Part shown: one piece after another, positions 1-64,000 of the stretch
Layout of the letters: each line of letters opens with the position of its first letter
How positions within the stretch are numbered: the stretch's first letter is position 1
Source of the DNA: an uncultured Clostridia bacterium
Lineage (GTDB): Bacteria > Bacillota > Clostridia > Christensenellales > UBA1242
Reading direction: 5' to 3'
Assembly: GCA_947630745.1 (NCBI GenBank)
Contig: CANRIT010000002.1
Coordinates: 36,474 to 100,473, forward strand
DNA: 64,000 nucleotides
Position numbers and translations under genes: made by a program
The notes under the pieces: model-generated
The model's database searches: none
Seen by the model: the letters and a program-made list of their open reading frames with translations, nothing else
Told to the model about the DNA's origin: nothing

Positions 1-26
1 TAAAAGCCAAACTAAGGCTGTATCAA

Positions 27-884
27 GTGGAAAAATTAAACCAATACTGCAAACTAGCTGTGTACCACAAGCAGCAAGTTTTTTCCGCAAACCTAATTTT
101 TAAAAACGGGGTGTATTTAAGTTCGCTGGTTGGCGACTGGGATATGGATGACGATTTTTACACCGCAATTGTTGACGCCGCAAACAATAATAATATTATC
201 ATTTCTGGCGGAAGTTATGCGGGCTACTTTTTTGAAGATAATGGCGTGTTTGGAGATGTTAAAAAGGGCGAAGATGATGTTGAAAAGGATGACGAATGCG
301 GTGAAGATTGCGACAAATGCGCCAATTGCAAGTATAAGGAATATTTTTATTCTAATCATAGCGAAGAGCAAAAATTGCAAGCCGTAGAAGACAAAGCCGA
401 CCAACCTATTTTAGATAAAAAACAAAGCGCGGCTGAAGATGAAATGGATTGCAATTTAAAATTGGATAATGCAAACGAAACAGAAATGAATGTTGATGCA
501 AACGAAATAAATAAACTAGATAGCGACAATAACACAGACGAAAATTTAAATAGCAAAATACCAACCATAATGGAAAGTTTGTTGCCGCAATTTGACTATA
601 TTTTTAAAAATTACGTGCAAAACGAAGAGCTTACCCACCTTATACCAAACAGCAAATTTGTTGCAATGGGAGAAAACGGCGACAACTATTCGCTTGGCGC
701 AATTTACGAAGACGACAAGATGAAATACATCTGTTATGCGGTTAGGTGCAATTACAACACCCCCGCGCCCGAAGAACTTGGCAAGTTTTATCAATGGCTG
801 CCAATAAACGCGCTTGACCCGCTTAGTGAGGGGTATTACATAGTTTATCAAGACGCAAACGATTTAAAAATAATAGAGGTGTAA
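27..884 (+). CDS. Hypothetical protein with acidic/Cys-rich middle region
   Basis: 285-aa ORF with GTG start; CEDCDKCANC cluster and D/E/N-rich linker; no family recognised. Confidence 0.7.
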   Translation: MEKLNQYCKLAVYHKQQVFSANLIFKNGVYLSSLVGDWDMDDDFYTAIVDAANNNNIIISGGSYAGYFFEDNGVFGDVKKGEDDVEKDDECGEDCDKCANCKYKEYFYSNHSEEQKLQAVEDKADQPILDKKQSAAEDEMDCNLKLDNANETEMNVDANEINKLDSDNNTDENLNSKIPTIMESLLPQFDYIFKNYVQNEELTHLIPNSKFVAMGENGDNYSLGAIYEDDKMKYICYAVRCNYNTPAPEELGKFYQWLPINALDPLSEGYYIVYQDANDLKIIEV

Positions 885-899
885 TTCACCCCTATTTTT

Positions 900-2051
900 C
901 TAGCCCCTTGTTTTAAGCATTTCAACCAGCTGCTCGGCATCATCCATTTCTTTTTGATATTCAAAATAACTTTTTTCTGCATAACTTAGGCTGTTTGCAA
1001 GTTTTTTGCCCACCGACACAATATCGTCAGTTATCTGCTTAGAAAATCTGTCTTTTGCAAAATAGTACAAGTCAAGCAGTGTTTGCCTATCGCATTCCAC
1101 CTGTTCAAACGCATTTTTGCCATTTGTAAGCTTTTGGAACAAGGTTAAATTTTTAACAATACACTCTTCCCACTGCTTGGCGCAATTTTCAAGCATCTTT
1201 GCGTTTGAAAGCATAAGCCAGCGATTATTGTAAAAGGTTAAAATGTCGCCCACATCAGCTGAAAAATATTCGCGCTGATTGTTAAAAATTTCTTTCATCT
1301 TGCTGTCCGCTTGCTGGCAAGTAAGCCCGCCACCAGTTTGCAAAATGTTATCTAGCAGCATGGCGGAGTTAATGTTTGAATACACATAGTTGTGCTTTTT
1401 GTAAAGGAAATCTGGCTTAATTAAACTTTCACAATTCCGCTTAAAAGTTGACAAATTGTTGTAATAATTAAGCTTTTCGTTATCGTCAATTGGGTTTTGC
1501 TGAGCAACAGAAAGCGAACTATCTATTATGTTAGATAAATCGCCCTTAAACTCAGCGTTTGGAATGCGGCTGTGCATAAGGTGATACATCATCCACGCCA
1601 TTCCGCCATAATTTATTGCACTTTGCAGATTTTTTATCTTATCTATCTGCACGTTTAAATCTCTGTTTGTTTTGCCAAATTGAGTGACTAAATTTGCCTC
1701 CGCCTCATCAAGACGGGAAGCGATTGATGATAAATTTTGCCAGCCTTCAAACTTTTGCGGCAAGTTGTTTATTTTATCCAAAACGTAATCCTTATTGAAA
1801 GCGGCAAGGGTTTGCCAGTAGAAATCAACTGCAAGTTTTGCGTATGACTTAATTCTGTTCCAGTCAAAAAACTCACGCGATTTATGCTCCGCCTTTTTTA
1901 TGTGCCTATCAAACAAATCAAAATCAACATTTGCAGTCAACAATTTTTCTGCTTGCGGATTTAAATTGAAATCTGCGGGCAATTCGCTCCACGTCTTTGG
2001 CAAAACATAGTTGTTGTCATCATCAAAATAACCACTCGCCCAATAAGACAT
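900..2051 (-). CDS. Hypothetical protein (about 383 aa)
   Basis: Long ORF; start moved to ATG at 2051 (MSYWASG) behind a GGAGGTG RBS. Confidence 0.75.
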   Translation of the reverse strand: MSYWASGYFDDDNNYVLPKTWSELPADFNLNPQAEKLLTANVDFDLFDRHIKKAEHKSREFFDWNRIKSYAKLAVDFYWQTLAAFNKDYVLDKINNLPQKFEGWQNLSSIASRLDEAEANLVTQFGKTNRDLNVQIDKIKNLQSAINYGGMAWMMYHLMHSRIPNAEFKGDLSNIIDSSLSVAQQNPIDDNEKLNYYNNLSTFKRNCESLIKPDFLYKKHNYVYSNINSAMLLDNILQTGGGLTCQQADSKMKEIFNNQREYFSADVGDILTFYNNRWLMLSNAKMLENCAKQWEECIVKNLTLFQKLTNGKNAFEQVECDRQTLLDLYYFAKDRFSKQITDDIVSVGKKLANSLSYAEKSYFEYQKEMDDAEQLVEMLKTRG

Positions 2052-2159
2052 TTCCACCTCCAAACAAGATAAAGGCCTGCAAAACTTGTCGAAACTAATC
2101 AATTTTATTATAGCACACATTTAAAATAAATCAACATATTTTTGCAAGTTTTATAAATT

Positions 2160-3266
2160 TTAATTTTTAACCTTTGTTGCGGGCAAATTGTCTTGAATTA
2201 AACTGTCAATTCTGCCGCCACCAACGCACATTCCATCCGCCATATAAAGCACGGCAAACTGTCCAACTGTTACCGCGCGCTGCTTTTGTTTAAAGGTTAT
2301 GGTTAAATTTGTGCCGTCAACCTTGACATGGCAAGCCTGGTCGGGCTGGCGGTATCTAAGTTTTACAAAACAATCAAATTCGCCCGTAAGCGTGTCGGTT
2401 ATAAAATTGAAATTCACCACCTTGCAGCCAGTTGAAAACATTTCTTCACACTCGCCACAATTTACATATAAGGTGTTGGTTTTTATATCTTTTTTAACCA
2501 CAAACCAGCGGTCGTCATCATAGCCGTTTTTACCACCAATGTTAAGCCCGCGCCGCTGCCCAATTGTGTAGTACATAACGCCACTATGCTCGCCCACCAC
2601 ATTATTAGACAAATCTTTAATAAGCCCCCTTTGTGCGGGCAAATAGTTTTTTAAAAATTGCCTAAAATTGCGCTCACCAATAAAACAGATGCCCGTGCTG
2701 TCCTTTTTGTCCGCGGTAACCAGCCCAAGTTCAGCCGCAATCCGCCTAACCTCAGTTTTGTCGATGTCGGCAAGCGGAAAAAGCGTGTATTTAAGTTGCT
2801 CTTGACTAAGCTGATTTAAAAAATATGTTTGGTCTTTGTTTTGGTCGTGCGATTTGTACAAATACACCTTGCCATCTTTATCCACCCGCTTGCAATAATG
2901 CCCGGTGGCAATATAGTCCGCGCCCAACTCCAACGCATGGCGCAAAAATGGACCAAATTTAATCTCTTTATTGCACATAACATCTGGGTTTGGAGTGTAT
3001 CCGCGCGCATATTCGTCCAAAAAATAACTGAAAACTTGCTGCTTGTACTCTTTTGCATAATTGACGGTGTAATATGGGATGTTCAACTTGTTTGCCACCC
3101 GTTTTACATCTTCAAAATCCTGCTCGGCTGTGCAGTTGCCGTTTTCATCATTCTCTTCCCAATTAAGCATAAAAAGGCCGATGACATTATACCCTTGTTT
3201 TTTCAACAAGTACGCCGCCACCGAACTGTCCACACCGCCGCTTAATCCAACCACAACCGTTTGCAT
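2160..3266 (-). CDS. mnmA: tRNA-specific 2-thiouridylase MnmA
   Basis: SGGVDS PP-loop, NPDVMCN, ATGHY, KDQTYFL, KKDSTGICFIGE, YTIGQRRG; start at MQTVVVG after GGAG RBS. Confidence 0.97.
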   Translation of the reverse strand: MQTVVVGLSGGVDSSVAAYLLKKQGYNVIGLFMLNWEENDENGNCTAEQDFEDVKRVANKLNIPYYTVNYAKEYKQQVFSYFLDEYARGYTPNPDVMCNKEIKFGPFLRHALELGADYIATGHYCKRVDKDGKVYLYKSHDQNKDQTYFLNQLSQEQLKYTLFPLADIDKTEVRRIAAELGLVTADKKDSTGICFIGERNFRQFLKNYLPAQRGLIKDLSNNVVGEHSGVMYYTIGQRRGLNIGGKNGYDDDRWFVVKKDIKTNTLYVNCGECEEMFSTGCKVVNFNFITDTLTGEFDCFVKLRYRQPDQACHVKVDGTNLTITFKQKQRAVTVGQFAVLYMADGMCVGGGRIDSLIQDNLPATKVKN

Positions 3267-3351
3267 TTTCTCTCCTTTTTCTTTTTGTTTTAATAGCAAA
3301 TTATTTAATAATGAAAATATAAGTTAATTATCTTTAAAATTTATCCTTACC

Positions 3352-3583
3352 ACCCGCTTGCCTTACCCTTATACTAAGCCATAGTTTAATTAAAGTACAT
3401 TATCAATTTCTGATAAAAGTTTTATGCGTGAATGCGTATTTCCTTATAACACCCGCTTGCCTTACCCTAGAACCTAGAGTGCAGTTTGATTAAACTATGT
3501 TAGCAATTGAGGATAAAAGTGTTATGCGTGAACGACTATTCAAATTTGTCCTTTAACTACCCGCTTGCCTTACCCTAGAACCT
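3352..3583. repeat. Three degenerate tandem units of about 100 bp
   Basis: ACCCGCTTGCCTTACCCT at 3352, 3451 and 3559; GATAAAAGT-x-TTATGCGTGAA in the first two units. Confidence 0.85.
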
Positions 3584-3772
3584 AGAGCGACATTTGATTG
3601 GGTTATTGTGACTTTGTGCGTTGGGTGTTGTGCACTCACGACTTTGCGTAGCACCTAAGTGAGTGTGCAATTCCCAACACACACCTAAACAAACCCCAAC
3701 TAACAAGCGATTCTTTAGAGAGCCAGCAACCCATTGCAGCCCACTCGTAACTAATTTAACTAACAAGCGATT
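3584..3772 (-). repeat. 189-bp structured repeat, copy A (inverted relative to 4815-5003)
   Basis: Near-identical reverse complement of 4815-5003 except for a variable block of about 25 bp; begins 1 nt after the stop of the 3774..4247 gene. Confidence 0.9.
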
Positions 3773-3773
3773 C

Positions 3774-4247
3774 TTATGGAAGGCTCACAGGAATGCGCAA
3801 TTTATTAAAGCACACCTTAGCAATATCTATTATCCACATAACCAGCACCGCGCCCCACACCAGCACAAGCAGATAAAACACTTGCATAAGGTCGCTTGTT
3901 GGTGAAATTTTAAAAAACGCGCTTAACACTGCATTTATTATGCCCACCAAACAAAACGCTGAATAAAAAATCCCCATTTTGTATCGCCCAACATAGTATA
4001 GATGCCCGCCGCACCAGCCCAAAAATATGGTGATAAGCAAAAGTTTAACCTTGTTTACATCGCTTGGAAGGCCTTTTTTAAGCAGCACCTTGTCTTTTTC
4101 GCCCTCGCGTATGGCTTGCTTGGCGTAAAAATTGGTTGCCGTTTCAAACTTGGCGTAGTTAAGTTTGCAGTTTGGGCAAACCCCCGCCGCCTTGTTAACT
4201 TTAAAGTTGCACCTTGGGCAACGCTTGTTTTCAAAAATCATATACAT
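3774..4247 (-). CDS. Zinc-ribbon plus TM2-domain membrane protein
   Basis: CPRC...CPNC at N-terminus; LLITIFLGWCGGHLYYVGRYKMG TM2-like motif; further hydrophobic helices. Confidence 0.8.
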   Translation of the reverse strand: MYMIFENKRCPRCNFKVNKAAGVCPNCKLNYAKFETATNFYAKQAIREGEKDKVLLKKGLPSDVNKVKLLLITIFLGWCGGHLYYVGRYKMGIFYSAFCLVGIINAVLSAFFKISPTSDLMQVFYLLVLVWGAVLVMWIIDIAKVCFNKLRIPVSLP

Positions 4248-4391
4248 ATTATAACAAATTTTTTGCGTTTTGTATATGGTTTTTTCAAATTAATTAAAAT
4301 TTTATTTCATTTTATTAATTTTTGTTTTTTGCGCAATTTTGTTAGGTTTTTTTTAATTTTTTAGTTAAAATAATAAAAAATAGGAGAAATT

Positions 4392-4814
4392 ATGTTGATT
4401 TTAACTTGTGACCATGCGGGGTACGATTACACTCACCGCCTTATGGAATATTTTAAAAAGCGCAAAATTGAGTTTAAATATTTGGGACCAAAAGAGTTTA
4501 ATGCGGAAGATGATTACCCGGATTTTGTTCACCCCGCCGCCAAAGAAGTGCTTAAAGACAAAGACAACGCAGGCATATTTATATGTGGCTCAGGCACGGG
4601 GGCAAACATTGTCGCCAACCGATATAAAGGCATACGCGCGGTTTGCGCTTCCGACACGGCAGAAGCATTTTTGGCACGCAAGGACGAAGATGCCAATGTG
4701 CTGACCATGGGCAGCCGCCTTATATCCTTCCCCATGACACTAAAAATTATCAAAGTCTTTTTAACCAGCCCATTTGAAGGCGGAAGACATATAAGGCGAA
4801 TCAACAAATATTAA
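4392..4814 (+). CDS. rpiB: Ribose-5-phosphate isomerase B (RpiB/LacAB family)
   Basis: CDHAGY, DDYPD, GIFICGSGTG, ANRYKGIRA, DANVLTMGSR, FEGGRHIRR. Confidence 0.95.
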   Translation: MLILTCDHAGYDYTHRLMEYFKKRKIEFKYLGPKEFNAEDDYPDFVHPAAKEVLKDKDNAGIFICGSGTGANIVANRYKGIRAVCASDTAEAFLARKDEDANVLTMGSRLISFPMTLKIIKVFLTSPFEGGRHIRRINKY

Positions 4815-5003
4815 AATCGCTTGTTAGTTAAATTAGTTACGGGTGAGGACAAAAGTATTATGCGCTCACTAAAGAATCGCTTGTTAGTTGGGGTTTGTTT
4901 AGGTGTGTGTTGGGAATTGCACACTCACTTTGGTGCTTCGCAAAGTCGTGAGTGTACAACACCCAACGCACAAAGTCACAATAACCCAATCAAATGCCGC
5001 TCT
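4815..5003 (+). repeat. 189-bp structured repeat, copy B
   Basis: Starts at the base after the rpiB TAA; long hairpin GTGTGTTGGG...CCCAACGCAC with a GC-TTCG-C apical loop. Confidence 0.9.
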
Positions 5004-5190
5004 TGGGGTGCGGGCTAGATAAGTAAGTCTTATAAGGAAAGATTGAAAAGGTCGTTCACCCGCAATCCATTGCATCCCAACGGCTAGCGTACTTTAATCA
5101 AAGGCCGCTCCAGGGGTGCGGGTCGAACGATTGAGTATAATAAGGATAAATTTAAATTATACACATAATACTTTTGTTAAACATTTATTC

Positions 5191-5222
5191 AAAAAACCGC
5201 ACATGATTTAGTGCGGTTTTTT
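5191..5222. terminator. Bidirectional intrinsic terminator-like hairpin
   Basis: AAAAAACCGCAC-atgattta-GTGCGGTTTTTT. Confidence 0.75.
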
Positions 5223-5296
5223 AATAGGTCGCAGTTAGACAAGTATAATTAGAAACAAACGATAATAAGCTCGTTTAAATTATATTCAAACTATTT

Positions 5297-5424
5297 AATC
5301 AGGCGGGAGAAACAAGTGAGGCAAGGCTCGGAAGGTACTACAAGGTAGGAGTTTAGTCTGCCTAAATGACTGCCTTGGAGTGCCTTACAGAAACGCAGCA
5401 TCGCGCCGTTTATACCGCCTGATT
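5297..5424 (+). ncRNA. Candidate structured ncRNA (long interrupted hairpin; 6S-like shape, unproven)
   Basis: Nested helices 5297-5306/5415-5424, 5316-5323/5381-5388, 5341-5348/5370-5377 and 5351-5356/5362-5367; G-U pairs work only on the + strand; TATAAT at 5244. Confidence 0.4.
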
Positions 5425-6317
5425 TAAAAGTGTGGGGTGTAACAGCTGTTGGCACTAGTTAGTTCTTGGGTGTAACTATTATTTAAGCCTAGTTTTAGGG
5501 CGTAAGAAACTACGCGCTTATATTCTAGCGGAGTGAGGGTGCGGTTGATTTCTGGGTACAATTTGGCGTTGTGCACGGGATTATACTGGCTCATAATGCT
5601 TACAATGCTTTTGTTGTCTATGCTGGCAATAAATTTTAGGCAATTTATGCTGTCGTCAGTGTGGGTTGGCAGCACAAGGTGGCGGATAATCACCCCTTTT
5701 GTTAGCACGCCGTCCACCACAATATCTTTTGGCTGTTGGCATTTCATTTCGCGGATAGTGGCTTTTGCGTTTTCCACATAATTTGGCGCGGCACTATACT
5801 TTGCGGCAAGGCGGTTGTCGGCATATTTAAGGTCCACCAAAAACACATCCACCAAACCTGCAAGCATTTTTATTGTATCCACACTTTCATATCCGCTGCT
5901 GTTCCACACAACTGGGATGGGCGGCTTGTAAATTTTAAGCGCATCAATTATCTGCAAACTGAAATGTGTTGGGGTAACCAAATTTATGTTTGCCGCCCCG
6001 CGTTTTACCAATTTTTTAAAAATTTTAACAAGACCTTTTGTGCTTATCGCCCTTCCGCGTTTAATTTGGCTGATTTTATAATTTTGACAGAAAACACAGC
6101 GCATATTGCAGCCAGCAAAAAATATCGCCCCACTACCCGCGCGGGTGCTTATAACTGGCTCTTCAAACTGGTGAAGCATAACCTTGCTTATGTGGATTTT
6201 GTTGTTTTGGCGGCAAAACCCCTTCTTTTTTGCACGCACTACCCCACACATGCGCGGACAAATGTTGCAAACTTGGCTTGCTAATAAATTCTTATTATGC
6301 ATTTTTGATAAATTCAT
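5424..6317 (-). CDS. Radical SAM protein, PflX / PFL-activating-enzyme-like family
   Basis: N-terminal CNICPRMCGVVR, GAIFFAGCNMRCVFCQN (CxxxCxxC), NINLVTPTHF, GVIIRHLVLP, MSQYNP. Confidence 0.9.
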   Translation of the reverse strand: MNLSKMHNKNLLASQVCNICPRMCGVVRAKKKGFCRQNNKIHISKVMLHQFEEPVISTRAGSGAIFFAGCNMRCVFCQNYKISQIKRGRAISTKGLVKIFKKLVKRGAANINLVTPTHFSLQIIDALKIYKPPIPVVWNSSGYESVDTIKMLAGLVDVFLVDLKYADNRLAAKYSAAPNYVENAKATIREMKCQQPKDIVVDGVLTKGVIIRHLVLPTHTDDSINCLKFIASIDNKSIVSIMSQYNPVHNAKLYPEINRTLTPLEYKRVVSYALKLGLNNSYTQELTSANSCYTPHF

Positions 6318-6404
6318 ACAAAAAGTTTAACTTTTCGCGTGTTTTTTGTCAACAAAATGTTCTAACCCCGCGGCAATTTCAATAAATTAGTAGTGAGGTA
6401 TGAT

Positions 6405-7091
6405 ATGAATAAGAAAATTTTAGCACTTGGCATGCTTGGGCTTGGACTTGTTGGCTTAACCGCTTGCGGCAAACAGACAAACATCAATTTGGATAATCTG
6501 GTTATTGAGCAACGAGAAAACCTTTTTGTTGCACAGGACAGCCTTTATCAAGTAAGTTATTCGGGCGGCATGCGTGAACAAGATTACGCTTTTGATGGCG
6601 TTAAAACCGAAATGGTCCCTTTTGGGATTGTAACCTTTAACCGACTGAATTTTGAGCCGCTTGCTGAAGACAGCTATAACTATGTGGTCAATATTGATGG
6701 GGTGGAATACACTGGCACGCTTGAAAATGACCAAATTGAAAACAGTTATTCAATTGACCTTGGAGTTAATGCCCTAAATACATCCACAATTAATGTTAAA
6801 ATTGATTTTACTGGGTATAGTTTTAATCAAGAACTAAGCAATGTTTCAAGCGAATTTGCGGTTGACCAAGCGTCTGCGCTTAAAATTGCAAACAACGAGC
6901 TGTCTTCCCAACTTAAAAACATTGTTACCGACAGCAACAAGGTTGAAGTTGTGCAAAAAATTGTGCGCGACTATGCCACGCCAGAAGTTAGCAACTATTA
7001 TTGGTATGTGGGTGCAGTAAGCACAAATGGCGAAACGCTTGGTGTGCTTATTGATGCCAACTCGGGCGAAATACTTGCAAAAAAAGTTTAA
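6405..7091 (+). CDS. Putative lipoprotein with C-terminal PepSY-like motif
   Basis: Signal peptide MNKKILALGMLGLGLVGLTAC (lipobox LTAC); C-terminal YYW...LIDANSGEIL. Confidence 0.75.
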   Translation: MNKKILALGMLGLGLVGLTACGKQTNINLDNLVIEQRENLFVAQDSLYQVSYSGGMREQDYAFDGVKTEMVPFGIVTFNRLNFEPLAEDSYNYVVNIDGVEYTGTLENDQIENSYSIDLGVNALNTSTINVKIDFTGYSFNQELSNVSSEFAVDQASALKIANNELSSQLKNIVTDSNKVEVVQKIVRDYATPEVSNYYWYVGAVSTNGETLGVLIDANSGEILAKKV

Positions 7092-7135
7092 GGGCATTGC
7101 CCTTTTTTTTATGCCCCTGCCCCCTACCAGTATAT

Positions 7136-7576
7136 TTAATCTATTGATATGGTTTTTATTAATTCCTTTTTAGAATCCATCAAGTTGTATAAATCCAAAA
7201 ATGCGGACTGGCTGTTTAACAGATAGTCAGTTGCTTGATTTACGAAATTAATGCCGTCATATCGCACAAATTTTACATTACATGGTGCAATTTCAAGTTT
7301 AAGGCCCAACACGCTTATCACCGCCTGCCCCATTACGGACGAATAGAAGTTTAAAAAGTGCGTGTTTGTGTTCACCTTGCAATTTATGCCAAGCGCGGAA
7401 AACAATTTTGTTGTGCATTGCTGTTTAACAAAATTTTTTACATCGCAAGTCTGCTCTTTTGTGCTGTTAAAAAAATGGTTTAGCTTGTAAACCATTTCCG
7501 AATCATTTGTTTCAATTTGTTGATTTACATTTACATTCATAATTGCAATTATATTTCTTTTTTGTACAAAAGTCAA
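7136..7576 (-). CDS. Hypothetical protein
   Basis: 146-aa ORF; start uncertain; no motif recognised. Confidence 0.5.
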   Translation of the reverse strand: MTFVQKRNIIAIMNVNVNQQIETNDSEMVYKLNHFFNSTKEQTCDVKNFVKQQCTTKLFSALGINCKVNTNTHFLNFYSSVMGQAVISVLGLKLEIAPCNVKFVRYDGINFVNQATDYLLNSQSAFLDLYNLMDSKKELIKTISID

Positions 7577-7670
7577 ACATTTTTTACAAAATATTTAAAA
7601 TTTTTACAAATTTACATATTTTTCGCTTTTTTAAGCATTTTTGCAACAATTTACACGCAAAATCGACAAA

Positions 7671-8009
7671 TTAGATGCTTGAAACATTTTTAAGTTCGTG
7701 TTCGCGTTCGTAACGCAGTTTGTATTCTTTGTACTTTTCGCTTAAATCGGATATGTATTTTTGTCTGCCTTCAATGGATAGGCTGTTGTAATATTTGTGA
7801 TCCATAAGTTCCTTTATTGGATTGATAATAATTTGGTCGCTATCAAGCATTTTGCAAACGCGCTCGTACAACTCTTGCTCTTTTGCGCTGAAACACATTT
7901 TTGCATAAGGCACTTGTTCAAAAATGCTGCGCTCCTTATTAAAATTTCTCATGCGTGATTTGGCATCGCGTGCCAAAAAATAAAGTTTACCCTTAACCTT
8001 TTTTCTCAT
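7671..8009 (-). CDS. Hypothetical basic protein
   Basis: 112-aa ORF with AAGGGG RBS before the ATG. Confidence 0.7.
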   Translation of the reverse strand: MRKKVKGKLYFLARDAKSRMRNFNKERSIFEQVPYAKMCFSAKEQELYERVCKMLDSDQIIINPIKELMDHKYYNSLSIEGRQKYISDLSEKYKEYKLRYEREHELKNVSSI

Positions 8010-8164
8010 AATACCCCCTTTGGTAATATTAAGGATACAACCAATTGCTCATGCCACAAAACAAATTCAACAAAATATTTTGCCAACATTTGTCTTATAT
8101 TGTAGAAAAATAAAATATGTTTAAACTTATATTAATATATAAAAAAATCACTTTGATAAGTGAT

Positions 8165-8611
8165 TTAATTTTGTTCAAATTTTGTGCCACATTTGTAGCA
8201 AAACTGGGCATCTCCGCTGTTTAAGGTTTTGCAGTTTGGGCATTTTTTCATGCCATGGCCAAGTTGTTGTTTTGCCCCGCAATGTTCGCAATACTCTGCC
8301 CCCTTAGGGATAACTCTGCCGCACTTTTCACAAAGGTTTTTGTTTGCCGTGCCGATTGATTTGTTGCCATCTCGCACACTTTTCCAGCTGTTGATTAGGC
8401 TAAACGAAAACACAAACATAAAAATGCCAAACAAAGCAAGCAGCCCGCCCACAATAAAGGCAACCACCGCAATAACATATTTTGCCCAGTGCGCCATTTT
8501 TAATATTGCGTACACTCCGCCAAAAATTGCGCCGCCGCCCAATACCACAAGCAAAAGCGAAATTATAACAAACAGCAATTTTCCATAGCGTTTTTCTTTA
8601 TAACCAAACAT
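8165..8611 (-). CDS. Membrane protein with double zinc ribbon
   Basis: Two TM helices, then CEKC..CEHC..CPNC..CYKC; GGAGG RBS before MFGYKE. Confidence 0.8.
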   Translation of the reverse strand: MFGYKEKRYGKLLFVIISLLLVVLGGGAIFGGVYAILKMAHWAKYVIAVVAFIVGGLLALFGIFMFVFSFSLINSWKSVRDGNKSIGTANKNLCEKCGRVIPKGAEYCEHCGAKQQLGHGMKKCPNCKTLNSGDAQFCYKCGTKFEQN

Positions 8612-8637
8612 ATTTCCTCCGTTAAAAGCAATTGTTT

Positions 8638-9753
8638 TTACAACTTTTCGCCACAATCTGGGCAGAATTTAACATTTTTGCCAACCGCCTTGCCGCATTT
8701 TGGACAGATTTTATCCACATTAAGTTTTGCCCCGCAATTGCCACAGAATTTTGCGCCTTTTGTGATTGGTTCGCCACATTTTGGGCAAGAAAGTGCTTGC
8801 ACCGCCCCACATTCTGGGCAGAATTTTGCCTTGCCCGGAATGGTCGCACCGCATTTAACGCACTGAACGGTCACTTGTTTTTGTGAGTTTTTTGCATTTG
8901 CCACGCTATCGGCAAACACTCCGCCCATATGCGCGCCCGCGCCAAGCCCAATGCCCAGCCCAGCCATGTTGCTGCCGTTTGGATTTTTGGCTGCTTCTTC
9001 AATTGCGTTTGCGGTTTTATATTGGGTGTAAGTACCCATTTTGTCTTGAATAACGCCCATTTTTGTGCGCTCGTCAAGCATCTTTTCAACATCTTCTGGA
9101 AGTGACAAATTTTCTATTACAAAATTGGAAAGTTCAAGCCCAAACGCGCCAAATTCTTCCGCACTGCGTTTGATAACCATGTTGCTAATCTCTTTGTAGT
9201 TCGCTGCCAAATCAAGTGCGGAAAGTTTGCTTTCGCCAATAACATCGGTTAAAAGTTGCACAATGCTTGATTTGTATTGCGTTTCAACATCCCCCACGCG
9301 GTAAATTGAATTTGTGCCAAAACATTCACGCATAAACTTGGTTGGGTCGCTAACCTTAATTGCGTATGTGCCGTATCCGCGCAAGCGAATGTTGCCAAAA
9401 TCCACATCGCGCATCATAATTGGGTTTTGCGTGCCCCATTTAAGCCCCATAAAACGCTTTGTGTTGATAAAGTACACTTCCGCTTTAATGCGGCTGTTGC
9501 CCAAGGTGGACAGGCTTAACATTTTGGTTAAAAACGGAATGTTTTCGGTTGACAACTTGTATGTGCCCGGACCAAACACATCAGCAATTTCCCCTTTGTG
9601 GATAAACATTGCCACCTGGCTTTCCCTAACCACCAAAGTGGAACTGTTCATAATCTCGTCCCTATCGGTGAGCGGATAGCGGTAGACGATAATGTCTTTG
9701 CTTATATCCCTCCATTCAATAACTGATAAAAATTGACTTTTAAAAAACCCCAC
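8638..9753 (-). CDS. SPFH/band-7 domain protein with C-terminal zinc ribbons (YdjI-like)
   Basis: LVVRESQVAMF, FGPGTYKLST, KWGTQNPI, GAGMG-type linker, repeated CPKCG / KFCPECG. Confidence 0.88.
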   Translation of the reverse strand: MGFFKSQFLSVIEWRDISKDIIVYRYPLTDRDEIMNSSTLVVRESQVAMFIHKGEIADVFGPGTYKLSTENIPFLTKMLSLSTLGNSRIKAEVYFINTKRFMGLKWGTQNPIMMRDVDFGNIRLRGYGTYAIKVSDPTKFMRECFGTNSIYRVGDVETQYKSSIVQLLTDVIGESKLSALDLAANYKEISNMVIKRSAEEFGAFGLELSNFVIENLSLPEDVEKMLDERTKMGVIQDKMGTYTQYKTANAIEEAAKNPNGSNMAGLGIGLGAGAHMGGVFADSVANAKNSQKQVTVQCVKCGATIPGKAKFCPECGAVQALSCPKCGEPITKGAKFCGNCGAKLNVDKICPKCGKAVGKNVKFCPDCGEKL

Positions 9754-9954
9754 TTTAAACTCCTTTTAATATGAAATTGTATCTAAGTTTGCCATCCGCC
9801 GTTGAGCGGGCTTAACCAGAACATAATTTCATTTATTAAATCGTAAATATTTTACCATATACAAAAAAATTTTGCAACTAAAACGCCGCAAAATATTTTA
9901 TATTGTCCTATTAAATTTTTTGTTTAATTTTTATTAGATTTTAAAAATTTGTTG

Positions 9955-10872
9955 TTATTTGTTAACTTTTTCAACTTTTTTACGCTTTTTTGTGGATTGT
10001 TTATCGTTTTGATTTAAATTTTGCTCTTCCACCACATTTACTTTGCTTGGCTGCATGCTTAACTCTTCCGCTTGTTGTTCGGGTTTAGATTCACTTAATT
10101 GCTGGTCTTTTATGCTTTGCGCTTCACTTACATTTTCGTTTGCATTCGCTTTGGATTTGCGCTTGAAAATTTTAAAGAACAATTCATCCAACTTATCTTT
10201 AAAGCGCACGCTTAAATAGAACAGCACCGCCATAATCACAATTAAAACCGCCCAAACAATTAGCCCCCAACCTTTAAATGGAATTATTTCGCCGCGCCCA
10301 AGATACACAGTGCATAGAAGCCCAAGCCCGCGCGCGATTACATTCGTCCAAAAGAAAAATCCAAATCCCATTTGGGTAAGGCCAGCCACACAACACAAAA
10401 TGTCGTCCGGGAACATTGGGAACACCATCATCAAAAAGAATAGATATTTGCCTTCGCTCATTTTGTCAATCCATTTTTGTGCCGTATCTTTGCCAATCAT
10501 CCAATTTAAAAATGGTCTGCCCGCTTTGCGCCCGATTATAAACATAATAATGCTGCCCACCATAACAGCAAAATAACTCATGCAAAACGAAGGGAAAGGT
10601 CCAAACACCCATGCCCCCGCAATGGTTACAATAATTGCTGGGATTTGTAGCACTGTGGTTTGTAAAATTTGAAACAGAATAAAAATCGCAACTGAAAAGC
10701 CGCCACCCTTTTTTACCACTTCTTGAATTTTTGCAATTGAATTAAGCCCAGTTGCACGCAGAATAAAATATCCGCCCACAAAAATGCCAGCAAACAAAAG
10801 AATAACAAGACTAAAACGCAAAATCTTGCCATGCAAAGTATTGTTGTCAAATGCCTTTTTTAATTTTTTCAT
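9955..10872 (-). CDS. TVP38/TMEM64 (DedA/VTT) family membrane protein
   Basis: IPAIIVTIAGAWVFG, FIIGRKAGR, FPMFPDDILCCVAGLT. Confidence 0.88.
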   Translation of the reverse strand: MKKLKKAFDNNTLHGKILRFSLVILLFAGIFVGGYFILRATGLNSIAKIQEVVKKGGGFSVAIFILFQILQTTVLQIPAIIVTIAGAWVFGPFPSFCMSYFAVMVGSIIMFIIGRKAGRPFLNWMIGKDTAQKWIDKMSEGKYLFFLMMVFPMFPDDILCCVAGLTQMGFGFFFWTNVIARGLGLLCTVYLGRGEIIPFKGWGLIVWAVLIVIMAVLFYLSVRFKDKLDELFFKIFKRKSKANANENVSEAQSIKDQQLSESKPEQQAEELSMQPSKVNVVEEQNLNQNDKQSTKKRKKVEKVNK

Positions 10873-11028
10873 TTATAATATTATATTCATTTTTGGTTTT
10901 GTTAGCAATAATTTATATTATATTCAATTTTTATTTTTTGAACAGATTATATTATATTCATTTTTTTTAACATCTTCCAAAAACTCACTTTTTTTTAAAA
11001 TCTCGATAAAATTTTGATAATTTTTGTG

Positions 11029-11069
11029 TTTTTTTGATGTTTTTTTGATGTTTTTTTGATGTTTTTTTG
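11029..11069. repeat. 11-bp tandem repeat (TTTTTTTGATG)x3 plus a partial copy
   Basis: Read directly, between the pyk stop and the DedA-family start. Confidence 0.9.
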
Positions 11070-11078
11070 TTAAATTTT

Positions 11079-12485
11079 TTAAATTTCTTCAACTTTTATT
11101 AAATTTGTGCAACCATTTTGTTTTGGCTGCCCGCTGGTTATAACAATTTTATCTCCCGCTTTTGCCATGTTGTTTTTAACAACAAAATCGTGCGCAAGGT
11201 TAAACATTTTTTCCACAGTTGAATAAACTGGCGTCAAAATTGGGTATACCCCCCAGTGTATATCAAGTTGGCGGTAAACTTTTGGATTGAATGTTGCGCC
11301 AATAATTTGTGTGGCTGGTCTAAATCGGCTTATCATTGCCGCGCTTGTGCCAGTGGAAGTAAACACAACAATCGCTTTTGTCTTTTGCAAAAAACTTGCG
11401 CTTACCGCCGAGTGGCTTATTACATCTGTGGTGTTGTTTAGTTTAATAAATCCCTTTTCAAAACGCTTGCAGTAGTCGATATGTTTTTCCGTTTCTTCAC
11501 ACACTTTTGCCATGGTTTTAACCGCCTCAACTGGGTGTTTGCCCGCAGCCGTTTCGCCCGACAACATAACCGCGCTGCTACCATCGTACACCGCATTTGC
11601 CACATCGCTTACTTCTGCGCGTGTCGGACGAGATGAAGTTATCATACTCTCCAACATCTCGGTTGCAGTGATAACAAACTTGCCCGAATGCAACGCCTTT
11701 TTAATCATAACTTTTTGTATGTCAGGCAAGCGTTCAACTGGCAGTTCAACCCCCAAATCGCCGCGCGCCACCATAAGCCCATCGGTTTGTTCAATAATTT
11801 TGTCCAAATTGTTTACCCCACGCTGACTTTCAATTTTTGCCACAATCTGCATGTTTCCGCCATTGTCCGCAATAAATTTTTTAAGTTCAATTAGGTCGGC
11901 AGGGTCGTTTACAAAACTTGCCGCAACAAATTCCACATCATTTTTTATTCCCCACAAAATGTCTTGCTTGTCCGCCTCGTTAAGATAAGGCACGGAAAAA
12001 CTTACATTTGGCAGACTTAGACTTTTGCGATTTGAAATTACCCCGCTGTTTTCTGCAATTGTAACCACATCTTTGCCCACAATTTCAACCACTTTAAAGG
12101 TTAAAAGGCCGTTGACCGCCAAAATTTTTTGACCAACCTTTATGCAGTTTACAATTTGCGGAAGATTGAAACTTACAATATTTTCATCCCCAACAACATC
12201 GCGCGCAGTAAACACAAATTTTTGCCCGCGCTTGATTTTTACCTGACCGGCAGCAAAAGTTTTTACTCGGATTTCCGGGCCGCGCGTGTCAATCATAACA
12301 GGAAGCGGCTTGTTTAATTCTTTGCGTAACTTTTTTATGTTCGCCATAATTTTATCCATGTCGGGCAGCTGCGCATGCGAAAGATTTATCCGCACCACAT
12401 TCATGCCCGCCAACGCCAATTTTTTAAGCATGGCATATTCCATACTTACCGGACCGATAGTTGCCACAATTTTAGTTTTTCTCAT
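11079..12485 (-). CDS. pyk: Pyruvate kinase
   Basis: KTKIVATIGP, DTRGPEIR, VAKIES, MVARGDLGVE, ATEMLESM, PTRAEVSDVANA, MLSGETA. Confidence 0.98.
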   Translation of the reverse strand: MRKTKIVATIGPVSMEYAMLKKLALAGMNVVRINLSHAQLPDMDKIMANIKKLRKELNKPLPVMIDTRGPEIRVKTFAAGQVKIKRGQKFVFTARDVVGDENIVSFNLPQIVNCIKVGQKILAVNGLLTFKVVEIVGKDVVTIAENSGVISNRKSLSLPNVSFSVPYLNEADKQDILWGIKNDVEFVAASFVNDPADLIELKKFIADNGGNMQIVAKIESQRGVNNLDKIIEQTDGLMVARGDLGVELPVERLPDIQKVMIKKALHSGKFVITATEMLESMITSSRPTRAEVSDVANAVYDGSSAVMLSGETAAGKHPVEAVKTMAKVCEETEKHIDYCKRFEKGFIKLNNTTDVISHSAVSASFLQKTKAIVVFTSTGTSAAMISRFRPATQIIGATFNPKVYRQLDIHWGVYPILTPVYSTVEKMFNLAHDFVVKNNMAKAGDKIVITSGQPKQNGCTNLIKVEEI

Positions 12486-12932
12486 TTCCCCTCCAAACTT
12501 TTTACATTATATCATAATTAAAAAATTATCCAAAACAAATAATATAATTTGACAAATATTTTAAAATGCGGCTTGCCAATAAATTTTTTGTTCGATTGCA
12601 TATTCAACTTATAAACTGATATATTTAATGTCGCATGTCATTTTTTACCGCTGGATATTTATTTAAATCCACTGTGTTAATAATATTTAAATTTGGTTAG
12701 ATTTTCATCAGCGGACTTTTACTTATAGTTATCAAATTGATAAATAGAGATATGTTTTTTTATTTTATCGCTTGCTTTTTTAATCAATAAGGTTTATGTA
12801 AAATATGTTTTTTGTAACTGTTTTGATTATTCAAAAAAATTACTGCGCCGCACAAAAGTATTCTCAAAAATAAAAAATTTTATAAAAAATCAATAAAATT
12901 TTGCGTTTTTTAATCATTTTTTGCAAAATCCC

Positions 12933-12960
12933 TTGAAAATTTTTAATAATGTGATATAAT
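12933..12960 (+). promoter_or_regulatory. Sigma70-type promoter facing the repeat region and ssrA
   Basis: TTGAAA, 16 bp spacer, TATAAT with TG extended -10. Confidence 0.55.
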
Positions 12961-13077
12961 TAAATTGCAAAATCCCAAACAATCCCCAAAGGCTCATATG
13001 GATTTGCCCCTAAAAAGAAATTTTCACTGACAAACTATCATATATAACAACAGTGAAAATGATTACAAATGGCATAA

Positions 13078-13636
13078 GTCTTCGAAGAAATTGCTATCAA
13101 ATTAATACTCACCTGCCTTACTTTCAAAATGAAGAGATTATAAAGGGAAACGCGCTTTGCATAATTTATTTGCCCGCATAGGAATAACATTCAATGACTA
13201 ACTTACTCCGCTTTCAAAATGAAGGGATTATAAAGGGAAACACGCTTTACTTTATTATCCAACTTCGTGTGTCCCTTTATAGAGGAGCAAACAAGTATAG
13301 GCTTACAATTATTTGTCTCGCAAATAATTTAGCAAATGCGCAGTTTGTGACGATGTGTGTCCCTTTATAAAGCGGGCAATTAGCCCAAAAGTGAAATTTT
13401 CGCATCTCTTCAGTTCGCATTCTTTGCGAAAATGATAATAAAGGGCATACGTCTTCGAAGAAATTGCTATCAAATTAATACTCACCTGCCTTACTTTCAA
13501 AATGAAGAGATTATAAAGGGAAACGCGCTTTGCACAATTTACTCGCTCCGTGTGTCCCTTTATAGTAAAGGCGCAAACAAGCATTAGGCTTACAATTAAT
13601 TTGTCCCACAAATTAATTTAGCAAATGTGAAGTTTG
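13078..13636. repeat. Mosaic direct/inverted repeat region upstream of ssrA
   Basis: 84-bp exact direct repeat (13078-13161 = 13451-13534); motif TATAAAGGGA(A/C)AC(A/G)C in both orientations; two similar units of about 140 bp. Confidence 0.85.
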
Positions 13637-13643
13637 CGCCTGG

Positions 13644-13999
13644 GGGGATGACTTAGTTTCGACTGGCTGGTTATTTGCTTATACGCATGCCGAGCGACAT
13701 CTCGCTAAACATGTGTTCGTTTGCTCGAACTTAAATAAACGCTAACAAACAAAACAAACTCGCTTACGCTGCCTAGTTGCGCGTGGCCGTCAGTTTAATG
13801 GTACCGATACATTAAAGTCTGGCGTCGAACATCGGTTAACGCCACAACCTGTTGCCTAGCAGTTTGCGGTGTACAACAAGGCTAGCCAAATTAAGGTGTC
13901 AACGAAGTTTAATTTGGTGAACTCAGACATTGACTAAGCATGTAGTGTATGAGCACATCTCCCGTCAGGACAGGGGTGCAACTCCCCTCATCTCCACCA
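13644..13999 (+). ncRNA. ssrA: tmRNA; tag peptide ANKQNKLAYAA* (13741-13776)
   Basis: 5' GGGGATG pairs with 3' CATCTCC-ACCA; TTTCGAC near the 5' end, T-arm-like GGGGTGCAACTCCCC near the 3' end, resume-codon context TAAAC-GCT, tag ending YAA. Confidence 0.96.
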
Positions 14000-14027
14000 A
14001 AAAAACCACCATGATTGGTGGTTTTTT
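14000..14027. terminator. Bidirectional terminator between ssrA and the Ig-like gene
   Basis: AAAAAACCACCA-tgat-TGGTGGTTTTTT. Confidence 0.85.
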
Positions 14028-14031
14028 AGAT

Positions 14032-17000
14032 TTATAGAGATATATTTGTAGCGCGTTGTTTTTTGTCAGGTAAAATGATATATAAATTGTTATTTGCAAT
14101 TGTTTGACTGCTTAATTCTATTGCTTCATTTGCAGTTGAATTATCTGGCCAAACAACATCTTTCAGCGTGCTTTTTAAATGTTCTATATGATTTTGTTCC
14201 CTGCCTTCAATTAAGTTAGGGTCGCGGTAAACTTTTTCCATATGCCACCTTGTGTGGTCGGTATTTTTTACAAGTGCGCCATTTTCAACAGTTTTATATT
14301 GGCAAAGCAAACGAATATCATCTGGGTTATCGAACAATTTGCTCATGTCGCGGTCTTTGTAATAGCCGTTAACATTTAATCCACCATCAAAGTCCACTGT
14401 TTTGTTATATGTCCATGCTGGACGAGCGCCAAATAGATTAAACACAATTGTAAGGTCGCTGCCTTTATCATCATAACTTTCACCATTCCAAAAATATGGT
14501 TTGTTTGATTCGTAAGCCGCAACTATAAATAAAACTGGGTTACAATAACGGTTTCTTAAAACTTTAATAGGGTCACTAAGCCCATCATTGGTTTTTCCAA
14601 ACCATTCTGCGTATTTATCATATGTTTTATTAACGGCGTCATAACCAAAACCTTCACCATAGCCCTTGTCTATGCAAATCTTACTTAATGTATTATAACA
14701 CAATATATCATTAAAGCCCTTAAAATAGCAACCCATATTCTTTTTATTTTCAAATAATATGGCCGCGTTAGATTCTGTAAACACTACATTTTCAAAATAG
14801 GCTTTATCGTTTGTAAATGACAATTGATAGCATGCCCATGAAGCATATCTTAATACACTATTTTTAATGTAACTATAAGTGCCTAGTTCATCTCTCTTAT
14901 TCCCGCCATTTCCAGTGTCTGGAACTGAATTGTCGTAGAATGTGTTAACCTTAGACATATATTGAATGTCGCTATAATAAGCATAACCAATTCTAAACAC
15001 CATAGCTTGTTTAGTTCGTGATATTATGTCTGTAGAATTAGAACCCTTAAGTGTCAAGTTATAAATGTGCTCAAATGATGCACCATTGTGATATCCAAGT
15101 TGGCTTACTGCATAACCATTATCAGTGTCTTTTTTACTATAGGCCTCATCAATCAATTGTTGATTGCGTGCTTGTAAGTTTATGTGATACCCATTTCCAT
15201 ACACGGTTGTTTTACTTACATTGTCTGGGCTTGTTAAAACTGTATTTTCTTCTGGGTTTGGAATTTCACCTGGACCATATAAATTTGTGTGAAGAACAAT
15301 TTTGTCGTTGTTGTAATAACCTTCTGCGTCAAACACATTAACAACTTGGTCATCGTCAAGCACATTAAAGTTAAAGTGGCGATTTATTCCACCAACCGCA
15401 CCATCTCCCGCTTCAATTTGCAAGAATGAGTAGGCGTTTTTGCTTGGGTCAAATATGCGGTCGGTGTCGTCCTTTTCAACCAGTTGTGGCTGCACCCAAT
15501 TTTTATCGTCCGCGAAGTTTCCAAAATAACTGTTTTGCACATCGCTTTCAGTTAGTCCTGCAAAATTGCCGAAATATATGCGTGCATATCCCGGCTCACT
15601 AAACACGTCCACCCAAATTACGCCGTTTGGATTTTTGCCATCTTTGCCAACAACAACATTGCCCGCTTGGTCTTTTAAAACATAGCCATCTTCATCTGGT
15701 GTAATTGTGTAGGTAGTGCCGCCAAATGTTACATCGTATCCAAGTTGAGATGTTACAATTTGTTTATCATTTCCAACAACGCGGGTTAAATTCCAACAAA
15801 TAACTTCTGGGTTGGCAGTTTGTTCACCAATAAGGTTGGATATCGCTTTAAATGGCATTTTAAAGTAATCCACCACGCTACCATAATAGCTGTGCTTTGC
15901 AAACACGCGCACTTGTTGAATACCTAAATACACATCATCCTTTTTGTTGGAGATGTCAAATCCTTTAAATTCCACCGAGGTCAAATTTATCCTTGATAGG
16001 TGCAAGGTTGTGGATAAATCTTTATAACTTATTTTAACATCATTAATAAATTCTTTTTTGCCGTTAAACTCCAACGTGATTTGCTTGTTTAATGCGCTGT
16101 AATTTGCATCCCAGCCATCCAAGCCCGTAAGGTCAACATTAAACATTCCTTTAAATGTATCGTCATCGCCAAACCCGCCTAAAAGGTTAGTTTCGGTTAC
16201 AATTTCAAGCGTAATTTGGTCTAACACATCGCTTGGCACTTTTAATGGATATTCTAGGCTATCTTTAACATGGTCAATTGTGCCAATTGTGTTGTTTAAT
16301 GCAATAAATTTAATGCCAAAATCGCTTAATTCAACCTTGTTTACAACAAAATTAAAGGTTGCATTGCCGCATTTAACATCGATTGTGTTTGCGGTTTGCA
16401 CATTTAATGTAATAATTCCATTTTCCGCATTCATCCAACCAGTTTGCGAATCTATTTTATATTGTATTGTTTGGTCGGTCACTTTTCTTCCGTCCGCACG
16501 GCAAGGTACAACATTAAATGTCAACTCGTCAAGCAGTGTTTTGTATATCTCTTCGTTTACAATCTCAGTTTGATTATTTGTTATTTTAAGTTGGTCCGCT
16601 TTTGAATTTACGGTCACGCTTAGGTTAAATCTAGATTTGCCAACTTGGATTACCATTGACTGTTCGCTACAAACTTCATTGGCGTGCAAAATTATTATGT
16701 TGCCTTCAACTTCATTTGTCACGTATGAATTTTGGCTTATAATTGGCTTTGCTTCTGTTTCAGTTAAAGTAAGTTCAATTTGCTCACCAATATTGTTAAA
16801 TGTAATCTTATTTGTTGCACCTTCTTGTTTGCTTAATTGTTCGCCCGCCATGGTAAGTATTGCATCTTTGCCAACTTCCGATTCAATTTTGCTTATTGTT
16901 AAATTTTCCGTGTTGGTTACAAGTGTATCCGTATTAAAGTCGTACGCTTTTGACACCACAACAACATCAATAAAGTTTACGCAATCAATATCGGCACCAA

Positions 17001-18120
17001 ACACAAATCTATGTTTGTTGTTATCAAAAGTTATCAGGTCTAAATTTGGTGTAATTCCGTCCACATTGCAGGTTATTGACACTATCGATTTGCTTGCATC
17101 CACATCATCAAAATCAAACCCTTCCCAAACATCAAACCAATCGTTTGGCAACTCTGCGCCCGGCTGGCAGTCGCTCCACTGCACCAAATTTTGAATAAAT
17201 ATAGGTTTTGCAAAATATCCGCAAGTAGAAACAAATGTTTTGCGTGCGCTAACTTGCCCGCCACCAAAATCGGTTGCGGTAGCGGTTATTGTAACTTTAC
17301 CCGCGGTTTTAAAAGATATTTTGCCATTATCATCCACTGTGGCAATGTCTTGGTTGCTAGAAAAGTAGGAATATACAATATCTTCTTGGTCTATATCTTC
17401 TGGCAACGCGCGCATTGAAGGGAATTGCACACTAGTGGCACTGGTTTGAATAACTTCCTTTTGTTCGCTTGTTGTTAACCCCGTTATCTTTGCATGGCAA
17501 GTTATTTCAAGTTCGGCATAAATACTCTCATTTTCAACCGAAGTGGCTATCACCTTTGCTGTTCCAGCACCCATCGCTGTTGCTGTTCCGTTGGCGCTTA
17601 CATCCAAAATTGCAGGATTTGAACTAGTCCATTTTATGCCTTTATTTTCTGCTTCTTGTGGATATATGCTTGCGGTTAATTCGACTTTGTCGCCTTGATA
17701 TAGGTCGCTTAATTGTTCATTTATTTTTACTGCATGCACTTTATCATCAGTAACAATAACCTTTCTTGTTGCCGATGCGGTTAAGTTTTCTTTACTTGTA
17801 ACGGTTACATATGTTTCACCATAAAAATTTGCGTGAATTATGCCATTGCTGTCTATTGTTACAATATCTTCATTTTCGCTTGTATAGTTAAGTTTTTTGT
17901 TTGTTGCTTTAATTGGCAATATGGTTATTTCTTCGCCCAAATTGTAGTTAGGCGCATTATCTTCATTATCCATAACAAGCACAATTGTGTCTTTGTTTGT
18001 AAGTTCAATCGTTTCCACATAAATATGCACAGAAATACTCATTATTGCACCGCTAACAAGCAAAATTGCTAGCAAAATAAGCGGCAATACAATTATGGTG
18101 GATGTCATTAGTTTTTTCAT
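14032..18120 (-). CDS. Large secreted/surface protein with bacterial Ig-like (Big_2) repeats
   Basis: 1362 aa; N-terminal hydrophobic anchor; repeats such as YTSENEDIVTIDSNGII, WTSSNPAILDVSANGTATA, FSSNQDIATVDDNGKI. Confidence 0.85.
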   Translation of the reverse strand: MKKLMTSTIIVLPLILLAILLVSGAIMSISVHIYVETIELTNKDTIVLVMDNEDNAPNYNLGEEITILPIKATNKKLNYTSENEDIVTIDSNGIIHANFYGETYVTVTSKENLTASATRKVIVTDDKVHAVKINEQLSDLYQGDKVELTASIYPQEAENKGIKWTSSNPAILDVSANGTATAMGAGTAKVIATSVENESIYAELEITCHAKITGLTTSEQKEVIQTSATSVQFPSMRALPEDIDQEDIVYSYFSSNQDIATVDDNGKISFKTAGKVTITATATDFGGGQVSARKTFVSTCGYFAKPIFIQNLVQWSDCQPGAELPNDWFDVWEGFDFDDVDASKSIVSITCNVDGITPNLDLITFDNNKHRFVFGADIDCVNFIDVVVVSKAYDFNTDTLVTNTENLTISKIESEVGKDAILTMAGEQLSKQEGATNKITFNNIGEQIELTLTETEAKPIISQNSYVTNEVEGNIIILHANEVCSEQSMVIQVGKSRFNLSVTVNSKADQLKITNNQTEIVNEEIYKTLLDELTFNVVPCRADGRKVTDQTIQYKIDSQTGWMNAENGIITLNVQTANTIDVKCGNATFNFVVNKVELSDFGIKFIALNNTIGTIDHVKDSLEYPLKVPSDVLDQITLEIVTETNLLGGFGDDDTFKGMFNVDLTGLDGWDANYSALNKQITLEFNGKKEFINDVKISYKDLSTTLHLSRINLTSVEFKGFDISNKKDDVYLGIQQVRVFAKHSYYGSVVDYFKMPFKAISNLIGEQTANPEVICWNLTRVVGNDKQIVTSQLGYDVTFGGTTYTITPDEDGYVLKDQAGNVVVGKDGKNPNGVIWVDVFSEPGYARIYFGNFAGLTESDVQNSYFGNFADDKNWVQPQLVEKDDTDRIFDPSKNAYSFLQIEAGDGAVGGINRHFNFNVLDDDQVVNVFDAEGYYNNDKIVLHTNLYGPGEIPNPEENTVLTSPDNVSKTTVYGNGYHINLQARNQQLIDEAYSKKDTDNGYAVSQLGYHNGASFEHIYNLTLKGSNSTDIISRTKQAMVFRIGYAYYSDIQYMSKVNTFYDNSVPDTGNGGNKRDELGTYSYIKNSVLRYASWACYQLSFTNDKAYFENVVFTESNAAILFENKKNMGCYFKGFNDILCYNTLSKICIDKGYGEGFGYDAVNKTYDKYAEWFGKTNDGLSDPIKVLRNRYCNPVLFIVAAYESNKPYFWNGESYDDKGSDLTIVFNLFGARPAWTYNKTVDFDGGLNVNGYYKDRDMSKLFDNPDDIRLLCQYKTVENGALVKNTDHTRWHMEKVYRDPNLIEGREQNHIEHLKSTLKDVVWPDNSTANEAIELSSQTIANNNLYIILPDKKQRATNISL

Positions 18121-18129
18121 AATTTCCTC

Positions 18130-19731
18130 CTACGATTCTATCTTTCTATACTTTTTGTTTGCGGTGAACCAGAAAACAAGCACATTTACAAGCGAATAGA
18201 TTGCTGCGGTTGCAATTATTATTAAATATGTAACCGCTTTGTAATTTTCCATAACTCGCGGTAAAACAATGCTTGCGACACCAAACAGCGCGGCAATTAT
18301 AAGTCCTATAACAAGCATAATTGTAACATTTATCTCTTCCGCCTCGCCGTTGGCTTTTGGTTTTAAATTAGGATTGACTAGGTTTAAATTCACGCCATTA
18401 AACACAATGCCAACAACAAACAAAAGTTGTGAAATTGCAAGCACAATAAGTTCGATTGTTGTTATAAATTTTAGGGCTGCCAAGACGATTGTGCTAATAA
18501 GCAATGCACCAAGGCTAACAACCACATTAACTGCTCCTTTAATGAGCAATTGTTTGCGATAGTTTACTGGTATCATTTTGGTTATATAAAAGTTTTTGCC
18601 TTCTATGCTTAAAATTGTTGCCGCGAACGAACTTATCATTGCCATAAATACGGATACAACCAGCATTGAAACACCAAAGTTTATACCGCTGCCAATTTGC
18701 GCTGTGCCAACCAAACCAACCAACCTGTTGCAGAAAAACACCATAACTGGGGTGGATATTGCCACACCTAAATAGAAAAACGAATAGGTTTTTGTTTGGA
18801 TAATTTCGTTTATTGTATGTTTTAAAATTGCCACTCCGCTTTTGCTATTATCCAGTTTTGAATATCTTTTGTAAACATCACTGCCGCCATCCAAAACTTT
18901 GGTGCGTATTTTTGTATAAACAACTTTCGCAACCAAAATTCCAAGTCCAATAAACACCACACCAAAACCAAGTGTTGCACCCAAACCAAGCCAAAATTTA
19001 TTAAAGAATATTATGTTTGATAGGTAATATGCTGGGTTGTAATAGCCATTTAAACTGGAAATCAAATTTTGCCAAATTTCAAGCGTGCCCTCTTCCCAAT
19101 TGCGATGGATAAAGAATTTTGCCAGCACATTTAAAACATAATAATAGGCAACAAACAAGCCAACCAAAAGAATTATGAACAATATAATTTTAATAACATT
19201 TTGTCTTTTTAATAATGTGCTTAAATACATTATTGGAATTGCAATAAAAATTGACAAAGCAAATGGGACAATTGGTAGCAAAATTGCTGCTAAAATAACG
19301 CCAAACACAAACGCCACAGATACGCAATTCATAGCAATGCCAAATGCTATCATTATAGGCAGAAGTAAAATTAAAGAATAGATTGTTAAGTCAATATAAT
19401 TTAAAATTAAACAACTTATAAACATCTTTATTGGGCTTAATGGAAACCTTGCCGTAATGTTTAAATCGCCCGGATGATAAAGTCGGTTAATTTGCATCCC
19501 AATTGCAACCACGGCCAAACCAATCATAATAATTGTTAAATACAAAACGGACAAATCTTTTGGCCTTACACTTATGCTCATTTTAAGCACAAAAGAAAGC
19601 CCAGCAACAAGCGCCAATGCAACCAAAACTGCCAGCAGCGCTATAAGTGAAGTTACAATTGCATTAAGTTTGCTATTATTGCGGTTTAACCCCCATTTTA
19701 ATTTAAGTTGCAAGCGGATGAAATTAAACAT
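18130..19731 (-). CDS. ABC exporter permease (multi-TM)
   Basis: 533 aa with many hydrophobic helices; overlaps the ATPase stop. Confidence 0.85.
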   Translation of the reverse strand: MFNFIRLQLKLKWGLNRNNSKLNAIVTSLIALLAVLVALALVAGLSFVLKMSISVRPKDLSVLYLTIIMIGLAVVAIGMQINRLYHPGDLNITARFPLSPIKMFISCLILNYIDLTIYSLILLLPIMIAFGIAMNCVSVAFVFGVILAAILLPIVPFALSIFIAIPIMYLSTLLKRQNVIKIILFIILLVGLFVAYYYVLNVLAKFFIHRNWEEGTLEIWQNLISSLNGYYNPAYYLSNIIFFNKFWLGLGATLGFGVVFIGLGILVAKVVYTKIRTKVLDGGSDVYKRYSKLDNSKSGVAILKHTINEIIQTKTYSFFYLGVAISTPVMVFFCNRLVGLVGTAQIGSGINFGVSMLVVSVFMAMISSFAATILSIEGKNFYITKMIPVNYRKQLLIKGAVNVVVSLGALLISTIVLAALKFITTIELIVLAISQLLFVVGIVFNGVNLNLVNPNLKPKANGEAEEINVTIMLVIGLIIAALFGVASIVLPRVMENYKAVTYLIIIATAAIYSLVNVLVFWFTANKKYRKIES

Positions 19732-20443
19732 CGTCCACCTCGTTTACTTCCATAAATATCTTTTGAAGGTTTGCTTTTTTATTTTTGCGCAAGTCAACAA
19801 TCTTTGCAACTTCGCCATGCTTTATAAATACAACTTTGTCACACGCCTTTTGCACCGTTTCCAAACTGTGGGAAGAAAACAAAACGGATTTTCTTGTTTT
19901 TGCATAATCTTTAATAAATTTTATAAGCAACGCCATAGTTTGTGGGTCAAGCCCAACCATTGGCTCATCCAAAATCCAAAGCGATGGATTATGAACAATT
20001 GCACCCAAAATGCAAATTTTTTGCTTCATCCCGTGCGAATAGTTTGCAATTTGCATATCAAGCGCGTAATCTATGTTAAATTGTTTTGCAAGCGTATCGG
20101 TTACATATTGCTTTTGCCCTTTTGTTGCACCATATAAACTGCCCATATAGTTTATATATTCACGCCCAGTCAACTTTTCGTAAACAGAGTGGTCGTCTGG
20201 CACATAACCGATACGCTTTTTTGCTTGCTCGCTTTGCTTTACAATATCAAAACCATCAATTTCAATTGCGCCTTGTTGAAATGGCAAAACACCAATTATG
20301 CTTTTTATAATTGTAGACTTGCCCGCACCATTGCTGCCCACCAAACCAACAACCTCACCATTATTAACGGTAAAACTAACATCCTTGGCAGAAAGTCTGT
20401 CGCTGTTTTGATATTTTTTATTTAAACCTTTAACTACAAGCAT
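19724..20443 (-). CDS. ABC transporter ATP-binding protein
   Basis: GSNGAGKS Walker A, YSHGMKQK signature, ILDEP Walker B, SSH. Confidence 0.96.
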   Translation of the reverse strand: MLVVKGLNKKYQNSDRLSAKDVSFTVNNGEVVGLVGSNGAGKSTIIKSIIGVLPFQQGAIEIDGFDIVKQSEQAKKRIGYVPDDHSVYEKLTGREYINYMGSLYGATKGQKQYVTDTLAKQFNIDYALDMQIANYSHGMKQKICILGAIVHNPSLWILDEPMVGLDPQTMALLIKFIKDYAKTRKSVLFSSHSLETVQKACDKVVFIKHGEVAKIVDLRKNKKANLQKIFMEVNEVDDV

Positions 20444-20515
20444 ATTTTCCCCCTAAAATATTTTGTGCAGTTTTTTTATTTTTCTACATTTTTCTACATT
20501 TTTCTTGCTACCTTA

Positions 20516-20542
20516 ATTTTAGCGCCCCCCCCCCTAATGTCA
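20516..20542 (-). promoter_or_regulatory. Promoter with G9 tract in the spacer (candidate phase-variable promoter)
   Basis: Minus strand TTGACA-ttaGGGGGGGGGcgc-TAAAAT; spacer 15 bp. Confidence 0.65.
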
Positions 20543-20879
20543 AGGAAATTTAACAAAATTTTAAAAAATATAGATATTTTTTTAAATTTTTAATTTTTTT
20601 TTACAAAAAACATAAATAAAAAATCTTTATTTAATAAAAAAAGAGAGTTATTTGCTCTCTTTTTAAGATAAGGTTATAAACTCAACCAATTTTATTAATA
20701 ATTTGTTAGAAAGAAAATTCTTTCTTTGAAATATTTTGTTTTGACATATATAGCAAACATAAGACAAATATGAAAACAATTTATCAATTTTAATCTCTAA
20801 ATTAAAAAATTTTTATAAAATTTATTTTGCATTACAACTGCCCCACCAAACAAAAACAGTCGCGCGGCTGGTTGTTTTT

Positions 20880-21671
20880 TTATTTTAATTTAGAGCGGAT
20901 AAAGGTAAAAATTTTTGATATGTTTTGTGGCGATTTGAAAGCCCTATCACTGTGCCCAGCGCCATCAATTAAATCAAGTCTAATGTCAACGCCCATTTTT
21001 AAGGCTTTTTCAAAAAACAGTTTGCTTTGCACAAAAGGCACAATATCATCAGCCGTTCCGTGTTGAATTAAGGTGCTTGGCAGGTTGGTTGAAAGATGGT
21101 GAAATGGGCTTGCTTTTTTAAATTCATCATCGCCAATTTCGCTCAAGTTTTTGTTGAAATAGGTTTGTGTGTTTTGTATTAAATAGGTTTTGTTTTCATT
21201 GTCATCGTCTAATTTTTTTGTAAGATTTATTAAAGATAACAAATCCAAAACCGGATATAGGGCAACAACGCAAACTTTTTTAAATTTTTTAGTTAGCGAT
21301 TTATTTAATGCCAACATAAGCGCATAATTAGCACCTGAGGATGCGCCCATAAATGCTATTTTGTAATCTAGATGATATTCCTTTGCTTTGGATAGCAAAA
21401 ATTCCACTGCTTGCTGGCAATCGTTTATTCCCGCAGGGAAAGGCGCTTCCCCGCTAAGGCGATAATTTACACTTGCAATTACAAAATTTTGATTGTTCGC
21501 TTGCGCTAAATTGTTTATAGTGCCTTGCGTCTTATCCCCGCCAGAAAATCCGCCGCCATGAATGAAAAATATAAGCGGTAATTTTTTGTTTAAATAATCG
21601 TCTGGAAGATATAAATCCAATTTTTGAAATTCACTTGAATTTCCATAACAAATATCTTTTAAAACTTTCAT
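20880..21671 (-). CDS. Alpha/beta hydrolase (HSL/BD-FAE-like esterase)
   Basis: HGGGF oxyanion motif, SVNYRLS, GASSG nucleophile elbow, QHGTADDIVP, GAGH. Confidence 0.92.
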   Translation of the reverse strand: MKVLKDICYGNSSEFQKLDLYLPDDYLNKKLPLIFFIHGGGFSGGDKTQGTINNLAQANNQNFVIASVNYRLSGEAPFPAGINDCQQAVEFLLSKAKEYHLDYKIAFMGASSGANYALMLALNKSLTKKFKKVCVVALYPVLDLLSLINLTKKLDDDNENKTYLIQNTQTYFNKNLSEIGDDEFKKASPFHHLSTNLPSTLIQHGTADDIVPFVQSKLFFEKALKMGVDIRLDLIDGAGHSDRAFKSPQNISKIFTFIRSKLK

Positions 21672-21754
21672 AACTCTCCTTAAACAACTCCCCCGCCACA
21701 ATCACCTTGCCTCACTGTATATTGCATCTTTCCCACACAAAAAACACATCCGCT

Positions 21755-22693
21755 TTATTTATATTCAAATTCAAGTTCGGTTTTGCGTTCGTATATTTCA
21801 CCTTGCGGGGTGTCTAACATGCTTTGCGGCGTGGATTTGCGAGCATAGCAATAATTGCAATTGTGGCGGCAGGTGTCGTAACGGCCGATGTCAATGGCGG
21901 GCATGCATCCGCAATATTTACGCTGGCCGTCAAGTTTGTTGTTTTTGCGCTTTACAACAATGCCATCGTCCTTAAATTTGTCAGTTAAAAGTTCTTCAAA
22001 AATTGCGCCGTCAATACATTTGCTTGGCAAAATGTTGTATCTGCTAAAATCTCCACTTTCCGCGCACGCTTCAATTTTTATGCCATTTTTGATTGCAATT
22101 TGCGAAAATTTTGCTAAAATTTCATGTTTTTGTGTTAAATTTGGTGCAAAAACCGTTTTTGAGCAGCCCTTGTAACTTTCAATTACAAAACTTATTTTGC
22201 AATGTTTTGTGTATCCTTTAAGCTGTTCGCACAAATATGTAAATTGCTTTATATGCCAATTAACATCAATCCCATCCGCAAGCAAAATTGGATCGTAGCG
22301 CCAAATTACCGGGCAATATTTTGTTAATTCTTTAAATGTTTCAATCCGCTCAATTAGTGGCGGCAACCCACACTCGATTGTTTGCGGATAAGCGTTTAAG
22401 GTAAACAAAAAATAATATTTATAATCCTTTAATTTTTCCAATTTACTCAACATGGGCTTTGGATTTTTTGACCAAAACACTATGCCTTCAATGTTGCCTT
22501 CCGTTTCAACTTTTTTATCGCCCACCAAGTTATATTCCACGCTTTTAATTTTAAATGGTTTAATTTCAATTTTTGCAATTTTGTTTGGATTAATAGGGTT
22601 TGGCACAAGCGCACATCCGTCCGCCAACCTATCAAAAAACCAATCGCTATAAAACGCCGGAATATCCGTCCGCCTAGACACACTTAAAATCAT
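21755..22693 (-). CDS. DUF1848 family protein
   Basis: MILSVSRRTDIPAFY, IVFWSKNP, IWRYDPI, CGC..AIDIGRYDTCRHNCNYCYA. Confidence 0.9.
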   Translation of the reverse strand: MILSVSRRTDIPAFYSDWFFDRLADGCALVPNPINPNKIAKIEIKPFKIKSVEYNLVGDKKVETEGNIEGIVFWSKNPKPMLSKLEKLKDYKYYFLFTLNAYPQTIECGLPPLIERIETFKELTKYCPVIWRYDPILLADGIDVNWHIKQFTYLCEQLKGYTKHCKISFVIESYKGCSKTVFAPNLTQKHEILAKFSQIAIKNGIKIEACAESGDFSRYNILPSKCIDGAIFEELLTDKFKDDGIVVKRKNNKLDGQRKYCGCMPAIDIGRYDTCRHNCNYCYARKSTPQSMLDTPQGEIYERKTELEFEYK

Positions 22694-23015
22694 CGTCCTA
22701 CTCCATAATCCATTATACCTCTTCCACCCAAAATGTCAAACTTTTTAAACTTAAAAGCCGGCTTTAATTTATTTATTAATTTATCTATAAAATCCTGTTC
22801 TTCTTTTGGCGTGTGATAATTGCTGTTAATTGTATAATCGCAAATTAAATATAAACTATCCTATAAGGAATTCCCTGTCTTTATTATAACAATTTTTCTT
22901 AACTTTCTTGTCTGAAACATATCACAATATAAGCAACCTGGAGAACTTTTGTTTCACCAACCAATAGCCAAGTCACCCCTTTTTTGATAAAAATGTATAA
23001 AAATGTAAATTTTTA

Positions 23016-23044
23016 TTGACAAATATATTTTATTGTGATATCCT
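23016..23044 (+). promoter_or_regulatory. Promoter of the RiPP locus
   Basis: TTGACA, 17 bp spacer, TATCCT with TG extended -10. Confidence 0.55.
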
Positions 23045-23085
23045 AACGATAGAAACTATGTTTCAAAAGTACAAAGGAGGGCGAT

Positions 23086-23190
23086 ATGAAAAAATATATT
23101 ACTCCAGTTGTGTGCAAACTTGATTTAAGCAAAGTTACTGTTTTTTCAGGTTGCAACACTTATTCTAGCGACGATAGTTCTTGCTATTAA
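23086..23190 (+). CDS. Putative RiPP precursor peptide MKKYITPVVCKLDLSKVTVFSGCNTYSSDDSSCY (34 aa; not in the ORF track)
   Basis: Strong RBS AAAGGAGG; YxxP leader motif; Cys/Ser/Asp/Tyr-rich C-terminus; directly upstream of PqqD and radical SAM genes. Confidence 0.85.
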   Translation: MKKYITPVVCKLDLSKVTVFSGCNTYSSDDSSCY

Positions 23191-23197
23191 CTTAAAC

Positions 23198-23232
23198 GAA
23201 AAAGTTATATTCTATATAACTTTTTCTTTTTT
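23198..23232 (+). terminator. Hairpin plus U-tract between the precursor and maturase genes
   Basis: GAAAAAGTTATA-ttcta-TATAACTTTTTC followed by T6. Confidence 0.7.
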
Positions 23233-23246
23233 GTCTGGAGGCGTTT

Positions 23247-23525
23247 GTGAAATATAGAATTAATGATGATATTGTCATAGATGAAATGGATAATATCTTG
23301 ATCTTAACCAAAAAAAATCAAAATCAAGAAATTGATTATAATAATGCCATAATTTTGGAGGATGTCGGCAAATTTATTTTTACGCTTATAATGCAAAATA
23401 AAAATGAAAATAATATTATTAATAACATCCTAAAAGAGTATGATGTGCATATTGATACCGCGAAAAAGGATTTTAAAAATTTTATTGAGCAGCTTGTTCA
23501 AGCGGAGATAATTCATGTTGAATAA
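23247..23525 (+). CDS. Stand-alone PqqD-family RiPP recognition element
   Basis: 92 aa; GTG start with GGAGG; ILEDVGKFIFTLI...ILKEYDV...AKKDFKNFIEQLVQAEII PqqD pattern. Confidence 0.9.
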   Translation: MKYRINDDIVIDEMDNILILTKKNQNQEIDYNNAIILEDVGKFIFTLIMQNKNENNIINNILKEYDVHIDTAKKDFKNFIEQLVQAEIIHVE

Positions 23526-24573
23526 ATCGAAAATAAAAAGTTTTTTGTTTAAGAAACATTATAAAGTTTTGTATGAAGATAGGAAATTATCTTCTGCCAC
23601 TTTTGAAATATTAAATGCTTGTAATTTTAAGTGCGTTCATTGCTATAACCAAAATTTGGCTATAAAATTTATGCCCTTAACTGATGCACTTAAAATTATT
23701 GATGAATTATGCATGCTAGGTTGTAAAAACATCACATTGACCGGCGGTGAAACAACAATGCATCCACAGTTTGAAAAAATTTATAAATATTGTTTCGATA
23801 AAGGATTAAAAATCACGCTCTATACCAATGGGTACTACATTAATAAATTTCTCAACTTTTTAAAAAAATATCCTCCACTAAATATAGATATAAGTCTTTA
23901 TGGGATGAATGATAAGACCTACAAAGAAATATGTCATATTAAAGACGGCTTTTCTGTGATTAGTAACAATATTAATTTGATTTTATCAAATGGATTGCCT
24001 ATAACATTAAAATCAGTAATAATGCAACAAAATTGTGATCAATTTGATCAAATTAACGCGTATTGTACGAAATTAAATATTCCATTTAGGTTTGATTTAA
24101 ATTTACTTACAAGCAAAGATTTTGTAAATAAGCAAGAAGATAATTCGTTAACCGACGATAAATACTTCCAAGTCATGAATCAAATACGCAAACATAAATT
24201 AAACAATTGGATGGGATACATTACTAGGGAAAATGTATTTAATGACAGTGATGCACTTTATTCATGCGGGGCCGGCAGAATAAGTTTATTTATTAATTGT
24301 AACGGCGGTGTAAGAATTTGTAATTTTGCAGAATTTAGCGAAAAAAATTTTAATGACACATCACTAGAAAAAATTTGGGAAAGTTTCAAAGAATATTTAG
24401 TTTTAGATAAGGATAAAAAGGGTGACTGCTACAATTGTAAATATAAAAAATTTTGTTCGAACTGCCCAGTAACTACTTATATGGCCCATAAAACAGACGG
24501 CAAATCAATCCTACCTGTCGCGCAAAATTGTAGAGAAGCGAAATATATTTATAATAGTGTTAATAATGAATAA
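23515..24573 (+). CDS. Radical SAM/SPASM peptide maturase
   Basis: CNFKCVHC (CxxxCxxC), LTGGE, SPASM cysteines CGAG...ICNF...CYNCKYKKFCSNCP...NC; start overlaps the PqqD stop. Confidence 0.92.
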   Translation: MLNKSKIKSFLFKKHYKVLYEDRKLSSATFEILNACNFKCVHCYNQNLAIKFMPLTDALKIIDELCMLGCKNITLTGGETTMHPQFEKIYKYCFDKGLKITLYTNGYYINKFLNFLKKYPPLNIDISLYGMNDKTYKEICHIKDGFSVISNNINLILSNGLPITLKSVIMQQNCDQFDQINAYCTKLNIPFRFDLNLLTSKDFVNKQEDNSLTDDKYFQVMNQIRKHKLNNWMGYITRENVFNDSDALYSCGAGRISLFINCNGGVRICNFAEFSEKNFNDTSLEKIWESFKEYLVLDKDKKGDCYNCKYKKFCSNCPVTTYMAHKTDGKSILPVAQNCREAKYIYNSVNNE

Positions 24574-26290
24574 ATTAAGTACAAAAAAATTCTTTATCAA
24601 TAAAATTAGGTCTGGTGACATAAAACATATAACAATATATGGTTCTAGTATGTTGCCAACTTTTTCAAGCGGTGAAACTATTGAGATTACAAAAGATATT
24701 GAGATAAAAACCGGAAATATAGTTGTCGCGATCAATAATAAATCGGATAATTTTGTTGTTCATAGAATTGTGGATATTAATAATTCGAATAAAGAAGTAT
24801 GCCTACTGGGAGATAATCAAACAAACTCTGAAAAATGCTGGTTGCCGATTAGTAGTCTTATCGCACAAGCCAAAGAACATGCGCATTTAAACAAAAAAAA
24901 TTTAAACTTTAATTTGGTTTGCGATATACCATTTAATAAGCCTAAATATTTTAACGAACCAACATATCAAGTTTTTCAGTCACTCAAAATGAAAGATTAT
25001 GATAGTTATTACTTTGATTATAATATTCAATTCAACTTAAAGCTCTACGATGAAGAAAAAGTTCAAGATTATAAAAACTGCAGTAAAATAGAATTTAATA
25101 ATTTTATGAATTATTTTAAATTGGTTAGAGATATAGCTGCCAGAAAATATAATTTATATAAATTCACTTTTGGAGAACTTGTTTTATGTAACCCTGCCGA
25201 ATCCGAAGAGATAAAGCATATAATTGATAATTATAAGGAAACAATATATTATTCGTTTTATAAAGAAAAAATTATAAAACTCAAAAATTTCATAAAAACA
25301 AAAAATAAAAATTTCAAACCAGTGAAAGTATATTTAGTTGTTAATAATTTTAACAAGTTAATAAGCTCAATAATATTTGCAAAAACATGTAACGAAATTT
25401 TATCTATAAAGCCAATTCTCGTTAATAAATCGCCTATTTTTGATGGCCGATTTGATACAAGATATTACGAACAATTTTTTCTGAAAATAATTTCGATTGC
25501 GGAAATCAACAAAGATATTAACAATTTAAATTCTGATTATTCCCAAATAAATTTTGATGACTATATAACACCATTTAAAATTGCACCAATTACAATCAGA
25601 GAGGAGTGTTATTATAAAAAATGTTTGTTCTGTGATAGACATTGCAAAGATAATTTTTCATTTAATCTAAAAAATATTGTTGATAAAATATCAAATTTGA
25701 CAAAACGCGGTATCAATAATTTTGTATTTGAAGATGATTGTATTATCCCTGGTGAGATGAATAATATCATAAATGCACTAAAAGCAGTCGGGATATCAAT
25801 CAAATGGCAAGGGGTGTTTAGATTTGACAAAGCTTTAAACAATGAGGCAATATTAAAAAATTTTAGCGATAATGGATGCAAATTTTTATTTTTTGGATTA
25901 GAAACTTTTAGCCCAAAGTTATTAAAAAAGATGAATAAGGGCATCGATTTAAAAGACGCTATCAATGTATTAAAGTTATGTAAGCAATATTCAATTAATA
26001 CTAGTGTCAGTTTATTATTTAATTTTACTCAAGAATCTCTAGATGATGTTAAACAAACTTATGAGGGTGTCCAAAATTACATAGATTTGATAGACAATTT
26101 CGAAATAAATTTTTTTACCCCTACAAAAAATTGTAAGGTTTGTTATGATACTAAGGGGATAAATTATTTATGTCATAGTAGAAAAATTTCGAAACAAAAA
26201 CAAGAATATATTCAAAAAATTTTAAATTTAATTAAAGAAAAACATAAATTAGATTCATTTTATCTGAAAAATTACGAAAGTTGGAGCTAA
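24566..26290 (+). CDS. Fusion of an S24/S26-type peptidase (N-terminal) and a B12-class-like radical SAM (C-terminal)
   Basis: GSSMLPT...VVHRI...LGDN peptidase motifs; CYYKKCLFC (Cx4Cx2C), FEDD, FFGLETFSPKLLKKMNKG. Confidence 0.82.
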   Translation: MNKLSTKKFFINKIRSGDIKHITIYGSSMLPTFSSGETIEITKDIEIKTGNIVVAINNKSDNFVVHRIVDINNSNKEVCLLGDNQTNSEKCWLPISSLIAQAKEHAHLNKKNLNFNLVCDIPFNKPKYFNEPTYQVFQSLKMKDYDSYYFDYNIQFNLKLYDEEKVQDYKNCSKIEFNNFMNYFKLVRDIAARKYNLYKFTFGELVLCNPAESEEIKHIIDNYKETIYYSFYKEKIIKLKNFIKTKNKNFKPVKVYLVVNNFNKLISSIIFAKTCNEILSIKPILVNKSPIFDGRFDTRYYEQFFLKIISIAEINKDINNLNSDYSQINFDDYITPFKIAPITIREECYYKKCLFCDRHCKDNFSFNLKNIVDKISNLTKRGINNFVFEDDCIIPGEMNNIINALKAVGISIKWQGVFRFDKALNNEAILKNFSDNGCKFLFFGLETFSPKLLKKMNKGIDLKDAINVLKLCKQYSINTSVSLLFNFTQESLDDVKQTYEGVQNYIDLIDNFEINFFTPTKNCKVCYDTKGINYLCHSRKISKQKQEYIQKILNLIKEKHKLDSFYLKNYESWS

Positions 26291-26374
26291 AATTTGCCAT
26301 TTTAAGAAAATTTGACTATTTTTTATTGCTAAATTTTGTGATTTATAATATAATAGTTAGGGCGTGGAGAAAAT

Positions 26375-28462
26375 ATGGATAAAGATGTGATTTTACAAGA
26401 ACAGGCGCAGCTTGAAATTATTCAAGGCGTTATTCTTGGCGAAATAAATGATTTGGACAAATCGATTAAATTCAACGAGTCCAAAATAAAAGACTCGCTA
26501 AAATATGCGGCAACTGAAAAGTTGGACAAATATGAAGTTGCGGATATTTATGGCGATATTTACGGGCGCGATGTCAGCCTTGATGCTTTGATTAAAGACA
26601 GGCGAATGTTTGCGAGGATACTGCCAAAACCATTTTTCGCCAAAATTGTAATAAAAGAAGGAAAAGGTGAACCTGAAACATTTTATATCGGATTAAAAAA
26701 TGTGCAAGATGATGGCAAGCAATACATAATCGATTGGCGTACACCAATAGCTTCTTTGTTGTATTTTTCATCGCTAGGTGAAACTTATTACCAAGCGCCA
26801 ATGGGCAAAATTAAGGTTGATTTGCAGCTTAAAAGGCAGTTTAGATTAGAACCTAATAAAATTGTTTCATACATCGACACAAACACAAAAATAGATGATG
26901 ATATTTTGCAAGAAATATTAAGCAAAAACACCTCATCCCACATGACCAATATTGTGGAAAGCATACAAGAAGAACAAAACGAGATAATAAGAAAACCCGC
27001 AAATCAATCGGTAATAATTAATGGCATTGCAGGCTCGGGCAAAACATCTATTGCGATGCATAGAATTTCATACATTTTATATGCAAACCGCGGCAACATA
27101 AAAAATGAAAATGTGCTTATAATCTCTCCTAGCAAAATATTTAGCACTTATATAAGCGATCTATTGCCAGAATTGGGCGAAGACAATGTGCCAACAACTT
27201 CCATGCCGCAAATTTTAACAAGGGTTGGGCTTAATCCAAAAATTTTTGGCAGCAAGCTTTCAATGGTCGACAGTCAATTTTATGATGAAAATAGAAAAAA
27301 AGAAATTGATACCAAATTTTCTGTTGAATTTTATGATAAAACTTGCGAATTTTTAAAAAATTATGACATTGTTACACCAATTTATGAAGCATTTAAGGCA
27401 GAAGGGTTAAACGTTCCTTTAGCTGCCATAAAAAAATATAGCAATTTTAAATCGGACGAGATTAAACAAAACATAGAGATGTTGATAGACAATGTGCTTT
27501 ATTTTTGTTACCCGCGCGCAAATGAGCGCACTTTGCAAAAAACAAAGCAAAAAATCATCAAACGGCTAGAGGCGGTTTTGACCACTGAGCAAATTTTTAA
27601 CGACCTTTATACCGCCAACAATTTGCATGTTGCCGAGCTGCAATATGGATTTGAAGATGCGCCTATTTACGCTTATATAAATGCAAAATTAAAAGGTGTG
27701 GAAAAAAATTATTTTGTTAAACACATTTTTGTTGATGAAATGCAGGATTATGACGCATTCAGTATTGCTCTTTTAAGGCAAATTTTCCCTACCGCGACCA
27801 TGACATTAACGGGTGATTATAATCAAAACATTTTGTCCACCCAGTCAAATTTATCGCTGCTTGAACGCATCTTGCCGGGGGTTAAGGTGGATAACCTTTT
27901 GATTAGCTATCGTTCAACAAATGATATAATTGACTTTGCACAAAAAATAATTGGCAAAACAGCAAACACACGCTTTGTTCGCAATGGAGATAAGCCCGAA
28001 ATTGAACAATGCAAAGATGTTGAAAGCATTGTGGAGTTTGTTGATAAAATTGTTAAAAAATTTCCAAATGATAAAATTGCAATTGTGTCAAAAACAATAA
28101 AGCAAGCGCAAAAAATCGCCCAGTACTTAACCGACTTTACTTGCATAGTTAACGAAAATGACGATGCGCTAATTTCCGCAAATAAAATTATAACCACCAC
28201 ATATCTTAGCAAAGGATTGGAATATGATAGGGTTGTTGTTTTGGATGCCGATTGCGAAAATTATAACACTCCACTTGATAGGCAAAATCTATATGTTGCA
28301 TGCACACGCGCGCTGCATGGCGTTTACATCACCTACAAAAACGAATTAACGCCATTCATCGACCCACAATTTAAAAAAAAAGAACATTTTAAGCAAGAAA
28401 TTCTAAAAGGGTGCTCACTGACAGAAGAATCAATAGATACGGTACATAAAAAAGATTTATAG
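26375..28462 (+). CDS. helD: HelD-family RNA polymerase recycling ATPase (UvrD-like)
   Basis: IIDWRTPIASLLY, LKRQF, IQEEQNEIIR, GIAGSGKT, VDEMQD, GDYNQ, KGLEYD, LYVACTRA. Confidence 0.85.
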   Translation: MDKDVILQEQAQLEIIQGVILGEINDLDKSIKFNESKIKDSLKYAATEKLDKYEVADIYGDIYGRDVSLDALIKDRRMFARILPKPFFAKIVIKEGKGEPETFYIGLKNVQDDGKQYIIDWRTPIASLLYFSSLGETYYQAPMGKIKVDLQLKRQFRLEPNKIVSYIDTNTKIDDDILQEILSKNTSSHMTNIVESIQEEQNEIIRKPANQSVIINGIAGSGKTSIAMHRISYILYANRGNIKNENVLIISPSKIFSTYISDLLPELGEDNVPTTSMPQILTRVGLNPKIFGSKLSMVDSQFYDENRKKEIDTKFSVEFYDKTCEFLKNYDIVTPIYEAFKAEGLNVPLAAIKKYSNFKSDEIKQNIEMLIDNVLYFCYPRANERTLQKTKQKIIKRLEAVLTTEQIFNDLYTANNLHVAELQYGFEDAPIYAYINAKLKGVEKNYFVKHIFVDEMQDYDAFSIALLRQIFPTATMTLTGDYNQNILSTQSNLSLLERILPGVKVDNLLISYRSTNDIIDFAQKIIGKTANTRFVRNGDKPEIEQCKDVESIVEFVDKIVKKFPNDKIAIVSKTIKQAQKIAQYLTDFTCIVNENDDALISANKIITTTYLSKGLEYDRVVVLDADCENYNTPLDRQNLYVACTRALHGVYITYKNELTPFIDPQFKKKEHFKQEILKGCSLTEESIDTVHKKDL

Positions 28463-28629
28463 GCACAATCCTTTTCATAAAATGTATATAAATTCAAAAC
28501 TGGTGAATAGCTATCTCACAAATAATTAAATAAAGCAGTCATATGGCTGCTTTATTATGTTTTGGAATCGCAATTGTGGCCAAAGAGTTTTTATTAAGCC
28601 TTTGGTTAATAATAGATTACCAACTAAAT

Positions 28630-29193
28630 TTAAATTTGCCGGACCAAAGCAAGCGCATAGCAATACAACTTATAATACGCCTTTAAAAATTTAACCAACA
28701 TGCCGTCAGATAGATTATAATTCCAAAAAAATTCATGCGAAATGCTATTTCTCACTTTTTTCACAGCTGAATATGTGTTTATAAAGTCTTCTTTTTCAAA
28801 AATATTTTGCTCACCCATTCGCTCTATGCATTGTTTTATCTGCGCTTGGCAAACTGGGTAAAACACATTAGTAAATTCGCTTGTTGATATATCTGGCAAT
28901 TTAATATCATTTATTAAATCTTCCAACAATTCAGATTCCAAAAATTGGCCCGAATATCTATTTTTTTTGTTGATAAATGAAAATGCAAACTTATCCTCTT
29001 GATATTTATATTCAATAATTAGACCTATAATCGCCTCAATCGCGCACGAAATAAAGTTGAAGCTTATGATTTTTGTATATTGATCCATATCGCCTTCTGC
29101 AGCGTACTTAACAAACATAAGATCATTAATATTTTTTAGTCTTTGCAACAAATTGGAATGAATTAATTCTATTTCTTCTTTCGCATTATCCAT
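28630..29193 (-). CDS. HEPN-like nuclease (MAE_28990/MAE_18760-like)
   Basis: VRNSISH Rx4H motif; coupled to the DUF262 gene. Confidence 0.65.
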   Translation of the reverse strand: MDNAKEEIELIHSNLLQRLKNINDLMFVKYAAEGDMDQYTKIISFNFISCAIEAIIGLIIEYKYQEDKFAFSFINKKNRYSGQFLESELLEDLINDIKLPDISTSEFTNVFYPVCQAQIKQCIERMGEQNIFEKEDFINTYSAVKKVRNSISHEFFWNYNLSDGMLVKFLKAYYKLYCYALALVRQI

Positions 29194-29195
29194 AA

Positions 29196-30347
29196 TTATC
29201 CCAAAAACTGTTTTACAAGTTCTACCCTATTCTTCACATTTTCCAAAGTTGTTGTGGATGTTGTAAATAATTTTTTCAAATCTTCATCATTCCAAATTTG
29301 TTCTTTAAATTTTTCTAATTCTGTTGCTGTTTTTTTGAAGATAGGATTTTCAATTGTAGCAATAACCACAGCCTCTGCAAAAATTTCATGGACGCGATCT
29401 GAAATTTTTAAATTGTCCCTTGAACGCGCATAAAAAGCTTGCGGGTCAAATTCATGCAAAATATCAAGTGCTTGTACAATCTTATCCAGTATAGTGTTGT
29501 ATTCAATTTCGTTTTTATTGGCATAATACAAAAAGTTGCTTAGCATTTCATTTTTGGAGCTGGTAAAATTTCTATCAGCCTTATCACAAAATTTATTTAG
29601 ACCATTTTGATAATTTTTATAAGCTAGATAATATGTTGCAAACCTTAAAACAATTTCTTCTGCCTTCTTCCTCTGTTTGATGTTGCCATCATTGGATGTC
29701 AACTTTAAGAAACTATTTGAATTGGTTATCGATTTAATCCTATTCAGCACCTCGCCAGCATACACAGCATTTCTAACCTCTTGTTCTGACAATTTAATCG
29801 AGCCAGTGTTGATTCTTTCAAAAACTTCTGTCATATATAATTTCTTTTTCGACTCAGATTTCTCAGCAGAATCAAAAATCGTTAAAGAAAAGATATAATC
29901 GTTAAAGAAATCTTTATCTTCATCCGACAAAGTTTCGTAAGTTTGACCAAACCATTTTGATTGCTTATTTGTAATGGCAAATTTTCTTTCGTCTGGCGTT
30001 CCTGCCTTCCATACCCCAGTTTTAAACGCTTCGATTGTTGAAACGCGTTGAAAACCGTCAATTAAATTGTAAATTTCATTTCCATCTTTAATTTCTTTGT
30101 ACACAAACAAATCTGGGATTGGCAAGCCCAGCAAGATTGATTCGATAAATTTTACACAATTTTTATAGTTCCAAACATACTCTCTTTGAAAATCAGGAAT
30201 AATCAATTTACCATGATCCTTCCACTTTATCAAATTATCAATTGATCTATCCGTACGATAAGAAGTGATGGCATATCTGGAAATCTCCATGCCATTGCTT
30301 TCTTCTTCATTTATAACCTCATCAATTTCGTCTTTAATTTCTTCCAT
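29196..30347 (-). CDS. DUF262 (ParB-like/GmrS-type) domain protein
   Basis: IPDFQREYVW, FIESILLGLPIP, LIDGFQRVSTI, FERINTG..LSEQEVRNA. Confidence 0.92.
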   Translation of the reverse strand: MEEIKDEIDEVINEEESNGMEISRYAITSYRTDRSIDNLIKWKDHGKLIIPDFQREYVWNYKNCVKFIESILLGLPIPDLFVYKEIKDGNEIYNLIDGFQRVSTIEAFKTGVWKAGTPDERKFAITNKQSKWFGQTYETLSDEDKDFFNDYIFSLTIFDSAEKSESKKKLYMTEVFERINTGSIKLSEQEVRNAVYAGEVLNRIKSITNSNSFLKLTSNDGNIKQRKKAEEIVLRFATYYLAYKNYQNGLNKFCDKADRNFTSSKNEMLSNFLYYANKNEIEYNTILDKIVQALDILHEFDPQAFYARSRDNLKISDRVHEIFAEAVVIATIENPIFKKTATELEKFKEQIWNDEDLKKLFTTSTTTLENVKNRVELVKQFLG

Positions 30348-30688
30348 AAAAATTTCTCCTATGTCATAAATGTGCTTCAAAAATATCCTTCGCAAATTTC
30401 AATTCAATATGCAAATTTGTATACTTACAAAAATTGCTTTTGCCACACACATTCATTAAGTATAATAATACCACAAAAATCTAAAAATTGTCTACTATTT
30501 CCGCCAACCAAAATCAACTTTTTGAAAAATCTCACATGTTTCAACTTGGTTTAATTGGCTTTTATAGGCTGATCCAATGACTTACTGCTATCTATATCGC
30601 TTCATCTATATAACCATAAGGGTCCTATAAAAAAGTGAGTTGACTGAACTACTTCGCCTAGTTCAGTAGGGACAACCTAAAAATATTA

Positions 30689-31492
30689 CTATTCTAATTT
30701 GTTTATAAGCATAATTTCGTTCTTAACATTAAGCGGAATTGTATCGTATAAAAATATTAATAATTGTATTTTATCAAACATTATATAATAGTATAAAATA
30801 TCTTGCCCTTGTATAATTCTAATGGCGAGGTTTTTATCTTTTGTATTATATTTTAATAAACAATTATAAAATCTTTTTAAATTTTTTATATCACAAATTT
30901 TTGCATATAAATATTGAACTAAAAGTTCTTCCGTTTGTTTTACTATGGTCCATAGATCAACTGCACAAATTTTTTTTAAATTTTTAAACGTCCTATCAAA
31001 TTTTGCCGTAGTTAATTTGTAATCTTTTAATAATTCTTCAAAATCAAAGATTAGATTATTGCAGAAATAATAAAAATGTATTTTATTTTTATGTTGGACT
31101 ATATTCCGCATCTCGCATAAAATTCTATAATTCAAATTATTATCATATAAATATTTTGTAATTAATTGAAAATTCACTTCACCTACTATTTTTTTTAATT
31201 CATTTAAAAAAACATTAAGTTGTCCAATTATATCATTTATATAATTTTGCAATAAATCTATTTTATCATAAGATAAATTTGATTTACTAGCCTCTACAAA
31301 AAGATGATCAACCGTTTCAAATTTAATTTGTTGCGTATCAAAACACTGATGTAATTGTGAAATCATTACATAATGTTCGTAATCATTTTGAAATTCTGAA
31401 TACAACTTATTAATATCAATTATTCCCGGTTCGTATAAATCTACTAAATCACCATTCTTTTTGCTTAAATATACTAATGTTTTATTACTCAT
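30689..31492 (-). CDS. Hypothetical protein with a possible HEPN motif
   Basis: 267 aa, very AT-rich; MRNIVQH Rx4H motif. Confidence 0.5.
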   Translation of the reverse strand: MSNKTLVYLSKKNGDLVDLYEPGIIDINKLYSEFQNDYEHYVMISQLHQCFDTQQIKFETVDHLFVEASKSNLSYDKIDLLQNYINDIIGQLNVFLNELKKIVGEVNFQLITKYLYDNNLNYRILCEMRNIVQHKNKIHFYYFCNNLIFDFEELLKDYKLTTAKFDRTFKNLKKICAVDLWTIVKQTEELLVQYLYAKICDIKNLKRFYNCLLKYNTKDKNLAIRIIQGQDILYYYIMFDKIQLLIFLYDTIPLNVKNEIMLINKLE

Positions 31493-31695
31493 ATATCACC
31501 ATTATTAAAATTGAATTTAGAAGAAATCTGTTAATTTATTTGATATTCTTTTCTATCATCTTTCATAATTTCCTCCTTTTTAACCACTAAATAAAAGGAG
31601 ATAAAATGCGTACATAGAAGGCATGATTATGTTAGCATAAATATTTATAAAAGTCAAATAAAAAACCTAAATTGTGGTTCAATTTAGATTGAAAG

Positions 31696-31869
31696 TGGTT
31701 GCGGGGGTTGGATTTGAACCTTTTACTTCGAAGTACTCACTGGTTATATGTTTCGTTACACTCACATATAAGCCCTCGGTAGGGCTTTACGAACCCAATC
31801 CCCTTGCAACAAAAAACCACTCTAACGAGTGGCTTTTCTGGTTGGGCGAACCCAACCTAAAACGAATCA
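31696..31869. repeat. 174-bp direct repeat copy 1, containing the 25-bp tRNA-fMet 3' end (att-like)
   Basis: 31696-31720 identical to 46744-46768; remainder near-identical to 33088-33261. Confidence 0.92.
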
Positions 31870-31979
31870 TATAAAAACTTGCTTTTTATTTGCATTTGTA
31901 TTAAAATTAATTTTGTTAAAATTGTCATGTTTTGGAAAATTCCGCTACTTTCTAATTTATAATGTTTTGGGAGTGTAGA

Positions 31980-32576
31980 ATGGGTATTTTTGATAATTTT
32001 AAAGAAATAAATGGTAAAATTGAAGATGATTCTTGGATTGAATGGTTGCACTTTTTAATACCTAACAAAGAAAATTGGCTGAGAACTCTTCTAAGGTCAA
32101 TTTTGGCTTGTTTTGGACATTGTTTAAATTGTACTGCTCTAGATGGATGTTATTTTGTTAAATGGAATATGCCTAAAAACAAAATTCCAAATTCAAATGG
32201 GCTTTTGCATCCCAATTGTGATTGCCAAACACAAGATATAAGCTTAAATAAAGTGAGATATAAATCAAGGGCAGATTGCCAATTATCAAAATTTACTAAT
32301 TATGTTTTTGGAGAAAATTCAAAAGGCAAAAAAGCATTGTTTGAATCTTGGGGATTCTCTATTGAAGATTCAGAATATTTAGTTAATATGTATTGCACTC
32401 AAGCAATAAAAAACTATTTAAGCGGTAACTACGTATTAAAAAATTTGGATGAATATGGTCAAAGATTGGCAATTCCAATCACTTTAAAAGGTAATATAAT
32501 GTTTTATTCTGGCTGGATGGTGCATCCTGAAGGCTTAATTACAAACACAACACCATATGCGGGAGAAATGAAATGA
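31980..32576 (+). CDS. MuF-like N-terminus plus DUF6883 putative nuclease toxin
   Basis: CLNCTALDG...LHPNCDC MuF-type motif; KFTNYVF...KGKKALFESWGFS...YGQR...SGWM...TTPY resembles DUF6883. Confidence 0.6.
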   Translation: MGIFDNFKEINGKIEDDSWIEWLHFLIPNKENWLRTLLRSILACFGHCLNCTALDGCYFVKWNMPKNKIPNSNGLLHPNCDCQTQDISLNKVRYKSRADCQLSKFTNYVFGENSKGKKALFESWGFSIEDSEYLVNMYCTQAIKNYLSGNYVLKNLDEYGQRLAIPITLKGNIMFYSGWMVHPEGLITNTTPYAGEMK

Positions 32577-33067
32577 AAAAATATGATATAGTAAAACTTG
32601 TCGAGTTAAATGAAGATTTAAAAAAGAAAAATTTGCGTGTTGGTTTGCACGGCGTTGTTTTGTCTGCCAATTTTGATAACAGCGTTGTGGCATTCTTCAA
32701 CGATGAAAATTTGGGTGAAAATTTAACAGTCCAGGTGGACAACAAGTTTTTAAAAAAAGAAAATGTTACATTGCCACAAAAAATTATAGATATTTTAGTT
32801 TCCAACCCAAATAAATTATTTGCAAATGATAAGGCATTAACAACACGGATATTTAACGAGACAGATTGTGTTGAACTTGTTGTCGAAAAAGAAGAATACT
32901 CGAAACATAATATCCATAAAGGTGAAATTGGGGTAATTGCTTCCGGCGAAATGATAAATAATAAAATGTTAGTAGATTTTACTAGCGTTGATAAAAATGG
33001 CAAAATTTCTGGCGAAATTATAAGTGTAGATGTAAATGATTTGAAATTGAAAAAAAGACCAAAATAG
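32573..33067 (+). CDS. Tandem DUF4926-like putative immunity protein
   Basis: Two repeats (KKYDIVKLV...GLHGVVL and ETDCVELVV...GEIGVIA); ATGA overlap with the upstream gene. Confidence 0.6.
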   Translation: MKKYDIVKLVELNEDLKKKNLRVGLHGVVLSANFDNSVVAFFNDENLGENLTVQVDNKFLKKENVTLPQKIIDILVSNPNKLFANDKALTTRIFNETDCVELVVEKEEYSKHNIHKGEIGVIASGEMINNKMLVDFTSVDKNGKISGEIISVDVNDLKLKKRPK

Positions 33068-33087
33068 TTAGTTTGGTCTTTTTTGTT

Positions 33088-33261
33088 TGGTTGCGGGGGC
33101 TGGATTTGAACCTTTTACTTCGAAGTAGTCACTGGTTATATGTTTCGTTACACTCACATATAAGCCCTCGGTCGGGCTTTACAAACTCAATCCCCTTGCA
33201 ACAAAAAACCACTCTAACGAGTGGCTTTTTTGGTTGAGCGAACCAAACCTAAAACGAATCA
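33088..33261. repeat. 174-bp direct repeat copy 2 (att-like core with one mismatch)
   Basis: Matches 31696-31869 with a few substitutions; offset 1392 bp. Confidence 0.92.
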
Positions 33262-33348
33262 GAACCTTCAAATTTGTTGTCATATTTTTTATGCAATATT
33301 TGCATTTTTATGTTATAATGTTAAATAGATGAAAAATAAGGAGTAAAA

Positions 33349-34659
33349 ATGAAAGTAGAAAATAAAGATATTTACGAGAATGATTTGATCGGCCGAAAGG
33401 ATTTTGTTGAAAAAATTTTAACAACTATTGAAAATGTTTCAAAAGATAAAGGCTGGTGTTTCGCAATAAATGGAGAATGGGGATCTGGTAAAACATTCAT
33501 CTTCAATTTATTAAAAGAAAGTTTAATAAATAAGGATGATTATATATGCATAACTTACGATGCTTGGAATAATTATTTTTATGAAGATCCATTGATGGCA
33601 TTGTTGTTTACGATATTAGATTATTTTGACAATACCAAGGGTATTGGTGAGGATATAAAACAAGGAATTAAAAATGTTATTAATGGATTTTGGACAATTT
33701 TAAATTGCATTCCAGGAGTGGGAACATTTACTCAGACAGCCAAAAAAGTTAGCAATAGATTAACAAAAACAAGGGAAAAGGAAACCAATAATGTTGCCTT
33801 ATCGAATTACAAATCCTACAATACACTATTAAGGGAAACTCAAGCAATTTTAGAAAATCTTACCAAGAAAAAAACTCTTGTTATTTTGGTAGATGAAATT
33901 GATAGATGTACAGCAGATTATGCAATGAAAGTACTCGAAAGAATACATTATTTATTTGACACCAAAAATACAGTGGTCATAGTAAATCTTAATAAAAAAG
34001 AGTTAGAAAATGTTGCCTTAGATAAGTATGACGAACTTGAAAGACAAAGATATTTTAATAAAATTTTCGACTTGATATACAATATTCCACAAGGACATCA
34101 AAATTTTATTCAAAACCTTTGCTTGGAATTAATGCATAAAAACAATATTTTATATAACAATGACGATATTACTAAATTAGCAAATATTTTAGAATTTGAA
34201 ATAAACAATCTCCAACTTAGAGAAATAGTTCAAAGATTTAATATATTTAATTTTTTAATTTCAAATATAAATCAAATTGAAAGGGATTTTTCACTTGTTT
34301 TTGCTGTCATAATATATACAAATTATATTATCACAGAAAAGACTATAGTTTTAAGGCATGTTCCCCCTAAAGAGTTTAGGTTTTCTAATATTATTGATAT
34401 AAACAATCAAATGTTTGACATATTAAATAATATGACTGTCAATTATTTACGCAAATTCGTTTCACATACGACAACTTGCAATGAAAATGCAAAAATAACC
34501 ACATATACTAATAAATGTTTAAACGAGTTATTTTACTTTTTAAATATGTCTTATTTTGGAGACAAAATAAATGTAGATTTGAAAAGTTACTACAATATTG
34601 ATGACAAAAATTTAGAATCGCATATTAAAAACAATTTACATCTTTACGAATTATTGTAA
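33349..34659 (+). CDS. KAP-family P-loop NTPase
   Basis: IGRKDF, AINGEWGSGKT, YDAW, DPLMALL, ILVDEIDRC...VLERI, YFNKIFD. Confidence 0.9.
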   Translation: MKVENKDIYENDLIGRKDFVEKILTTIENVSKDKGWCFAINGEWGSGKTFIFNLLKESLINKDDYICITYDAWNNYFYEDPLMALLFTILDYFDNTKGIGEDIKQGIKNVINGFWTILNCIPGVGTFTQTAKKVSNRLTKTREKETNNVALSNYKSYNTLLRETQAILENLTKKKTLVILVDEIDRCTADYAMKVLERIHYLFDTKNTVVIVNLNKKELENVALDKYDELERQRYFNKIFDLIYNIPQGHQNFIQNLCLELMHKNNILYNNDDITKLANILEFEINNLQLREIVQRFNIFNFLISNINQIERDFSLVFAVIIYTNYIITEKTIVLRHVPPKEFRFSNIIDINNQMFDILNNMTVNYLRKFVSHTTTCNENAKITTYTNKCLNELFYFLNMSYFGDKINVDLKSYYNIDDKNLESHIKNNLHLYELL

Positions 34660-34841
34660 ATAGATCATTCCCATACATCCCTAAGTTGAATGTATTAGTT
34701 TAATTTAGTAATATATTGAGTTGTCTTTTATTTTAATTAATATATTTCAATTATTATTTTAAAAATTTAAAATACATTATCTAAAATGTAATTATCCTTT
34801 TAAAGTTTGACAAAATTTGCTATCTTTGCTATTATGTATTT

Positions 34842-35810
34842 ATGAGAGAGATAAAATTGGATGAAAATAAAAATCCTTACCTACATTCTAAATTATTAAG
34901 AAAATCCTTATCCAAAGCGATAAAATCCATTTCGAATTATCCTGAAATTTTACCGAAATCAATAATTCAAACCGCATCTCGAGTATTTGATATAAACGAA
35001 GATGCTATTGTTTTTGGCAATGGTTCAATGGATTTATTTGGCAAAATTATAAACCACTTTGGAAATAAAAATTACGGGATATTTAAGCCAACCTTTTGGG
35101 GCTTTAAACATTTTTTATACTTATATAATTTCAAAAATTATAAAGAAGTTGAATTCTCAAACTCATATAGCAAAAATATTCAACTTCTTAAATCATTATC
35201 TTTAAATACTAAAGTTTTATATTTATGCAACCCAAACAACCCGACACTTTTCTATTTCAAAAAAGAAGATCTAATTAAAATTATTAAAAACAACCCTAAT
35301 TGTCATTATGTTATTGATGAGACGCTTCTAACATTTGAGAATTTCCCCAAACTTTCGTTATATAAATATGTTCAAAAATTTACCAACATGTCAGTAGTAA
35401 TCTCTTTATCAAAGATTTTCGGCATCGCAGGTTTGAGATGTGGGATCATGTTTACAAATCCGAGTTTGGCAAAAATCTTGAAATCTAAACAGTTTCCATT
35501 TGGAATAAATATTATAACGGAATCATTTATAAAAAACAACCTTTATGAATTTAATAATTTATCTAAAGTAAAAGCAAAAATTTATACAAACTACAATTAT
35601 TTAATAGCAAATCCACCTAAAAATTTTTATAATAAAATTATTAATAGAAACTCTAGTTTTATTTTAATATATACCAATAAAAGCATTGACATCCAAAAGT
35701 TAAAAAATTTTTTAGATAAGAATAAGATATTTTTAAGATATTCCTTCGAACTTAACAATGTATCGGATAATTTCATAAGAGTCAGCGCGGGAAAAATGGC
35801 AGTATCATAA
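34842..35810 (+). CDS. PLP-dependent class I/II aminotransferase (HisC/CobD-like), C-terminus possibly frameshifted
   Basis: FGNGS, LCNPNNPT, VIDET, SLSKIFGIAGLRCG, FIRVS. Confidence 0.82.
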   Translation: MREIKLDENKNPYLHSKLLRKSLSKAIKSISNYPEILPKSIIQTASRVFDINEDAIVFGNGSMDLFGKIINHFGNKNYGIFKPTFWGFKHFLYLYNFKNYKEVEFSNSYSKNIQLLKSLSLNTKVLYLCNPNNPTLFYFKKEDLIKIIKNNPNCHYVIDETLLTFENFPKLSLYKYVQKFTNMSVVISLSKIFGIAGLRCGIMFTNPSLAKILKSKQFPFGINIITESFIKNNLYEFNNLSKVKAKIYTNYNYLIANPPKNFYNKIINRNSSFILIYTNKSIDIQKLKNFLDKNKIFLRYSFELNNVSDNFIRVSAGKMAVS

Positions 35811-35854
35811 ACTTATAAAAAATATCGAATGTTTCTTAAAAAAGGGAAAACAAA

Positions 35855-37267
35855 ATGTTTAGTAAAATTTTTAAAAATGAGTATTTAACTACTTATAGAC
35901 ACCAAATGGCAATACTAGAAAAGCAAAAGCATATTGAAAAAAACCAATCTATAAAAATTTTGAACGGAGAATTACAAAAAACATGGAAAGATGTATTTTC
36001 TATTGATGATATTTTAGATTTTAATCTTGGAGCAATTAAATTTAAGGATTTCGAATGGGAATTAATTAAGAATTCAGCTTTCAAAACCCTTTTTAGTGAG
36101 AAATATCTTGATTCTTCGTATAAATATATAATGGAAAGTGATGATGGTGTGATTCTTAGAGGTTGCGAATGTTATTATTATATTGCGGCGTTTAAAAATA
36201 AATCTAAACAATTAAATAATGAATTTATTATAAATTGGTTAAAAAATATTAGAAATTTTCTTACCAAATCAATAATTTGCTTGGATGTTAAAATTATACT
36301 ATCCTCGATTAATAAAAAATTTATTTTGGGAATTTTAGACCATCTAAGGATGGTTTCGACAATAATGGCGACATTTAATATGAATTTAGACTTTAGTTCT
36401 GAAACTCAACTCAAAATTTATGATTCTATTTCAGAACTTTATAAGTTGAAGTTTGTGAAAATTCTCGATTCGACAATTAATCAGTATTTAAACATTCTTT
36501 TTAAAGGCAGATTCAACAAAAGTCAACTTATAAGAATTTTAAAACAAACTATTGCGTTTATCGATGAAGATATTGAAAAAATTTCAAATATTCAAACTCT
36601 TGATGTATTAATTAATTCATTTAAAATTCATCGCGAAATTGATTGTTTAATAGAAAATTACATATCAGTCTATAATGCTTATGTTACCATGTCGTCAAAA
36701 AATTTATTTGACAATAATAAGAAATATCTTTTAATTGCAATAATGAATGGTGCATTGGAAATGCCATTAATTTTAAAAACTTTTATGCATGGTAAGAGAT
36801 TATCTTTTGGTTTTTTTAGTGATTATAGACCATACATCATACGGCATAATAATCTAAATAATTCTACTAAACATACAATAACATTACAATCAACCGATTT
36901 AATTATAATGGATGATAATATTATGACGGGTAAATCAATTGATAATTTATTAAACCTTTTTAAAAGCCCTATTAATTATCAAACAATTTTAGTTCGACAT
37001 CCAAATATAAATAGGATAAATCAAACTCGCTATAATGGTGTATGTATTAATATTAATGAACTAAGACAAAAAGCATATGGCATGACTTTTGATTCACCTT
37101 ATACAAAATTAAAAGTAAACACCAATTATGGAAACGAATTTTTAGACGAACTAGGCATTTTTACATTAACTGGAGATTTATTTTTAAAATTACTTTATAA
37201 AAATGGACATTTTGCACCAAATTCAGAAGTTTCAACTATTAGGGGGTTATTAAATGATAAAAAATGA
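35855..37267 (+). CDS. Uncharacterised protein with a C-terminal PRTase-like motif
   Basis: LIIMDDNIMTGKSI matches the PRPP-binding loop pattern (hhhhDDxxxTG); remainder unrecognised. Confidence 0.55.
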   Translation: MFSKIFKNEYLTTYRHQMAILEKQKHIEKNQSIKILNGELQKTWKDVFSIDDILDFNLGAIKFKDFEWELIKNSAFKTLFSEKYLDSSYKYIMESDDGVILRGCECYYYIAAFKNKSKQLNNEFIINWLKNIRNFLTKSIICLDVKIILSSINKKFILGILDHLRMVSTIMATFNMNLDFSSETQLKIYDSISELYKLKFVKILDSTINQYLNILFKGRFNKSQLIRILKQTIAFIDEDIEKISNIQTLDVLINSFKIHREIDCLIENYISVYNAYVTMSSKNLFDNNKKYLLIAIMNGALEMPLILKTFMHGKRLSFGFFSDYRPYIIRHNNLNNSTKHTITLQSTDLIIMDDNIMTGKSIDNLLNLFKSPINYQTILVRHPNINRINQTRYNGVCININELRQKAYGMTFDSPYTKLKVNTNYGNEFLDELGIFTLTGDLFLKLLYKNGHFAPNSEVSTIRGLLNDKK

Positions 37268-38705
37268 TTTTGTTAGCGTAATAATAACAACATATAATAG
37301 AAAAGAAAAATTAAAGAACGCTATAAATAGCGTTTTAAACCAAACTTACAAAAATTTCGAACTAATTATTATAGACGATTGTTCAACTGAAGAAATTGAA
37401 CAATTCATAAAAAATAATTTCAAATCAATAAAATATTATAAAAATTCAACAAATCTCGGAGTTTCTGCCAGCAGAAATAAGGGAATTGAATTGGCATCAT
37501 TTGAAACAATTGCTTTTTTAGATGACGACGATGAATGGTTGCCTAACAAATTACAAATATGCATGAATGAAATGCGTAGTGGAAACTATGATTTTGTTTT
37601 CACTCAATTTTTCAAAAATTCAAAGGTTTACCCTGACTCAACTTTTGTAGATAACAATTTTATTTTTCATTCTATACTTAAAAACCCTATTTTATCACCA
37701 TCAACATTCGTTTGTAAAAAAAATATACTTCAAAATGTCGGTTTATTTGATCAAAAAATTAAATGTTTTGAAGATTATGAATTAAGTTTAAGAATTGCAA
37801 AAAATTACAATGGGAAATTTATTCCATTGGCATTAACAACAGTCAATTTTACAGAAAATAGTCTATCGTCTAACAATAATGCTATAGAAGGTCTGAAAAC
37901 TAGAATAGAATTATTTATTAAATATAATAACTTTTTAAAAAAATATCATCTTGAAAAAGAGTGGTTAAAAGGTATAACCAATTTTCAATATTTTATGGAA
38001 TATAATATTTATAAAAAGTTAATTCATCCTGTAGAAATGATAATGGGGTTTAATTTCGACATTGAAAGAACTTGTATTAAAGAAGAATGTCTTAATAGAA
38101 TTGTTCCTTTTAAATTTTTTGATTCATTTGATAAACCTTTTTGGAGTGTTACTGTAAAAATAAATATCAACAAGTTGGTTATGTTTTGCAAAAAAAATAA
38201 ATATTCATTTTATGGCTCTATGTCCTATATACTTTTAAATGCCTGCAATAATGTCAGAAACTTTCGTTTAAGGAAAGAAGGTAAATACATTTTTGATTAT
38301 GCTAATTTACAAGCTCAATTTACAACTTTAACAAAAAGCGGAAATGCCGATATTACTAGAAGAATCAAAAATAATAATTTTATTACATTTATTAAAAATT
38401 TTAATGAATTAAAGCAAGAGACTTTTAATGAATCTATCCCTCCTCATCATTTGGAAATTTATGATGATGTTATATTCTTATCATGTTTACCTTGGTTTGA
38501 TATCAAACATTTAGAACCTGTTATGAATTATAGCTGGAAAGATTATATTCCAAGAATAACTTGGGGTAAATATTTTATAGAAAATCAACAATACTTTATA
38601 AATATTTCATTAACAGTTCATCATGCTTTTGTAGATGGATTTCACGTTCAACAACTATTGTGTGAAATAGAAAGACAAATTGATATTTTAGTAGATAAAA
38701 AATAA
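37254..38705 (+). CDS. GT2 glycosyltransferase fused to a CatA-like O-acetyltransferase
   Basis: SVIITTYNR, IIIDDCS, SRNKGI, FLDDDD, EDYEL; C-terminal SCLPW, PRITWGKY, VHHAFVDGFH. Confidence 0.85.
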   Translation: MIKNDFVSVIITTYNRKEKLKNAINSVLNQTYKNFELIIIDDCSTEEIEQFIKNNFKSIKYYKNSTNLGVSASRNKGIELASFETIAFLDDDDEWLPNKLQICMNEMRSGNYDFVFTQFFKNSKVYPDSTFVDNNFIFHSILKNPILSPSTFVCKKNILQNVGLFDQKIKCFEDYELSLRIAKNYNGKFIPLALTTVNFTENSLSSNNNAIEGLKTRIELFIKYNNFLKKYHLEKEWLKGITNFQYFMEYNIYKKLIHPVEMIMGFNFDIERTCIKEECLNRIVPFKFFDSFDKPFWSVTVKININKLVMFCKKNKYSFYGSMSYILLNACNNVRNFRLRKEGKYIFDYANLQAQFTTLTKSGNADITRRIKNNNFITFIKNFNELKQETFNESIPPHHLEIYDDVIFLSCLPWFDIKHLEPVMNYSWKDYIPRITWGKYFIENQQYFINISLTVHHAFVDGFHVQQLLCEIERQIDILVDKK

Positions 38706-38720
38706 ATTATTTATTTAATA

Positions 38721-38748
38721 AAAATCCACGGATAAACCCGTGGTTTTT
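38721..38748. terminator. Bidirectional terminator between the convergent operons
   Basis: AAAAtCCACGG-ataaac-CCGTGGTTTTT. Confidence 0.65.
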
Positions 38749-38756
38749 ATAGTTCA

Positions 38757-40526
38757 TTATTTTTCCATATTATCTTTAAACATATTCTCTGATAAATGCT
38801 CAAACTCATTTTTTATCTCTGCGCCTATTAAACTTTTAGGGTTTTTTCTTATTTCTTTCTTTATTAAACCTTCAGAACTCTTTTTAACTTTTTTTTTTAG
38901 TTCTTGATATTTCTCTGAAACTTGTTGTGATTGCAACCTTTCGAACAACATATCATTGTTTGTAACTGTTAAATTTTGTCCAATTTCAACAGGTTGCCAA
39001 GTAAAATTTTCTTCTAAATTAAGCTTTTCTTTAATTTTTTGACAAGTTTCTGGAATAAAAGGCCCAAATAAATTTGCAATGTTCGCCATCATGTAAACGC
39101 AAGTATATGTAGTATTATTAAACCCGTTTATATCTTCAACAACTTGAATCCAAGGTTTTTGATCGTCATAATATTTGTTACCAGCACTAACATAAGCCAT
39201 TGCACTATCAAGTGCTTGCCTAATTTTACCTTGTTCAATTAATGGACCAACTTTATTAAACGTATCAACTGTTAAACTTTTAATATTCTCGTCAACTTTG
39301 CCGTTTGGAATTTGCCCTTCAAATTTTTTGTTAATATAAGATAAATTTCTATTTACAAAATTACCGAGCACACCAACCATAAATTTATTGTGAATTTGGA
39401 CAAAATCATCAATAGAGAAATTGATATCTTTTGTTTCTGGTCCGTTGGCTAGCATGTAATAACGAATGGAATCCTTAGGGAATAAATCTATCATATGGTT
39501 CACACTAATTAAATTGCCTTTGCTTTTAGACATTTTTTCGTTGTTCATGTTTACATATTCGCAAGATACGATGTAGTCTGGTAAATTTAGATTTTCATTT
39601 ATAGACATTAACAATGCTGGGAAAATTACTGTATGAAAAGGAATGTTGTCTTTACCATGGGCATAATAAGATGTAACATTACCATTTTTCATAAACTCTT
39701 CAAAATTAATGTTTCTTGACTCAGCAACTTGCTGACCCGCAGTTAAATATCCCAGTACGGCCTCTATCCAAACATAGATCTTTTTATCATCAAAACCCTC
39801 AAACGGGACATCAACGCCCCATGACAACTGTCTAGTTACAGCCCGATCTATTAACCCCATATCTAAAAATTTATTAGTTTCACTTGTGGCATTGTTTCTC
39901 CATTGCCCCTGCCGTTTCTGGTTCAACTCCTTAACTTTGTCTTGAAATTTTGAGAGGGCAAAATAAAGATGAGTATTTGGTTTTTGAATAGTTGGGGTAT
40001 GGCATATACTACACTTTTTATCCAAAACTTCTGAAGCGTTTAATGTTGCTGAACAATCGTCACATTGATCTCCTTTAGCAATCCCACCGCAATGTGGACA
40101 TATCCCAACTATTTCACGGTCTGATAAAAAAGTTTTACATTCTGGGCAATAATCTTGCATCTCTGTTTTTTTATAAATATACCCATTATCCATTATCTTT
40201 TTTAAGTAATGCTTAACCAGTTCTCCATGATATGGGGACATAGTTGAAGTGTAGAGATCGTATGAAAAATCTAAATCTTTAAAATTTTTCGTGAATTCTT
40301 CGTGATAATGTTGTGCTATCTGTTTTGGTGGAATTCCCTCTTTCTTTGCCCTAACAGTAATTGGCGTTCCGTGAGAATCTGTACCTGAAACATATATAAC
40401 GTTATCTCCGTGTTGTCTGTAATACCTTGCAATTACATCTCCAGGCAACAATGCCGCCAAATGTCCGACATGTAAAGAATTATTTGCATATGGCCACGCT
40501 CCACCTATAAAGATATTTTTTCTCAT
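38757..40526 (-). CDS. metG: Methionine--tRNA ligase (island-borne, two-knuckle MetRS2-like)
   Basis: WPYAN..LHVGH, SGTDSHG, four CxxC pairs, YVWIEA, GKDNIPFH, KMSKS; no C-terminal tRNA-binding domain. Confidence 0.93.
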   Translation of the reverse strand: MRKNIFIGGAWPYANNSLHVGHLAALLPGDVIARYYRQHGDNVIYVSGTDSHGTPITVRAKKEGIPPKQIAQHYHEEFTKNFKDLDFSYDLYTSTMSPYHGELVKHYLKKIMDNGYIYKKTEMQDYCPECKTFLSDREIVGICPHCGGIAKGDQCDDCSATLNASEVLDKKCSICHTPTIQKPNTHLYFALSKFQDKVKELNQKRQGQWRNNATSETNKFLDMGLIDRAVTRQLSWGVDVPFEGFDDKKIYVWIEAVLGYLTAGQQVAESRNINFEEFMKNGNVTSYYAHGKDNIPFHTVIFPALLMSINENLNLPDYIVSCEYVNMNNEKMSKSKGNLISVNHMIDLFPKDSIRYYMLANGPETKDINFSIDDFVQIHNKFMVGVLGNFVNRNLSYINKKFEGQIPNGKVDENIKSLTVDTFNKVGPLIEQGKIRQALDSAMAYVSAGNKYYDDQKPWIQVVEDINGFNNTTYTCVYMMANIANLFGPFIPETCQKIKEKLNLEENFTWQPVEIGQNLTVTNNDMLFERLQSQQVSEKYQELKKKVKKSSEGLIKKEIRKNPKSLIGAEIKNEFEHLSENMFKDNMEK

Positions 40527-40539
40527 AACTATCCTCCTA

Positions 40540-41139
40540 CTATAATATTTCATTCCAGTTTTTTAACAACTTTAAGTCTGCATTCCTTTGATAATCTTGA
40601 TTATATTTTGTACAGAACAAGATCACATCAATTCCAAGATACTGTTTAATTTCGATACAATTTTTATAAGAGTCATCAATAAACAAATCACATTTATATC
40701 TATCAACCATATCTCTTTTTTCTTTGTTGCCGATATCAAGCGTATCAAAAGTTATTTTGTTTTTGATTAGCCAATTTTTTGTAATGGCATAAACATCTTG
40801 TTTGTCGCTATAGTGCCTTGCGGAAATAATATGTATTTCATTGTTCATATTATGCAATTTTAACAAAATTTTTTTTACATTTTTTAATGGTTTAACTTTG
40901 TCAAGATAATATGGGTAGCAAGTTTGAAAAAATTTTGTTACATCATCATTATTCCAACCTAGTTCTAAGGCAAAATAGAAATAATCATCAACATTAGAAA
41001 GTTTATTTTTTTTATATTTTCGCTTTAAAACTTTTAAATGAAAATTTTTTGCAAATTTTTTGATAACTTTTGATGTGTTACAAATAGTATCATCTAAATC
41101 AATCGCTATCTTTTTATTATTATACATCATTCGCTCCAC
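40540..41139 (-). CDS. HAD-family 5'(3')-nucleotidase-like protein
   Basis: IAIDLDDTI motif I, IISAR motif II, DLFIDD motif IV. Confidence 0.85.
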   Translation of the reverse strand: MERMMYNNKKIAIDLDDTICNTSKVIKKFAKNFHLKVLKRKYKKNKLSNVDDYFYFALELGWNNDDVTKFFQTCYPYYLDKVKPLKNVKKILLKLHNMNNEIHIISARHYSDKQDVYAITKNWLIKNKITFDTLDIGNKEKRDMVDRYKCDLFIDDSYKNCIEIKQYLGIDVILFCTKYNQDYQRNADLKLLKNWNEIL

Positions 41140-41792
41140 TATGTCAATACTTTTAATAATTTTTTACTATATTTTTTGGCTTTCTTCTTTAGATATCTTT
41201 TTTTATTTGGATTTGCTAACTTATAGCCTAAATACATTTCACCAGCTAAAAAATTAACCGGATTTACATACAAATTATCCAAAATTATATTAATATCTTT
41301 TAAATTTGATTCAAAAACATTATGAAGCATTGTTAAAATTTCAAACCACGCTTTTTCTTCGTAATATTTATCATTTATTACTTTTCCACAGCTTTTGTGG
41401 TCGGTTGTTAAAATATTTAAAAATAATCGTTTTTTCATTTCGGGAGAATTTAAGAACTCTTTGCTTTTAACTATATCATGATAAATATACTCCCCTTTAG
41501 AATTTCTAAAAGGAGAATCAGTAAAAACGTTTTCAACTTCTTTCTTTGTATAAATTAATTTATTACTAAAAGGTATCTCTTCATCAATTTTTAAATTTTT
41601 GCTTTTTTGAAAATTTTTAGTTGTAAAAATTAATTGTTCTTTTTCTTTTTGTGTTAATTCATCTTCTACGATTAAACATAAATCTAAATCGCTGGAACTA
41701 CAGTCGTAAATATTTGAACCATAGAATATTACTTGTACTTTGGGGATAACTTTTTTAATCTCATGCAAATAGGCTTTACAAAGACCATTCAT
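41139..41792 (-). CDS. Pol-beta-like nucleotidyltransferase domain protein
   Basis: FYGS...SSDLDLCLIV (GS-x-DxD). Confidence 0.7.
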   Translation of the reverse strand: MNGLCKAYLHEIKKVIPKVQVIFYGSNIYDCSSSDLDLCLIVEDELTQKEKEQLIFTTKNFQKSKNLKIDEEIPFSNKLIYTKKEVENVFTDSPFRNSKGEYIYHDIVKSKEFLNSPEMKKRLFLNILTTDHKSCGKVINDKYYEEKAWFEILTMLHNVFESNLKDINIILDNLYVNPVNFLAGEMYLGYKLANPNKKRYLKKKAKKYSKKLLKVLT

Positions 41793-43248
41793 TTAATACC
41801 TCTTTACCAACTTTTTCTACATAAGTCACCATCTCTTTTAGTGTTTTATTTGTTATATTTGGGTTGCCAGACATATATCGTAATGGATATAATATTTCAT
41901 CTTTTTTAATTACTCCCAAATCATCATCTAATGAAAATTGATGTAAATGAAATTCCCCATCTTTATAAATTCTATCATGAATCTCTTTATTTACTTTATT
42001 TAATAAATCGATATTTGTTTTTATTTTTGCTGGTGCATACATAAAAACTACTGAATTCATTTCCACATTATTTAATAAAACTAAGTTGTCGCTGGTCAAA
42101 ATCATTTGTTTTAAATTTTGAGCCATATGCATTCGTTCTTCTATCATCTTAGCAATACCGTTCAATCCCAAGTTTTGGAGTACAAACCATAATTTTAATG
42201 AAACCCAACTTTTCGAACCTATGAAAGGTGTAATTTGCCCAAAAGCATAATCTTCTTGCATAATTAAGTCGGAAGTTGAAGTTATTAATTTAAATTTTTG
42301 TGGATTTTTAACTAGCAAAGCGCTTAAACAATATGGAAGATCTAAAACTTTATGAGGATCGGTTGAAATACTGTCAAATTTTTCTATACCTTTAATTCTT
42401 TGTTTTAATTTGCTACTAAATGCTAGTGAAAACCCATGACAAGCATCAGCGTGCAACCAAATATTTTCATCTATAGATTTAACCAAATTATAGACATCTT
42501 CCAAATTTTCAATAGTCATTGTTCTACTGTCTCCAACGTAAGCGACAACACACATAACTTTGCCTTTGTTTTTTATTAATATTTTTTTTAACGCATCTAA
42601 ATCATATTTAAATGCTTTAGTTTCAACTTCGATTACATTCTTGCCAACACCAAGCCACATGCAAGCACTTTTAATGCTATAATGCCCTATACCTTTTGGA
42701 ATTATAGTTATAAACTCATCGGGATTTGTAACACCATGTTCCATTGTTTTATTTCGATGATTTTCTCTAGCCAACATAATAGCGGTTGTATTACTACCGG
42801 TTCCTCCATAAGTAATGATGCCACCGACATCCCAAATGTTATTAATTTTACTTGTAGTATAGCCTAAAACCTTTCTTAAGCAATTAATCACCGCTATCTC
42901 TATATATGTTGCTATTGGAGCACAAAATGTGCTATTTATCAAATTTTGTTGCAATAAGTCGGCATAAATAGATCCTACTAAACCAGCAATTGAATTGCCC
43001 GCATCAGGGAAACTCATAAATTTTTCATTGCTGAAATTAGAACAATACGGCATTATTTCATTGTTAAATAAAGTAACTAATTTCTCAATTTCAACCCCAT
43101 TTTTTGATATTTTTAAGAGATCATCTTTTTTTTCTTTTTTAAAAATCTTCTTCAAAAATTTTTGATCAACCTTAAAATCTATACCATTGTTAACTACTTC
43201 GTTTAATATTTTTTTACATTTATCTTTATTATCGTTATTAATAAACAA
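41776..43248 (-). CDS. Group II PLP-dependent decarboxylase (GAD/DDC/DABA-decarboxylase family)
   Basis: GGIITYGGTGSN, HYSIK, WLHADACHG, DSISTDPHK. Confidence 0.92.
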   Translation of the reverse strand: MFINNDNKDKCKKILNEVVNNGIDFKVDQKFLKKIFKKEKKDDLLKISKNGVEIEKLVTLFNNEIMPYCSNFSNEKFMSFPDAGNSIAGLVGSIYADLLQQNLINSTFCAPIATYIEIAVINCLRKVLGYTTSKINNIWDVGGIITYGGTGSNTTAIMLARENHRNKTMEHGVTNPDEFITIIPKGIGHYSIKSACMWLGVGKNVIEVETKAFKYDLDALKKILIKNKGKVMCVVAYVGDSRTMTIENLEDVYNLVKSIDENIWLHADACHGFSLAFSSKLKQRIKGIEKFDSISTDPHKVLDLPYCLSALLVKNPQKFKLITSTSDLIMQEDYAFGQITPFIGSKSWVSLKLWFVLQNLGLNGIAKMIEERMHMAQNLKQMILTSDNLVLLNNVEMNSVVFMYAPAKIKTNIDLLNKVNKEIHDRIYKDGEFHLHQFSLDDDLGVIKKDEILYPLRYMSGNPNITNKTLKEMVTYVEKVGKEVLNEWSL

Positions 43249-43386
43249 TTTACCTCCTTAATACAATGATTAAACCATAATGTCAATTTTTAAAATATAC
43301 TACAGAATAGATTTATGAAATTATTATACCATAAAAGAATTCGAAATCAATCGTTTTTTTTTAAATTTTTTAAATTTGACATCCTG

Positions 43387-43443
43387 GCGTGTGCTTGTCT
43401 TGTAACAAGTGGCGTCGCTACGCTCCGCCAGACAAGCACACGC
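43387..43443. repeat. Branched palindrome containing the motif of the 43971-44132 array
   Basis: GCGTGTGCTTGTC...GACAAGCACACGC outer stem with internal TGGCG/CGCCA stem and TCGCTACGCTC loop. Confidence 0.8.
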
Positions 43444-43850
43444 AAGGCATTTCAAAACCGCTTGAATGGAATTTAGAAAGGCGTTCGCTAGCTGAAGCAA
43501 AAGCGAAACGCCTTTTTCTCTAAATTCTTAATTATTCAAGCAAATTCGGTTGTGGATAAAAAAGATACGATTGCTAATTTTTTTCGAAAATTATTAAAAA
43601 TCATTTAAATTTTAAATAAAATTAGTGTAAAAAAGTCATATTTTATAAAATTTTTACAAAAAATGTGTGATAAAATGTTTTTGAAGTTAAAAAAGAACAC
43701 GCAAAAATGACAAGCCGAGTTTTTAATATATAGTGTTTGAAATACAAAGTTTTGCTTGGAACTTATAAACAAGTCAGTGGTTGCATTTTAAGGCGTAGAT
43801 TAGAAAATTTTTCTATCTATGTCCTTTTTTAATTCCTATTAGGAGTTGAG

Positions 43851-43970
43851 ATGAAAAAACAGCCACAAGTTATTTTTACAAATGAATTAAACCCTGCCAT
43901 TTTTGATGAGTATTTTTATAAGAAAATTTTAGAACAAATTTTAGAAATAAAAAGCAAACTGGGATTCTGA
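43851..43970 (+). CDS. Small 39-aa ORF upstream of the recombinase (MKKQPQVIFTNELNPAIFDEYFYKKILEQILEIKSKLGF)
   Basis: AGGAG RBS and ATG; not in the ORF track; stop abuts the repeat array. Confidence 0.5.
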   Translation: MKKQPQVIFTNELNPAIFDEYFYKKILEQILEIKSKLGF

Positions 43971-44132
43971 CGTGTGCTTGTCTTGATACAAGTAGAACTC
44001 GTTATTGAGATTCACACGTGTGCTTGTCTTGATACAAGTGATTTCCACTAAGTGAGATTCTGGCGTGTCCTTGTCTTGAAACAAGTAGAAACAAAATTTG
44101 CAACCTACACGTGTGCTTGTCTTGATACAAGT
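43971..44132. repeat. Four 23-bp direct repeats with 23-24-bp interspaces
   Basis: CGTGTGCTTGTCTTGATACAAGT at 43971, 44017, 44064 (2 mismatches) and 44110. Confidence 0.9.
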
Positions 44133-44168
44133 ATATGTCTTTCGCAAGCGAAGTTTAAACAAAAACTC

Positions 44169-44216
44169 TTTTTAGTCAAGGGTAAAATGTATTGCAAGGC
44201 AACCCTTGACTAAAAA
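44169..44216. promoter_or_regulatory. 15-bp perfect inverted repeat upstream of the recombinase
   Basis: TTTTTAGTCAAGGGT ... ACCCTTGACTAAAAA. Confidence 0.7.
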
Positions 44217-44317
44217 ATGAAAATCACAAATTTAATTATACTAAACCATTTTTGTTTGTTTCGCTTGTGTCGAAAGACAAATTAAAAAATTTAATAAATA
44301 GAAAAGGAGTATTTAAG

Positions 44318-45799
44318 ATGAAAACAGCAGTAATATATGCAAGGTATTCAAGTGATAATCAAACCGAACAATCTATTGAAGGTCAACTAAGAGTGTGTGA
44401 AGAATATGCCAAATCTCATGACATATTAATTTTAAACACATACATAGACCGAGCAATGACAGGCACAAACGACAACCGCCCAGATTTTCAACAAATGATA
44501 AAGGACAGTAGCAAAAAAGATTGGCAATATATTTTAGTGTACAAGATTGATAGATTTTCACGAAATAAATATGAGATTGCAAAATACAAAAAGATTTTAA
44601 AAGACAATAATGTGAAATTACTTTCAGCAATGGAGAACATCCCAGATACGCCAGAAGGAATAATATTAGAATCCTTACTTGAGGGTATGGCGGAGTACTA
44701 TTCAGCCGAACTTGCACAAAAAATTAGGCGTGGTATGCACGAAACAAGATTAAAAGGCAATTTTCAAGGCGGATATGTGCCTTATGGATACAAACTTGAT
44801 GGCAAAAAATTGATAATAGATGAAGAAAAAGCGGAAGTGGTTAGATATATTTTCAAACAATATTCACTAGGCACTTATGTTAAAGATATTATTAAATCTC
44901 TTACAAATATGCACATTTTAAACAAGGGAAAACCTTTTGTTAGGAATACAATTTATATGATTTTGAAAAATGAAAAATATTCGGGAATTTACAAATTTAA
45001 CGACGAGATATATGAAAACACATATCCACAAATAGTTTCGCCAGAGATATATCAAAAAGTTAAAAATAAAATTAATATGAACAAATATGGCAAACGAAGT
45101 GTTGATGTGGTTTATTTGTTAAGAAACAAACTTGTATGTGGTTATTGCGGAATGCCAATAAGTGCAGAAGGCGGAACTGCAAGAGATGGAACTAAAAAGC
45201 ACTATTATAAATGCCTGGGAAGAAAACGAAATAATGGTTGCAAAAAAGCAACAATAAGCAAAGAAACATTAGAAAATTTTGTAATTGAAAGCATAACAAA
45301 TGTTTTAAATTCGCCAAAATACATTGACACTTTAATAACCAATCTAATGAAATTACAAGAACATTCAACAGAAACAAATTTAACATTGAAAACGCTGTTG
45401 AACGAGCAAAAAGAAGCGAAAACAATTTTAAACAACATTATGAAAGCGATTGAAAGTGGAATCATAAACAAAACAACAAATCAACGGATGAAAGAGTTGG
45501 AAACGCAAATAGAAGAATTAGAAAAATTGATTTTAATTGAAAAGAATAAAACAAATGTAAAGTTATCTAAACAAGAAATTAAAGAATATTACATACAAGC
45601 AATAAAGCTTGAACCCAAAATGCTTATAGATTACGCAATTAAAGAAATTAAAGCATTTGATGACCAAATTGATATTACATTTAACAGCCCATTAAAAAGT
45701 CCTGAAAATCATCAGGGCTTTTTTCTTTTCAGTTTTACAAAAAATTTACATAGCAAAAATTTGAAAAACAATAACATACTTGTAAAATTCTTTGCATAG
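44318..45799 (+). CDS. Large serine recombinase (resolvase + recombinase + Zn-ribbon + coiled coil)
   Basis: VIYARYSS catalytic Ser, SIEGQ, YKIDRFSRN, PYGY, LVCGYCG...YYKC. Confidence 0.96.
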   Translation: MKTAVIYARYSSDNQTEQSIEGQLRVCEEYAKSHDILILNTYIDRAMTGTNDNRPDFQQMIKDSSKKDWQYILVYKIDRFSRNKYEIAKYKKILKDNNVKLLSAMENIPDTPEGIILESLLEGMAEYYSAELAQKIRRGMHETRLKGNFQGGYVPYGYKLDGKKLIIDEEKAEVVRYIFKQYSLGTYVKDIIKSLTNMHILNKGKPFVRNTIYMILKNEKYSGIYKFNDEIYENTYPQIVSPEIYQKVKNKINMNKYGKRSVDVVYLLRNKLVCGYCGMPISAEGGTARDGTKKHYYKCLGRKRNNGCKKATISKETLENFVIESITNVLNSPKYIDTLITNLMKLQEHSTETNLTLKTLLNEQKEAKTILNNIMKAIESGIINKTTNQRMKELETQIEELEKLILIEKNKTNVKLSKQEIKEYYIQAIKLEPKMLIDYAIKEIKAFDDQIDITFNSPLKSPENHQGFFLFSFTKNLHSKNLKNNNILVKFFA

Positions 45800-45960
45800 T
45801 GGCTATTTATTCCATGGTGAACTTGACAAGAGAACTCTGGAATGATTTTAACCCCATTAATAAGGCAAAGAAGAAGCATTATGCTATCTCCTTTGCCTTT
45901 GTGATATTATTTTTCATTCCATCTCTTGTCAAGCACCTTTCACGGCATAAAACCGCCACC

Positions 45961-46662
45961 TTACTTTGTGCATTTTATATTTTCAAAATTAATAGATTTG
46001 ATAAGTTTTTTAAAAGTTAACATACATTTATTGTAGTTATCGCATGTCAATGCCGGGTTATTATATATTGTGAAGTTCATTAACCTAATATGTATATCAT
46101 TTCTTATATCAATTAAATTTTCTAATATTTTTATTTGTCTTTCAGTTAAATTTATAATATTCAACTCTTCTAATCTAGTTAATAGCTTTTTTAAATCATA
46201 TGCTTGGCTTTTGTTTATAAGATAATTACATTTCTTTTGATTTCTACACTTTGAGCAAAAATCCCTATAGCGTTGAGCTAATTCATTTAATATAGCCTCC
46301 AAAATAATTGCTAAGTTTATACTTTCATAATAAAAATATACTTTTTTCATCTGACCAAAAATATAAAATCTTGTATTAAAATAATGCGTTAAATCAGAAT
46401 ATTGCATTAAATACGCAATATTGCTTTGATGTTGATAATTATCTGTTATTTTTGCCAAATTATATTGTTCAATAAATTCTTCTTTTTTTCTAATATATTC
46501 TCTAGGAATTGTTATTCTATTACCCTCCATAACTGGGAAAAGACGTCTTTCTAAATCACTCAATTCGGAAAGATATATTGTTTCGTTTCTCTTCAACAAC
46601 ATCGATATAGTGCTGTTATTATCTATAATTTTACGCTCTGCTTCCTTTGATAATTTTTTCAT
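45961..46662 (-). CDS. Hypothetical protein, possible HEPN-like nuclease
   Basis: 233 aa; IILEAIL helix and IRNDIH motif near the C-terminus. Confidence 0.5.
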   Translation of the reverse strand: MKKLSKEAERKIIDNNSTISMLLKRNETIYLSELSDLERRLFPVMEGNRITIPREYIRKKEEFIEQYNLAKITDNYQHQSNIAYLMQYSDLTHYFNTRFYIFGQMKKVYFYYESINLAIILEAILNELAQRYRDFCSKCRNQKKCNYLINKSQAYDLKKLLTRLEELNIINLTERQIKILENLIDIRNDIHIRLMNFTIYNNPALTCDNYNKCMLTFKKLIKSINFENIKCTK

Positions 46663-46668
46663 CTAATT

Positions 46669-46697
46669 ATTATATTTTACTTTGCTCTAAAAGTCAA
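46669..46697 (-). promoter_or_regulatory. Near-consensus promoter for 45961..46662 (probably leaderless)
   Basis: TTGACT, 17 bp spacer, TATAAT ending 6 nt before the ATG; no RBS. Confidence 0.6.
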
Positions 46698-46743
46698 ATA
46701 AAAAACCTAAATCAAACTTTTGTGGTTCAATTTAGGTTTAGAG

Positions 46744-46820
46744 TGGTTGCGGGGGTTGGATTTGAACCAACGACCTTCGGGTTATGAGCCCGACGAGCTG
46801 CCGTGCTGCTCCACCCCGCG
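46744..46820 (-). tRNA. tRNA-Met(CAT), initiator type (fMet)
   Basis: CGCGGGG...CCCCGCAACCA with C1:A72 mismatch, GGG/CCC in the anticodon stem, CAT anticodon, TTCAAAT T-loop; promoter TTGACA-17-TACACT at 46838-46866. Confidence 0.97.
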
Positions 46821-47332
46821 ATATGAAGTACAATTGTAGTGTACTACATATTATATGTTTTGTCAAGAGAAAATGTAAAAAAATTTTAAATTATAGTTCT
46901 TTTAATGCAAAAATTAAGAAAAAGGTGGATAATTTTAAACTTTTTTGCACTTTTTGTGAGACTTTGCCTGCACCAATTTGTTAATAATAGCATATTTCTT
47001 CGCTTCAATTGAAACGGATAATTTGGGGAATGTTAAGTTTATAGCGTTGGATGAATATCAAAACAATGCGCAAGGGAAGCTGGACAATGAGGGGCATATT
47101 GATATAAATGTGACGCCGCAAAAATTTGAAATTTACTATATTAAACCATTAAAATTTTAAAAGCAAGCCGTTGGGGCTTGTTTTTTTATTTGCGGAATTA
47201 CCGCGTGGCGCAAACTAGTTTACCTTTAAAAACACTTCTTTGTTTCAATAATATTACAATCCACACAATTTAACTCTTATTTATCTTTAAATGTGTATTT
47301 TTTTGTGCATTAAAATTTTGACAAAATAAATA

Positions 47333-49342
47333 CTAGTCGGTTAGATAAAAAGTGCAAGAGTTTAGTTTGGTGCGGGTTAGTTTAAAAGTGGTGCCGTCGG
47401 GCATTTTGTAGGTGTAGCCGTCTTTGTAAGGGCATGCGGTGCAATTTGCATTGAGGTGGTTTTTAAACGGGCAGTGTTTAAGAGTCATATATGGCATTTT
47501 TGTTATATCCCCCATAAGGGTATTTTCTGCCACCATATAAGGCGAGTCAAAATACTGCGCGGAAACTTTGTTGTAGATATTAAGCCCCGCTCCAGCAATC
47601 TTTTTGTTTGGATATTTAAAGCCATACAAATTGTTTACTACTATACCCAGACGGGTATCTGACAAAATATCATCAAGCAGTTTTAAATCGTCCCTATCCA
47701 CATAAACAGGCAGATTTAAATAAGGTTGTTTGTTTAAATTTTGGCAGTTGTCAACAAATTTTTTTATATCATCCTTTAAAAATTCTTGCGGAGAATAGAT
47801 TACAATTTCTTCCTTTATCGTCCCAAAATCAGCCAAATTTTTAATAATTTTTGCATTTTTAAGCGGTTTTACATCAAATTTTTCATCAATTTCAACAAAT
47901 TTTAAATTTTTATTGGTCTCATAAGCTGCATAAATTTCATCCAAAACCTTGCGCCTAAATGCGTTAAGTTTGCTTTTGACGATAAAAGCATTTGAAGTGG
48001 TGATTTTTAAATTGACATCAAAAAGTTCGCTCTTATTAAAGTTTTCTCTTAGTTCGCGCTCGGTTATTGGTTGGCTTTTTGCTTGTTCCACCACATCCCC
48101 CACTGGGGTATATTTTTTGCTATCTACTTTAAAAGTTGCAGTTATGTTTTTGTTTGGCACAACTAACAATTCTACATCAATTTGTCTCCGCTTTGTTAAT
48201 GCCAAAATTTCTTTTTCTTTTGCTGCATCCAAAATTATATTAACCCGCTGCCCCACTTTTAATTTAGTGGTTGTGGTAAAACTAAATTTGCCGTCCGCTT
48301 GCCTAATATCGAAAGGCGACACAACTGCAATTTCTTTGCCATTTTCAAAAATTTTAAAACTGCTTTCCGCACTTACCTTATAGTTGGATTCCACCACCAC
48401 TTCGTCAAATTTTTTGCCCGAATTAATTTTTACAATCTTTCCAATTTCCGCGCCAATGTTTGCCGCGTGCTTGGAAATAATTTTGCCATTGCCATCAAAA
48501 TATGCCGGGGTAAAATCGCGATTAAACGCAATTTTTAGGTCAGTTAAATCTTTATTAATTTCTCCATCAAGTGCTGACCGATAATATTTTGTTGCGGTGT
48601 AAACATAATACGGCCGCCTTGCCCTGCCTTCAATTTTAAGCGATGTCACCCCCGCCCTTTCAAGGTCGCGCAAATTGTTAAGCATGCAAATATCCTTTGC
48701 GCTAAGCAGATTTCCGCTTGCCACCGTTTTGCCATTAAACATCATTTTGTAAGGCAGCCGACAAAGCTGTTTACATTTGCCACGATTTCCGCTTAGCCCC
48801 AACTTGTAACTGCTTAAATAACAGTTGCCCGAAAAACTCACACACAGCGCGCCATGCACAAAATATTCAATTTCCACCTTGCTGTTTTTGTGGATGTTTT
48901 CAATTTCGTCAAGCGGCGTTTCGCGTGCAAGCACAACTCGCTTAATGCCAAGTTTTTCTGCCTGTCTAACCCCTTCCAAGTTATGAATTCCCATTTGCGT
49001 GCTGGCATGCACAACAATTTGCGGATAATATTTATGAATTAAATAAGCAAGCCCAATATCTTGCACAATAAACGCATCCACCCCAATGTTATAAGCATCA
49101 ACCACCAACTTTAACGCATCGCCAAGCTCTTCATCCGTAAACAAAATATTGACGGTCAAATGCACTTTAACCCCAAAAATATGCGCAAAAATAACGGCGT
49201 CTTTTAACGAAGATAAATTAAAGCCTTCAATGTTGCGCGCGTTAAAATCTTTAACACCCAAATACACCTCGTCCGCGCCCGCATAAACCGCCGCACGCAA
49301 ACTCGCCATATCGCCCGCTGGGGATAAAAGTTTCATTTTCAT
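47333..49342 (-). CDS. U32-family protein (RNA hydroxylase, long RlhA-like form)
   Basis: LLSPAG, GADEVY, HASTQM, VVLARE, FVHGALCVSFSGNC, NRGKCKQLCR, LKIEGR. Confidence 0.9.
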   Translation of the reverse strand: MKMKLLSPAGDMASLRAAVYAGADEVYLGVKDFNARNIEGFNLSSLKDAVIFAHIFGVKVHLTVNILFTDEELGDALKLVVDAYNIGVDAFIVQDIGLAYLIHKYYPQIVVHASTQMGIHNLEGVRQAEKLGIKRVVLARETPLDEIENIHKNSKVEIEYFVHGALCVSFSGNCYLSSYKLGLSGNRGKCKQLCRLPYKMMFNGKTVASGNLLSAKDICMLNNLRDLERAGVTSLKIEGRARRPYYVYTATKYYRSALDGEINKDLTDLKIAFNRDFTPAYFDGNGKIISKHAANIGAEIGKIVKINSGKKFDEVVVESNYKVSAESSFKIFENGKEIAVVSPFDIRQADGKFSFTTTTKLKVGQRVNIILDAAKEKEILALTKRRQIDVELLVVPNKNITATFKVDSKKYTPVGDVVEQAKSQPITERELRENFNKSELFDVNLKITTSNAFIVKSKLNAFRRKVLDEIYAAYETNKNLKFVEIDEKFDVKPLKNAKIIKNLADFGTIKEEIVIYSPQEFLKDDIKKFVDNCQNLNKQPYLNLPVYVDRDDLKLLDDILSDTRLGIVVNNLYGFKYPNKKIAGAGLNIYNKVSAQYFDSPYMVAENTLMGDITKMPYMTLKHCPFKNHLNANCTACPYKDGYTYKMPDGTTFKLTRTKLNSCTFYLTD

Positions 49343-49479
49343 GCAAAAATTATATCACATTCCCCGCATTTTTGCAATAAAAATCAAAAAATATCTAAAT
49401 CTGTTAGATTTTTCGCGTAAAAACACTAATTTTATAAAAAACCTAAATATTGTGCTTAGAAATTTATTGTAAAAAAATT

Positions 49480-50994
49480 TCAATAGTTTGTATACTCACA
49501 ATCTAATTCCAGCCCCGAAATAATGTTTTTGAAACCCACAAAAAATTGCATATAGTTATCGTTTTCAATATCGACAATTGAAATTCCTCCTCTAGTTGTC
49601 AGTCTGGAATCTATATATTTGTGATTGCCCAAATATATTCCGCAATGCCCAGGATAATAATTTTCGTCTGATACAAAATTTTCTTTTTTTGATTGCCTAT
49701 GAAAAAACAAAATATCTCCAATCTTGCAATTTGTATCAATAAAATTAATTTTTCGTTTTAATGTAGAAGTTTCATCAATAACGTTTGGAATATTGCCCAA
49801 ATCTGCTGTAAAAATTTTTCCCGTCCAACTTTTCCCGTATCCGCCTTTGATAATATCAAGACCAAAAAAATTATAGTAAAGCCTATAAACAAACGTGGCA
49901 CAATCAAGTTTGCAAATTTCTTTATCCCTGCCTTTGTGCGAAATATAATTTTGTATATATTCGTAGAATGATAATCTTTTATCCCATTCATCCGCTGATT
50001 TGATAGAAACATCAAACTTTTGCATAAAAAGATTTTCTCTATCTTTAAAATTATCAATAGTTGCGTCAATTTGTGATTCGTCTAATCCAATATTTTGCAA
50101 TGCAGTTTTAATTTGGCTTAAATTTATTTGCTTGCAATACTTTAATTTCATAATTGTTTCAGCATCGGTTATATTAAAAAATTTACCAAAGTATTCCAAA
50201 TCTGATTGAGTCGGCTTTCTTGAATAATAAATGCTTTGAAAATCGTTCATTTCTATTATTGTGTCATCATTCCAAAGTTTTATCAAAATCTTATTTATGT
50301 CAGTCATTGGCAATGCCAACATATTTAAATTCCACGCATTTTTATATTGAAAATCAGCACAATCCATTCTTGGATCGCAATAATATAGGCCACAAATATC
50401 ATATTTTTTATCAATTAACAAAACCAAACAATTTGCATGGTTAACAACTTTTCCATTTGCATCTTTAGCCAAACATCCTTGAACTGCACACTGAATACCT
50501 AATTTTTCACACAACCTCTTTAATATTGTGCCATAACCTACGCAAACACAGAATTTATTAATTAAAACATCAACATAGCTTCTGCACGCTTGAAAAGAAG
50601 AGCCAGTTGGGGCGAAACGATAATGGAGCTTTGTGGCAAAATGATACGCGCAAATAAACGATTCAAACGGCGACAAATTTTTGGATTTTATATTTTGAAC
50701 AAAATCATCCAGCCAATTTTCCACCACCAAATAATCGCATAACTTCCAAACCCCGCCAAACCAATTTGAATCTTGCACATAAACATTATTGCAATTATCA
50801 AATTGTTTTAAAATTTTAATTTGATCGTTAGAGACATTGCAATCGGTAACATCTATGATTGTTCCTTCTTCTAGATTTTTTATATTATTTATTTCATTAA
50901 TTTTAATAAAAGTATTGAATTTACACCTCTTATTTATGCTATTATACCATCCAATTTTCTTTTTGTCAATATAAAAAATTAACAAATTAAACAA
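49480..50994 (-). CDS. Transglutaminase-like plus NlpC/P60 two-domain protein (start uncertain)
   Basis: CVCVGY...HANC...YCDP; C-terminal LDCATFV...GDILFF...GHCGIYLGN. Confidence 0.7.
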   Translation of the reverse strand: MFNLLIFYIDKKKIGWYNSINKRCKFNTFIKINEINNIKNLEEGTIIDVTDCNVSNDQIKILKQFDNCNNVYVQDSNWFGGVWKLCDYLVVENWLDDFVQNIKSKNLSPFESFICAYHFATKLHYRFAPTGSSFQACRSYVDVLINKFCVCVGYGTILKRLCEKLGIQCAVQGCLAKDANGKVVNHANCLVLLIDKKYDICGLYYCDPRMDCADFQYKNAWNLNMLALPMTDINKILIKLWNDDTIIEMNDFQSIYYSRKPTQSDLEYFGKFFNITDAETIMKLKYCKQINLSQIKTALQNIGLDESQIDATIDNFKDRENLFMQKFDVSIKSADEWDKRLSFYEYIQNYISHKGRDKEICKLDCATFVYRLYYNFFGLDIIKGGYGKSWTGKIFTADLGNIPNVIDETSTLKRKINFIDTNCKIGDILFFHRQSKKENFVSDENYYPGHCGIYLGNHKYIDSRLTTRGGISIVDIENDNYMQFFVGFKNIISGLELDCEYTNY

Positions 50995-51059
50995 GTAAAA
51001 GGCGTCACTTTATTGACAAAATGTTAAAAATATGGTAGAATAATGGTATTGGAGGGGAT

Positions 51060-51686
51060 ATGGAACAATCTGGTATTGCAAGAAGGCATGATGATAGAAT
51101 AAGAAAAATTTCCGGTGACTTAACCGATGACCAAGTGGAGGAATTTTATACAAAAATTTCTAAGCACATTGAAGCTCATGGTGTGGACGCAAAGGTTGTG
51201 GAACTTTTAAACAAACTAAATTGTCAGCCGGGGCGAACTGAACTGGTTAATAGACTGCAAAATTTTGTGTTTGAGCGCGACAATATGGAAGATATTTGCA
51301 ATTTTGCTTTTGTTCATTACTCAGGTTTAGAAAAAGCAGCAGATATAATTATAAAAACCCGTGACGGCAAATTAATTTGTAAACTGGCGAACGCGATAGC
51401 CTCGCAAAACATCGGCAACAAAAAATATGAAAAAGAGCTTACAGAAAAATTGCAAACCGCTTTGTTTGAACTGGATGACATTGCACATCTTTGCGCATTT
51501 GCAACATGTATGAAATTTGCGGACAAGCGCAAGATTCAAAAATTGGTTGTGGAAACAAAAAATGTAAAATTAATAAAATTGTTTGCAGACCAAGTTGAAG
51601 GGGTTAACAAAAAGAAATTGTACAAAATTTGTGACCGTTTGCTTGCGGAAGAAGTTTCACCAAAAACCACCAATTCCAATATTTAG
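51060..51686 (+). CDS. Hypothetical helical repeat protein
   Basis: GGAGG RBS; degenerate repeats ICNFAF/ICKLAN/LCAFAT/IKLFAD. Confidence 0.7.
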   Translation: MEQSGIARRHDDRIRKISGDLTDDQVEEFYTKISKHIEAHGVDAKVVELLNKLNCQPGRTELVNRLQNFVFERDNMEDICNFAFVHYSGLEKAADIIIKTRDGKLICKLANAIASQNIGNKKYEKELTEKLQTALFELDDIAHLCAFATCMKFADKRKIQKLVVETKNVKLIKLFADQVEGVNKKKLYKICDRLLAEEVSPKTTNSNI

Positions 51687-51823
51687 GCATAAAAGTGCGA
51701 CAAGCACTTTTTTTATATTTTTTGTGTTTAAATTTAGATTTTTTAAAAATGTAGTTTAATTTGTTACACTTTTTTAAATTTGGTGATATAATTAATGTGC
51801 AAAAAAGTTTAAAGGAGAATTAT

Positions 51824-53107
51824 ATGCAAAATTTTAAAACTGTCCCTATCACACTTGTAACTGGCTATTTAGGCAGCGGCAAAACCACCCTACTCAACCA
51901 CATATTGAAAAACACGTCTGGTTACAAAGTTGCGGTTATTGTTAACGATATTGGCGAAGTTAACATTGATGCCGACCTTATTGAAAAAGGCGGTGTGGTT
52001 GGCAAAAAAGAAGAAAGCCTAGTCGCGCTTCAAAACGGCTGCATTTGCTGCACGTTAAGAAAGGATTTGATTGAACAGATACACGAAATTATCAAGCAAA
52101 AGCGTTTTGACCACATAATTATTGAAGCGAGCGGCATTTGTGAGCCTATTCCAATTGCACAAACCATCAACTTTTTAACCGAAAGTTTCAAGCAAAAGCA
52201 CATGCCAATTTTTTGCAAGTTGGACGCGATTGTGTCTGTGGTTGACTGCCTTAGAATGGTGCAAGAATTTGGCTGCGGGGATGAGCTTACCAAGCAAGAT
52301 ATTGGCGATGAAGATATAGAAAATTTGGTTATTCAGCAGATTGAATTTTGCGACATTTTGATTTTAAATAAAGTTAGTGAAATAAGTGCAAAACAACTTA
52401 GTCAACTTAGGCGAATAATCAAAAATTTGCAGCCAAAAGCCAAGATTATTGAAGCGGATTATTCCAATGTTGAACTTAGCGAAATTTTGGACACAAATCT
52501 GTTTGATATGGATAATGTGCTTTCTTCCGCTGGCTGGTATCAAGAGATTGAAAAAGACATTTATGGCGAAGATAACCACGATGAAGATGACGAAGATGAA
52601 GATGATGAAGATGACGACCATGACCATGATGAACATGATGATGAGCATGAAGAACACAAACATCACCACCACGATGAAGACGATGACGAGCATGAGCATC
52701 ACGAGCATGGGCATCACCACCATCATCACGAAAGCGGGGAAACTGAAGAATATGGCATTGGCACATTTGTGTACTATCGCCGCGCGCCATTTGACCGCTT
52801 GAAGTTTGAAGACTGGGCGCAAAAGGATTATGGCAAACAAATTATCCGCACAAAAGGGTTAGTATATTTTGCCGACCAGCGCGATATGAGTTATATTTAC
52901 GAACAAGCGGGCAAGCAAAAGGTGTTGACTGAAAATGGTCCATGGTATGCCACCCTGCCAAGATACCAAATTGAACAACTACTGCTTAATGACGAAAAGT
53001 TTAGGCACGATTGGGATTCGGTTTACGGCGACCGCATGATTAAACTTGTGTTTATCGGTCAAAAGATAGACAAAAAACAAATAACCGATGAGTTAGACAA
53101 AATTTAG
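51824..53107 (+). CDS. COG0523/CobW-family G3E GTPase metallochaperone with a His/Asp/Glu-rich insert
   Basis: TGYLGSGKTT, VNDIGEVNID, NGCICC, IEASG, LNK, RTKG, CobW_C domain. Confidence 0.95.
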   Translation: MQNFKTVPITLVTGYLGSGKTTLLNHILKNTSGYKVAVIVNDIGEVNIDADLIEKGGVVGKKEESLVALQNGCICCTLRKDLIEQIHEIIKQKRFDHIIIEASGICEPIPIAQTINFLTESFKQKHMPIFCKLDAIVSVVDCLRMVQEFGCGDELTKQDIGDEDIENLVIQQIEFCDILILNKVSEISAKQLSQLRRIIKNLQPKAKIIEADYSNVELSEILDTNLFDMDNVLSSAGWYQEIEKDIYGEDNHDEDDEDEDDEDDDHDHDEHDDEHEEHKHHHHDEDDDEHEHHEHGHHHHHHESGETEEYGIGTFVYYRRAPFDRLKFEDWAQKDYGKQIIRTKGLVYFADQRDMSYIYEQAGKQKVLTENGPWYATLPRYQIEQLLLNDEKFRHDWDSVYGDRMIKLVFIGQKIDKKQITDELDKI

Positions 53108-53240
53108 GGTGTTATGACACTCTTTTTTGTTTTAAATATTCCGCAAATTTTATTACAAATTTTTGTTTTTTATTTTTAAAAACCCTATTGACAAATTATT
53201 TTTTGGTGTTATAATGATGTTAGCAAAAGGAGAAAATAAA

Positions 53241-53786
53241 ATGATTTACGAAGGCAAATCGTACGATATTAAAAGGGTTAACGAATACCCATATAAAGAG
53301 ATTAGCGAACTTACAGACGAAGATTTTGACAAGGATGGTTGGGCACTTTTGGGCATAAAAAGAACTGGATTTGGCGATTATTGGAACCCATATTTTAAGT
53401 TGGTATATTTCAATAAAGACAAACAAAACAACCTACTAAAATCCCCCGACTATCTGCAAGTTCTTTCGGGCGTGTATCCAAAAAAAGTAGAGCCATCCAA
53501 TTATGTTGGCGTATATGCAACGTACGAAGAAATTTTTGAGGATAAAAAGAAGTTTTTGCTCACTGCCCCATTAAGAAAGGTGTTGTTACAACAAATTGCT
53601 GACTACCCTTACAATATTTACTGCACTCCAACCAACATTTTATTGGACGACAATTTTAAAAGGTCATTAAGAAAAATTGTAGATGAATCACAAACCAAAT
53701 ATGGCTATGTTGCTCGCTTTAGAGAAGCACGCAACGCAATGATGCAAACACTAAAAAACCAAAACGAATCAACTTTAAATTTTTAA
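53241..53786 (+). CDS. Hypothetical protein
   Basis: AAAGGAG RBS before MIYEGK; upstream TTGACA..TATAAT promoter. Confidence 0.7.
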   Translation: MIYEGKSYDIKRVNEYPYKEISELTDEDFDKDGWALLGIKRTGFGDYWNPYFKLVYFNKDKQNNLLKSPDYLQVLSGVYPKKVEPSNYVGVYATYEEIFEDKKKFLLTAPLRKVLLQQIADYPYNIYCTPTNILLDDNFKRSLRKIVDESQTKYGYVARFREARNAMMQTLKNQNESTLNF

Positions 53787-54101
53787 AATAAAATTAAACA
53801 CGGCTTTCCCGTGTTTTTTTTATTATATTTTTGTTTTGAGAATTTTTTTTCTTTATTTTGTTTATTTTCTTTATTTTACTTTTTGCGGGGCAAAAAGTAA
53901 CAAAAGACCAAGTCAAAAATTAAAATACTAATTTAAAAAACTTAATATAAAAACATTTTATTTTTTTTAAAAAGTCGTGCAAATTTAAACAATTTTAAAA
54001 TTTTTTAATAAAAAACTATAAAAATCATTAAAAAATTCACCAAAACGGTGAATTTTTTATTTAAATTATAAAAACGCTGTAAATTTGTTTTTTGATTGTT
54101 T

Positions 54102-54692
54102 TTAAATAATGAATTCGCGACCATCTTCATAGATTGTGTAAGAAGGATTTTTATGTTTAAGACGGTCTCTTTGATATACAAATCCATAGCGTTCATAGCC
54201 ATCTCTCTCTAAAATTATACCTTCCTCCATACTAGTAATAGCATCCACATTTCGTGTGTCAAAAATCTCTTGATACTCTTGTGCTTTGCTTATGTATTGC
54301 TGCCTTAAATCATCAAAATTTGCAATGGCTTTTTTGTGTTTATTTTTAAAACGTTTTAAGTCGGTCATCCTAGCAATTAAATTAGCATTATTTAGGGTTA
54401 AGCTATGCCTGATGATAGCTTTTTCCTTCCTATACTCTTCCCTATCAGATAGCATTGTTTCAAATGCAACATTGTCAAACCAAGTAACAATTTTGTCCGC
54501 ATTTACTAATATCCCCAAACCATGCCAACTATCGCGCATATTTTGTTTAATGGCTTCAATTTCTTCTGTTCCAATATACCCCCATAAATTTGTAAGTGAT
54601 TTTTTAAGTTCAACATCATGTCTTGCGCGTTTAATAAGACAAATTGCCGCCCCTAATTTTGCGCCGTAGCATAATTCATTTTTTGTTTCCAT
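54102..54692 (-). CDS. Hypothetical protein
   Basis: 196 aa with AAGGAG RBS. Confidence 0.7.
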   Translation of the reverse strand: METKNELCYGAKLGAAICLIKRARHDVELKKSLTNLWGYIGTEEIEAIKQNMRDSWHGLGILVNADKIVTWFDNVAFETMLSDREEYRKEKAIIRHSLTLNNANLIARMTDLKRFKNKHKKAIANFDDLRQQYISKAQEYQEIFDTRNVDAITSMEEGIILERDGYERYGFVYQRDRLKHKNPSYTIYEDGREFII

Positions 54693-54884
54693 AACAATTT
54701 ACTCCTTATGTAAAGATTATACCACCTAATTTTTGTTTGTCAAGGGGGTTTAATAATTTTGTTTGCTTGTTAAAGCAAAAATTCAACATAAATTTACCAA
54801 AAGTTGGCGGATAAAGCAAAAATTTAAGCTTTTTTTATTGAAAATTTTTTAAGATATGATATAATATAACAAATTGGAGTAGAA

Positions 54885-55415
54885 ATGAAAATTATTGTTG
54901 GGCTGGGCAACCCAGACGGAAAATATGCAAAAACTTACCACAATGTTGGTTTTAGTGTGGTGGATATGTTTGCCGCGCAAAATAGGGTTAAATTCAATAA
55001 GAAAAAATGCCTTAGCGTTATTGCTGAAGGTGATGGTTTTGTTGTGTGCAAGCCACAAACCTATATGAATTTAAGCGGAGATGCGGTGAGTGAACTAAAA
55101 AAATACTACCACGCAAAAGATGAAGATATTTTGATTGTGCTTGATGACATTGACATGCCAAAAGGCAAGGTGCGTTTTAGGCTGACCGGCTCGGCTGGCA
55201 CGCACAACGGGCTTAGGGACATTGTTGCAAAAGTGGGTGCTGTTCCGCGGCTGCGCGTTGGCATTGGCCGCGATGCCAGCATGGACTTGGCGGATTATGT
55301 GCTTTCCACAATCGATTTATCAAGCCAACAAACGCTTAATGAGGCATACAAAACCGCCTGTGCGCTAATTAACAAATTTGTTTTGGGGGAACTATGCCAA
55401 GATACGACGATTTAA
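54885..55415 (+). CDS. pth: Peptidyl-tRNA hydrolase
   Basis: IVGLGNP, TYHNVGF, KPQTYMNLSG, DDIDM, GSAGTHNGL, RLRVGIG. Confidence 0.97.
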   Translation: MKIIVGLGNPDGKYAKTYHNVGFSVVDMFAAQNRVKFNKKKCLSVIAEGDGFVVCKPQTYMNLSGDAVSELKKYYHAKDEDILIVLDDIDMPKGKVRFRLTGSAGTHNGLRDIVAKVGAVPRLRVGIGRDASMDLADYVLSTIDLSSQQTLNEAYKTACALINKFVLGELCQDTTI

Positions 55416-58400
55416 CTGATACCTTACAAAAACAAACCATTTTTTGCAGCAATATTGGCTTTGGCGAACAAGGCGCGGTGCTAAGCAAACTTAAAAGCGC
55501 GCTGTACATTTGCCCAGACATTGCAACTGCAAAAAACATGCAAGCACAACTTAACGCGCTTAACAAAAAAAATGTGCTTATTGATGATTTTAACAAGCCC
55601 TTTACCCTATATAAATACACGGACAATAATTTTGCGCTTGATATAATAAATGCACTTAACAGCATTATTTTTGACGAGGCGATTGTTATTTCCACTCCGC
55701 AAATTATATATACCCCCACCCCTATTAAGCAAGAGTTTGTTGACAACACAATTTTGGTGGATAAAGCATATCCGCTTGACATTGCCACCCTTACCAAAAA
55801 GCTTGTGGATGCGGGCTATAAAAAGGTGGAATCAGTTACAAATAAGGGCGAATTTAGTGTGCGTGGCGACATTGTTGACGTTTTTAATACGATTGATTCC
55901 ACCCCTACCCGACTTGATTTTTTTGATACTGAAATTGAAGACATTTATACCTTTGATTTTTTAACCTTTGAAAAGTTGAAACATTTAAACAGTACCCGCA
56001 TCTGCCCATATACCCTAGGGGAGCATAAAAAGGCAGCGCAGATTTTAAATTTATTAAATAAGTATACAAGCAATAATTTGGTTGCAGAAATTGTTGCCGC
56101 ATTAGACAGAGGCGAAAGTTTGCCACTAGAATTTTTTGCACCAACTGGTTTTAACACGCTTTGTGATTTTGACTTGCCAATTGTTGTTGCAAACAATCTA
56201 CAATTTGAAACGATTGTAAATGCGGAGTATGAAAATATTGTTAAAAAAATTAGTCTAGTTTTTAAAGACAACAGTTTAATCAATCACTATTTAAACAACA
56301 AAACCTTTTTAAATTTGGATAATTTTTACAAAAAATACGCAAAAAACCTTGTTTTTTTTGAAAATTTTGATATTTCAACCACAAATTTAGCGTCACGGTT
56401 TAATGCAAAAAATATCGACTTTGCTTCGGTTAAATTTGATAATTACATATTTAACTTAAACAAACTTTACACTGACTTAACCCCATATTTAAACAAACAA
56501 ATATTTTTGTGTTTAGATAACGCACAAACATTATCCGCTGTTAAAAAGATTTTTGATGATACCCTTACCCCCTATACCCAAAACAAAAATGCAAAGGGTT
56601 TAATTTTAACCGAACTAAATATTCCTTACAACATTTGTTTTGCGGAGAGCGACAAGTTCTATATTGGCAGCACAAATTTCGCCCATCAAAAGCAAGTAAG
56701 TAGCACCGCAAAGCAAACGGTTAAATATCTACCAAAAGCGGGCGAATATGTTGTGCATAATGTGCATGGCATAGGCAAGTGCGAAGGAGTGGTTACCTTA
56801 ACCGTTGAAGGCGCGGCAAAAGAGTTTTTTAAAATTGATTATCGCGGCGGAATTGTTTATGTGCCAACTGAAAATGCGGATAGTTTGTCGCTTTACATGG
56901 CGGACGGCGGCGCGGTTACGCTTAATAAATTGGGCGGCAAGGAATTTTTAAATCAAAAGCTTAAAGCGATAAAAAGCATTGAAGATATGAGCCGCGAACT
57001 TATTACCCTATACGCCAAACGAAAGGCAACAAAAGGCTTTAAATACAGCGAAGATGACTATCTTTACACCCAATTTGAATCCGCCTTTAACTACACCGAA
57101 ACCGCCGACCAACTTCAAGCCATTGCGGACGTTAAGCGCGACATGACCTCGGGTAAGGTTATGGACAGGCTGATTTGTGGCGATGTTGGCTTTGGCAAAA
57201 CCGAAGTTGCAATGCGCGCGCTGTTTAAAGCGGTGGAAAATGGCAAGCAAGTGGCAATTCTTGCGCCAACAACAATACTAAGTTTGCAACACTATATGAC
57301 CGCATGTTCACGCACGGCGGACTTTGGTGTGCGCGTGGCAATGCTAAATAGATTTAAAACCGCAAGCGAGCAAAAACAGATTGTAGAAGGGTTAAAAAAT
57401 CACACAATAGATGTTGTTTGTGGCACGCACAGGCTGCTAAGCAAGGATGTAAATTTTGCCGATTTAGGCTTGCTTATTTTGGACGAGGAACAGCGTTTTG
57501 GGGTTAAGGCCAAAGAGCACATTAAAGAACTTAAAAACAGCGTGGATGTGCTAACACTTTCCGCCACCCCTATACCCCGCACCCTATCCATGGCACTTAT
57601 GACAATACGCGACATAAGCATAATAAACACCCCGCCAATAAACCGCTTGCCAATAAAGACATATGTTATATGTTTCAACATGGAAATTGTTGCAAATGCA
57701 ATTAATGACGAAATTGCGCGCGGCGGGCAGGTGCTGGTGGTGTATAACGACATTTCCAAAATTTACGCGCTTAAAGACAAGCTTGTAAAAGCCACCAACA
57801 ACGATAATGCCGTTTTTGATGTTGCGCACGGCCAGATGGGCGAAATTGAACTGGAAAACGCAATTAAACGCCTTTATGACGGGCAAACCAATGTGCTTGT
57901 GTCCACCACCCTTATTGAAAACGGAATTGATTTGCCGTTAGCCAACACGCTGATTGTTGTTGATAGCGATAAACTTGGGCTTAGCCAAATGTATCAGTTG
58001 CGCGGGCGTGTGGGCAGATCGGACAAGCAAGCCTACGCCTATTTTACCTATGATAAAGAAAAGGTTTTAAATCAAGACGCGGCAAACCGCTTGCAAGCCA
58101 TTGCTGAAAATACTGAACTGGGCAGCGGATTTAAAATTGCCATGCGCGACTTGCAGATAAGGGGCGCGGGCGAACTTTTGGGCAAGGTTCAGCACGGAAA
58201 TATGGTTAAAATCGGCTACGAAATGTACACAAAACTTTTAAACGACACGCTAAAACGCCTTAATGGTGAAAATGTTGAGATTGAGCGCGAAGTTAAAATT
58301 GAAATTAGCCTGTCAAGCCGAATTCCGTATGATTTTGTGGGCGAAGAGAGCGAACGACTTAAAATTTTGTCGCGCATTTCATCTATTGCGGACAAGGATA

Positions 58401-58708
58401 GTGCGCGCGCTGTGTTAAACGAACTGATTGTTACCTATGGCAAACTGCCAAAAGAGATTTATCAACTTACCAATGTGGCAATAATTCGTGCGCAGGCGAT
58501 TAAGCAAAAAATTAAAACTATAACCCTAAACAAAAACAACAAATCGATTGTGTTTTATGACGATGTTAATATGCAAAATTTAATTAAAAAAGTGGCAAAT
58601 TTCAAAAACTTTAAGTTTGTACAAGCGGGATTGCCAACTATTTCGATTGACGAAGATAATATTGTCACCGCGCAAAATAGTTTGATGGAATTTTTGTATA
58701 CTAAATAA
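55394..58708 (+). CDS. mfd: Transcription-repair coupling factor
   Basis: GEFSVRGDIVD, VVHNVHGIG, DRLICGDVGFGKTEVA, DEEQRFG, LSATPIPRTL, QLRGRVGRS, RDLQIRGAG. Confidence 0.96.
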   Translation: MPRYDDLTDTLQKQTIFCSNIGFGEQGAVLSKLKSALYICPDIATAKNMQAQLNALNKKNVLIDDFNKPFTLYKYTDNNFALDIINALNSIIFDEAIVISTPQIIYTPTPIKQEFVDNTILVDKAYPLDIATLTKKLVDAGYKKVESVTNKGEFSVRGDIVDVFNTIDSTPTRLDFFDTEIEDIYTFDFLTFEKLKHLNSTRICPYTLGEHKKAAQILNLLNKYTSNNLVAEIVAALDRGESLPLEFFAPTGFNTLCDFDLPIVVANNLQFETIVNAEYENIVKKISLVFKDNSLINHYLNNKTFLNLDNFYKKYAKNLVFFENFDISTTNLASRFNAKNIDFASVKFDNYIFNLNKLYTDLTPYLNKQIFLCLDNAQTLSAVKKIFDDTLTPYTQNKNAKGLILTELNIPYNICFAESDKFYIGSTNFAHQKQVSSTAKQTVKYLPKAGEYVVHNVHGIGKCEGVVTLTVEGAAKEFFKIDYRGGIVYVPTENADSLSLYMADGGAVTLNKLGGKEFLNQKLKAIKSIEDMSRELITLYAKRKATKGFKYSEDDYLYTQFESAFNYTETADQLQAIADVKRDMTSGKVMDRLICGDVGFGKTEVAMRALFKAVENGKQVAILAPTTILSLQHYMTACSRTADFGVRVAMLNRFKTASEQKQIVEGLKNHTIDVVCGTHRLLSKDVNFADLGLLILDEEQRFGVKAKEHIKELKNSVDVLTLSATPIPRTLSMALMTIRDISIINTPPINRLPIKTYVICFNMEIVANAINDEIARGGQVLVVYNDISKIYALKDKLVKATNNDNAVFDVAHGQMGEIELENAIKRLYDGQTNVLVSTTLIENGIDLPLANTLIVVDSDKLGLSQMYQLRGRVGRSDKQAYAYFTYDKEKVLNQDAANRLQAIAENTELGSGFKIAMRDLQIRGAGELLGKVQHGNMVKIGYEMYTKLLNDTLKRLNGENVEIEREVKIEISLSSRIPYDFVGEESERLKILSRISSIADKDSARAVLNELIVTYGKLPKEIYQLTNVAIIRAQAIKQKIKTITLNKNNKSIVFYDDVNMQNLIKKVANFKNFKFVQAGLPTISIDEDNIVTAQNSLMEFLYTK

Positions 58709-58768
58709 ATTGTCCTTTTTGTGGCTGAAAACAAGCAAAAGTTTGAGTGGAGTACGGCGGCTTGGCAC

Positions 58769-58893
58769 GGGGCGGGGCTGCCATGCGCCGAGCAGGCGCA
58801 TGCGGGCGAGTTGGCTCGCCCGAGCGCGCAAAACGCAGGGTTTTGCGCGCGCAGCCCCGCCCCCGCGGCGCTTGCGCGGCAGCGCGCAAGCGC
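58769..58893. other. GC-rich perfect four-way-junction structure plus an 11-bp hairpin
   Basis: Outer stem 58769-58781/58851-58863 enclosing hairpins 58782-58802, 58803-58822 and 58824-58850; further hairpin 58868-58893. Confidence 0.8.
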
Positions 58894-59413
58894 GGAGTGT
58901 TGCTTCGCAACAGAAAATATTTTTGTCCAAAATATTTTTAAGGACATTGCGCAACAAAATAAATTTGCTACGCAAAAATTATATCTAACTTGCGACTAAA
59001 TTCATTTATCAATCTTACAATAACTATTTCAAATTTTTTAAAAAACATTGTGTTATAACAAATTTCCCACACAAAAATTATGCCTACTTATAACTCAATC
59101 ATTTATCAACCTTTTTTAACCTTACTCTATAAATAAAAAAATTTGCCAAGCAAAAATTAATTTAATAACCTCACAATTACAACAAATGCAACATATTTTA
59201 AGTTGTATTTTTTATTATGTTTAATTGCGTAATTAATTTTTAATTTAAATTTGTAAAATTTTGTTGGATTTTACTGCACAAATTTAAAATTTAATTACAA
59301 AATGTATTTTTTTAAATTACAAAAGCAATTGTCTTTAATTTAGTTGATTTTTATTATAAAATAATATATAATAGTCAAAGATTATAATGGAATTTTCCTT
59401 TTAGGAGGCAATT

Positions 59414-61258
59414 ATAAAAAAGTTTTCCGCGTTAATTATATGCTTTTTGTTTATTGTTGCGTGCACGCTGTCTGGTTGCGCGGGTTTTTATCGTGACGAA
59501 GTTAAATATCAAAACCGCACGGTTATAAAGGTTGGCGACTATGCCATCACCCAATTTGACCTTGATTCAGCGTACAGAAACGCAAATTATGACCAATATG
59601 TCCGCATCGGCTATATGACCGAGGCAGATGCGCGTGAGCAAGTTAAAACTTCGCTTGTTGACGGATACATTTTGTACCAGCAAATAAAGGATAACATAAC
59701 TTTAACACCAACCGTTTACCAGCTTAACGAAATTGCAAAAAATGTGGTTGACAGCGCAATAAGTCAAATGGCGGACTATCTATCCCAAGCGCGCAAAATC
59801 TACAAGGTTGACGCCCCGCAAGAAGATAGCGAAACAGAAGATTCTTCCACCAAATACTCGCGCAACAACTATCAAAAATATTCGCACCGCGCAACGCTTA
59901 AAAAGGTTGGAGAAGAATATGTTATTGAATACAACCTAGACAAATTCCCAACCCCAACGCTTGACGAGGCGGTTATTGACCAAACCATTTTAAACAACTT
60001 AAACAGCAACATTTCAAGTGCCACATATTTGCAACAGTATGTGTCCGCTATTAAGGAAAAGTTTTTGCAGCAACTTTACAACAGCGTAAAAGATGAGCAG
60101 CTGGTTTTGGGTGAAAGCAAAATTAATGTTGGCGAGCAGCTTGCCGACAAAGCCTTATCACTTTTGGTTGACGACTTGATTAATTACGAATATTATTTGC
60201 GCCAACAAAATCCAAAGCAGTACAACCTTTCAACTGACGATTTGTTGTATCGATTCTTCAAACGCAATGTGGATGGTCAAATTCAAAATCAATTTATAAC
60301 CAACCTTAGAAACGACTACCTATCCACCCACACCAACGAACTTAAACCAACCGAACTTTTGGCTGAGTGGAAAAATACAATCGAATTCAACAAGCAGTAT
60401 AACACCGACCAAGAGGGCTACAAATCCAAAATGCGCGGCATAAGCACGGATGGCGACAGCGTGTTGTATCACCCAGTTTTAGACGACTGCACACAATTTG
60501 GCTATTTCATCCACGCGCTGCTTACAAGTGAAGAGTTCACCAAAGAGGTTGAACGCATAAACGAAGAATATCCAGAAACGGATAGCGAACATAAATCTGC
60601 ACGCGAAACCGCACTTAATTCTGCCCTTTCGCTAATCAAAATTCAAGCGCGCGATGTGGACGGCAATTTGGCGGAAACAAAAACTGATTTAAGCACAATA
60701 ATTGATGAATACAACAGCATTGTTGCAAAATCAAATATGGATGTGCGCATAAGTGAATTTATAAACTTTATGTTTAAATATTCATCCGACCCGGGGCTGC
60801 TGTCTGGCGGAATGCCTTATGTGGTTGGCACAAACGGCAACAGTAATATGAATGAGCCATTTACCTTAGAGGCAGTCAACCTTATGACTGGCAAAACTGG
60901 CAACAAACTTAACACACCAAACCAATTTGACGGCAATATGTCGATATTCACCCGCGCTTCAAAATACGCCGACCTGTGCATTGCAAACAACAGCGATGGC
61001 AGCTATGGCATTCACCTAATTTTGTTTGTGGGCGATGTTAAAAATTATGATGTTGATTCAAGCGTGCTTACCCTTGCCGATTTAAACAAAACAATCAATC
61101 CGCTTACTAAGGAAACTTACTTTGACATGTTGTTTGACAAGGTTTATCCAGCAACCAGCGACACCGTGTTGTACTCTTCCAAAAACGGATATTCCGAATA
61201 CGAGTCAAACATAATTTCAGGCAGCGAACTTAAAAAGCAAGTTGTATATTATAAATAA
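59414..61258 (+). CDS. PrsA/SurA-like lipoprotein foldase (probable start is ATA at 59414)
   Basis: Position after mfd; lipobox LSGC; rotamase-like SSDPG..SGG..MNEPF..SYGIHLI; AGGAGG 5 nt before an in-frame ATA. Confidence 0.7.
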   Translation: MKKFSALIICFLFIVACTLSGCAGFYRDEVKYQNRTVIKVGDYAITQFDLDSAYRNANYDQYVRIGYMTEADAREQVKTSLVDGYILYQQIKDNITLTPTVYQLNEIAKNVVDSAISQMADYLSQARKIYKVDAPQEDSETEDSSTKYSRNNYQKYSHRATLKKVGEEYVIEYNLDKFPTPTLDEAVIDQTILNNLNSNISSATYLQQYVSAIKEKFLQQLYNSVKDEQLVLGESKINVGEQLADKALSLLVDDLINYEYYLRQQNPKQYNLSTDDLLYRFFKRNVDGQIQNQFITNLRNDYLSTHTNELKPTELLAEWKNTIEFNKQYNTDQEGYKSKMRGISTDGDSVLYHPVLDDCTQFGYFIHALLTSEEFTKEVERINEEYPETDSEHKSARETALNSALSLIKIQARDVDGNLAETKTDLSTIIDEYNSIVAKSNMDVRISEFINFMFKYSSDPGLLSGGMPYVVGTNGNSNMNEPFTLEAVNLMTGKTGNKLNTPNQFDGNMSIFTRASKYADLCIANNSDGSYGIHLILFVGDVKNYDVDSSVLTLADLNKTINPLTKETYFDMLFDKVYPATSDTVLYSSKNGYSEYESNIISGSELKKQVVYYK

Positions 61259-61386
61259 CCTTTTTAGGTTATTTTTTTTGAAATTTTTTATTTTTTTAAT
61301 AAAATTTAAACTTTTTTATTGTTTTTTATTTATTTTTTATAATAAATATTTTTTTTAAATAAAAAAAGTGGAGTGAGGTCCACTTT

Positions 61387-61989
61387 TTACTTATCGCCTA
61401 ATTTGATATAATCGTTAGGGTCAACAAGTTTGTTGTTCAGCTTCATTTCCAAATGCAGATGCGCGCCGGTTGACAATTCTTCCGCCATGCTGTCGCTAGT
61501 TTTGCCAATCACCTGTCCTGCGGTAACCGTTTGATTAAGTTGCACATTCAATTCTTTTGCAAGCGATTTGTACACGCTAACCAGCCCGTCTTGGTGAGTG
61601 ATTTCCACCACAGTGCCGTAAAGATAGGTATCTTCAATTTTGGTTACCGTGCCGTTTGCCACAGCCATAACATCCGCGCTTTCGCCAGTTACAAAATCAA
61701 TTGCCTTGTGAATGCGCCACTGCTTTAAGGTGTTGTTAAATTGAAGTTCGCTGCCCGAATAGTCTTTTGCGATGGTTGCGTCGTTAACTGGCAGAACAAA
61801 CACATCGTTGGCAACTGGGATGTCTGGCAATGGGTCGACATTGCCCGCTGGATTTTCAACCGAGCCGCCCCTAGAACGAGTTGCAAGTGCGATGGTAACT
61901 GCGCAAGCCAAAATCAAAAGTCCGATAAGTGCTGCGTAAATCAAATTAATAGCAATTTTTTTCCTTTGTTTGGTGTTTTTGTTGTTCAT
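61387..61989 (-). CDS. M23 peptidase-domain membrane protein (SpoIIQ-like)
   Basis: N-terminal TM helix; HKAIDF, YGTVVEITH, HLHLE. Confidence 0.85.
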   Translation of the reverse strand: MNNKNTKQRKKIAINLIYAALIGLLILACAVTIALATRSRGGSVENPAGNVDPLPDIPVANDVFVLPVNDATIAKDYSGSELQFNNTLKQWRIHKAIDFVTGESADVMAVANGTVTKIEDTYLYGTVVEITHQDGLVSVYKSLAKELNVQLNQTVTAGQVIGKTSDSMAEELSTGAHLHLEMKLNNKLVDPNDYIKLGDK

Positions 61990-62067
61990 ATCTTCCTCCC
62001 AAAATGATAGTTGACAGTTTTTTTGCATTTAAACAATAAACTTAAAAATTTTTTGCGCCGCATGGGC

Positions 62068-62481
62068 TTAATAGCTTCCCAAAATAAGTGGCCAACCAAC
62101 AATTGAATAGTCGTCATAGCAAGCGATTTGCAAATTCACCTTGCTGTCGTTAAACGATACCCCCGCGGGTATCTTGCTTGAATACGCGTAAATAATAGTT
62201 GCCGCGCCCACTTGCTCAGTTTTAACCACTTTTGCGGACAATTTTTTAATTGCGGCGGCTGGTTCAAAATTGTAAATTTTCATACTTTCGCCAATCGCCT
62301 CGTTTGACTTTACGCTGTCCATATAGCAACTGCCCAAATTTATGCTGGCGGAAGAAATTGGCGCGTTTGAATAGCAAAAATATTCGCCGCAAAAATAATT
62401 TTTTAAACTAAAACTTTTGTTGCCCGAATATGCGAACATCAAAACCGCAAACACCACAATAACTGCAAACAATTTTTTCAT
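62068..62481 (-). CDS. YwmB-like (TATA-box-binding-like) protein
   Basis: Signal-like N-terminus; YAYS...VNLQIA...VGWPLILGSY C-terminus. Confidence 0.75.
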   Translation of the reverse strand: MKKLFAVIVVFAVLMFAYSGNKSFSLKNYFCGEYFCYSNAPISSASINLGSCYMDSVKSNEAIGESMKIYNFEPAAAIKKLSAKVVKTEQVGAATIIYAYSSKIPAGVSFNDSKVNLQIACYDDYSIVGWPLILGSY

Positions 62482-62584
62482 ACCCAAATTGTTGCCAAAA
62501 ATGCTGATTTTAAACATTTAAACTTTAACAAAAATACATAAAAAAATTAACAAACAATTGTTAACTTTATCTAAATTTAAAATC

Positions 62585-62752
62585 TGTCGAAATTTTTTTA
62601 AGAAATGTCGAAAACTTATATTTTTTTTAACTTTTGTCTAAATGTATCTAATCTTTCTAATTTATGTCGAAATTTATTTATAATTTGTCGAAATATAAAA
62701 AGATTTTTATACTTTTGTCGAAATTATTTAAAATGTCGAAATATTTGTCGAA
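62585..62752 (+). promoter_or_regulatory. Cluster of seven TGTCGAA heptamers (Spo0A-box consensus)
   Basis: Copies at 62585, 62606, 62665, 62686, 62716, 62734 and 62746. Confidence 0.6.
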
Positions 62753-62758
62753 AGTTGG

Positions 62759-63688
62759 TTATAGTGAAAAGACATTATACAAATATAAATAGTTTAGCAA
62801 ATCGCCGCTAACCTTGCTGTAAATTTTTATCTTTTGCAAAATAAATTCAATCTGCTTTTTGTCCGCGCCGTCAACAAAATTCAAAATTGTTTCGCGCGTT
62901 TTTTGCCCCACTGCGGAAAGATATCTATAATTTAGTTGCACAATATTTTTAAACACGCTGTTGTTAGCCATGGCGTAAAACTTATCCACCAAATCGTAGT
63001 CCTCGCCCGCCGCCTTATACACATCCACCAGCTCGACATTGTTTGTGTGCAGGCTGGCAATCAAGCAGCAAAAGGCGGTCACAAGCAGATAGTCCACCAT
63101 CCCCAGCCATTTATATTCTAGCCCGCAAGCGCGCAAAACCAAAATGTCGAAAAACACCAAATTTTCTGGCGCGTCATTCACCATGCCTAAAATTTTTGAT
63201 TGCGTAATTTGGTCAATGTCGAAATCGAACTTAACCTGCCCCTCGTCCAAAAAAATCAAGTTGTTTAAATAGTTGTAGAAGTTGTTAAACATTCTGCTGC
63301 AAATTGCGTTTGCATCCAAATTGTTAGGTTTAACAAGCAAATATCTCACCGCGCGCGAAACACACCCATCCTTGTTTAAAAAATAAGGCAACACCGCGTT
63401 ATCCGTTGGCATAAAAACGCACACAAACTCATCCAAGTCAAGCGGGCAGCGCAAAAATCCGTCCGCCGTGCAAACAAAAATAACAAGTTTGTAGCCGTCA
63501 AAAAGTTGTTCAAAATTTTCGCCAACCGACATCTGGTTGAAAATGCACTCCCCCTTAACCGCGTTGTAAACATCCAAAAGTTGCGCATTGCCCACGCTGT
63601 TGTCGTAAACCAGCATCACCTTTTGGTATTTTGCGTGCTTGTCCACAATGTTCTTTAATTCAATAAGTTTTGCATCCAAAATTTCCAT
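62759..63688 (-). CDS. Hypothetical protein
   Basis: 309-aa ORF; no family recognised. Confidence 0.7.
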   Translation of the reverse strand: MEILDAKLIELKNIVDKHAKYQKVMLVYDNSVGNAQLLDVYNAVKGECIFNQMSVGENFEQLFDGYKLVIFVCTADGFLRCPLDLDEFVCVFMPTDNAVLPYFLNKDGCVSRAVRYLLVKPNNLDANAICSRMFNNFYNYLNNLIFLDEGQVKFDFDIDQITQSKILGMVNDAPENLVFFDILVLRACGLEYKWLGMVDYLLVTAFCCLIASLHTNNVELVDVYKAAGEDYDLVDKFYAMANNSVFKNIVQLNYRYLSAVGQKTRETILNFVDGADKKQIEFILQKIKIYSKVSGDLLNYLYLYNVFSL

Positions 63689-63811
63689 AAAAAGATTTTA
63701 TCAACTTTTCCGCCCCGCCCATAACAAAATTTTGCCATATTTTTTGTTAAAACCAACTTTTTTATCACATTTTTGCACTTTTAATTTTTTCCTTTTTCCC
63801 TAACTTTATTT

Positions 63812-63971
63812 TGTCGAAATCTCATTTTGTTATTTTTGTTGAAATCTCAATTTAATTTATATAAATCTATTTTATTTTTGTCGAATTACTAAACTAAATT
63901 GTTATTGTTATTTTGTCGAAATTATTAATAGATTTATTAATTGTCGAAATTGCTTAATTTGTTTTGTCGAA
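63812..63971 (+). promoter_or_regulatory. Second cluster of five TGTCGAA heptamers
   Basis: Copies at 63812, 63879, 63914, 63942 and 63965. Confidence 0.6.
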
Positions 63972-64000
63972 TTTTCTAACCGCCAAGACTAATTTTTGTT

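Follow-up and report, generated by a model that had tools for sequence, protein, structure and literature searches.

The window, i.e., the whole 64-kb stretch of DNA that was analysed, contains an operon of three tightly packed genes on the minus strand, each of which is preceded by a Shine-Dalgarno sequence. Gene 1 (19724..20443) encodes an ABC transporter ATP-binding protein of 239 aa, an ATPase of the DrrA/ABC-2 exporter type (PF00005, 1.6e-31), for which the best NCBIfam match is the drrA subfamily with a score below the cut-off of that subfamily. Gene 2 (18130..19731), which overlaps gene 1 by 8 nt, encodes a membrane permease of 533 aa with a weak match to PF16949 (ABC_tran_2). Gene 3 (14032..18120) begins 9 nt past the end of gene 2 and encodes a protein of 1362 aa that has a membrane anchor or signal at its N-terminus and contains three Big_2 Ig-like domains; its long C-terminal region matches no family. 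The NCBIfam search gave no match for genes 2 and 3, and when the gene 3 product was compared by sequence with solved structures the Big_2 region alone was matched. Its N-terminal membrane anchor and three Big_2 domains suggest that this product is surface-exposed, and the module is most safely described as a transporter coupled to a surface protein. The operon of an ABC transporter and an Ig-like surface protein that had been predicted downstream of the promoter is present. Homologues of the permease are numerous (105 at E<=1e-30) and derive nearly all from uncultured gut Clostridia, and the order ATPase-permease-Big_2 is kept in 76 out of 80 related loci.

Upstream of this operon the minus strand reads ...aaatttccTTGACAttaGGGGGGGGGGcgcTAAAATtaaggtagc... 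across the promoter. A -35 hexamer TTGACA (20538..20543, 6/6 matches) and a -10 hexamer TAAAAT (20516..20521, 5/6 matches), both on the minus strand, enclose a spacer TTA-G10-CGC of 16 bp (20522..20537), and the promoter as a whole, TTGACA-TTA-G10-CGC-TAAAAT, extends from 20543 to 20516. The G homopolymer (20525..20534 on the minus strand; C10 on the plus strand), which is the proposed slippage-prone element, fills 10 of the 16 spacer positions, although its length of 10, as for any homopolymer in a short-read metagenome assembly, may be off by one base. In a scan against the consensus promoter, TTGACA-16-TAAAAT, with 11 out of 12 matches, is the best promoter match of the intergenic region, which measures 436 bp and has a G+C content of 20% outside the spacer. 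A homopolymer situated within the -35/-10 spacer of an 11/12 promoter is the arrangement of the porA and tp0126 type. The 3' end of the -10 hexamer lies 72 nt upstream of the ATG of gene 1 (20443). The original prediction of a perfect TTGACA and TAAAAT on the minus strand (20543..20538 and 20521..20516), of a spacer made up chiefly of one G homopolymer in AT-rich DNA, and of a position some 70 bp upstream of the operon agrees with these results. It had, however, counted the tract as G9, the spacer as 15 bp and the element as 20516-20542, whereas the tract is G10, the spacer 16 bp and the element, at 20516..20543, one base longer.

The same scan revealed no TG extended -10 motif in the G10 promoter, and its strength should, therefore, depend on the -35 box and the spacing. 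Further upstream only weak AT-rich promoter-like sites (9 out of 12 matches) occur; these could provide basal transcription that is independent of the tract, but the G10 promoter is the only strong promoter of the operon. The tract is also exceptional in its surroundings: it is the sole G/C run of at least 7 in the 64-kb window, for which an i.i.d. model predicts 0.002 runs of 10 or more.

Transcription would start about 7 nt past the -10 hexamer, and this yields a predicted 5' leader of ca. 66 nt (20444..20509, minus strand) that includes the Shine-Dalgarno sequence AGGGGG (20449..20454, minus strand). A repeat search also located in the predicted leader a perfect 10-nt tandem repeat of 2.8 copies (20478..20505), with ATTTTTCTAC as the repeat unit on the plus strand; this repeat could vary in copy number or could form a putative binding site. 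Similar “AAAAATGTA” and “AACATTTACAA” repeats are found at several contig ends of the genome (the end of C2 and the start of C15). We rejected a known RNA element in the leader or the intergenic region, since the search of Rfam families gave no match in either apart from a sub-threshold chance hit. Upstream of the operon lies an esterase gene (20880..21701), which ends at 20880. Right behind it comes a GC-rich palindrome with runs of A and T on its flanks (20857..20870). This palindrome is likely a bidirectional terminator that would shield the operon from upstream transcription, and the operon, therefore, most likely relies on its own promoter. A terminator-like hairpin, aaaaAGAGAGcaaataaCTCTCTttttt, occurs on the minus strand at ca. 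20637-20665, some 100 nt upstream of the G10 promoter. There is no annotated gene between this hairpin and the esterase terminator, and the hairpin may reflect a small transcript or serve as an extra insulator. In a relative (L023) a similar hairpin is followed immediately by a G10 tract.

To place the tract in a wider context, 80 permease-encoding loci were compared, nearly all of which belong to rabbit-gut metagenome-assembled genomes labelled “uncultured Clostridia bacterium,” while the more distant relatives carry the labels Christensenellaceae, Candidatus Borkfalkia and Candidatus Faecicola. Homopolymer tracts are distributed far from randomly over these loci. The 260 nt upstream of the ATPase gene contain 23 runs of at least 8 in 20.1 kb (1.14 per kb), with several further runs falling just outside the 260-nt limit, and the rest of the loci contain only 0.030 such runs per kb, a 38-fold enrichment upstream of the operon. 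The orthologous tracts are mostly located between TTGACA and TATAAT or TAAAAT, consist of G or C, lie at either end of the spacer and range from 7 to 15 in length. Homologous promoters with conserved flanks differ essentially in the length of the tract, i.e., G7 in L053 (17-bp spacer), G8 in L059 (18 bp) and G9 in L060 and L056 (19 bp). Likewise, L038 has G9 (18 bp) and L093 has G11 (20 bp) while their ATPase genes are 91% identical in nucleotides, and L029 has G8 where L030, at 97% identity, has TGGGG.

Mapped on the tree of the ATPase (79 tips), the presence of a tract requires 21 changes, compared to a mean of 24.2 for shuffled labels, and the well-supported branches force at least 9 tract changes. 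This indicates that gain and loss of the tract are fast. Four relatives (L022, L025, L026, and L077) possess the operon without a tract and have an extended -10 promoter, tgtgTTATAAT, instead. The occurrence of such a tract-free promoter in close relatives implies that switching is not essential to the operon.

The nearest relative (G001/L021), whose permease is 93% and whose ATPase is 91% identical, has the promoter TTGACT-TA-G11-CGC-GATAAT with a spacer of, again, 16 bp. In this one comparator of the same promoter the tract is thus G11 instead of G10 while both spacers measure 16 bp, which points to substitutions at the edge of the tract rather than to a net slippage event. The comparison shows conservation of the design, and it suggests that a spacer of 16 bp is favoured. 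A look-up of this 93%-identical permease (P0001) gave a 2.8-kb contig that ends before the promoter, and for P0028, which is present on seven contigs, the one contig compared has G10, like the copy in the genome collection. An exact-sequence look-up of the ATPase gave no record. In metagenome contigs, a pattern of the exact flanks with a variable gap gave no match, and the best match to the permease was 48% identical, i.e., no material of the same species was retrieved. One related contig starts with runs of G34 and G16 at its very end (L031:7-76); these are probably a poly-G artefact of two-colour Illumina sequencing and call for caution with tract counts at contig ends.

The genome itself, that of a rabbit-gut bacterium, comprises 1.13 Mb in 19 contigs with a G+C content of about 37%. 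A gap followed by a second mode in the distribution of run lengths is the usual signature of contingency loci, and the G/C runs of this genome follow such a distribution when compared with the counts expected genome-wide under an i.i.d. model. Runs of length 6 number 32 where 63 are expected and runs of length 7 are lacking altogether (11.8 expected), while 15 runs of 8 or more (observed range 8-14) occur where 2.7 are expected and 12 runs of 10 or more where 0.095 are expected. Long runs are thus clearly over-represented relative to base composition, and the absence of length-7 runs together with the halved number of length-6 runs suggests purifying selection against mutable runs outside contingency loci.

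About ten of the long tracts are immediately preceded by a TTGACA-like box and have TAAAAT or TATAAT on their other side. Three others lie inside open reading frames, and at two of these, a G11 and a C11 tract (G000:C1:24596-24606 and G000:C4:38211-38221), the gene is split into two reading frames. The split genes encode a BspA-type LRR lipoprotein (201 + 843 aa) and a giant surface protein of ca. 3400 aa (540 + 2876 aa), and seem to be genes with translational phase variation that were sampled in their OFF frame. The third intragenic tract is in frame, near the N-terminus of an ORF of 222 aa. Two more tracts abut start codons, a G10 located 3 nt before the ATG of a collagen-repeat/GDSL lipoprotein (G000:C13:6494-6503) and a G11 located 6 nt before the ATG of a nucleotidyltransferase-aminotransferase fusion (G000:C9:28088-28098). 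Both occupy the Shine-Dalgarno position, an unusual place for a variable tract. The genes linked to the tracts are of a kind that is typical for a phasome: besides this fusion, they encode giant surface proteins, BspA-LRR and Big_2 proteins and a GDSL lipoprotein.

Five contig ends fall inside or right next to a poly-G promoter (the ends of C3, C13 and C17 and the starts of C6 and C7), so that the true number of tracts in the genome is at least 17. The assembler failed at several of them, and assemblies of this lineage break at such tracts. The end of C3 with the start of C6, and the end of C13 with the end of C17, would join into TTGACA-Gn-TAAAAT promoters. Loss of mismatch repair was considered as a source of hypermutability and rejected, since both MutS and MutL are intact. 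Also a portable cassette common to the tract promoters of the genome was considered, but by eye these promoters share only generic promoter similarity, and such a cassette is not supported for the present locus.

How the tracts relate to the spacing that the organism prefers can be judged from the TTGACA..TAnnnT pairs of the genome that lack a tract. These occur 122 times with a spacer of 17 bp and 39 times with one of 16 bp, whereas the number at 18 bp (n=11) is at the background level (~10-20). The sharp excess at 17 bp and the smaller one at 16 bp imply that for the RNA polymerase of this organism 17 bp is the regular spacing and 16 bp is tolerable, whereas 18 bp is hardly used. The tract-bearing promoters of this genome and of the orthologous loci, in contrast, have spacers that range from 12 to 23 bp without a peak, a spread that is expected if promoters were caught in arbitrary slippage states and that is not what a fixed structural element predicts. 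The original prediction regarded the assembled tract as a low or OFF state. This assignment rested on the miscount discussed above; because the tract is G10 and not G9, it is wrong in its premise, and a spacer of 16 bp is in fact the second commonest spacing. Two paralogous genes for BspA-LRR/Listeria-Bacteroides-repeat surface proteins share the promoter design, with G10 in a 19-bp spacer (G000:C5:8397-8406) and G9 in a 15-bp spacer (G000:C8:58349-58357), and by the 16-17 bp rule both promoters are apparently OFF-like.

Beyond this genome, the pattern TTGACA-N0-9-G8 was detected in 52 out of 301 sampled genomes of the order, representing 33 out of 151 genera, whereas a reversed control pattern gave 3 hits. 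The 41 genomes of the same genus (among them G001-G024 and G325-G340) contain between 0 and 18 G/C runs of at least 8 per 1-Mb genome, a spread that may in part reflect assembly quality, and 10 out of the 41 have no run of this length. This means that the phasome comes and goes as a whole, or else that tracts are missing from some of the assemblies.

We consider it likely that the G10 tract is a hypermutable simple-sequence repeat in the spacer of a sigma-70-type (sigma-A) promoter, and that it acts as a slippage-driven switch for expression of the three-gene operon. Slipped-strand mispairing at replication would add or remove single G's, and each such change would alter how far apart the -35 and -10 hexamers lie as well as their rotational phasing. 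In a promoter devoid of an extended -10 motif, the strength would then follow the length of the spacer. On the basis of the spacing preference of the organism, G11 (17 bp) should be optimal and give maximal expression, the assembled G10 state (16 bp) should be ON but sub-optimal, and tracts of G9 or shorter and of G12 or longer should be weak or OFF; the predicted ON window is, consequently, G10-G11 and not G10-G12. Cells within one population would express differing amounts of the surface module, and the locus, together with the other long G/C tracts of the genome (at least 17 in all), would make up a multi-locus “phasome” that is distributed over promoter spacers, positions beside start codons and the interior of surface-protein genes. 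That the spacer homopolymer is a candidate phase-variation switch had been proposed originally, and the proposal gains support from the bimodal run lengths, the 38-fold enrichment upstream of the operon, the differences in tract length between homologous promoters and the broad range of tract-bearing spacers as opposed to the sharp 17-bp peak of the others. With the assignment of the states corrected, the mechanism then proposed is also, in our opinion with good confidence, the best explanation.

Alternatively, the G:C block could be a static promoter element that has a structural or protein-binding role and whose length does not change on a population time scale, for example a rigid GC-rich spacer that tunes open-complex formation, or an operator for a regulator. 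Such an element would fit the spacer length of 16 bp in both of the two closest species, and the intact mismatch repair. A fixed site, however, should keep its position, strand and spacing, whereas the orthologous tracts consist of either G or C, abut either box, vary from 7 to 15 in length and produce spacers of 12-23 bp, many of which lie outside the 16-17 bp used by the organism. The absence of length-7 runs and the halving of length-6 runs, which fit selection against unwanted mutable runs, and the three further tracts inside ORFs, two of which split a gene into two frames, also argue against a static role, and we regard it as unlikely. A similarly low probability is assigned to the tracts being a neutral by-product, either of a lineage-specific mutational bias or of hitch-hiking with promoter turnover, in which case effects on expression would be incidental and no switch would be maintained. 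The nearly random presence of the tract on the operon tree, the 10 out of 41 genus genomes without any run of at least 8 and the tract-free promoters that drive the same operon in close relatives are all in line with neutrality. Nevertheless, long runs are concentrated 38-fold in front of one operon and occur preferentially in promoter spacers, compared with the remainder of the genome; run length 7 is missing; and the real pattern outnumbers the reversed one (52 genomes versus 3 hits). All of this points to selection acting on the positions at which long runs are retained.

By far the least probable is that the tract arose as an artefact of sequencing or assembly, be it two-colour Illumina poly-G or mis-assembly. 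The implausible G34 and G16 runs at the start of the related contig L031, and the several contigs of the genome that break at tracts, would be in line with such an origin. The G10 tract, however, is internal to a contig of 144 kb with unique flanks on both sides, is positioned exactly between the promoter hexamers, and has an equivalent at the same place in a genome that was assembled independently from another sample. A slippage-driven switch remains the reading that we prefer.

Taken more broadly, we lean, with moderate confidence, towards a lineage-wide system that keeps being re-invented, in which G/C homopolymers are repeatedly inserted in the -35/-10 spacers of rabbit-gut Clostridia with reduced genomes of ~1 Mb and of other families of the same order. 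The resulting large phasome of commensal Gram-positive bacteria would act mainly on transcription, with an ON window of 16-17 bp that is unusually narrow. Among the 79 species, the ABC/Big_2 operon would have gained or lost its tract, on either strand, no fewer than 9 times and more probably some 20 times, and sister species would alternate in having either a promoter gated by a tract or a constitutive one with an extended -10. If true, uncultured commensal Clostridia of the gut with small genomes diversify their cell surface stochastically by using the same trick at many loci, and the conserved module of a transporter and an Ig-like surface protein is a preferred target of switching. Single consensus assemblies of such organisms would then mask heterogeneity in expression, and in metagenome-assembled genomes the length given for a tract, or a contig break at one, is best read as the average of a population.

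Among a small number of pathogens, Neisseria and Treponema included, slippage of homopolymers in promoter spacers is textbook phase variation, and the design has been established by experiment for T. pallidum tp0126 and N. meningitidis porA (PMC7864442). The literature that was searched described known systems only and contained no account of homopolymer phase variation for uncultured gut Clostridia, whether Christensenellales-like or other. For Treponema pallidum, PMC7864442 summarises (from Giacani et al., 2007, 2015) a poly-G between the -35 and -10 of tp0126 (an OmpW homologue), with optimal transcription at a total spacing of 17 nt, and the poly-G promoters of tprE/G/J/L. The similarities with the present genome are the poly-G in the spacer, the host-associated genome of ~1.1 Mb and the presence of several poly-G tracts linked to surface-protein genes. 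However, T. pallidum is a spirochaete pathogen for which both the variation and the effect on the promoter have been measured, whereas the candidate switch described here belongs to an uncultured, commensal-type gut Clostridia bacterium and has an operon for a transporter and an Ig-like surface protein as its cargo.

In Neisseria meningitidis, expression of porA is graded as high, medium or none by the length of a spacer with a poly-G between -10 and -35, while opc and fetA possess a poly-C at or in the promoter, the opc tract overlapping the -35 and possibly acting via a regulator (PMC7864442). The present tract resembles that of porA in that it is a homopolymer in the promoter of a surface protein and part of a multi-locus phasome in an organism with mismatch repair, and differs from that of opc in lying purely within the spacer. 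N. meningitidis is also, unlike these Clostridia, a Gram-negative pathogen or commensal of humans.

The tracts of Campylobacter jejuni are mostly intragenic and switch translation, and this species is not known to have MutS/MutL. Its low-GC genome has a bimodal distribution of G/C runs, and numerous poly-G contingency loci in it influence surface structures (PMC8437040, PMC13317227). The genome studied here shares the low G+C content, the bimodal run distribution and the surface-linked tracts, but most of its tracts are in promoter spacers and its MutS and MutL are intact. The tract of the Bifidobacterium breve pilus is likewise intragenic and not situated in a promoter spacer. Expression of the sortase-dependent pilus in this species is reported to be governed by a G-tract that switches ON and OFF through replication slippage (PMC9187656). 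B. breve is a Gram-positive gut commensal in which, as is proposed here, slippage of a G-tract switches a surface structure. The type of switch proposed here is, therefore, already known from porA and tp0126, while a lineage-wide promoter-spacer phasome with a fast turnover, which repeatedly targets a conserved surface operon, would be moderately novel.

Follow-up and report, generated by a model that had tools for sequence, protein, structure and literature searches.

Organisation of the locus

Five genes on the forward strand of the window, the whole stretch of 64,000 nucleotides that was analysed, are considered here: those for a 34-residue precursor peptide, a discrete PqqD-type protein, a radical SAM/SPASM maturase, a peptidase fused to a second radical SAM domain, and a HelD-like ATPase. 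The first four constitute a cassette at positions 23016-26290 that is almost certainly a genuine, uncharacterised RiPP gene cluster. The sequence-only reading had presented it as a compact RiPP locus with a real but unannotated precursor, which is supported by the recurrence of the short open reading frame 5' of the same enzymes elsewhere, and every sequence feature that it named was confirmed in its place. The block had also been described as more AT-rich than its neighbours, and its GC content of 26.6% is indeed lower than the 33.8% of the window and the 35.9% measured upstream. The host is a rabbit-gut bacterium with a small genome.

The precursor gene is preceded by the promoter that had been proposed, a promoter-like site at 23016-23044 (TTGACA, a 17-nt spacer and a TG-extended TATCCT; 10 of 12 positions match, by consensus only) that lies 42 nt 5' of the start, and by the expected strong ribosome-binding site, AGGAGG, which can be read directly at 23075-23080, 5 nt ahead of the ATG. 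The frame itself, missing from the ORF track, occupies 23086-23190 and translates as MKKYITPVVCKLDLSKVTVFSGCNTYSSDDSSCY, with a leader of residues 1-22 and a predicted core, C23-Y34, of CNTYSSDDSSCY. As had been suggested, the leader carries a YxxP motif (Y4-x-x-P7) and lies beside a discrete PqqD-type protein; F20 takes up position -3 of the predicted cleavage site.

The set of HelD-linked loci comprises the window and 10 others, 11 distinct loci from gut Christensenellales, and the addition of two distant loci gives 13 distinct precursors. Alignment of the short frames 5' of homologous loci, a check that had been advised, showed the frame to be conserved, so that the refuting outcome named beforehand, a lack of any such frame, did not arise: it is found at a fixed spacing ahead of the same enzymes in the other 10 HelD-linked loci and recurs in the two distant ones, whose SPASM enzymes share only about 30% identity. 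The precursors share the core motif C-x5-[D/E]-x2-S-C-Y, in which the acidic residue and the Tyr are both invariant, in agreement with the proposal that the C-terminal segment, here a dodecapeptide, is the core. With pN/pS values of 0.11-0.43, at nearly saturated synonymous sites, the frame is under purifying selection.

Between the precursor and PqqD genes lies the previously noted hairpin and U-tract, which is attenuator-like (23198-23234), with a 13-bp stem made of A/T pairs only (23198-23226) followed by CUUUUUUG. Its folding energy of -12.8 kcal/mol (z = -2.4) was equalled in 3 of 200 shuffles, and it escaped a consensus terminator scan because the scan demands G-C pairs. Each of the 11 HelD-linked loci has a hairpin in this place, built from differing stem sequences and usually trailed by a T-run; the element is a candidate partial terminator that would give an excess of precursor mRNA.

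The maturation proteins

The three genes that follow had been described as translationally coupled, and they overlap by 11 nt (PqqD and SPASM) and by 8-17 nt (SPASM and fusion). The PqqD-type RiPP recognition element (RRE; 23247-23525, 92 residues; PF05402, E 4.9e-10) is kept in all loci, and among NCBIfam models it comes closest to lasso-peptide PqqD chaperones, without reaching any of their cut-offs. The radical SAM/SPASM maturase (23515-24573, 352 residues) presents C36-x3-C40-x2-C43 and seven SPASM cysteines (C251, C269, C305, C308, C314, C317 and C339), the cysteines being conserved in 13-14 of 14 sequences. Its best NCBIfam score, 87 bits, is to the mycofactocin maturase, where cut-offs are 265 or more, and its best solved relative by sequence is SkfB (6efn). 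Cofactor motifs are intact in all the enzymes.

The third gene (24557-26290) encodes a peptidase S24/S26 and radical SAM fusion of 577 residues from the GTG at 24557, although the ATG at 24566 is the likelier start. Residues ~1-115 form a soluble SpI-type peptidase of the archaeal/ER signal peptidase I type (Ser-His-Asp; SEC11/SipW-like, with matches to SEC11A/C), in which S31, H69 and D86 are invariant columns. Residues ~120-577 hold a Rossmann-like domain and a radical SAM core, C351-x4-C356-x2-C359, whose Cx4Cx2C motif is invariant even in distant stand-alone homologues. Only about five full-length representatives of the fusion are present among 1.84 billion cluster representatives. The peptidase of related clusters can be a stand-alone protein or be joined to either the SPASM enzyme or the second radical SAM protein, and these varied arrangements indicate that it is a component of the pathway.

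With regard to the second radical SAM enzyme, the AF2 model (pLDDT 83) finds its best Foldseek matches in MgmA, OxsB, TsrM and AprD4 (9ccb, 5ul3, 6wtf and 6fd2), and HMM similarity extends to the PhpK family and RiPP C-methyltransferases. The modelled protein resembles the cobalamin-dependent class (class B: MgmA, TsrM, OxsB), with which it shares a predicted fold that places a radical SAM core after a Rossmann-like domain, but it differs in having Cx4Cx2C rather than Cx3Cx2C, an N-terminal peptidase domain, no match to the Pfam B12-binding domain and only 11-13% identity to the solved structures. The fold relative AprD4 is said to lack cobalamin.

Relation to known peptide pathways

None of the cassette proteins reached the cut-off of a curated family model, and a literature search retrieved neither a paper on the cassette nor one containing the motif C-x5-[D/E]-x2-S-C-Y, in keeping with the earlier statement that gene set and core were not recognised as a characterised RiPP family. 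The closest parallel for leader processing is offered by the linear polyphosphorylated peptide (LPP) clusters of Bacillota (LppA/LppB/LppS), in which the RRE LppB presents a YxxP leader to the SpI-like peptidase LppS (S29, H68, D93), with Phe required at position -3 (Popov et al., Nat Commun 2026, PMC13381572). Judged by sequence, the peptidase and PqqD pair of the cassette matches this LppB/LppS module: a discrete PqqD-type RRE stands beside a soluble archaeal-type SpI with an equivalent triad and an N-terminal helix, the leader follows YxxPx[V/L], and the Phe at -3 is invariant in the cassette precursors. Furthermore, two distant relatives of the cassette (L025 and L031) bear genes that typify LPP clusters, namely HprK-like, NTP_transf_5 and ABC genes. 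Conversely, the window module has no kinase, NTP transferase or MsbA-like exporter, and the enzymes that define its class are two radical SAM proteins, never mentioned in PMC13381572, to one of which the peptidase is fused. The Tyr-to-Phe spacing of the leader is 16 residues instead of 13, position -1 is taken by Gly or Ala where the LPP leader has Thr, and a fixed dodecapeptide core with Cys replaces the variable Ser-rich tail.

The maturase has the Cx3Cx2C motif and the full seven-Cys SPASM set of the enzymes that make sactipeptides (subtilosin/AlbA, SkfA/SkfB) and ranthipeptides (freyrasin/PapB), and the pathways are also alike in RRE-dependent substrate delivery and in a short core whose Cys are conserved and whose acidic residue is invariant. 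The link made by PapB joins Cys to Asp, with Glu also accepted. The cassette enzyme nonetheless scores far under the family cut-offs (57 bits where AlbA requires 850, and 52 where the SkfB family requires 300), its RRE is a separate protein instead of an N-terminal domain, and it is accompanied by a signal-peptidase-type leader peptidase and by another radical SAM enzyme; the thioether is a predicted product here. Lasso peptides share the YxxP leader (their B1 RRE reads YxxPxL) and the PqqD chaperones noted above, but the PqqD score is 31 bits against a cut-off of 80, and the cassette has no lasso cyclase, no B2 cysteine protease and no Thr at -2.

These comparisons suggest a route to the mature peptide, whose chemistry and target we infer. 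The promoter and strong ribosome-binding site would drive the precursor, while the hairpin and U-tract would let only some transcripts into the enzyme genes; a look for the locus among RNA runs found none that contains it. By homology, the discrete PqqD protein would bind the YxxP leader and hand the peptide to the enzymes, of which the SPASM protein would cross-link the invariant core. At about even odds, the predicted links would be Cys-derived thioethers of the sactipeptide/ranthipeptide type, possibly to the acidic residue; the sequence-only reading had proposed cross-links through Cys, Asp and Tyr. The Cx4Cx2C radical SAM domain may add a second modification, C-methylation or another radical transformation, the former being conceivable though somewhat doubtful. 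Finally, the signal-peptidase-I-like domain (Ser31/His69/Asp86) would probably cut the leader after F20-S-G22, a site with Gly at -1 and Phe at -3 that is placed by analogy with the F(-3) rule of LppS, and would thereby release an acidic peptide of about 12 residues.

The HelD-like gene

Downstream of the cassette, 26375-28462 encodes a HelD-like RNA polymerase recycling ATPase of 695 residues with intact Walker A (GIAGSGKT) and Walker B (DEMQD) motifs. It scores 381.6 bits (E 6e-114) against NF041464 HelD_BACSU, just under the equivalog cut-off of 419, and its best PDB match is B. subtilis HelD in complex with RNA polymerase (6wvk, E 2e-83), with which its N-terminal 77 residues do not align at the sequence level. 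HelD and the actinobacterial HelR are recycling and target-protection factors that shield RNA polymerase from rifamycins; in B. subtilis HelD, the N-terminal domain guards the enzyme against rifampicin and the secondary-channel arm extends to the active site (PMC12802891; bioRxiv 10.1101/2021.05.10.443488). The gene is accessory and patchy here, as the literature has it for helD, but it is tied to a RiPP cassette, an association for which the literature search returned no report, and the compound concerned would be a peptide and not a rifamycin. The RNA polymerase-targeting lasso peptides, among them microcin J25 and capistruin, would be conceptually alike if the polymerase is also the target here; immunity in those systems comes from an ABC exporter, as opposed to the HelD proposed for the cassette.

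A HelD gene lies beside the cassette in 11 of 11 distinct loci: eight have it downstream in the same orientation and three have it upstream, pointing away from the cassette, whereas all other flanking genes vary. Its start overlaps the fusion stop or lies 2-3 nt away from it in L004/L021 and L028. Within the genus, HelD occurs in 11 of 37 genomes (single copy in G000) and the cassette in five, and HelD accompanies every complete cassette locus. A functional link between the ATPase and the cassette thus appears to have good odds. The overall reading, a five-gene module in which the four genes of the RiPP cassette yield a short modified peptide while the linked HelD gene probably shields the producer, is given a probability of about 0.55. 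As its likeliest role, the ATPase would protect the producer's RNA polymerase; this step, and with it RNA polymerase as the target of the peptide, is held more tentatively, at slightly under even odds. The HelD-like gene is to be added to the conserved neighbourhood, and together with the LPP-type peptidase/PqqD pair and a Tyr that is not always terminal, its adjacency is a point that goes beyond the sequence-only reading.

Alternative explanations

The cassette could be real and HelD a mere neighbour, if the cassette entered beside a resident helD in an ancestor of the lineage and both were then co-inherited; HelD would be a general RNA polymerase recycling factor and the peptide would have some other target. 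The 11 of 11 adjacency is inflated, since all HelD-linked loci share ancestry in one narrow gut Christensenellales lineage, and the congruence of the HelD and cassette trees, counted as co-divergence in support of the link, is also expected from vertical co-inheritance. HelD stands without the cassette in six genomes of the genus, and the core motif is shared by distant relatives that have ABC transporters and no HelD. The near-identical strains L014 and L026 (96% nucleotide identity in the flanks) differ by a clean 3.3-kb cassette indel; the retained HelD was counted as support for the link, as an immunity-only genotype, yet the boundary of the indel leaves HelD out. The HelD gene of the window is also richer in GC than the cassette and comes with a promoter-like site of its own. 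What renders such a coincidence rather unlikely, though still worth serious weight, is that HelD alone stays adjacent while the other flanks differ, that the adjacency survives a switch of side and strand, that some loci show operon-like overlap or abutment with the fusion gene, and that HelD is absent from 26 of the 37 genomes of the genus but from no complete cassette locus.

The earlier observation that the locus has no dedicated transporter was right, and the conserved module contains no exporter, a feature that sits poorly with a secreted antibiotic. A product acting inside the producer, either a cofactor derived from a peptide, as PQQ and mycofactocin are, or a small RNA polymerase-binding regulator reset by HelD, would accommodate this, as it would the shared logic of PqqD, SPASM enzyme and peptidase, the mycofactocin maturase as top score and a core with invariant acidic residue and Tyr. 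It is nevertheless rather improbable: the maturase scores lie far under cut-off (MftC, 87 against 265 bits; PqqE, 49 against 381 bits), the spacing is [D/E]-x4-Y and not the E-x3-Y of PqqA, and Tyr is the final residue in only four of 13 distinct precursors, which argues against mycofactocin-like chemistry, the terminal-Tyr decarboxylation of the MftC type included. Presence in five of 37 genomes and clean loss between near-identical strains are unlike a core cofactor, and the distant same-core relatives carry ABC exporters. Patchiness and the missing exporter would equally suit an anti-phage module, in which an intracellular modified peptide blocks transcription on infection and HelD modulates or rescues the host polymerase; the window has an NsnA/GmrSD-like gene (29196-30395) and a DRT-associated DUF1848 gene nearby, and integrases, Fic and restriction-modification genes occur near some homologous loci. 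These defence neighbours vary across loci, however, no cassette copy was found in viral contigs, and PADLOC gave no specific match (nothing for the fusion and PqqD proteins, and for HelD-GajB a generic UvrD level of 48 bits against 382 for HelD), which leaves a defence role very improbable. As for the short frame being a chance one, with the enzymes acting on another substrate, it has only 34 codons and is missing from the automatic gene calls of some records (mis-called in L023); its constant position, invariant core motif, pN/pS well below 1, strong ribosome-binding site and a YxxP leader fitting the adjacent PqqD effectively refute that idea.

Precursor gene and upstream signals

The cassette consists of a precursor gene followed by genes for a PqqD protein (23247-23525, 92 aa), a radical SAM/SPASM protein, here termed the SPASM enzyme (23515-24573, 352 aa), and a fusion of Peptidase_S24 and Radical_SAM domains (24557-26290, 577 aa), where the PqqD gene overlaps the next ORF and the SPASM gene overlaps those on both sides. 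The precursor ORF is present where the sequence-only reading had placed it, at 23086-23190; its 34 codons encode MKKYITPVVCKLDLSKVTVFSGCNTYSSDDSSCY, and it is preceded by a promoter-like site recognised by its match to the consensus (TTGACA-17-(TG)TATCCT, 23016-23044) and by an AGGAGG ribosome binding site 5 bases ahead of the ATG. The downstream order described in that reading, a hairpin with a U-tract and then coupled PqqD, SPASM and peptidase-radical SAM genes, is also borne out, as is the AT-rich character of the block, whose GC content is 26.6%, compared with 33.8% in the window overall and 35.9% over the 8 kb that precede the block.

A homologous short ORF lies ahead of the PqqD, SPASM and fusion genes wherever the locus extends far enough upstream, which is the case in 11 distinct loci, the window included. 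Alignment of these ORFs, the check proposed together with the original call, reveals a conserved peptide in all 11. The leaders have in common (M)KKYxxPx[V/L]...[V/I/L]F-x-[G/A], and the cores, of constant length, follow the consensus C-x2-[Y/F/W/H/S/A]-x-[S/N/T/D]-[D/E]-x-[D/S/N/Q]-S-C-Y, in which C1, [D/E]7, S10, C11 and Y12 do not vary. Pairs among four 34-codon orthologues present pN/pS values of 0.11-0.43, with pS of 0.47-0.74, which argues for purifying selection on the precursor peptide. A chance reading frame is excluded by this selection and by the conservation in all loci. Moreover, the YxxP leader is found beside a discrete PqqD-type RRE in every locus, a pairing that had been noticed in the window, and binding of the leader by the RRE is predicted.

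Between the precursor gene and the PqqD gene, a perfect 13-bp hairpin composed of A/T pairs only (23198-23226) precedes the U-tract, with a folding energy of -12.8 kcal/mol and z = -2.4. A consensus terminator scan of the region, which demands G-C pairs that this hairpin does not have, reported nothing. In 11/11 HelD-linked loci, a stable hairpin separates the stop codon of the precursor gene from the PqqD start, usually with a T-run after it, and the stem sequences vary among the loci. The conservation of the structure but not of the sequence supports the hairpin as a candidate partial terminator, which would yield surplus precursor transcript. With regard to expression, RNA runs for a homologous locus contained no reads of the locus, and the window was detected only in DNA runs of a rabbit gut metagenome.

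The SPASM enzyme and family assignment

The SPASM enzyme carries a C36-x3-C40-x2-C43 motif that is invariant in 14/14 sequences (PF04055, E 9e-21), and its SPASM domain (PF13186, 26.5 bits for a cut-off of 21.5) retains C251, C269, C305, C308, C314 and C317 in 14/14 sequences and C339 in 13/14. The Cx3Cx2C motif, the seven-Cys SPASM domain and the adjacent precursor and PqqD-like RRE are shared with sactipeptide and ranthipeptide maturases, but the window enzyme falls below every curated family cut-off. The models for AlbA, SkfB and StsB score 57, 52 and 56 bits for cut-offs of 850, 300 and 625, respectively, and among solved structures SkfB is the closest in sequence. All NCBIfam models stay far below their cut-offs; the highest score, 87 bits as against 265, is that of the mycofactocin maturase, TIGR03962.

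In the mycofactocin pathway, MftA ends in Val-Tyr and MftC decarboxylates the C-terminal Tyr. Here, only 4 of the 13 distinct precursors end in the Tyr, which is preceded by Cys, and in other full-length precursors the Tyr is followed by C, N, S, AGDD, YGDDGED or YETDDD. For this reason, the weak best match to MftC is misleading and decarboxylation of a terminal Tyr unlikely; a mycofactocin-like assignment was rejected on these precursors, which often run past the Tyr, and on the TIGR03962 score, far under its cut-off. PQQ-like Glu-Tyr chemistry was likewise discarded, given the [D/E]-x4-Y arrangement here as opposed to the Glu-x3-Tyr of PqqA and the low scores for TIGR02109 (PqqE, 49 bits for a cut-off of 381) and TIGR03859 (PqqD, 14 bits for 46). 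The likeness to lasso peptides is limited to the RRE and the YxxP leader, and the module contains no ORF for a lasso lactam synthetase (C) or a transglutaminase-like B2 protease.

With regard to the product, we infer from the residues present that the two Cys and the acidic position, exchangeable between Asp and Glu, are compatible with thioethers of the ranthipeptide or sactipeptide kind. A literature search with core-motif strings returned nothing relevant. The earlier view that gene set and core match no characterised RiPP family stands, with the models below cut-off and no paper on the core motif, and the cassette, judged by its sequence, represents an uncharacterised radical SAM RiPP family. 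This family is compact and tractable, with a 12-residue core, three enzymes and ~3.3 kb of DNA, and promises new chemistry from two radical SAM reactions predicted to act on the invariant C-x5-[D/E]-x2-S-C-Y motif.

A signal-peptidase-like domain fused to a second radical SAM domain

The family of the fusion protein is tiny, with ~11 full-length relatives among 5.8 billion proteins and ~5 full-length cluster representatives among 1.84 billion in an exhaustive profile search. The contexts of the cassette loci were gathered from genome, metagenome and assembly collections, and a scan of metagenome contigs added one further locus, of a type already known. In residues ~1-115 of the fusion, the GSSMLPT (S31), HR (H69) and GDN (D86) boxes are invariant. 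This peptidase domain, which has an N-terminal helix and no membrane anchor, matches archaeal-type signal peptidase I (TIGR02228, 45 bits; SipW), with SEC11A/C as PDB matches. The remainder of the protein was modelled with a pLDDT of 83, and its nearest folds are MgmA, OxsB and TsrM, and also AprD4, which shares this fold. C351-x4-C356-x2-C359 is invariant in 14/14 sequences; the modelled fold resembles that of class B (cobalamin-dependent) radical SAM enzymes, where a Rossmann-like cobalamin-binding domain precedes the radical SAM core, but the motif is Cx4Cx2C instead of the canonical Cx3Cx2C. The Pfam B12-binding domain PF02310 has no match in the window fusion protein. Such a fold, as AprD4 illustrates, does not always belong to a methylase, so the fusion is not necessarily one, and this second radical SAM enzyme may catalyse a methylation or another reaction.

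A comparison is provided by the linear polyphosphorylated peptide (LPP) clusters, where the RRE LppB hands a YxxP leader to the signal peptidase I (SpI)-like LppS, with the catalytic residues S29, H68 and D93, and where cleavage by LppS requires a Phe at position -3, which docks in a hydrophobic cleft (Popov et al. 2026, PMC13381572). Radical SAM enzymes are nowhere mentioned in that paper. The cassette resembles these clusters in having a discrete PqqD near a SpI-like domain (the window PqqD gene is two genes upstream of the fusion gene), a triad, S31/H69/D86, at nearly the LppS positions, and leaders that carry YxxPx[V/L] as well as a Phe, itself invariant, two residues ahead of the G/A that precedes the core. 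[quoted passage not shown] Since the PqqD, the SpI-like triad and the YxxP leader with its Phe match the LppB/LppS system, the leader is predicted by analogy to be cut between G22 and C23, releasing CNTYSSDDSSCY. The predicted leader peptidase, here fused to a maturase, is of a newly recognised type, and the signal-peptidase-like module guided by an RRE, known since its description in 2026, appears to be portable, taken up by radical SAM pathways in three architectures.

Distant relatives with the same core

Homologues of the SPASM enzyme with ~30% identity sit in clusters of other organisms, together with precursors that have the same core. In two such relatives, L025 (L025:541-7836) and L031 (L031:805-11570), the cores are MKKEYMKPIVIKINLNEDVKIFHACNAFQSDSDSCYS and MYIKPIVVVINLAEETPVFVACGSFENDSNSCYS, respectively. 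In L025, the SPASM enzyme has the SpI peptidase fused at its C-terminal end; in L031, the peptidase is a stand-alone 120-aa protein, and in both loci the Cx4Cx2C radical SAM enzyme is a protein of its own. Given these two arrangements and the fusion in the window, the peptidase is a mobile component of the pathway, and the class is defined by the precursor and its RRE together with the SPASM and Cx4Cx2C radical SAM enzymes. Additionally, both loci contain ABC transporters/exporters, a weakly HprK-like P-loop protein and NTP_transf_5, with the HprK-like and NTP_transf_5 genes confined to them among the cassette relatives compared; the window version is a pared-down form devoid of kinase, transferase and exporter. 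The motif ...C-x5-D-x2-SCY-S is common to both precursors, which terminate in this Ser, and by analogy with paeninodin and LPP this suggests C-terminal phosphorylation or nucleotidylation. L031 also encodes an extra B12-binding radical SAM enzyme.

Linkage to HelD and a candidate target

Directly after the cassette lies a HelD-like gene (26375-28462, 695 aa). Its product scores 381.6 bits with the HelD_BACSU model (E 6e-114), for a cut-off of 419, and aligns with chain H of 6wvk, the B. subtilis HelD in complex with RNA polymerase, over residues 78-280 and 425-663 (E 1.8e-83), with no sequence-level alignment to B. subtilis HelD for the N-terminal 77 residues. The GIAGSGKT and VDEMQDY motifs are intact, and both UvrD domains of Pfam, N- and C-terminal, are recognised. 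An assignment to GajB, the Gabija helicase, or to a different defence helicase was rejected, as PADLOC gives a generic 48 bits compared with 382 for HelD. Promoter-like sites, TTGCTA-17-TATAAT among them, occur at 26294-26354, within the 84 nt that separate the fusion gene from helD.

A HelD orthologue adjoins the cassette in 11/11 distinct loci, and all other flanking genes vary among them. It is downstream on the same strand in the window, L001, L002/3, L004/L021, L011, L023, L028 and L029, and upstream and divergent in L007, L009 and L026. The fusion stop is overlapped by the HelD start, or lies 2-3 nt from it, in L004/L021 and L028, which indicates that cassette and HelD form one operon there. 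Within the genus (Christensenellales, 37 genomes of ~1 Mb), 5 genomes carry the cassette and 11 carry HelD, which is therefore accessory and is single copy in the genome of the window. The HelD and cassette trees are congruent. Furthermore, two near-identical strains with flanks of 96% nucleotide identity differ in the interval between helD and a UDP-galactopyranose mutase gene, where 142 bp of AT-rich DNA (L014:2839-2980) replaces the 3.3-kb cassette (L026:3435-6755) and helD is kept. Inspection by eye revealed no obvious direct repeats at the junctions, and tblastn detected no cassette remnant in the neighbourhoods of the HelD-only loci L012-L016. The cassette-less strain looks like an immunity-only genotype. 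In L012 (G034:C1:240809-242842), from a genome without the cassette, the HelD orthologue is broken by two TAA stops and is a probable pseudogene.

HelD and HelR shield RNA polymerase from rifamycins, and the secondary-channel arm of the B. subtilis protein reaches the active site (PMC12802891; bioRxiv 10.1101/2021.05.10.443488); B. subtilis helD is under a convergent dual-promoter rifampicin sensor (PMC12802891). From the gene linkage we hypothesise that HelD provides self-protection of the producer and that RNA polymerase is the target of the peptide. The mature peptide would be a new non-lasso RiPP inhibitor of RNA polymerase and HelD a dedicated immunity protein acting by target protection, a reading to which we assign a probability of about 0.38. 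The HelD arm would enter RNA polymerase and drive out the peptide or keep it off. Several caveats apply to HelD as the immunity protein: the 11 HelD-linked loci all belong to a single narrow lineage, HelD is also found on its own, the indel ends short of HelD, and the distant relatives carry ABC transporters in its place. That the adjacency is inherited synteny seems rather unlikely to us. The module is, moreover, without an exporter, a further caveat. We regard it as improbable that the product acts intracellularly, whether as a cofactor or by regulating the polymerase.

A role of the module as an anti-phage defence system would fit the NsnA/GmrSD-like and DUF1848 neighbours in the window; however, these are not kept across loci and PADLOC yields nothing specific for the module, which makes such a role highly improbable. 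No cassette relative was found in viral contigs.

No paper tying HelD to a RiPP cluster was found in the literature. If self-protection by HelD is true, the cluster would be the first in the RiPP field to have self-resistance of the HelD type, and so a new kind of RiPP immunity; the accessory helD paralogues that are widespread in gut bacteria would have a natural peptide ligand, and the HelD-only genomes of the genus would be immunity-only 'cheaters'. The strict linkage makes RNA polymerase a concrete candidate for the target of a peptide from the gut microbiome and provides a possible natural reason for the spread of accessory helD in gut bacteria. Were this confirmed, RNA polymerase inhibitors could be mined with HelD adjacency as a resistance-gene-guided marker.

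Other genes in the neighbourhoods

On the minus strand of the window, 28630-30395 encodes a GmrSD_N/DUF262 protein of 399 aa (PADLOC NsnA, 165 bits) and, overlapping its gene, a 187-aa protein with a weak HEPN-like match; by sequence, the two genes resemble a defence pair, placed immediately downstream of HelD. The DUF1848 protein at 21755-22693 (minus strand; PF08902, E 1.5e-83) matches RTasDUF1848 (DRT) of PADLOC with 130 bits, and no reverse transcriptase adjoins its gene. Finally, small proteins of 86-109 aa, rich in Cys and Arg/Pro and with CC/CxxC runs (L005:2478-2804, L014:4230-4559 and L012:4151-4411), are encoded beside CLIPPER-domain proteins in several of the genomes from this genus and are unrelated to the cassette.

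Follow-up and report, generated by a model that had tools for sequence, protein, structure and literature searches.

A putative composite island array at the 3′ end of an initiator tRNA gene, probably built by a large serine recombinase

Features of the tRNA-fMet locus

The window, a 64,000 nt stretch from an uncultured Clostridia bacterium, carries a tRNA-Met(CAT) gene on the minus strand at 46744–46820 (called by ARAGORN and Rfam), which the C1:A72 ends identify as an initiator tRNA. As originally noted, the last 25 nt of this gene (antisense TGGTTGCGGGGGTTGGATTTGAACC), found at 46744, recur at 31696 and 33088 with 0 and 1 mismatches respectively; the number of matches expected from shuffled sequences was 0. 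Each of these two copies opens a near-identical 174 nt element (31696–31869 and 33088–33261), and the two form direct repeats that are spaced by 1392 nt and 95 % identical, with 8 differences. The internal hairpins and the terminator-like AAAAAACCACTC..GAGTGGCTTTT described in the repeats are present and were also detected by a terminator scan, and the fold z-scores were −5.0 and −4.1. An additional repeat had been overlooked: the 48–56 nt downstream of the tRNA gene (46688–46743) are repeated, with 86 % identity, at 31648–31695.

The gene contents assigned to the modules were borne out, namely DUF262/GmrSD (NsnA-like) with a weak HEPN match, a DUF6883-like/DUF4926-like pair, and a KAP NTPase, an enzyme cluster and a recombinase. 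The main features are as follows.

23247–31647: R1, a low-GC, recombinase-less island remnant recognized by GC content and by Pfam and PADLOC matches, ending in a P-arm terminator
31962–32576, plus strand: toxin-like gene of module 2, weak Pfam match to a DUF6883-like C-terminus
32573–33067, plus strand: immunity-like gene of module 2, weak DUF4926-like match
33262–43300: cargo of island E3, recognized by gene content
43377–44132, plus strand: five 34 nt hairpin repeats, a single copy at 43377 and a tandem run of four at 43960–44132
44252–45799, plus strand: large serine recombinase (LSR) with Pfam Resolvase, Recombinase and Zn_ribbon_recom matches, likely start ATG at 44318
45961–46662, minus strand: 233 aa ORF without a family match, variable and located between the recombinase gene and the P arm
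46744–46820, minus strand: tRNA-fMet, with a putative crossover core at 46744–46749 and a putative B′ half-site, T-loop included, at 46744–46768

R1 has a GC content of 0.25–0.35 vs ~0.38 in its flanks, and encodes PqqD, two radical-SAM proteins, a UvrD/HelD-like helicase, a weak HEPN match, a DUF262/NsnA-like protein and a 267 aa ORF. Homologues of the toxin-like gene occur in the same variable region of three related genomes (G035, G007 and G008), and the G035 homologue of the immunity-like gene shares 49 % amino acid identity. The E3 cargo comprises a KAP NTPase (PDC-S20-like), an aminotransferase, a 470 aa protein of unknown function, a GT2-CAT fusion, a second MetRS, a HAD protein, a nucleotidyltransferase and a PLP decarboxylase.

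The genome is metagenome-assembled, in 19 contigs, which might suggest that the duplication is an assembly artefact. This objection is extremely improbable, as the two copies differ at 8 positions and all four junctions are separately covered by Logan unitigs with copy-specific bases (four runs from one rabbit-gut sample, a support that is not fully independent because this sample may be the source of the genome).

A clade of tRNA-associated recombinases

The recombinase starting at 44318 had been proposed as the driver of the locus, and we consider this likely; it is a member of a tRNA-associated LSR clade. We compared 75 loci encoding homologues of the recombinase (44252–45799). Among homologues of at least 55 % identity with enough flanking sequence, 23 of 26 had a gene for a tRNA or tmRNA at most 2.2 kb away, encoded on the opposite strand. 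The tRNA-associated homologues formed a supported clade in the tree, and targets (Ser, Gln, Ile, Leu, Lys, Tyr, Trp, fMet and tmRNA genes) were mixed within it. Comparison of the loci shows that the elements of the clade sit at the very 3′ end of tRNA and tmRNA genes. In the literature examined, no account was found of tRNA or tmRNA 3′ ends as the target of such LSRs.

The 34 nt hairpin repeats are part of the conserved recombinase module: they are kept in four other loci (L033, L034, L040 and L044), and in relatives an HUH Rep gene is found at their position. The 233 aa ORF is replaced by other DNA in L085.

Architecture of the att sites

Tabulation of 22 attR sites revealed a terminator carried by the element, TTCGATTTAGGTT-N5, directly against the tRNA end; the P-arm motif is always 5 nt away from that end, in different hosts and at different tRNAs. 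The attL site consists of the last 6 nt of the tRNA, then AG, N7 and AAYSTAAAWCGA (the P′ arm), and the far-side junction runs from the host terminator through these 6 nt into AG-N7-AAYSTAAAWCGA. attL was searched for in the 15 loci whose upstream DNA extended to 6.7 kb or more and was detected, with the cognate 6 nt core, 9 nt spacer and motif, in 10 of them; controls gave 0 matches on the reverse strand, 2/750 in shuffles and 1/165 in wrong-core tests. In 10 loci beyond the window, the block common to attL and attR was only 6–10 nt long and began 0–3 nt from the tRNA end.

Joining the P arm to the P′ arm gives an imperfect palindrome whose outer motifs are separated by 20 bp. TCGAA lies at +19..+23 in the P arms vs +14..+18 in the tRNA, and the T-loop of the tRNA is found at the position expected for the zinc-ribbon motif of attB, 5 bp nearer the centre than in attP. 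A 5 bp motif shift between attB and attP is known for LI integrase (PMC3783163). The crossover would fall at tRNA positions 71–72; we infer the central dinucleotide and the domain assignments from symmetry only. In the model that we propose, the zinc-ribbon domain would read the universal T-loop (TTCGAA) as the attB motif, which would account for relatives at all the tRNA and tmRNA genes listed above. The aligned loci had no consensus on the host side of the att sites, and the host-side half of attB may be barely specified; in that case, any sequence ending in the last ~25 nt of the tRNA would be usable as a landing site, even when occupied. The terminator on the tRNA side (the P arm) comes with the element.

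Composition of the 174 nt repeats

The following features of the repeats and of the ends of the modules are defined by this architecture.

31648–31695, plus strand: Pl_A, element-type P-arm terminator ..TTCAATTTAGATT-GAAAG, abutting the X_A 3′ end
31696–31810, minus strand: X_A, pseudo-tRNA remnant, its 3′ 25 nt equal to the tRNA-fMet 3′ end with the full tRNA-side (B′) half-site
31811–31838: T1_A, intrinsic terminator, taken to be the host side (B-left) of attL
31839–31869, plus strand: attL_A, core TGGTTG followed by the P′ arm GGCGAACCCAACCTAAAACGAATCA, with the architecture seen in 10 other loci
33050–33087: tm2, bidirectional terminator abutting the X_B 3′ end, failing the P-arm consensus
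33088–33202, minus strand: X_B, second pseudo-tRNA copy, with one change in the 25 nt end (CCAGC)
33203–33230: T1_B, terminator, host side of attL_B
33231–33261, plus strand: attL_B, left end of E3, core TGGTTG followed by the P′ arm AGCGAACCAAACCTAAAACGAATCA
46688–46743, plus strand: Pl_C, element-borne P-arm terminator at the right end of E3, AACCTAAAT..ATTTAGGTT-TAGAG

Comparison with the loci of recombinase homologues led us to classify each 174 nt repeat as a composite of a putative pseudo-tRNA X (115 nt), the native tRNA terminator T1 (28 nt) and an attL (31 nt). The original prediction, in which the whole 174 nt unit was a self-complementary att site with the 25 nt tRNA copy as its crossover core, misassigned these parts. 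Only the last 31 nt of each repeat (31839–31869 and 33231–33261) correspond to the attL of the recombinase; attR occupies 46688–46749, and the common core comprises only the last 6 nt of the tRNA. The pairing part belongs to X, in which the 5′ GUUGCAAGGGG of X_A pairs with the X_A 3′ end, and the terminator-like hairpin is read as the native terminator of the tRNA. Homologues of X lie behind tRNA-fMet and a terminator in three relatives (G030, G014 and G029), and there X is not separated from the tRNA by an island; against the Rfam tRNA model the copy in G030 reaches 25.5 bits, under the gathering score of 29.

These comparisons bear on an alternative in which two related islands accumulated by classical tandem accretion, with crossover in the 25 nt copy or in the 73–81 nt repeat (31648–31720/46688–46768) and with the 149 nt after the core serving as the P′ arm. 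The direct repeats do resemble the usual tRNA-fragment signature of islands, and divergence between the 174 nt copies is even along their length. We nevertheless regard this scenario as improbable: of the repeat, the loci L033 and L034 and the tRNA-Gln element L044 have just the final 31 nt, with unrelated DNA at the position of X; X occurs in species lacking an island between it and tRNA-fMet; the ends share only the 6–10 nt described above; the 73–81 nt repeat is accounted for by two attR-type junctions, in both of which a P arm meets a tRNA-like end; and no tyrosine integrase was found in the delineated islands. Accretion as such is a habit of the family, since two loci (L041 and L081) have a tandem pair of recombinase elements at a single tRNA, the second LSR element being directly left of attL.

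An integron-like system, in which the 174 nt units would fold as single strands and capture small toxin or defence cassettes, had also been suggested. The unit folds strongly on either strand, and a 1.2 kb two-gene module does lie between the two copies. However, the suggested search of the genome and its relatives found the repeat only twice in the whole 1.13 Mb genome, so that it is not dispersed, and in 0 of 60 relatives. The hairpins break down into the stem of a pseudo-tRNA, a terminator and half of an LSR site, pairing is not conserved where the two copies differ, an IntI-type tyrosine recombinase is absent, and module 2 ends on its right side in a native-type terminator, also present in G014, in place of a recombinase site. 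An integron-like origin, at odds with every defining feature examined, is very improbable.

Origin of the array

Returning to the LSR architecture, we consider it likely that the LSR (44318–45799) has assembled a composite array at this locus, with small integrative islands strung together at the initiator tRNA 3′ end. The description of the locus as a tRNA-fMet hotspot holding several independently acquired modules stands, with att sites other than those first assigned. Excision or circle junctions were not detected in Logan contigs at 3–5× depth, and no empty site was found in the same species.

E3 (33237–46743, 13.5 kb), between attL_B and attR, is apparently a complete element. Its Pl_C-type arm is conserved beside different tRNAs in different hosts, and the same arm is present in G018 and L085; G018 encodes a 67 % identical LSR located at tRNA-fMet, where no attL was found within 10 kb. 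The L033 and L034 recombinases are 95–97 % identical to that of E3 and have the same P′ 3–4 kb upstream. Only the P′ and LSR module are common to these loci and the window, their cargo being restriction–modification systems instead.

On the left, Pl_A fits the P-arm consensus with the 5 nt spacing of the 22 tabulated attR sites, and Pl_A/X_A is a predicted attR-type junction. The joining of X_A to a P-arm terminator would mark R1 as a third element, one without a recombinase; no left boundary could be located for it, and a motif search to its left gave no P′ motif. X ends in a full tRNA-side half-site and would act as a second landing pad.

The toxin–immunity module is a recombinase-less neighbour of E3. 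Across the entire genome, the P′ motif is present at two positions only, 31854 and 33246. As tm2 does not qualify as a P arm, module 2 cannot be called a bounded element, and no clean mechanism emerges for the X-T1-attL duplication. For the same reason the tm2/X_B junction, which is also found in G014 (98 % identical over 63 nt, no P′ motif nearby), looks like a native, unoccupied attB-like site. The second X-T1-attL copy may have arisen via recombination between two differently occupied versions of the hotspot, or by transfer of a composite element, as the most plausible routes.

We also considered an LSR capture array, in which recombinase-less mini-cassettes with little beyond a P′-type half-site would be mobilized in trans and stacked at tRNA-like ends, module 2 being one such cassette and X a maintained pad. 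The position of attL_A immediately before the toxin–immunity promoter, the unspecific host-side half of attB with re-use of occupied sites, and the complete tRNA-side half-site of X, which in X_A has been used, are consistent with this idea. It is unlikely, given that the other side of module 2 has no P arm, that a single such module is present, and that in another rabbit-gut run a toxin–immunity homologue has a different left flank from 31899, with no attL.

Comparison with known systems

The LSRs of phages and ICEs (A118/LI Int, Bxb1, phiC31 and SPbeta SprA) share with this recombinase the same domain set, a short shared core and an attP that is an imperfect palindrome, as well as a 5 bp shift of the outer motif towards the centre in attB relative to attP (PMC3783163). 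The target here differs, being a tRNA or tmRNA 3′ terminus rather than a protein-coding gene, as do the putative attB outer motif, which would be the universal T-loop, and the host-side half-site, which lacks conservation. tRNA is never mentioned by Durrant et al. 2022 (PMC10083194).

Firmicute IMEs and CIME–ICE accretion (PMC5357655) resemble the array in the small size of the elements (4–12 kb), the outward-facing integrase gene at one end, the rolling-circle-Rep-like gene that relatives carry here, and tandem accretion with decayed elements. In the survey of Coluzzi et al. 2017, serine integrases targeted the protein genes rumA, traG, maff2 and snf2, and Rep-like relaxases were in all cases accompanied by a tyrosine integrase in the same IME (PMC5357655). 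Unlike these, the relatives here pair an LSR with an HUH Rep and a tRNA target, and E3 itself has no Rep.

The likeness to integrons is superficial, consisting of short gene modules parted by a repeated foldable sequence; here IntI and an attC architecture are missing, the modules carry promoter-like sequences of their own and the repeat exists in only two copies.

In SCC and SCCmec, elements with Ccr serine recombinases stack at the 3′ end of one conserved gene, rlmH, as the islands do here, and the arrays likewise mix recombinase-bearing and recombinase-less modules with repeated att-type sequences between them. The target (tRNA vs rlmH) and the single recombinase gene (vs the ccrAB pair) differ.

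Finally, tRNA islands of tyrosine integrases (the Islander signature) also lie at a tRNA 3′ end with the recombinase gene adjoining the tRNA, restore the tRNA with element sequence and carry defence and toxin cargo. In contrast, the recombinase here is a serine recombinase and a new terminator comes with the element. A long displaced tRNA fragment is lacking, because only ~4–6 nt of the tRNA are replaced, and the 25 nt tRNA fragments are part of a pseudo-tRNA rather than the crossover.

A serine recombinase family at tRNA and tmRNA gene ends

The original prediction described the region as an island array at tRNA-fMet, delimited by 174 bp self-complementary att repeats and formed either by accretion or by an integron-like system. 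Beside this claim, the more interesting result of our analysis is a family of serine recombinases found at tRNA ends. The 515 aa ORF at 44252–45799 is a typical large serine recombinase (LSR), with Pfam matches to the Resolvase (PF00239, 6.8e-29), Recombinase (PF07508, 3.2e-13) and Zn-ribbon (PF13408, 2e-11) domains. A scan using one genome per species identified 75 loci encoding relatives of this LSR. Among the 26 relatives with at least 55% identity and enough flanking sequence, 23 had a tRNA or tmRNA gene no more than 2.2 kb from the recombinase stop codon, on the opposite strand and with its 3′ end toward the recombinase. The targets of the relatives with at least 55% identity comprise tRNA genes for Ser (several isoacceptors), Gln, Ile, Leu, Lys, Tyr and fMet, as well as tmRNA. 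Several relatives of approximately 40% identity are located beside Lys, Trp, Pro, Ala or tmRNA genes, and most of the Faecalibacterium relatives had no adjacent tRNA or tmRNA gene.

In a maximum-likelihood tree, members with at least 55% identity fell inside a 21-row group (support 100/100) that includes two Gallimonas sequences without a nearby tRNA; the remaining 19 rows form a subgroup with weaker support (94/92), in which the target tRNAs are mixed. Judged from sequence comparison, the family apparently targets tRNA and tmRNA genes at their terminal bases, with the T-loop as the apparent recognition feature. Relatives carry a conserved 71–78 aa ORF downstream of the LSR and encode an HUH Rep (PF23343) upstream of it, and their elements contained no tyrosine integrase. 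No recombination directionality factor was identified.

Further traces of the family were observed on other contigs of the same genome: an LSR 71% identical to that of the window, with an element terminator abutting tRNA-Ser (C4:206-2140); an LSR fragment of 80% identity and a separate terminator of this kind beside a tRNA-like end (C11:1-1820); an LSR of 46% identity (C9:2934-4367); and a lone terminator arm at a contig start (C1:176).

Predicted att sites of the family

A terminator hairpin ending TTCGATTTAGGTT was common to the 60 nt 3′ of each tRNA, at a fixed 5 nt from the tRNA end across tRNAs and hosts. Because intergenic DNA conserved over hosts and targets must be that of the element, we interpret this hairpin as the element arm on the attR side (the P arm), with the junction at the tRNA terminus. 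To locate attL, the region upstream of each recombinase was searched for the cognate 6 nt tRNA end, a gap of 6–12 nt and the reverse complement of the P-arm motif. Exactly one match was found in 9 of 15 loci, the gap always being 9 nt and starting with AG, and a looser pattern gained a tenth locus. The same search gave no matches on the opposite strand, 2 in 750 shuffled sequences and 1 in 165 trials with the core of another tRNA. The predicted attL layout is the tRNA end followed by AG-N7-AAYSTAAAWCGA, and islands delimited by predicted attL and attR sites span 3.9–11.8 kb.

The block common to attL and attR is 6–10 nt in length, from 0–3 nt before the tRNA end (12 attL/attR pairs from 11 loci), and the crossover is accordingly predicted to lie within the final 6 nt of the tRNA. 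When joined, the element arms make up an imperfect palindrome of approximately 50 bp (TTCGATTTAGGTT and AACGTAAAACGAA, outer motifs 20 bp apart). Half-site positions were counted from the symmetry centre, which lies between antisense nt 5 and 6 (tRNA positions 72 and 71). TAAA(T/A)CGAA occupies +15 to +23 in both element arms, thus placing TCGAA at +19 to +23, whilst on the tRNA side GGATTCGAACC corresponds to the T-loop and TCGAA is at +14 to +18. The outer motif is therefore 5 bp nearer the centre in the predicted attB than in attP, in the tRNA half only; the host-side half of attB showed neither a consensus nor an outer motif. An inward shift of the outer (zinc-ribbon) motif in attB, by 5 bp relative to attP, is established for the LI integrase (PMC3783163). 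We infer the crossover dinucleotide and the assignment of domains to motifs from symmetry and the LI integrase model. If the attB outer motif is the T-loop, ready switching between tRNAs would be explained, and the natural target class of such a serine integrase would be present in all genomes, a property relevant to genome engineering.

Most loci have a terminator-like hairpin on the host side of attL, as expected of native tRNA flank. GTTCGAATTGTTATCACT is found on this side in three loci that differ in their tRNA (L037 6000–6030, L041 2100–2131 and L044 3650–3680, the last with GTTCAACTGGTTCTCACT), and in L041 this motif comes after a second LSR of 44% identity. The GTTCGAATTGTTATCACT motif probably represents a P arm belonging to a second LSR subfamily, and would then mark tandem arrays.

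The 174 nt repeat reads as a pseudo-tRNA, a terminator and attL

The features of the window at the tRNA and the repeats are as follows.

46744–46820, minus strand: tRNA-fMet, the sole tRNA-Met(CAT) of the window, with initiator-type ends CGCGGGG...CCCCGCAACCA
46688–46749: predicted attR, the P arm followed by the core TGGTTG
31839–31869 and 33231–33261: two predicted attL sites, the last 31 nt of each 174 nt repeat

The window has three copies of the last 25 nt of tRNA-fMet (plus-strand TGGTTGCGGGGGTTGGATTTGAACC): that of the gene, one at 31696 and one, with a single mismatch, at 33088; no such matches occurred in shuffled sequence. As originally described, the copies at 31696 and 33088 each begin a 174 nt direct repeat; the two repeats share 95% identity with a spacing of 1392 nt. 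The reported secondary structure was also recovered: the unit folds strongly on both strands (z = −5.0 and −4.1), and its internal terminator was also found by a consensus scan. A further repeat, absent from the original prediction, comprises the 48–56 nt just 3′ of the tRNA (46688–46743), found again at 31648–31695. The gene content of the modules between repeats was as first reported.

The 174 nt unit is not dispersed, with two copies in the whole 1.13 Mb, 19-contig genome. Eight positions distinguish the two copies, and all four repeat junctions are covered separately by unitigs carrying the copy-specific bases (four runs of one rabbit-gut sample, from which the MAG may itself derive). The duplication is accordingly real and not an assembly artefact. 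A BLAST search of 60 relatives with the 174 nt returned, apart from the tRNA itself, only three short, partial matches in the region of the terminator and P′ (P′ being the element arm on the attL side). No exact match to the core/X junction (X is described below) or to an fMet-type attL was found in metagenome and genome collections, from which the genome of the window was excluded.

The P′ motif AACCTAAAACGAATCA occurs at 31854 and 33246 and nowhere else in the genome. Each occurrence is preceded by TGGTTG and a 9 nt spacer, and the last 31 nt of the repeats are therefore the predicted attL. Each attL is directly preceded by a 28 nt terminator, T1; joining T1 to the tRNA produces a plausible empty site, with a terminator immediately after the tRNA. 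The first 115 nt of each repeat, which we term X (copies X_A and X_B), start in the tRNA sense with GUUGCAAGGGG, right after the T-run of T1, and end with the 25 nt tRNA 3′ end.

Homologues of X follow tRNA-fMet and a terminator in the related genomes G030, G014 and, in part, G029, where no island separates the tRNA from X. The homologue in G030 covers the full Rfam tRNA model, scoring 25.5 bits, below the gathering score of 29, and has its own compensated T-stem (ACAGG/CCUGU); the copies of X in the window matched no Rfam family. In two loci with recombinases 95–97% identical to that of the window (L033 and L034), and in the tRNA-Gln element of L044, the core and P′ are found with unrelated DNA at the position of X; the L044 core, TGGCTG, matches tRNA-Gln. 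These comparisons indicate that X belongs to the host and not to the island, and the proposed 174 bp att repeat, rather than being a single att site, consists of a pseudo-tRNA, a native terminator and a 31 nt attL in succession.

Other readings of the repeat were considered. The 25 nt copy was rejected as the recombinase core, since the predicted crossover is confined to the last 6 nt and the fragment is part of X, present in relatives without the island. T1 resembles neither the main P-arm motif nor the GTTCGAATTGTTATCACT found left of attL in L037, L041 and L044, arguing against T1 as the P arm of another subfamily. The two ends of X–T1 are, on inspection, not mutual inverted repeats, as would be required of a miniature element, and the copies of X differ by one wobble and one pair-breaking change, which speaks against selection for pairing. 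A T1-like terminator followed by GTTGCAAGGAG was observed left of attL in L033 (4270–4368), resembling the T1/X-start junction in the orientation opposite to that of the window.

X as a proposed second landing site, and the toxin–immunity module

The last 25 nt of X form a complete tRNA-side half-site. The 3′ side of X_A is joined to 31648–31695, which fits the P-arm consensus at the right spacing, indicating that an element was once inserted at X_A. The low-GC DNA to the left (R1, ~23.2–31.7 kb) is read as the remnant of that element. R1 encodes radical-SAM/PqqD proteins, a HelD-like helicase and DUF262, and lacks a recombinase; neither a P′ end of R1 nor a third attL was detected.

X_B is joined to a different terminator (tm2, 33050–33087) that does not fit the P-arm consensus. 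The X_B/tm2 junction is also found in G014, with 98% identity over 63 nt and no P′ nearby, and therefore looks native; tm2 was rejected as a P arm on both grounds. The predicted ancestral arrangement of the locus is tRNA–T1–X–tm2. The toxin–immunity pair between the repeats is flanked by attL to the left and by a native-type junction to the right, and so is not a bounded element. Homologues of the pair are present in the same variable region of G035, G007 and G008. In another gut metagenome (run X6), contigs match the toxin–immunity module from 31899 rightward, the DNA on the left being unrelated; other strains therefore have the module without the 174 nt repeat.

The bounded island and its cargo

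Only one element in the window, E3, is bounded on both sides.

33237–46743: island E3, 13.5 kb, between attL_B and attR
43377–43410 and 43960–44132: five 34 nt repeats, each with a CTTGT/ACAAG hairpin, upstream of the recombinase

The cargo of E3 extends from a KAP NTPase to a PLP decarboxylase and includes a second MetRS. The same position is occupied by type II restriction–modification systems in L033 and L034, and other relatives carry type II or IIG systems; the backbone is therefore constant and the cargo swapped. The operon context of the MetRS, with HAD, nucleotidyltransferase and PLP decarboxylase genes, suggests self-resistance or a tRNA-dependent pathway. The island MetRS (38757–40553, minus strand) is an extra copy, and a MetRS-like gene on contig C8 is only 25% identical to it over 548 aa.

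E3 has no HUH rolling-circle Rep, and the five hairpin repeats, conserved in L033, L034, L040 and L044, are found in its place. These repeats may function as an origin or an oriT, and E3 may need a helper. The predicted attP of E3 joins 46714–46749 to 33237–33266, and the predicted attB joins 33203–33236 to 46750–46775. This attP lies outside the recombinase gene, and no inverted spare attP was found in E3.

Array formation

The window contains two attR-type and two attL-type junctions lying side by side, as in tandem accretion or a composite island. Two LSR elements are arranged in tandem in L041 and L081, where the element nearer the tRNA has, to the left of its attL, a second recombinase gene (44% identical) ending at a distance of 116 nt and ~430 nt, respectively. 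Already occupied tRNA ends therefore receive new elements, which fits an attB with an unspecified host-side half; the newest element adjoins the tRNA. These loci lend general support to the accretion option of the original prediction, but accretion does not itself explain the doubled X–T1–attL. Possible routes, all inferred, are recombination within the toxin–immunity genes of two alleles with different occupancy, acquisition of a composite element that had been excised from an outer attL to attR, or an earlier tandem duplication of T1–X via the 25 nt repeats.

Tandem units of a terminator and a tRNA fragment were found in G008 and G032. In G008, G007 and G032 (L008/L010 ~1526–1715), another structured spacer lies 3′ of tRNA-fMet and ends in a 31 nt tRNA 3′ copy; successive tRNA-end copies are ~190 nt apart, and the unit including the terminator is tandemly repeated in G008 and G032. 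At tRNA-fMet of G018, a related recombinase is accompanied by the P arm found in the window, with no attL within reach. The orientation of tRNA-fMet relative to its flanks (c1 and a U32 peptidase) in G030, G029 and G018 differs from that in G008, G007, G014 and G035, implying inversions at the locus, and the variable region is always at the tRNA-fMet 3′ end in these species. In the genome of the window, the c1 flank is on another contig.

No excision or circle junctions were present in Logan contigs of the rabbit-gut runs, which have 3–5× depth and drop minor variants. One apparent joint (33112>46770) has only 26 nt on one side, and is attributed to a contig from the tRNA aligned to the repeated core rather than to excision. 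Pattern scans of genomes and metagenomes found no empty site from the same species.

We speculate, with considerable reservation, that gut Bacillota harbour a serine-recombinase platform for insertion, which recognises the universal T-loop and for which the tRNA-side half of attB suffices. Landing pads would be tRNA-like 3′ ends of any kind (a gene, a pseudo-tRNA such as X or an occupied site), arrays would grow next to the tRNA, and recombinase-less modules with a single P′ site, such as the toxin–immunity pair, would be moved in trans. If true, this would be a gene-capture system working like an integron or SCC with other chemistry and another target.

Comparison with known systems

tRNA genes are classic landing sites of genomic islands, usually attributed to tyrosine integrases. 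Islander-type islands combine a tyrosine integrase with a displaced tRNA fragment at the crossover, whereas here there is no tyrosine integrase and the fragment is part of X. An LSR element inserted at the extreme 3′ end of a tRNA or tmRNA gene leaves a repeat of only 6–10 nt, and tools based on displaced fragments would probably miss such islands. In gut Clostridia and Bacilli, the clade could be responsible for many of the small islands with defence or restriction genes. Our literature search, of incomplete coverage, found no description of LSRs at tRNA ends. The LSR survey of Durrant et al. does not mention tRNA (PMC10083194), and a survey of streptococcal IMEs reports serine integrases only in protein-coding targets and a tyrosine integrase in every IME with a Rep-like relaxase (PMC5357655).

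The proposed integron analogy was not borne out. Integrons carry many cassettes of variable content, each ending in an attC-type site, whereas the repeat here has two copies, is absent from 60 relatives, and resolves into a pseudo-tRNA, a terminator and the attL of an LSR. When every long non-nested ORF between 14 and 51 kb was searched with Pfam, there was no Phage_integrase match that could represent IntI, and the serine recombinase was the only recombinase. What stands of the overall interpretation is an accretion hotspot driven by the recombinase; the att-site anatomy does not, and the integron-like reading is replaced by a concrete, testable map of attL, attR, attP and attB. The window shares with LSR integrative elements the Resolvase, Recombinase and zinc-ribbon domains, a short core, imperfect-palindrome arms and, in the tRNA half only, the 5 bp shift in attB.
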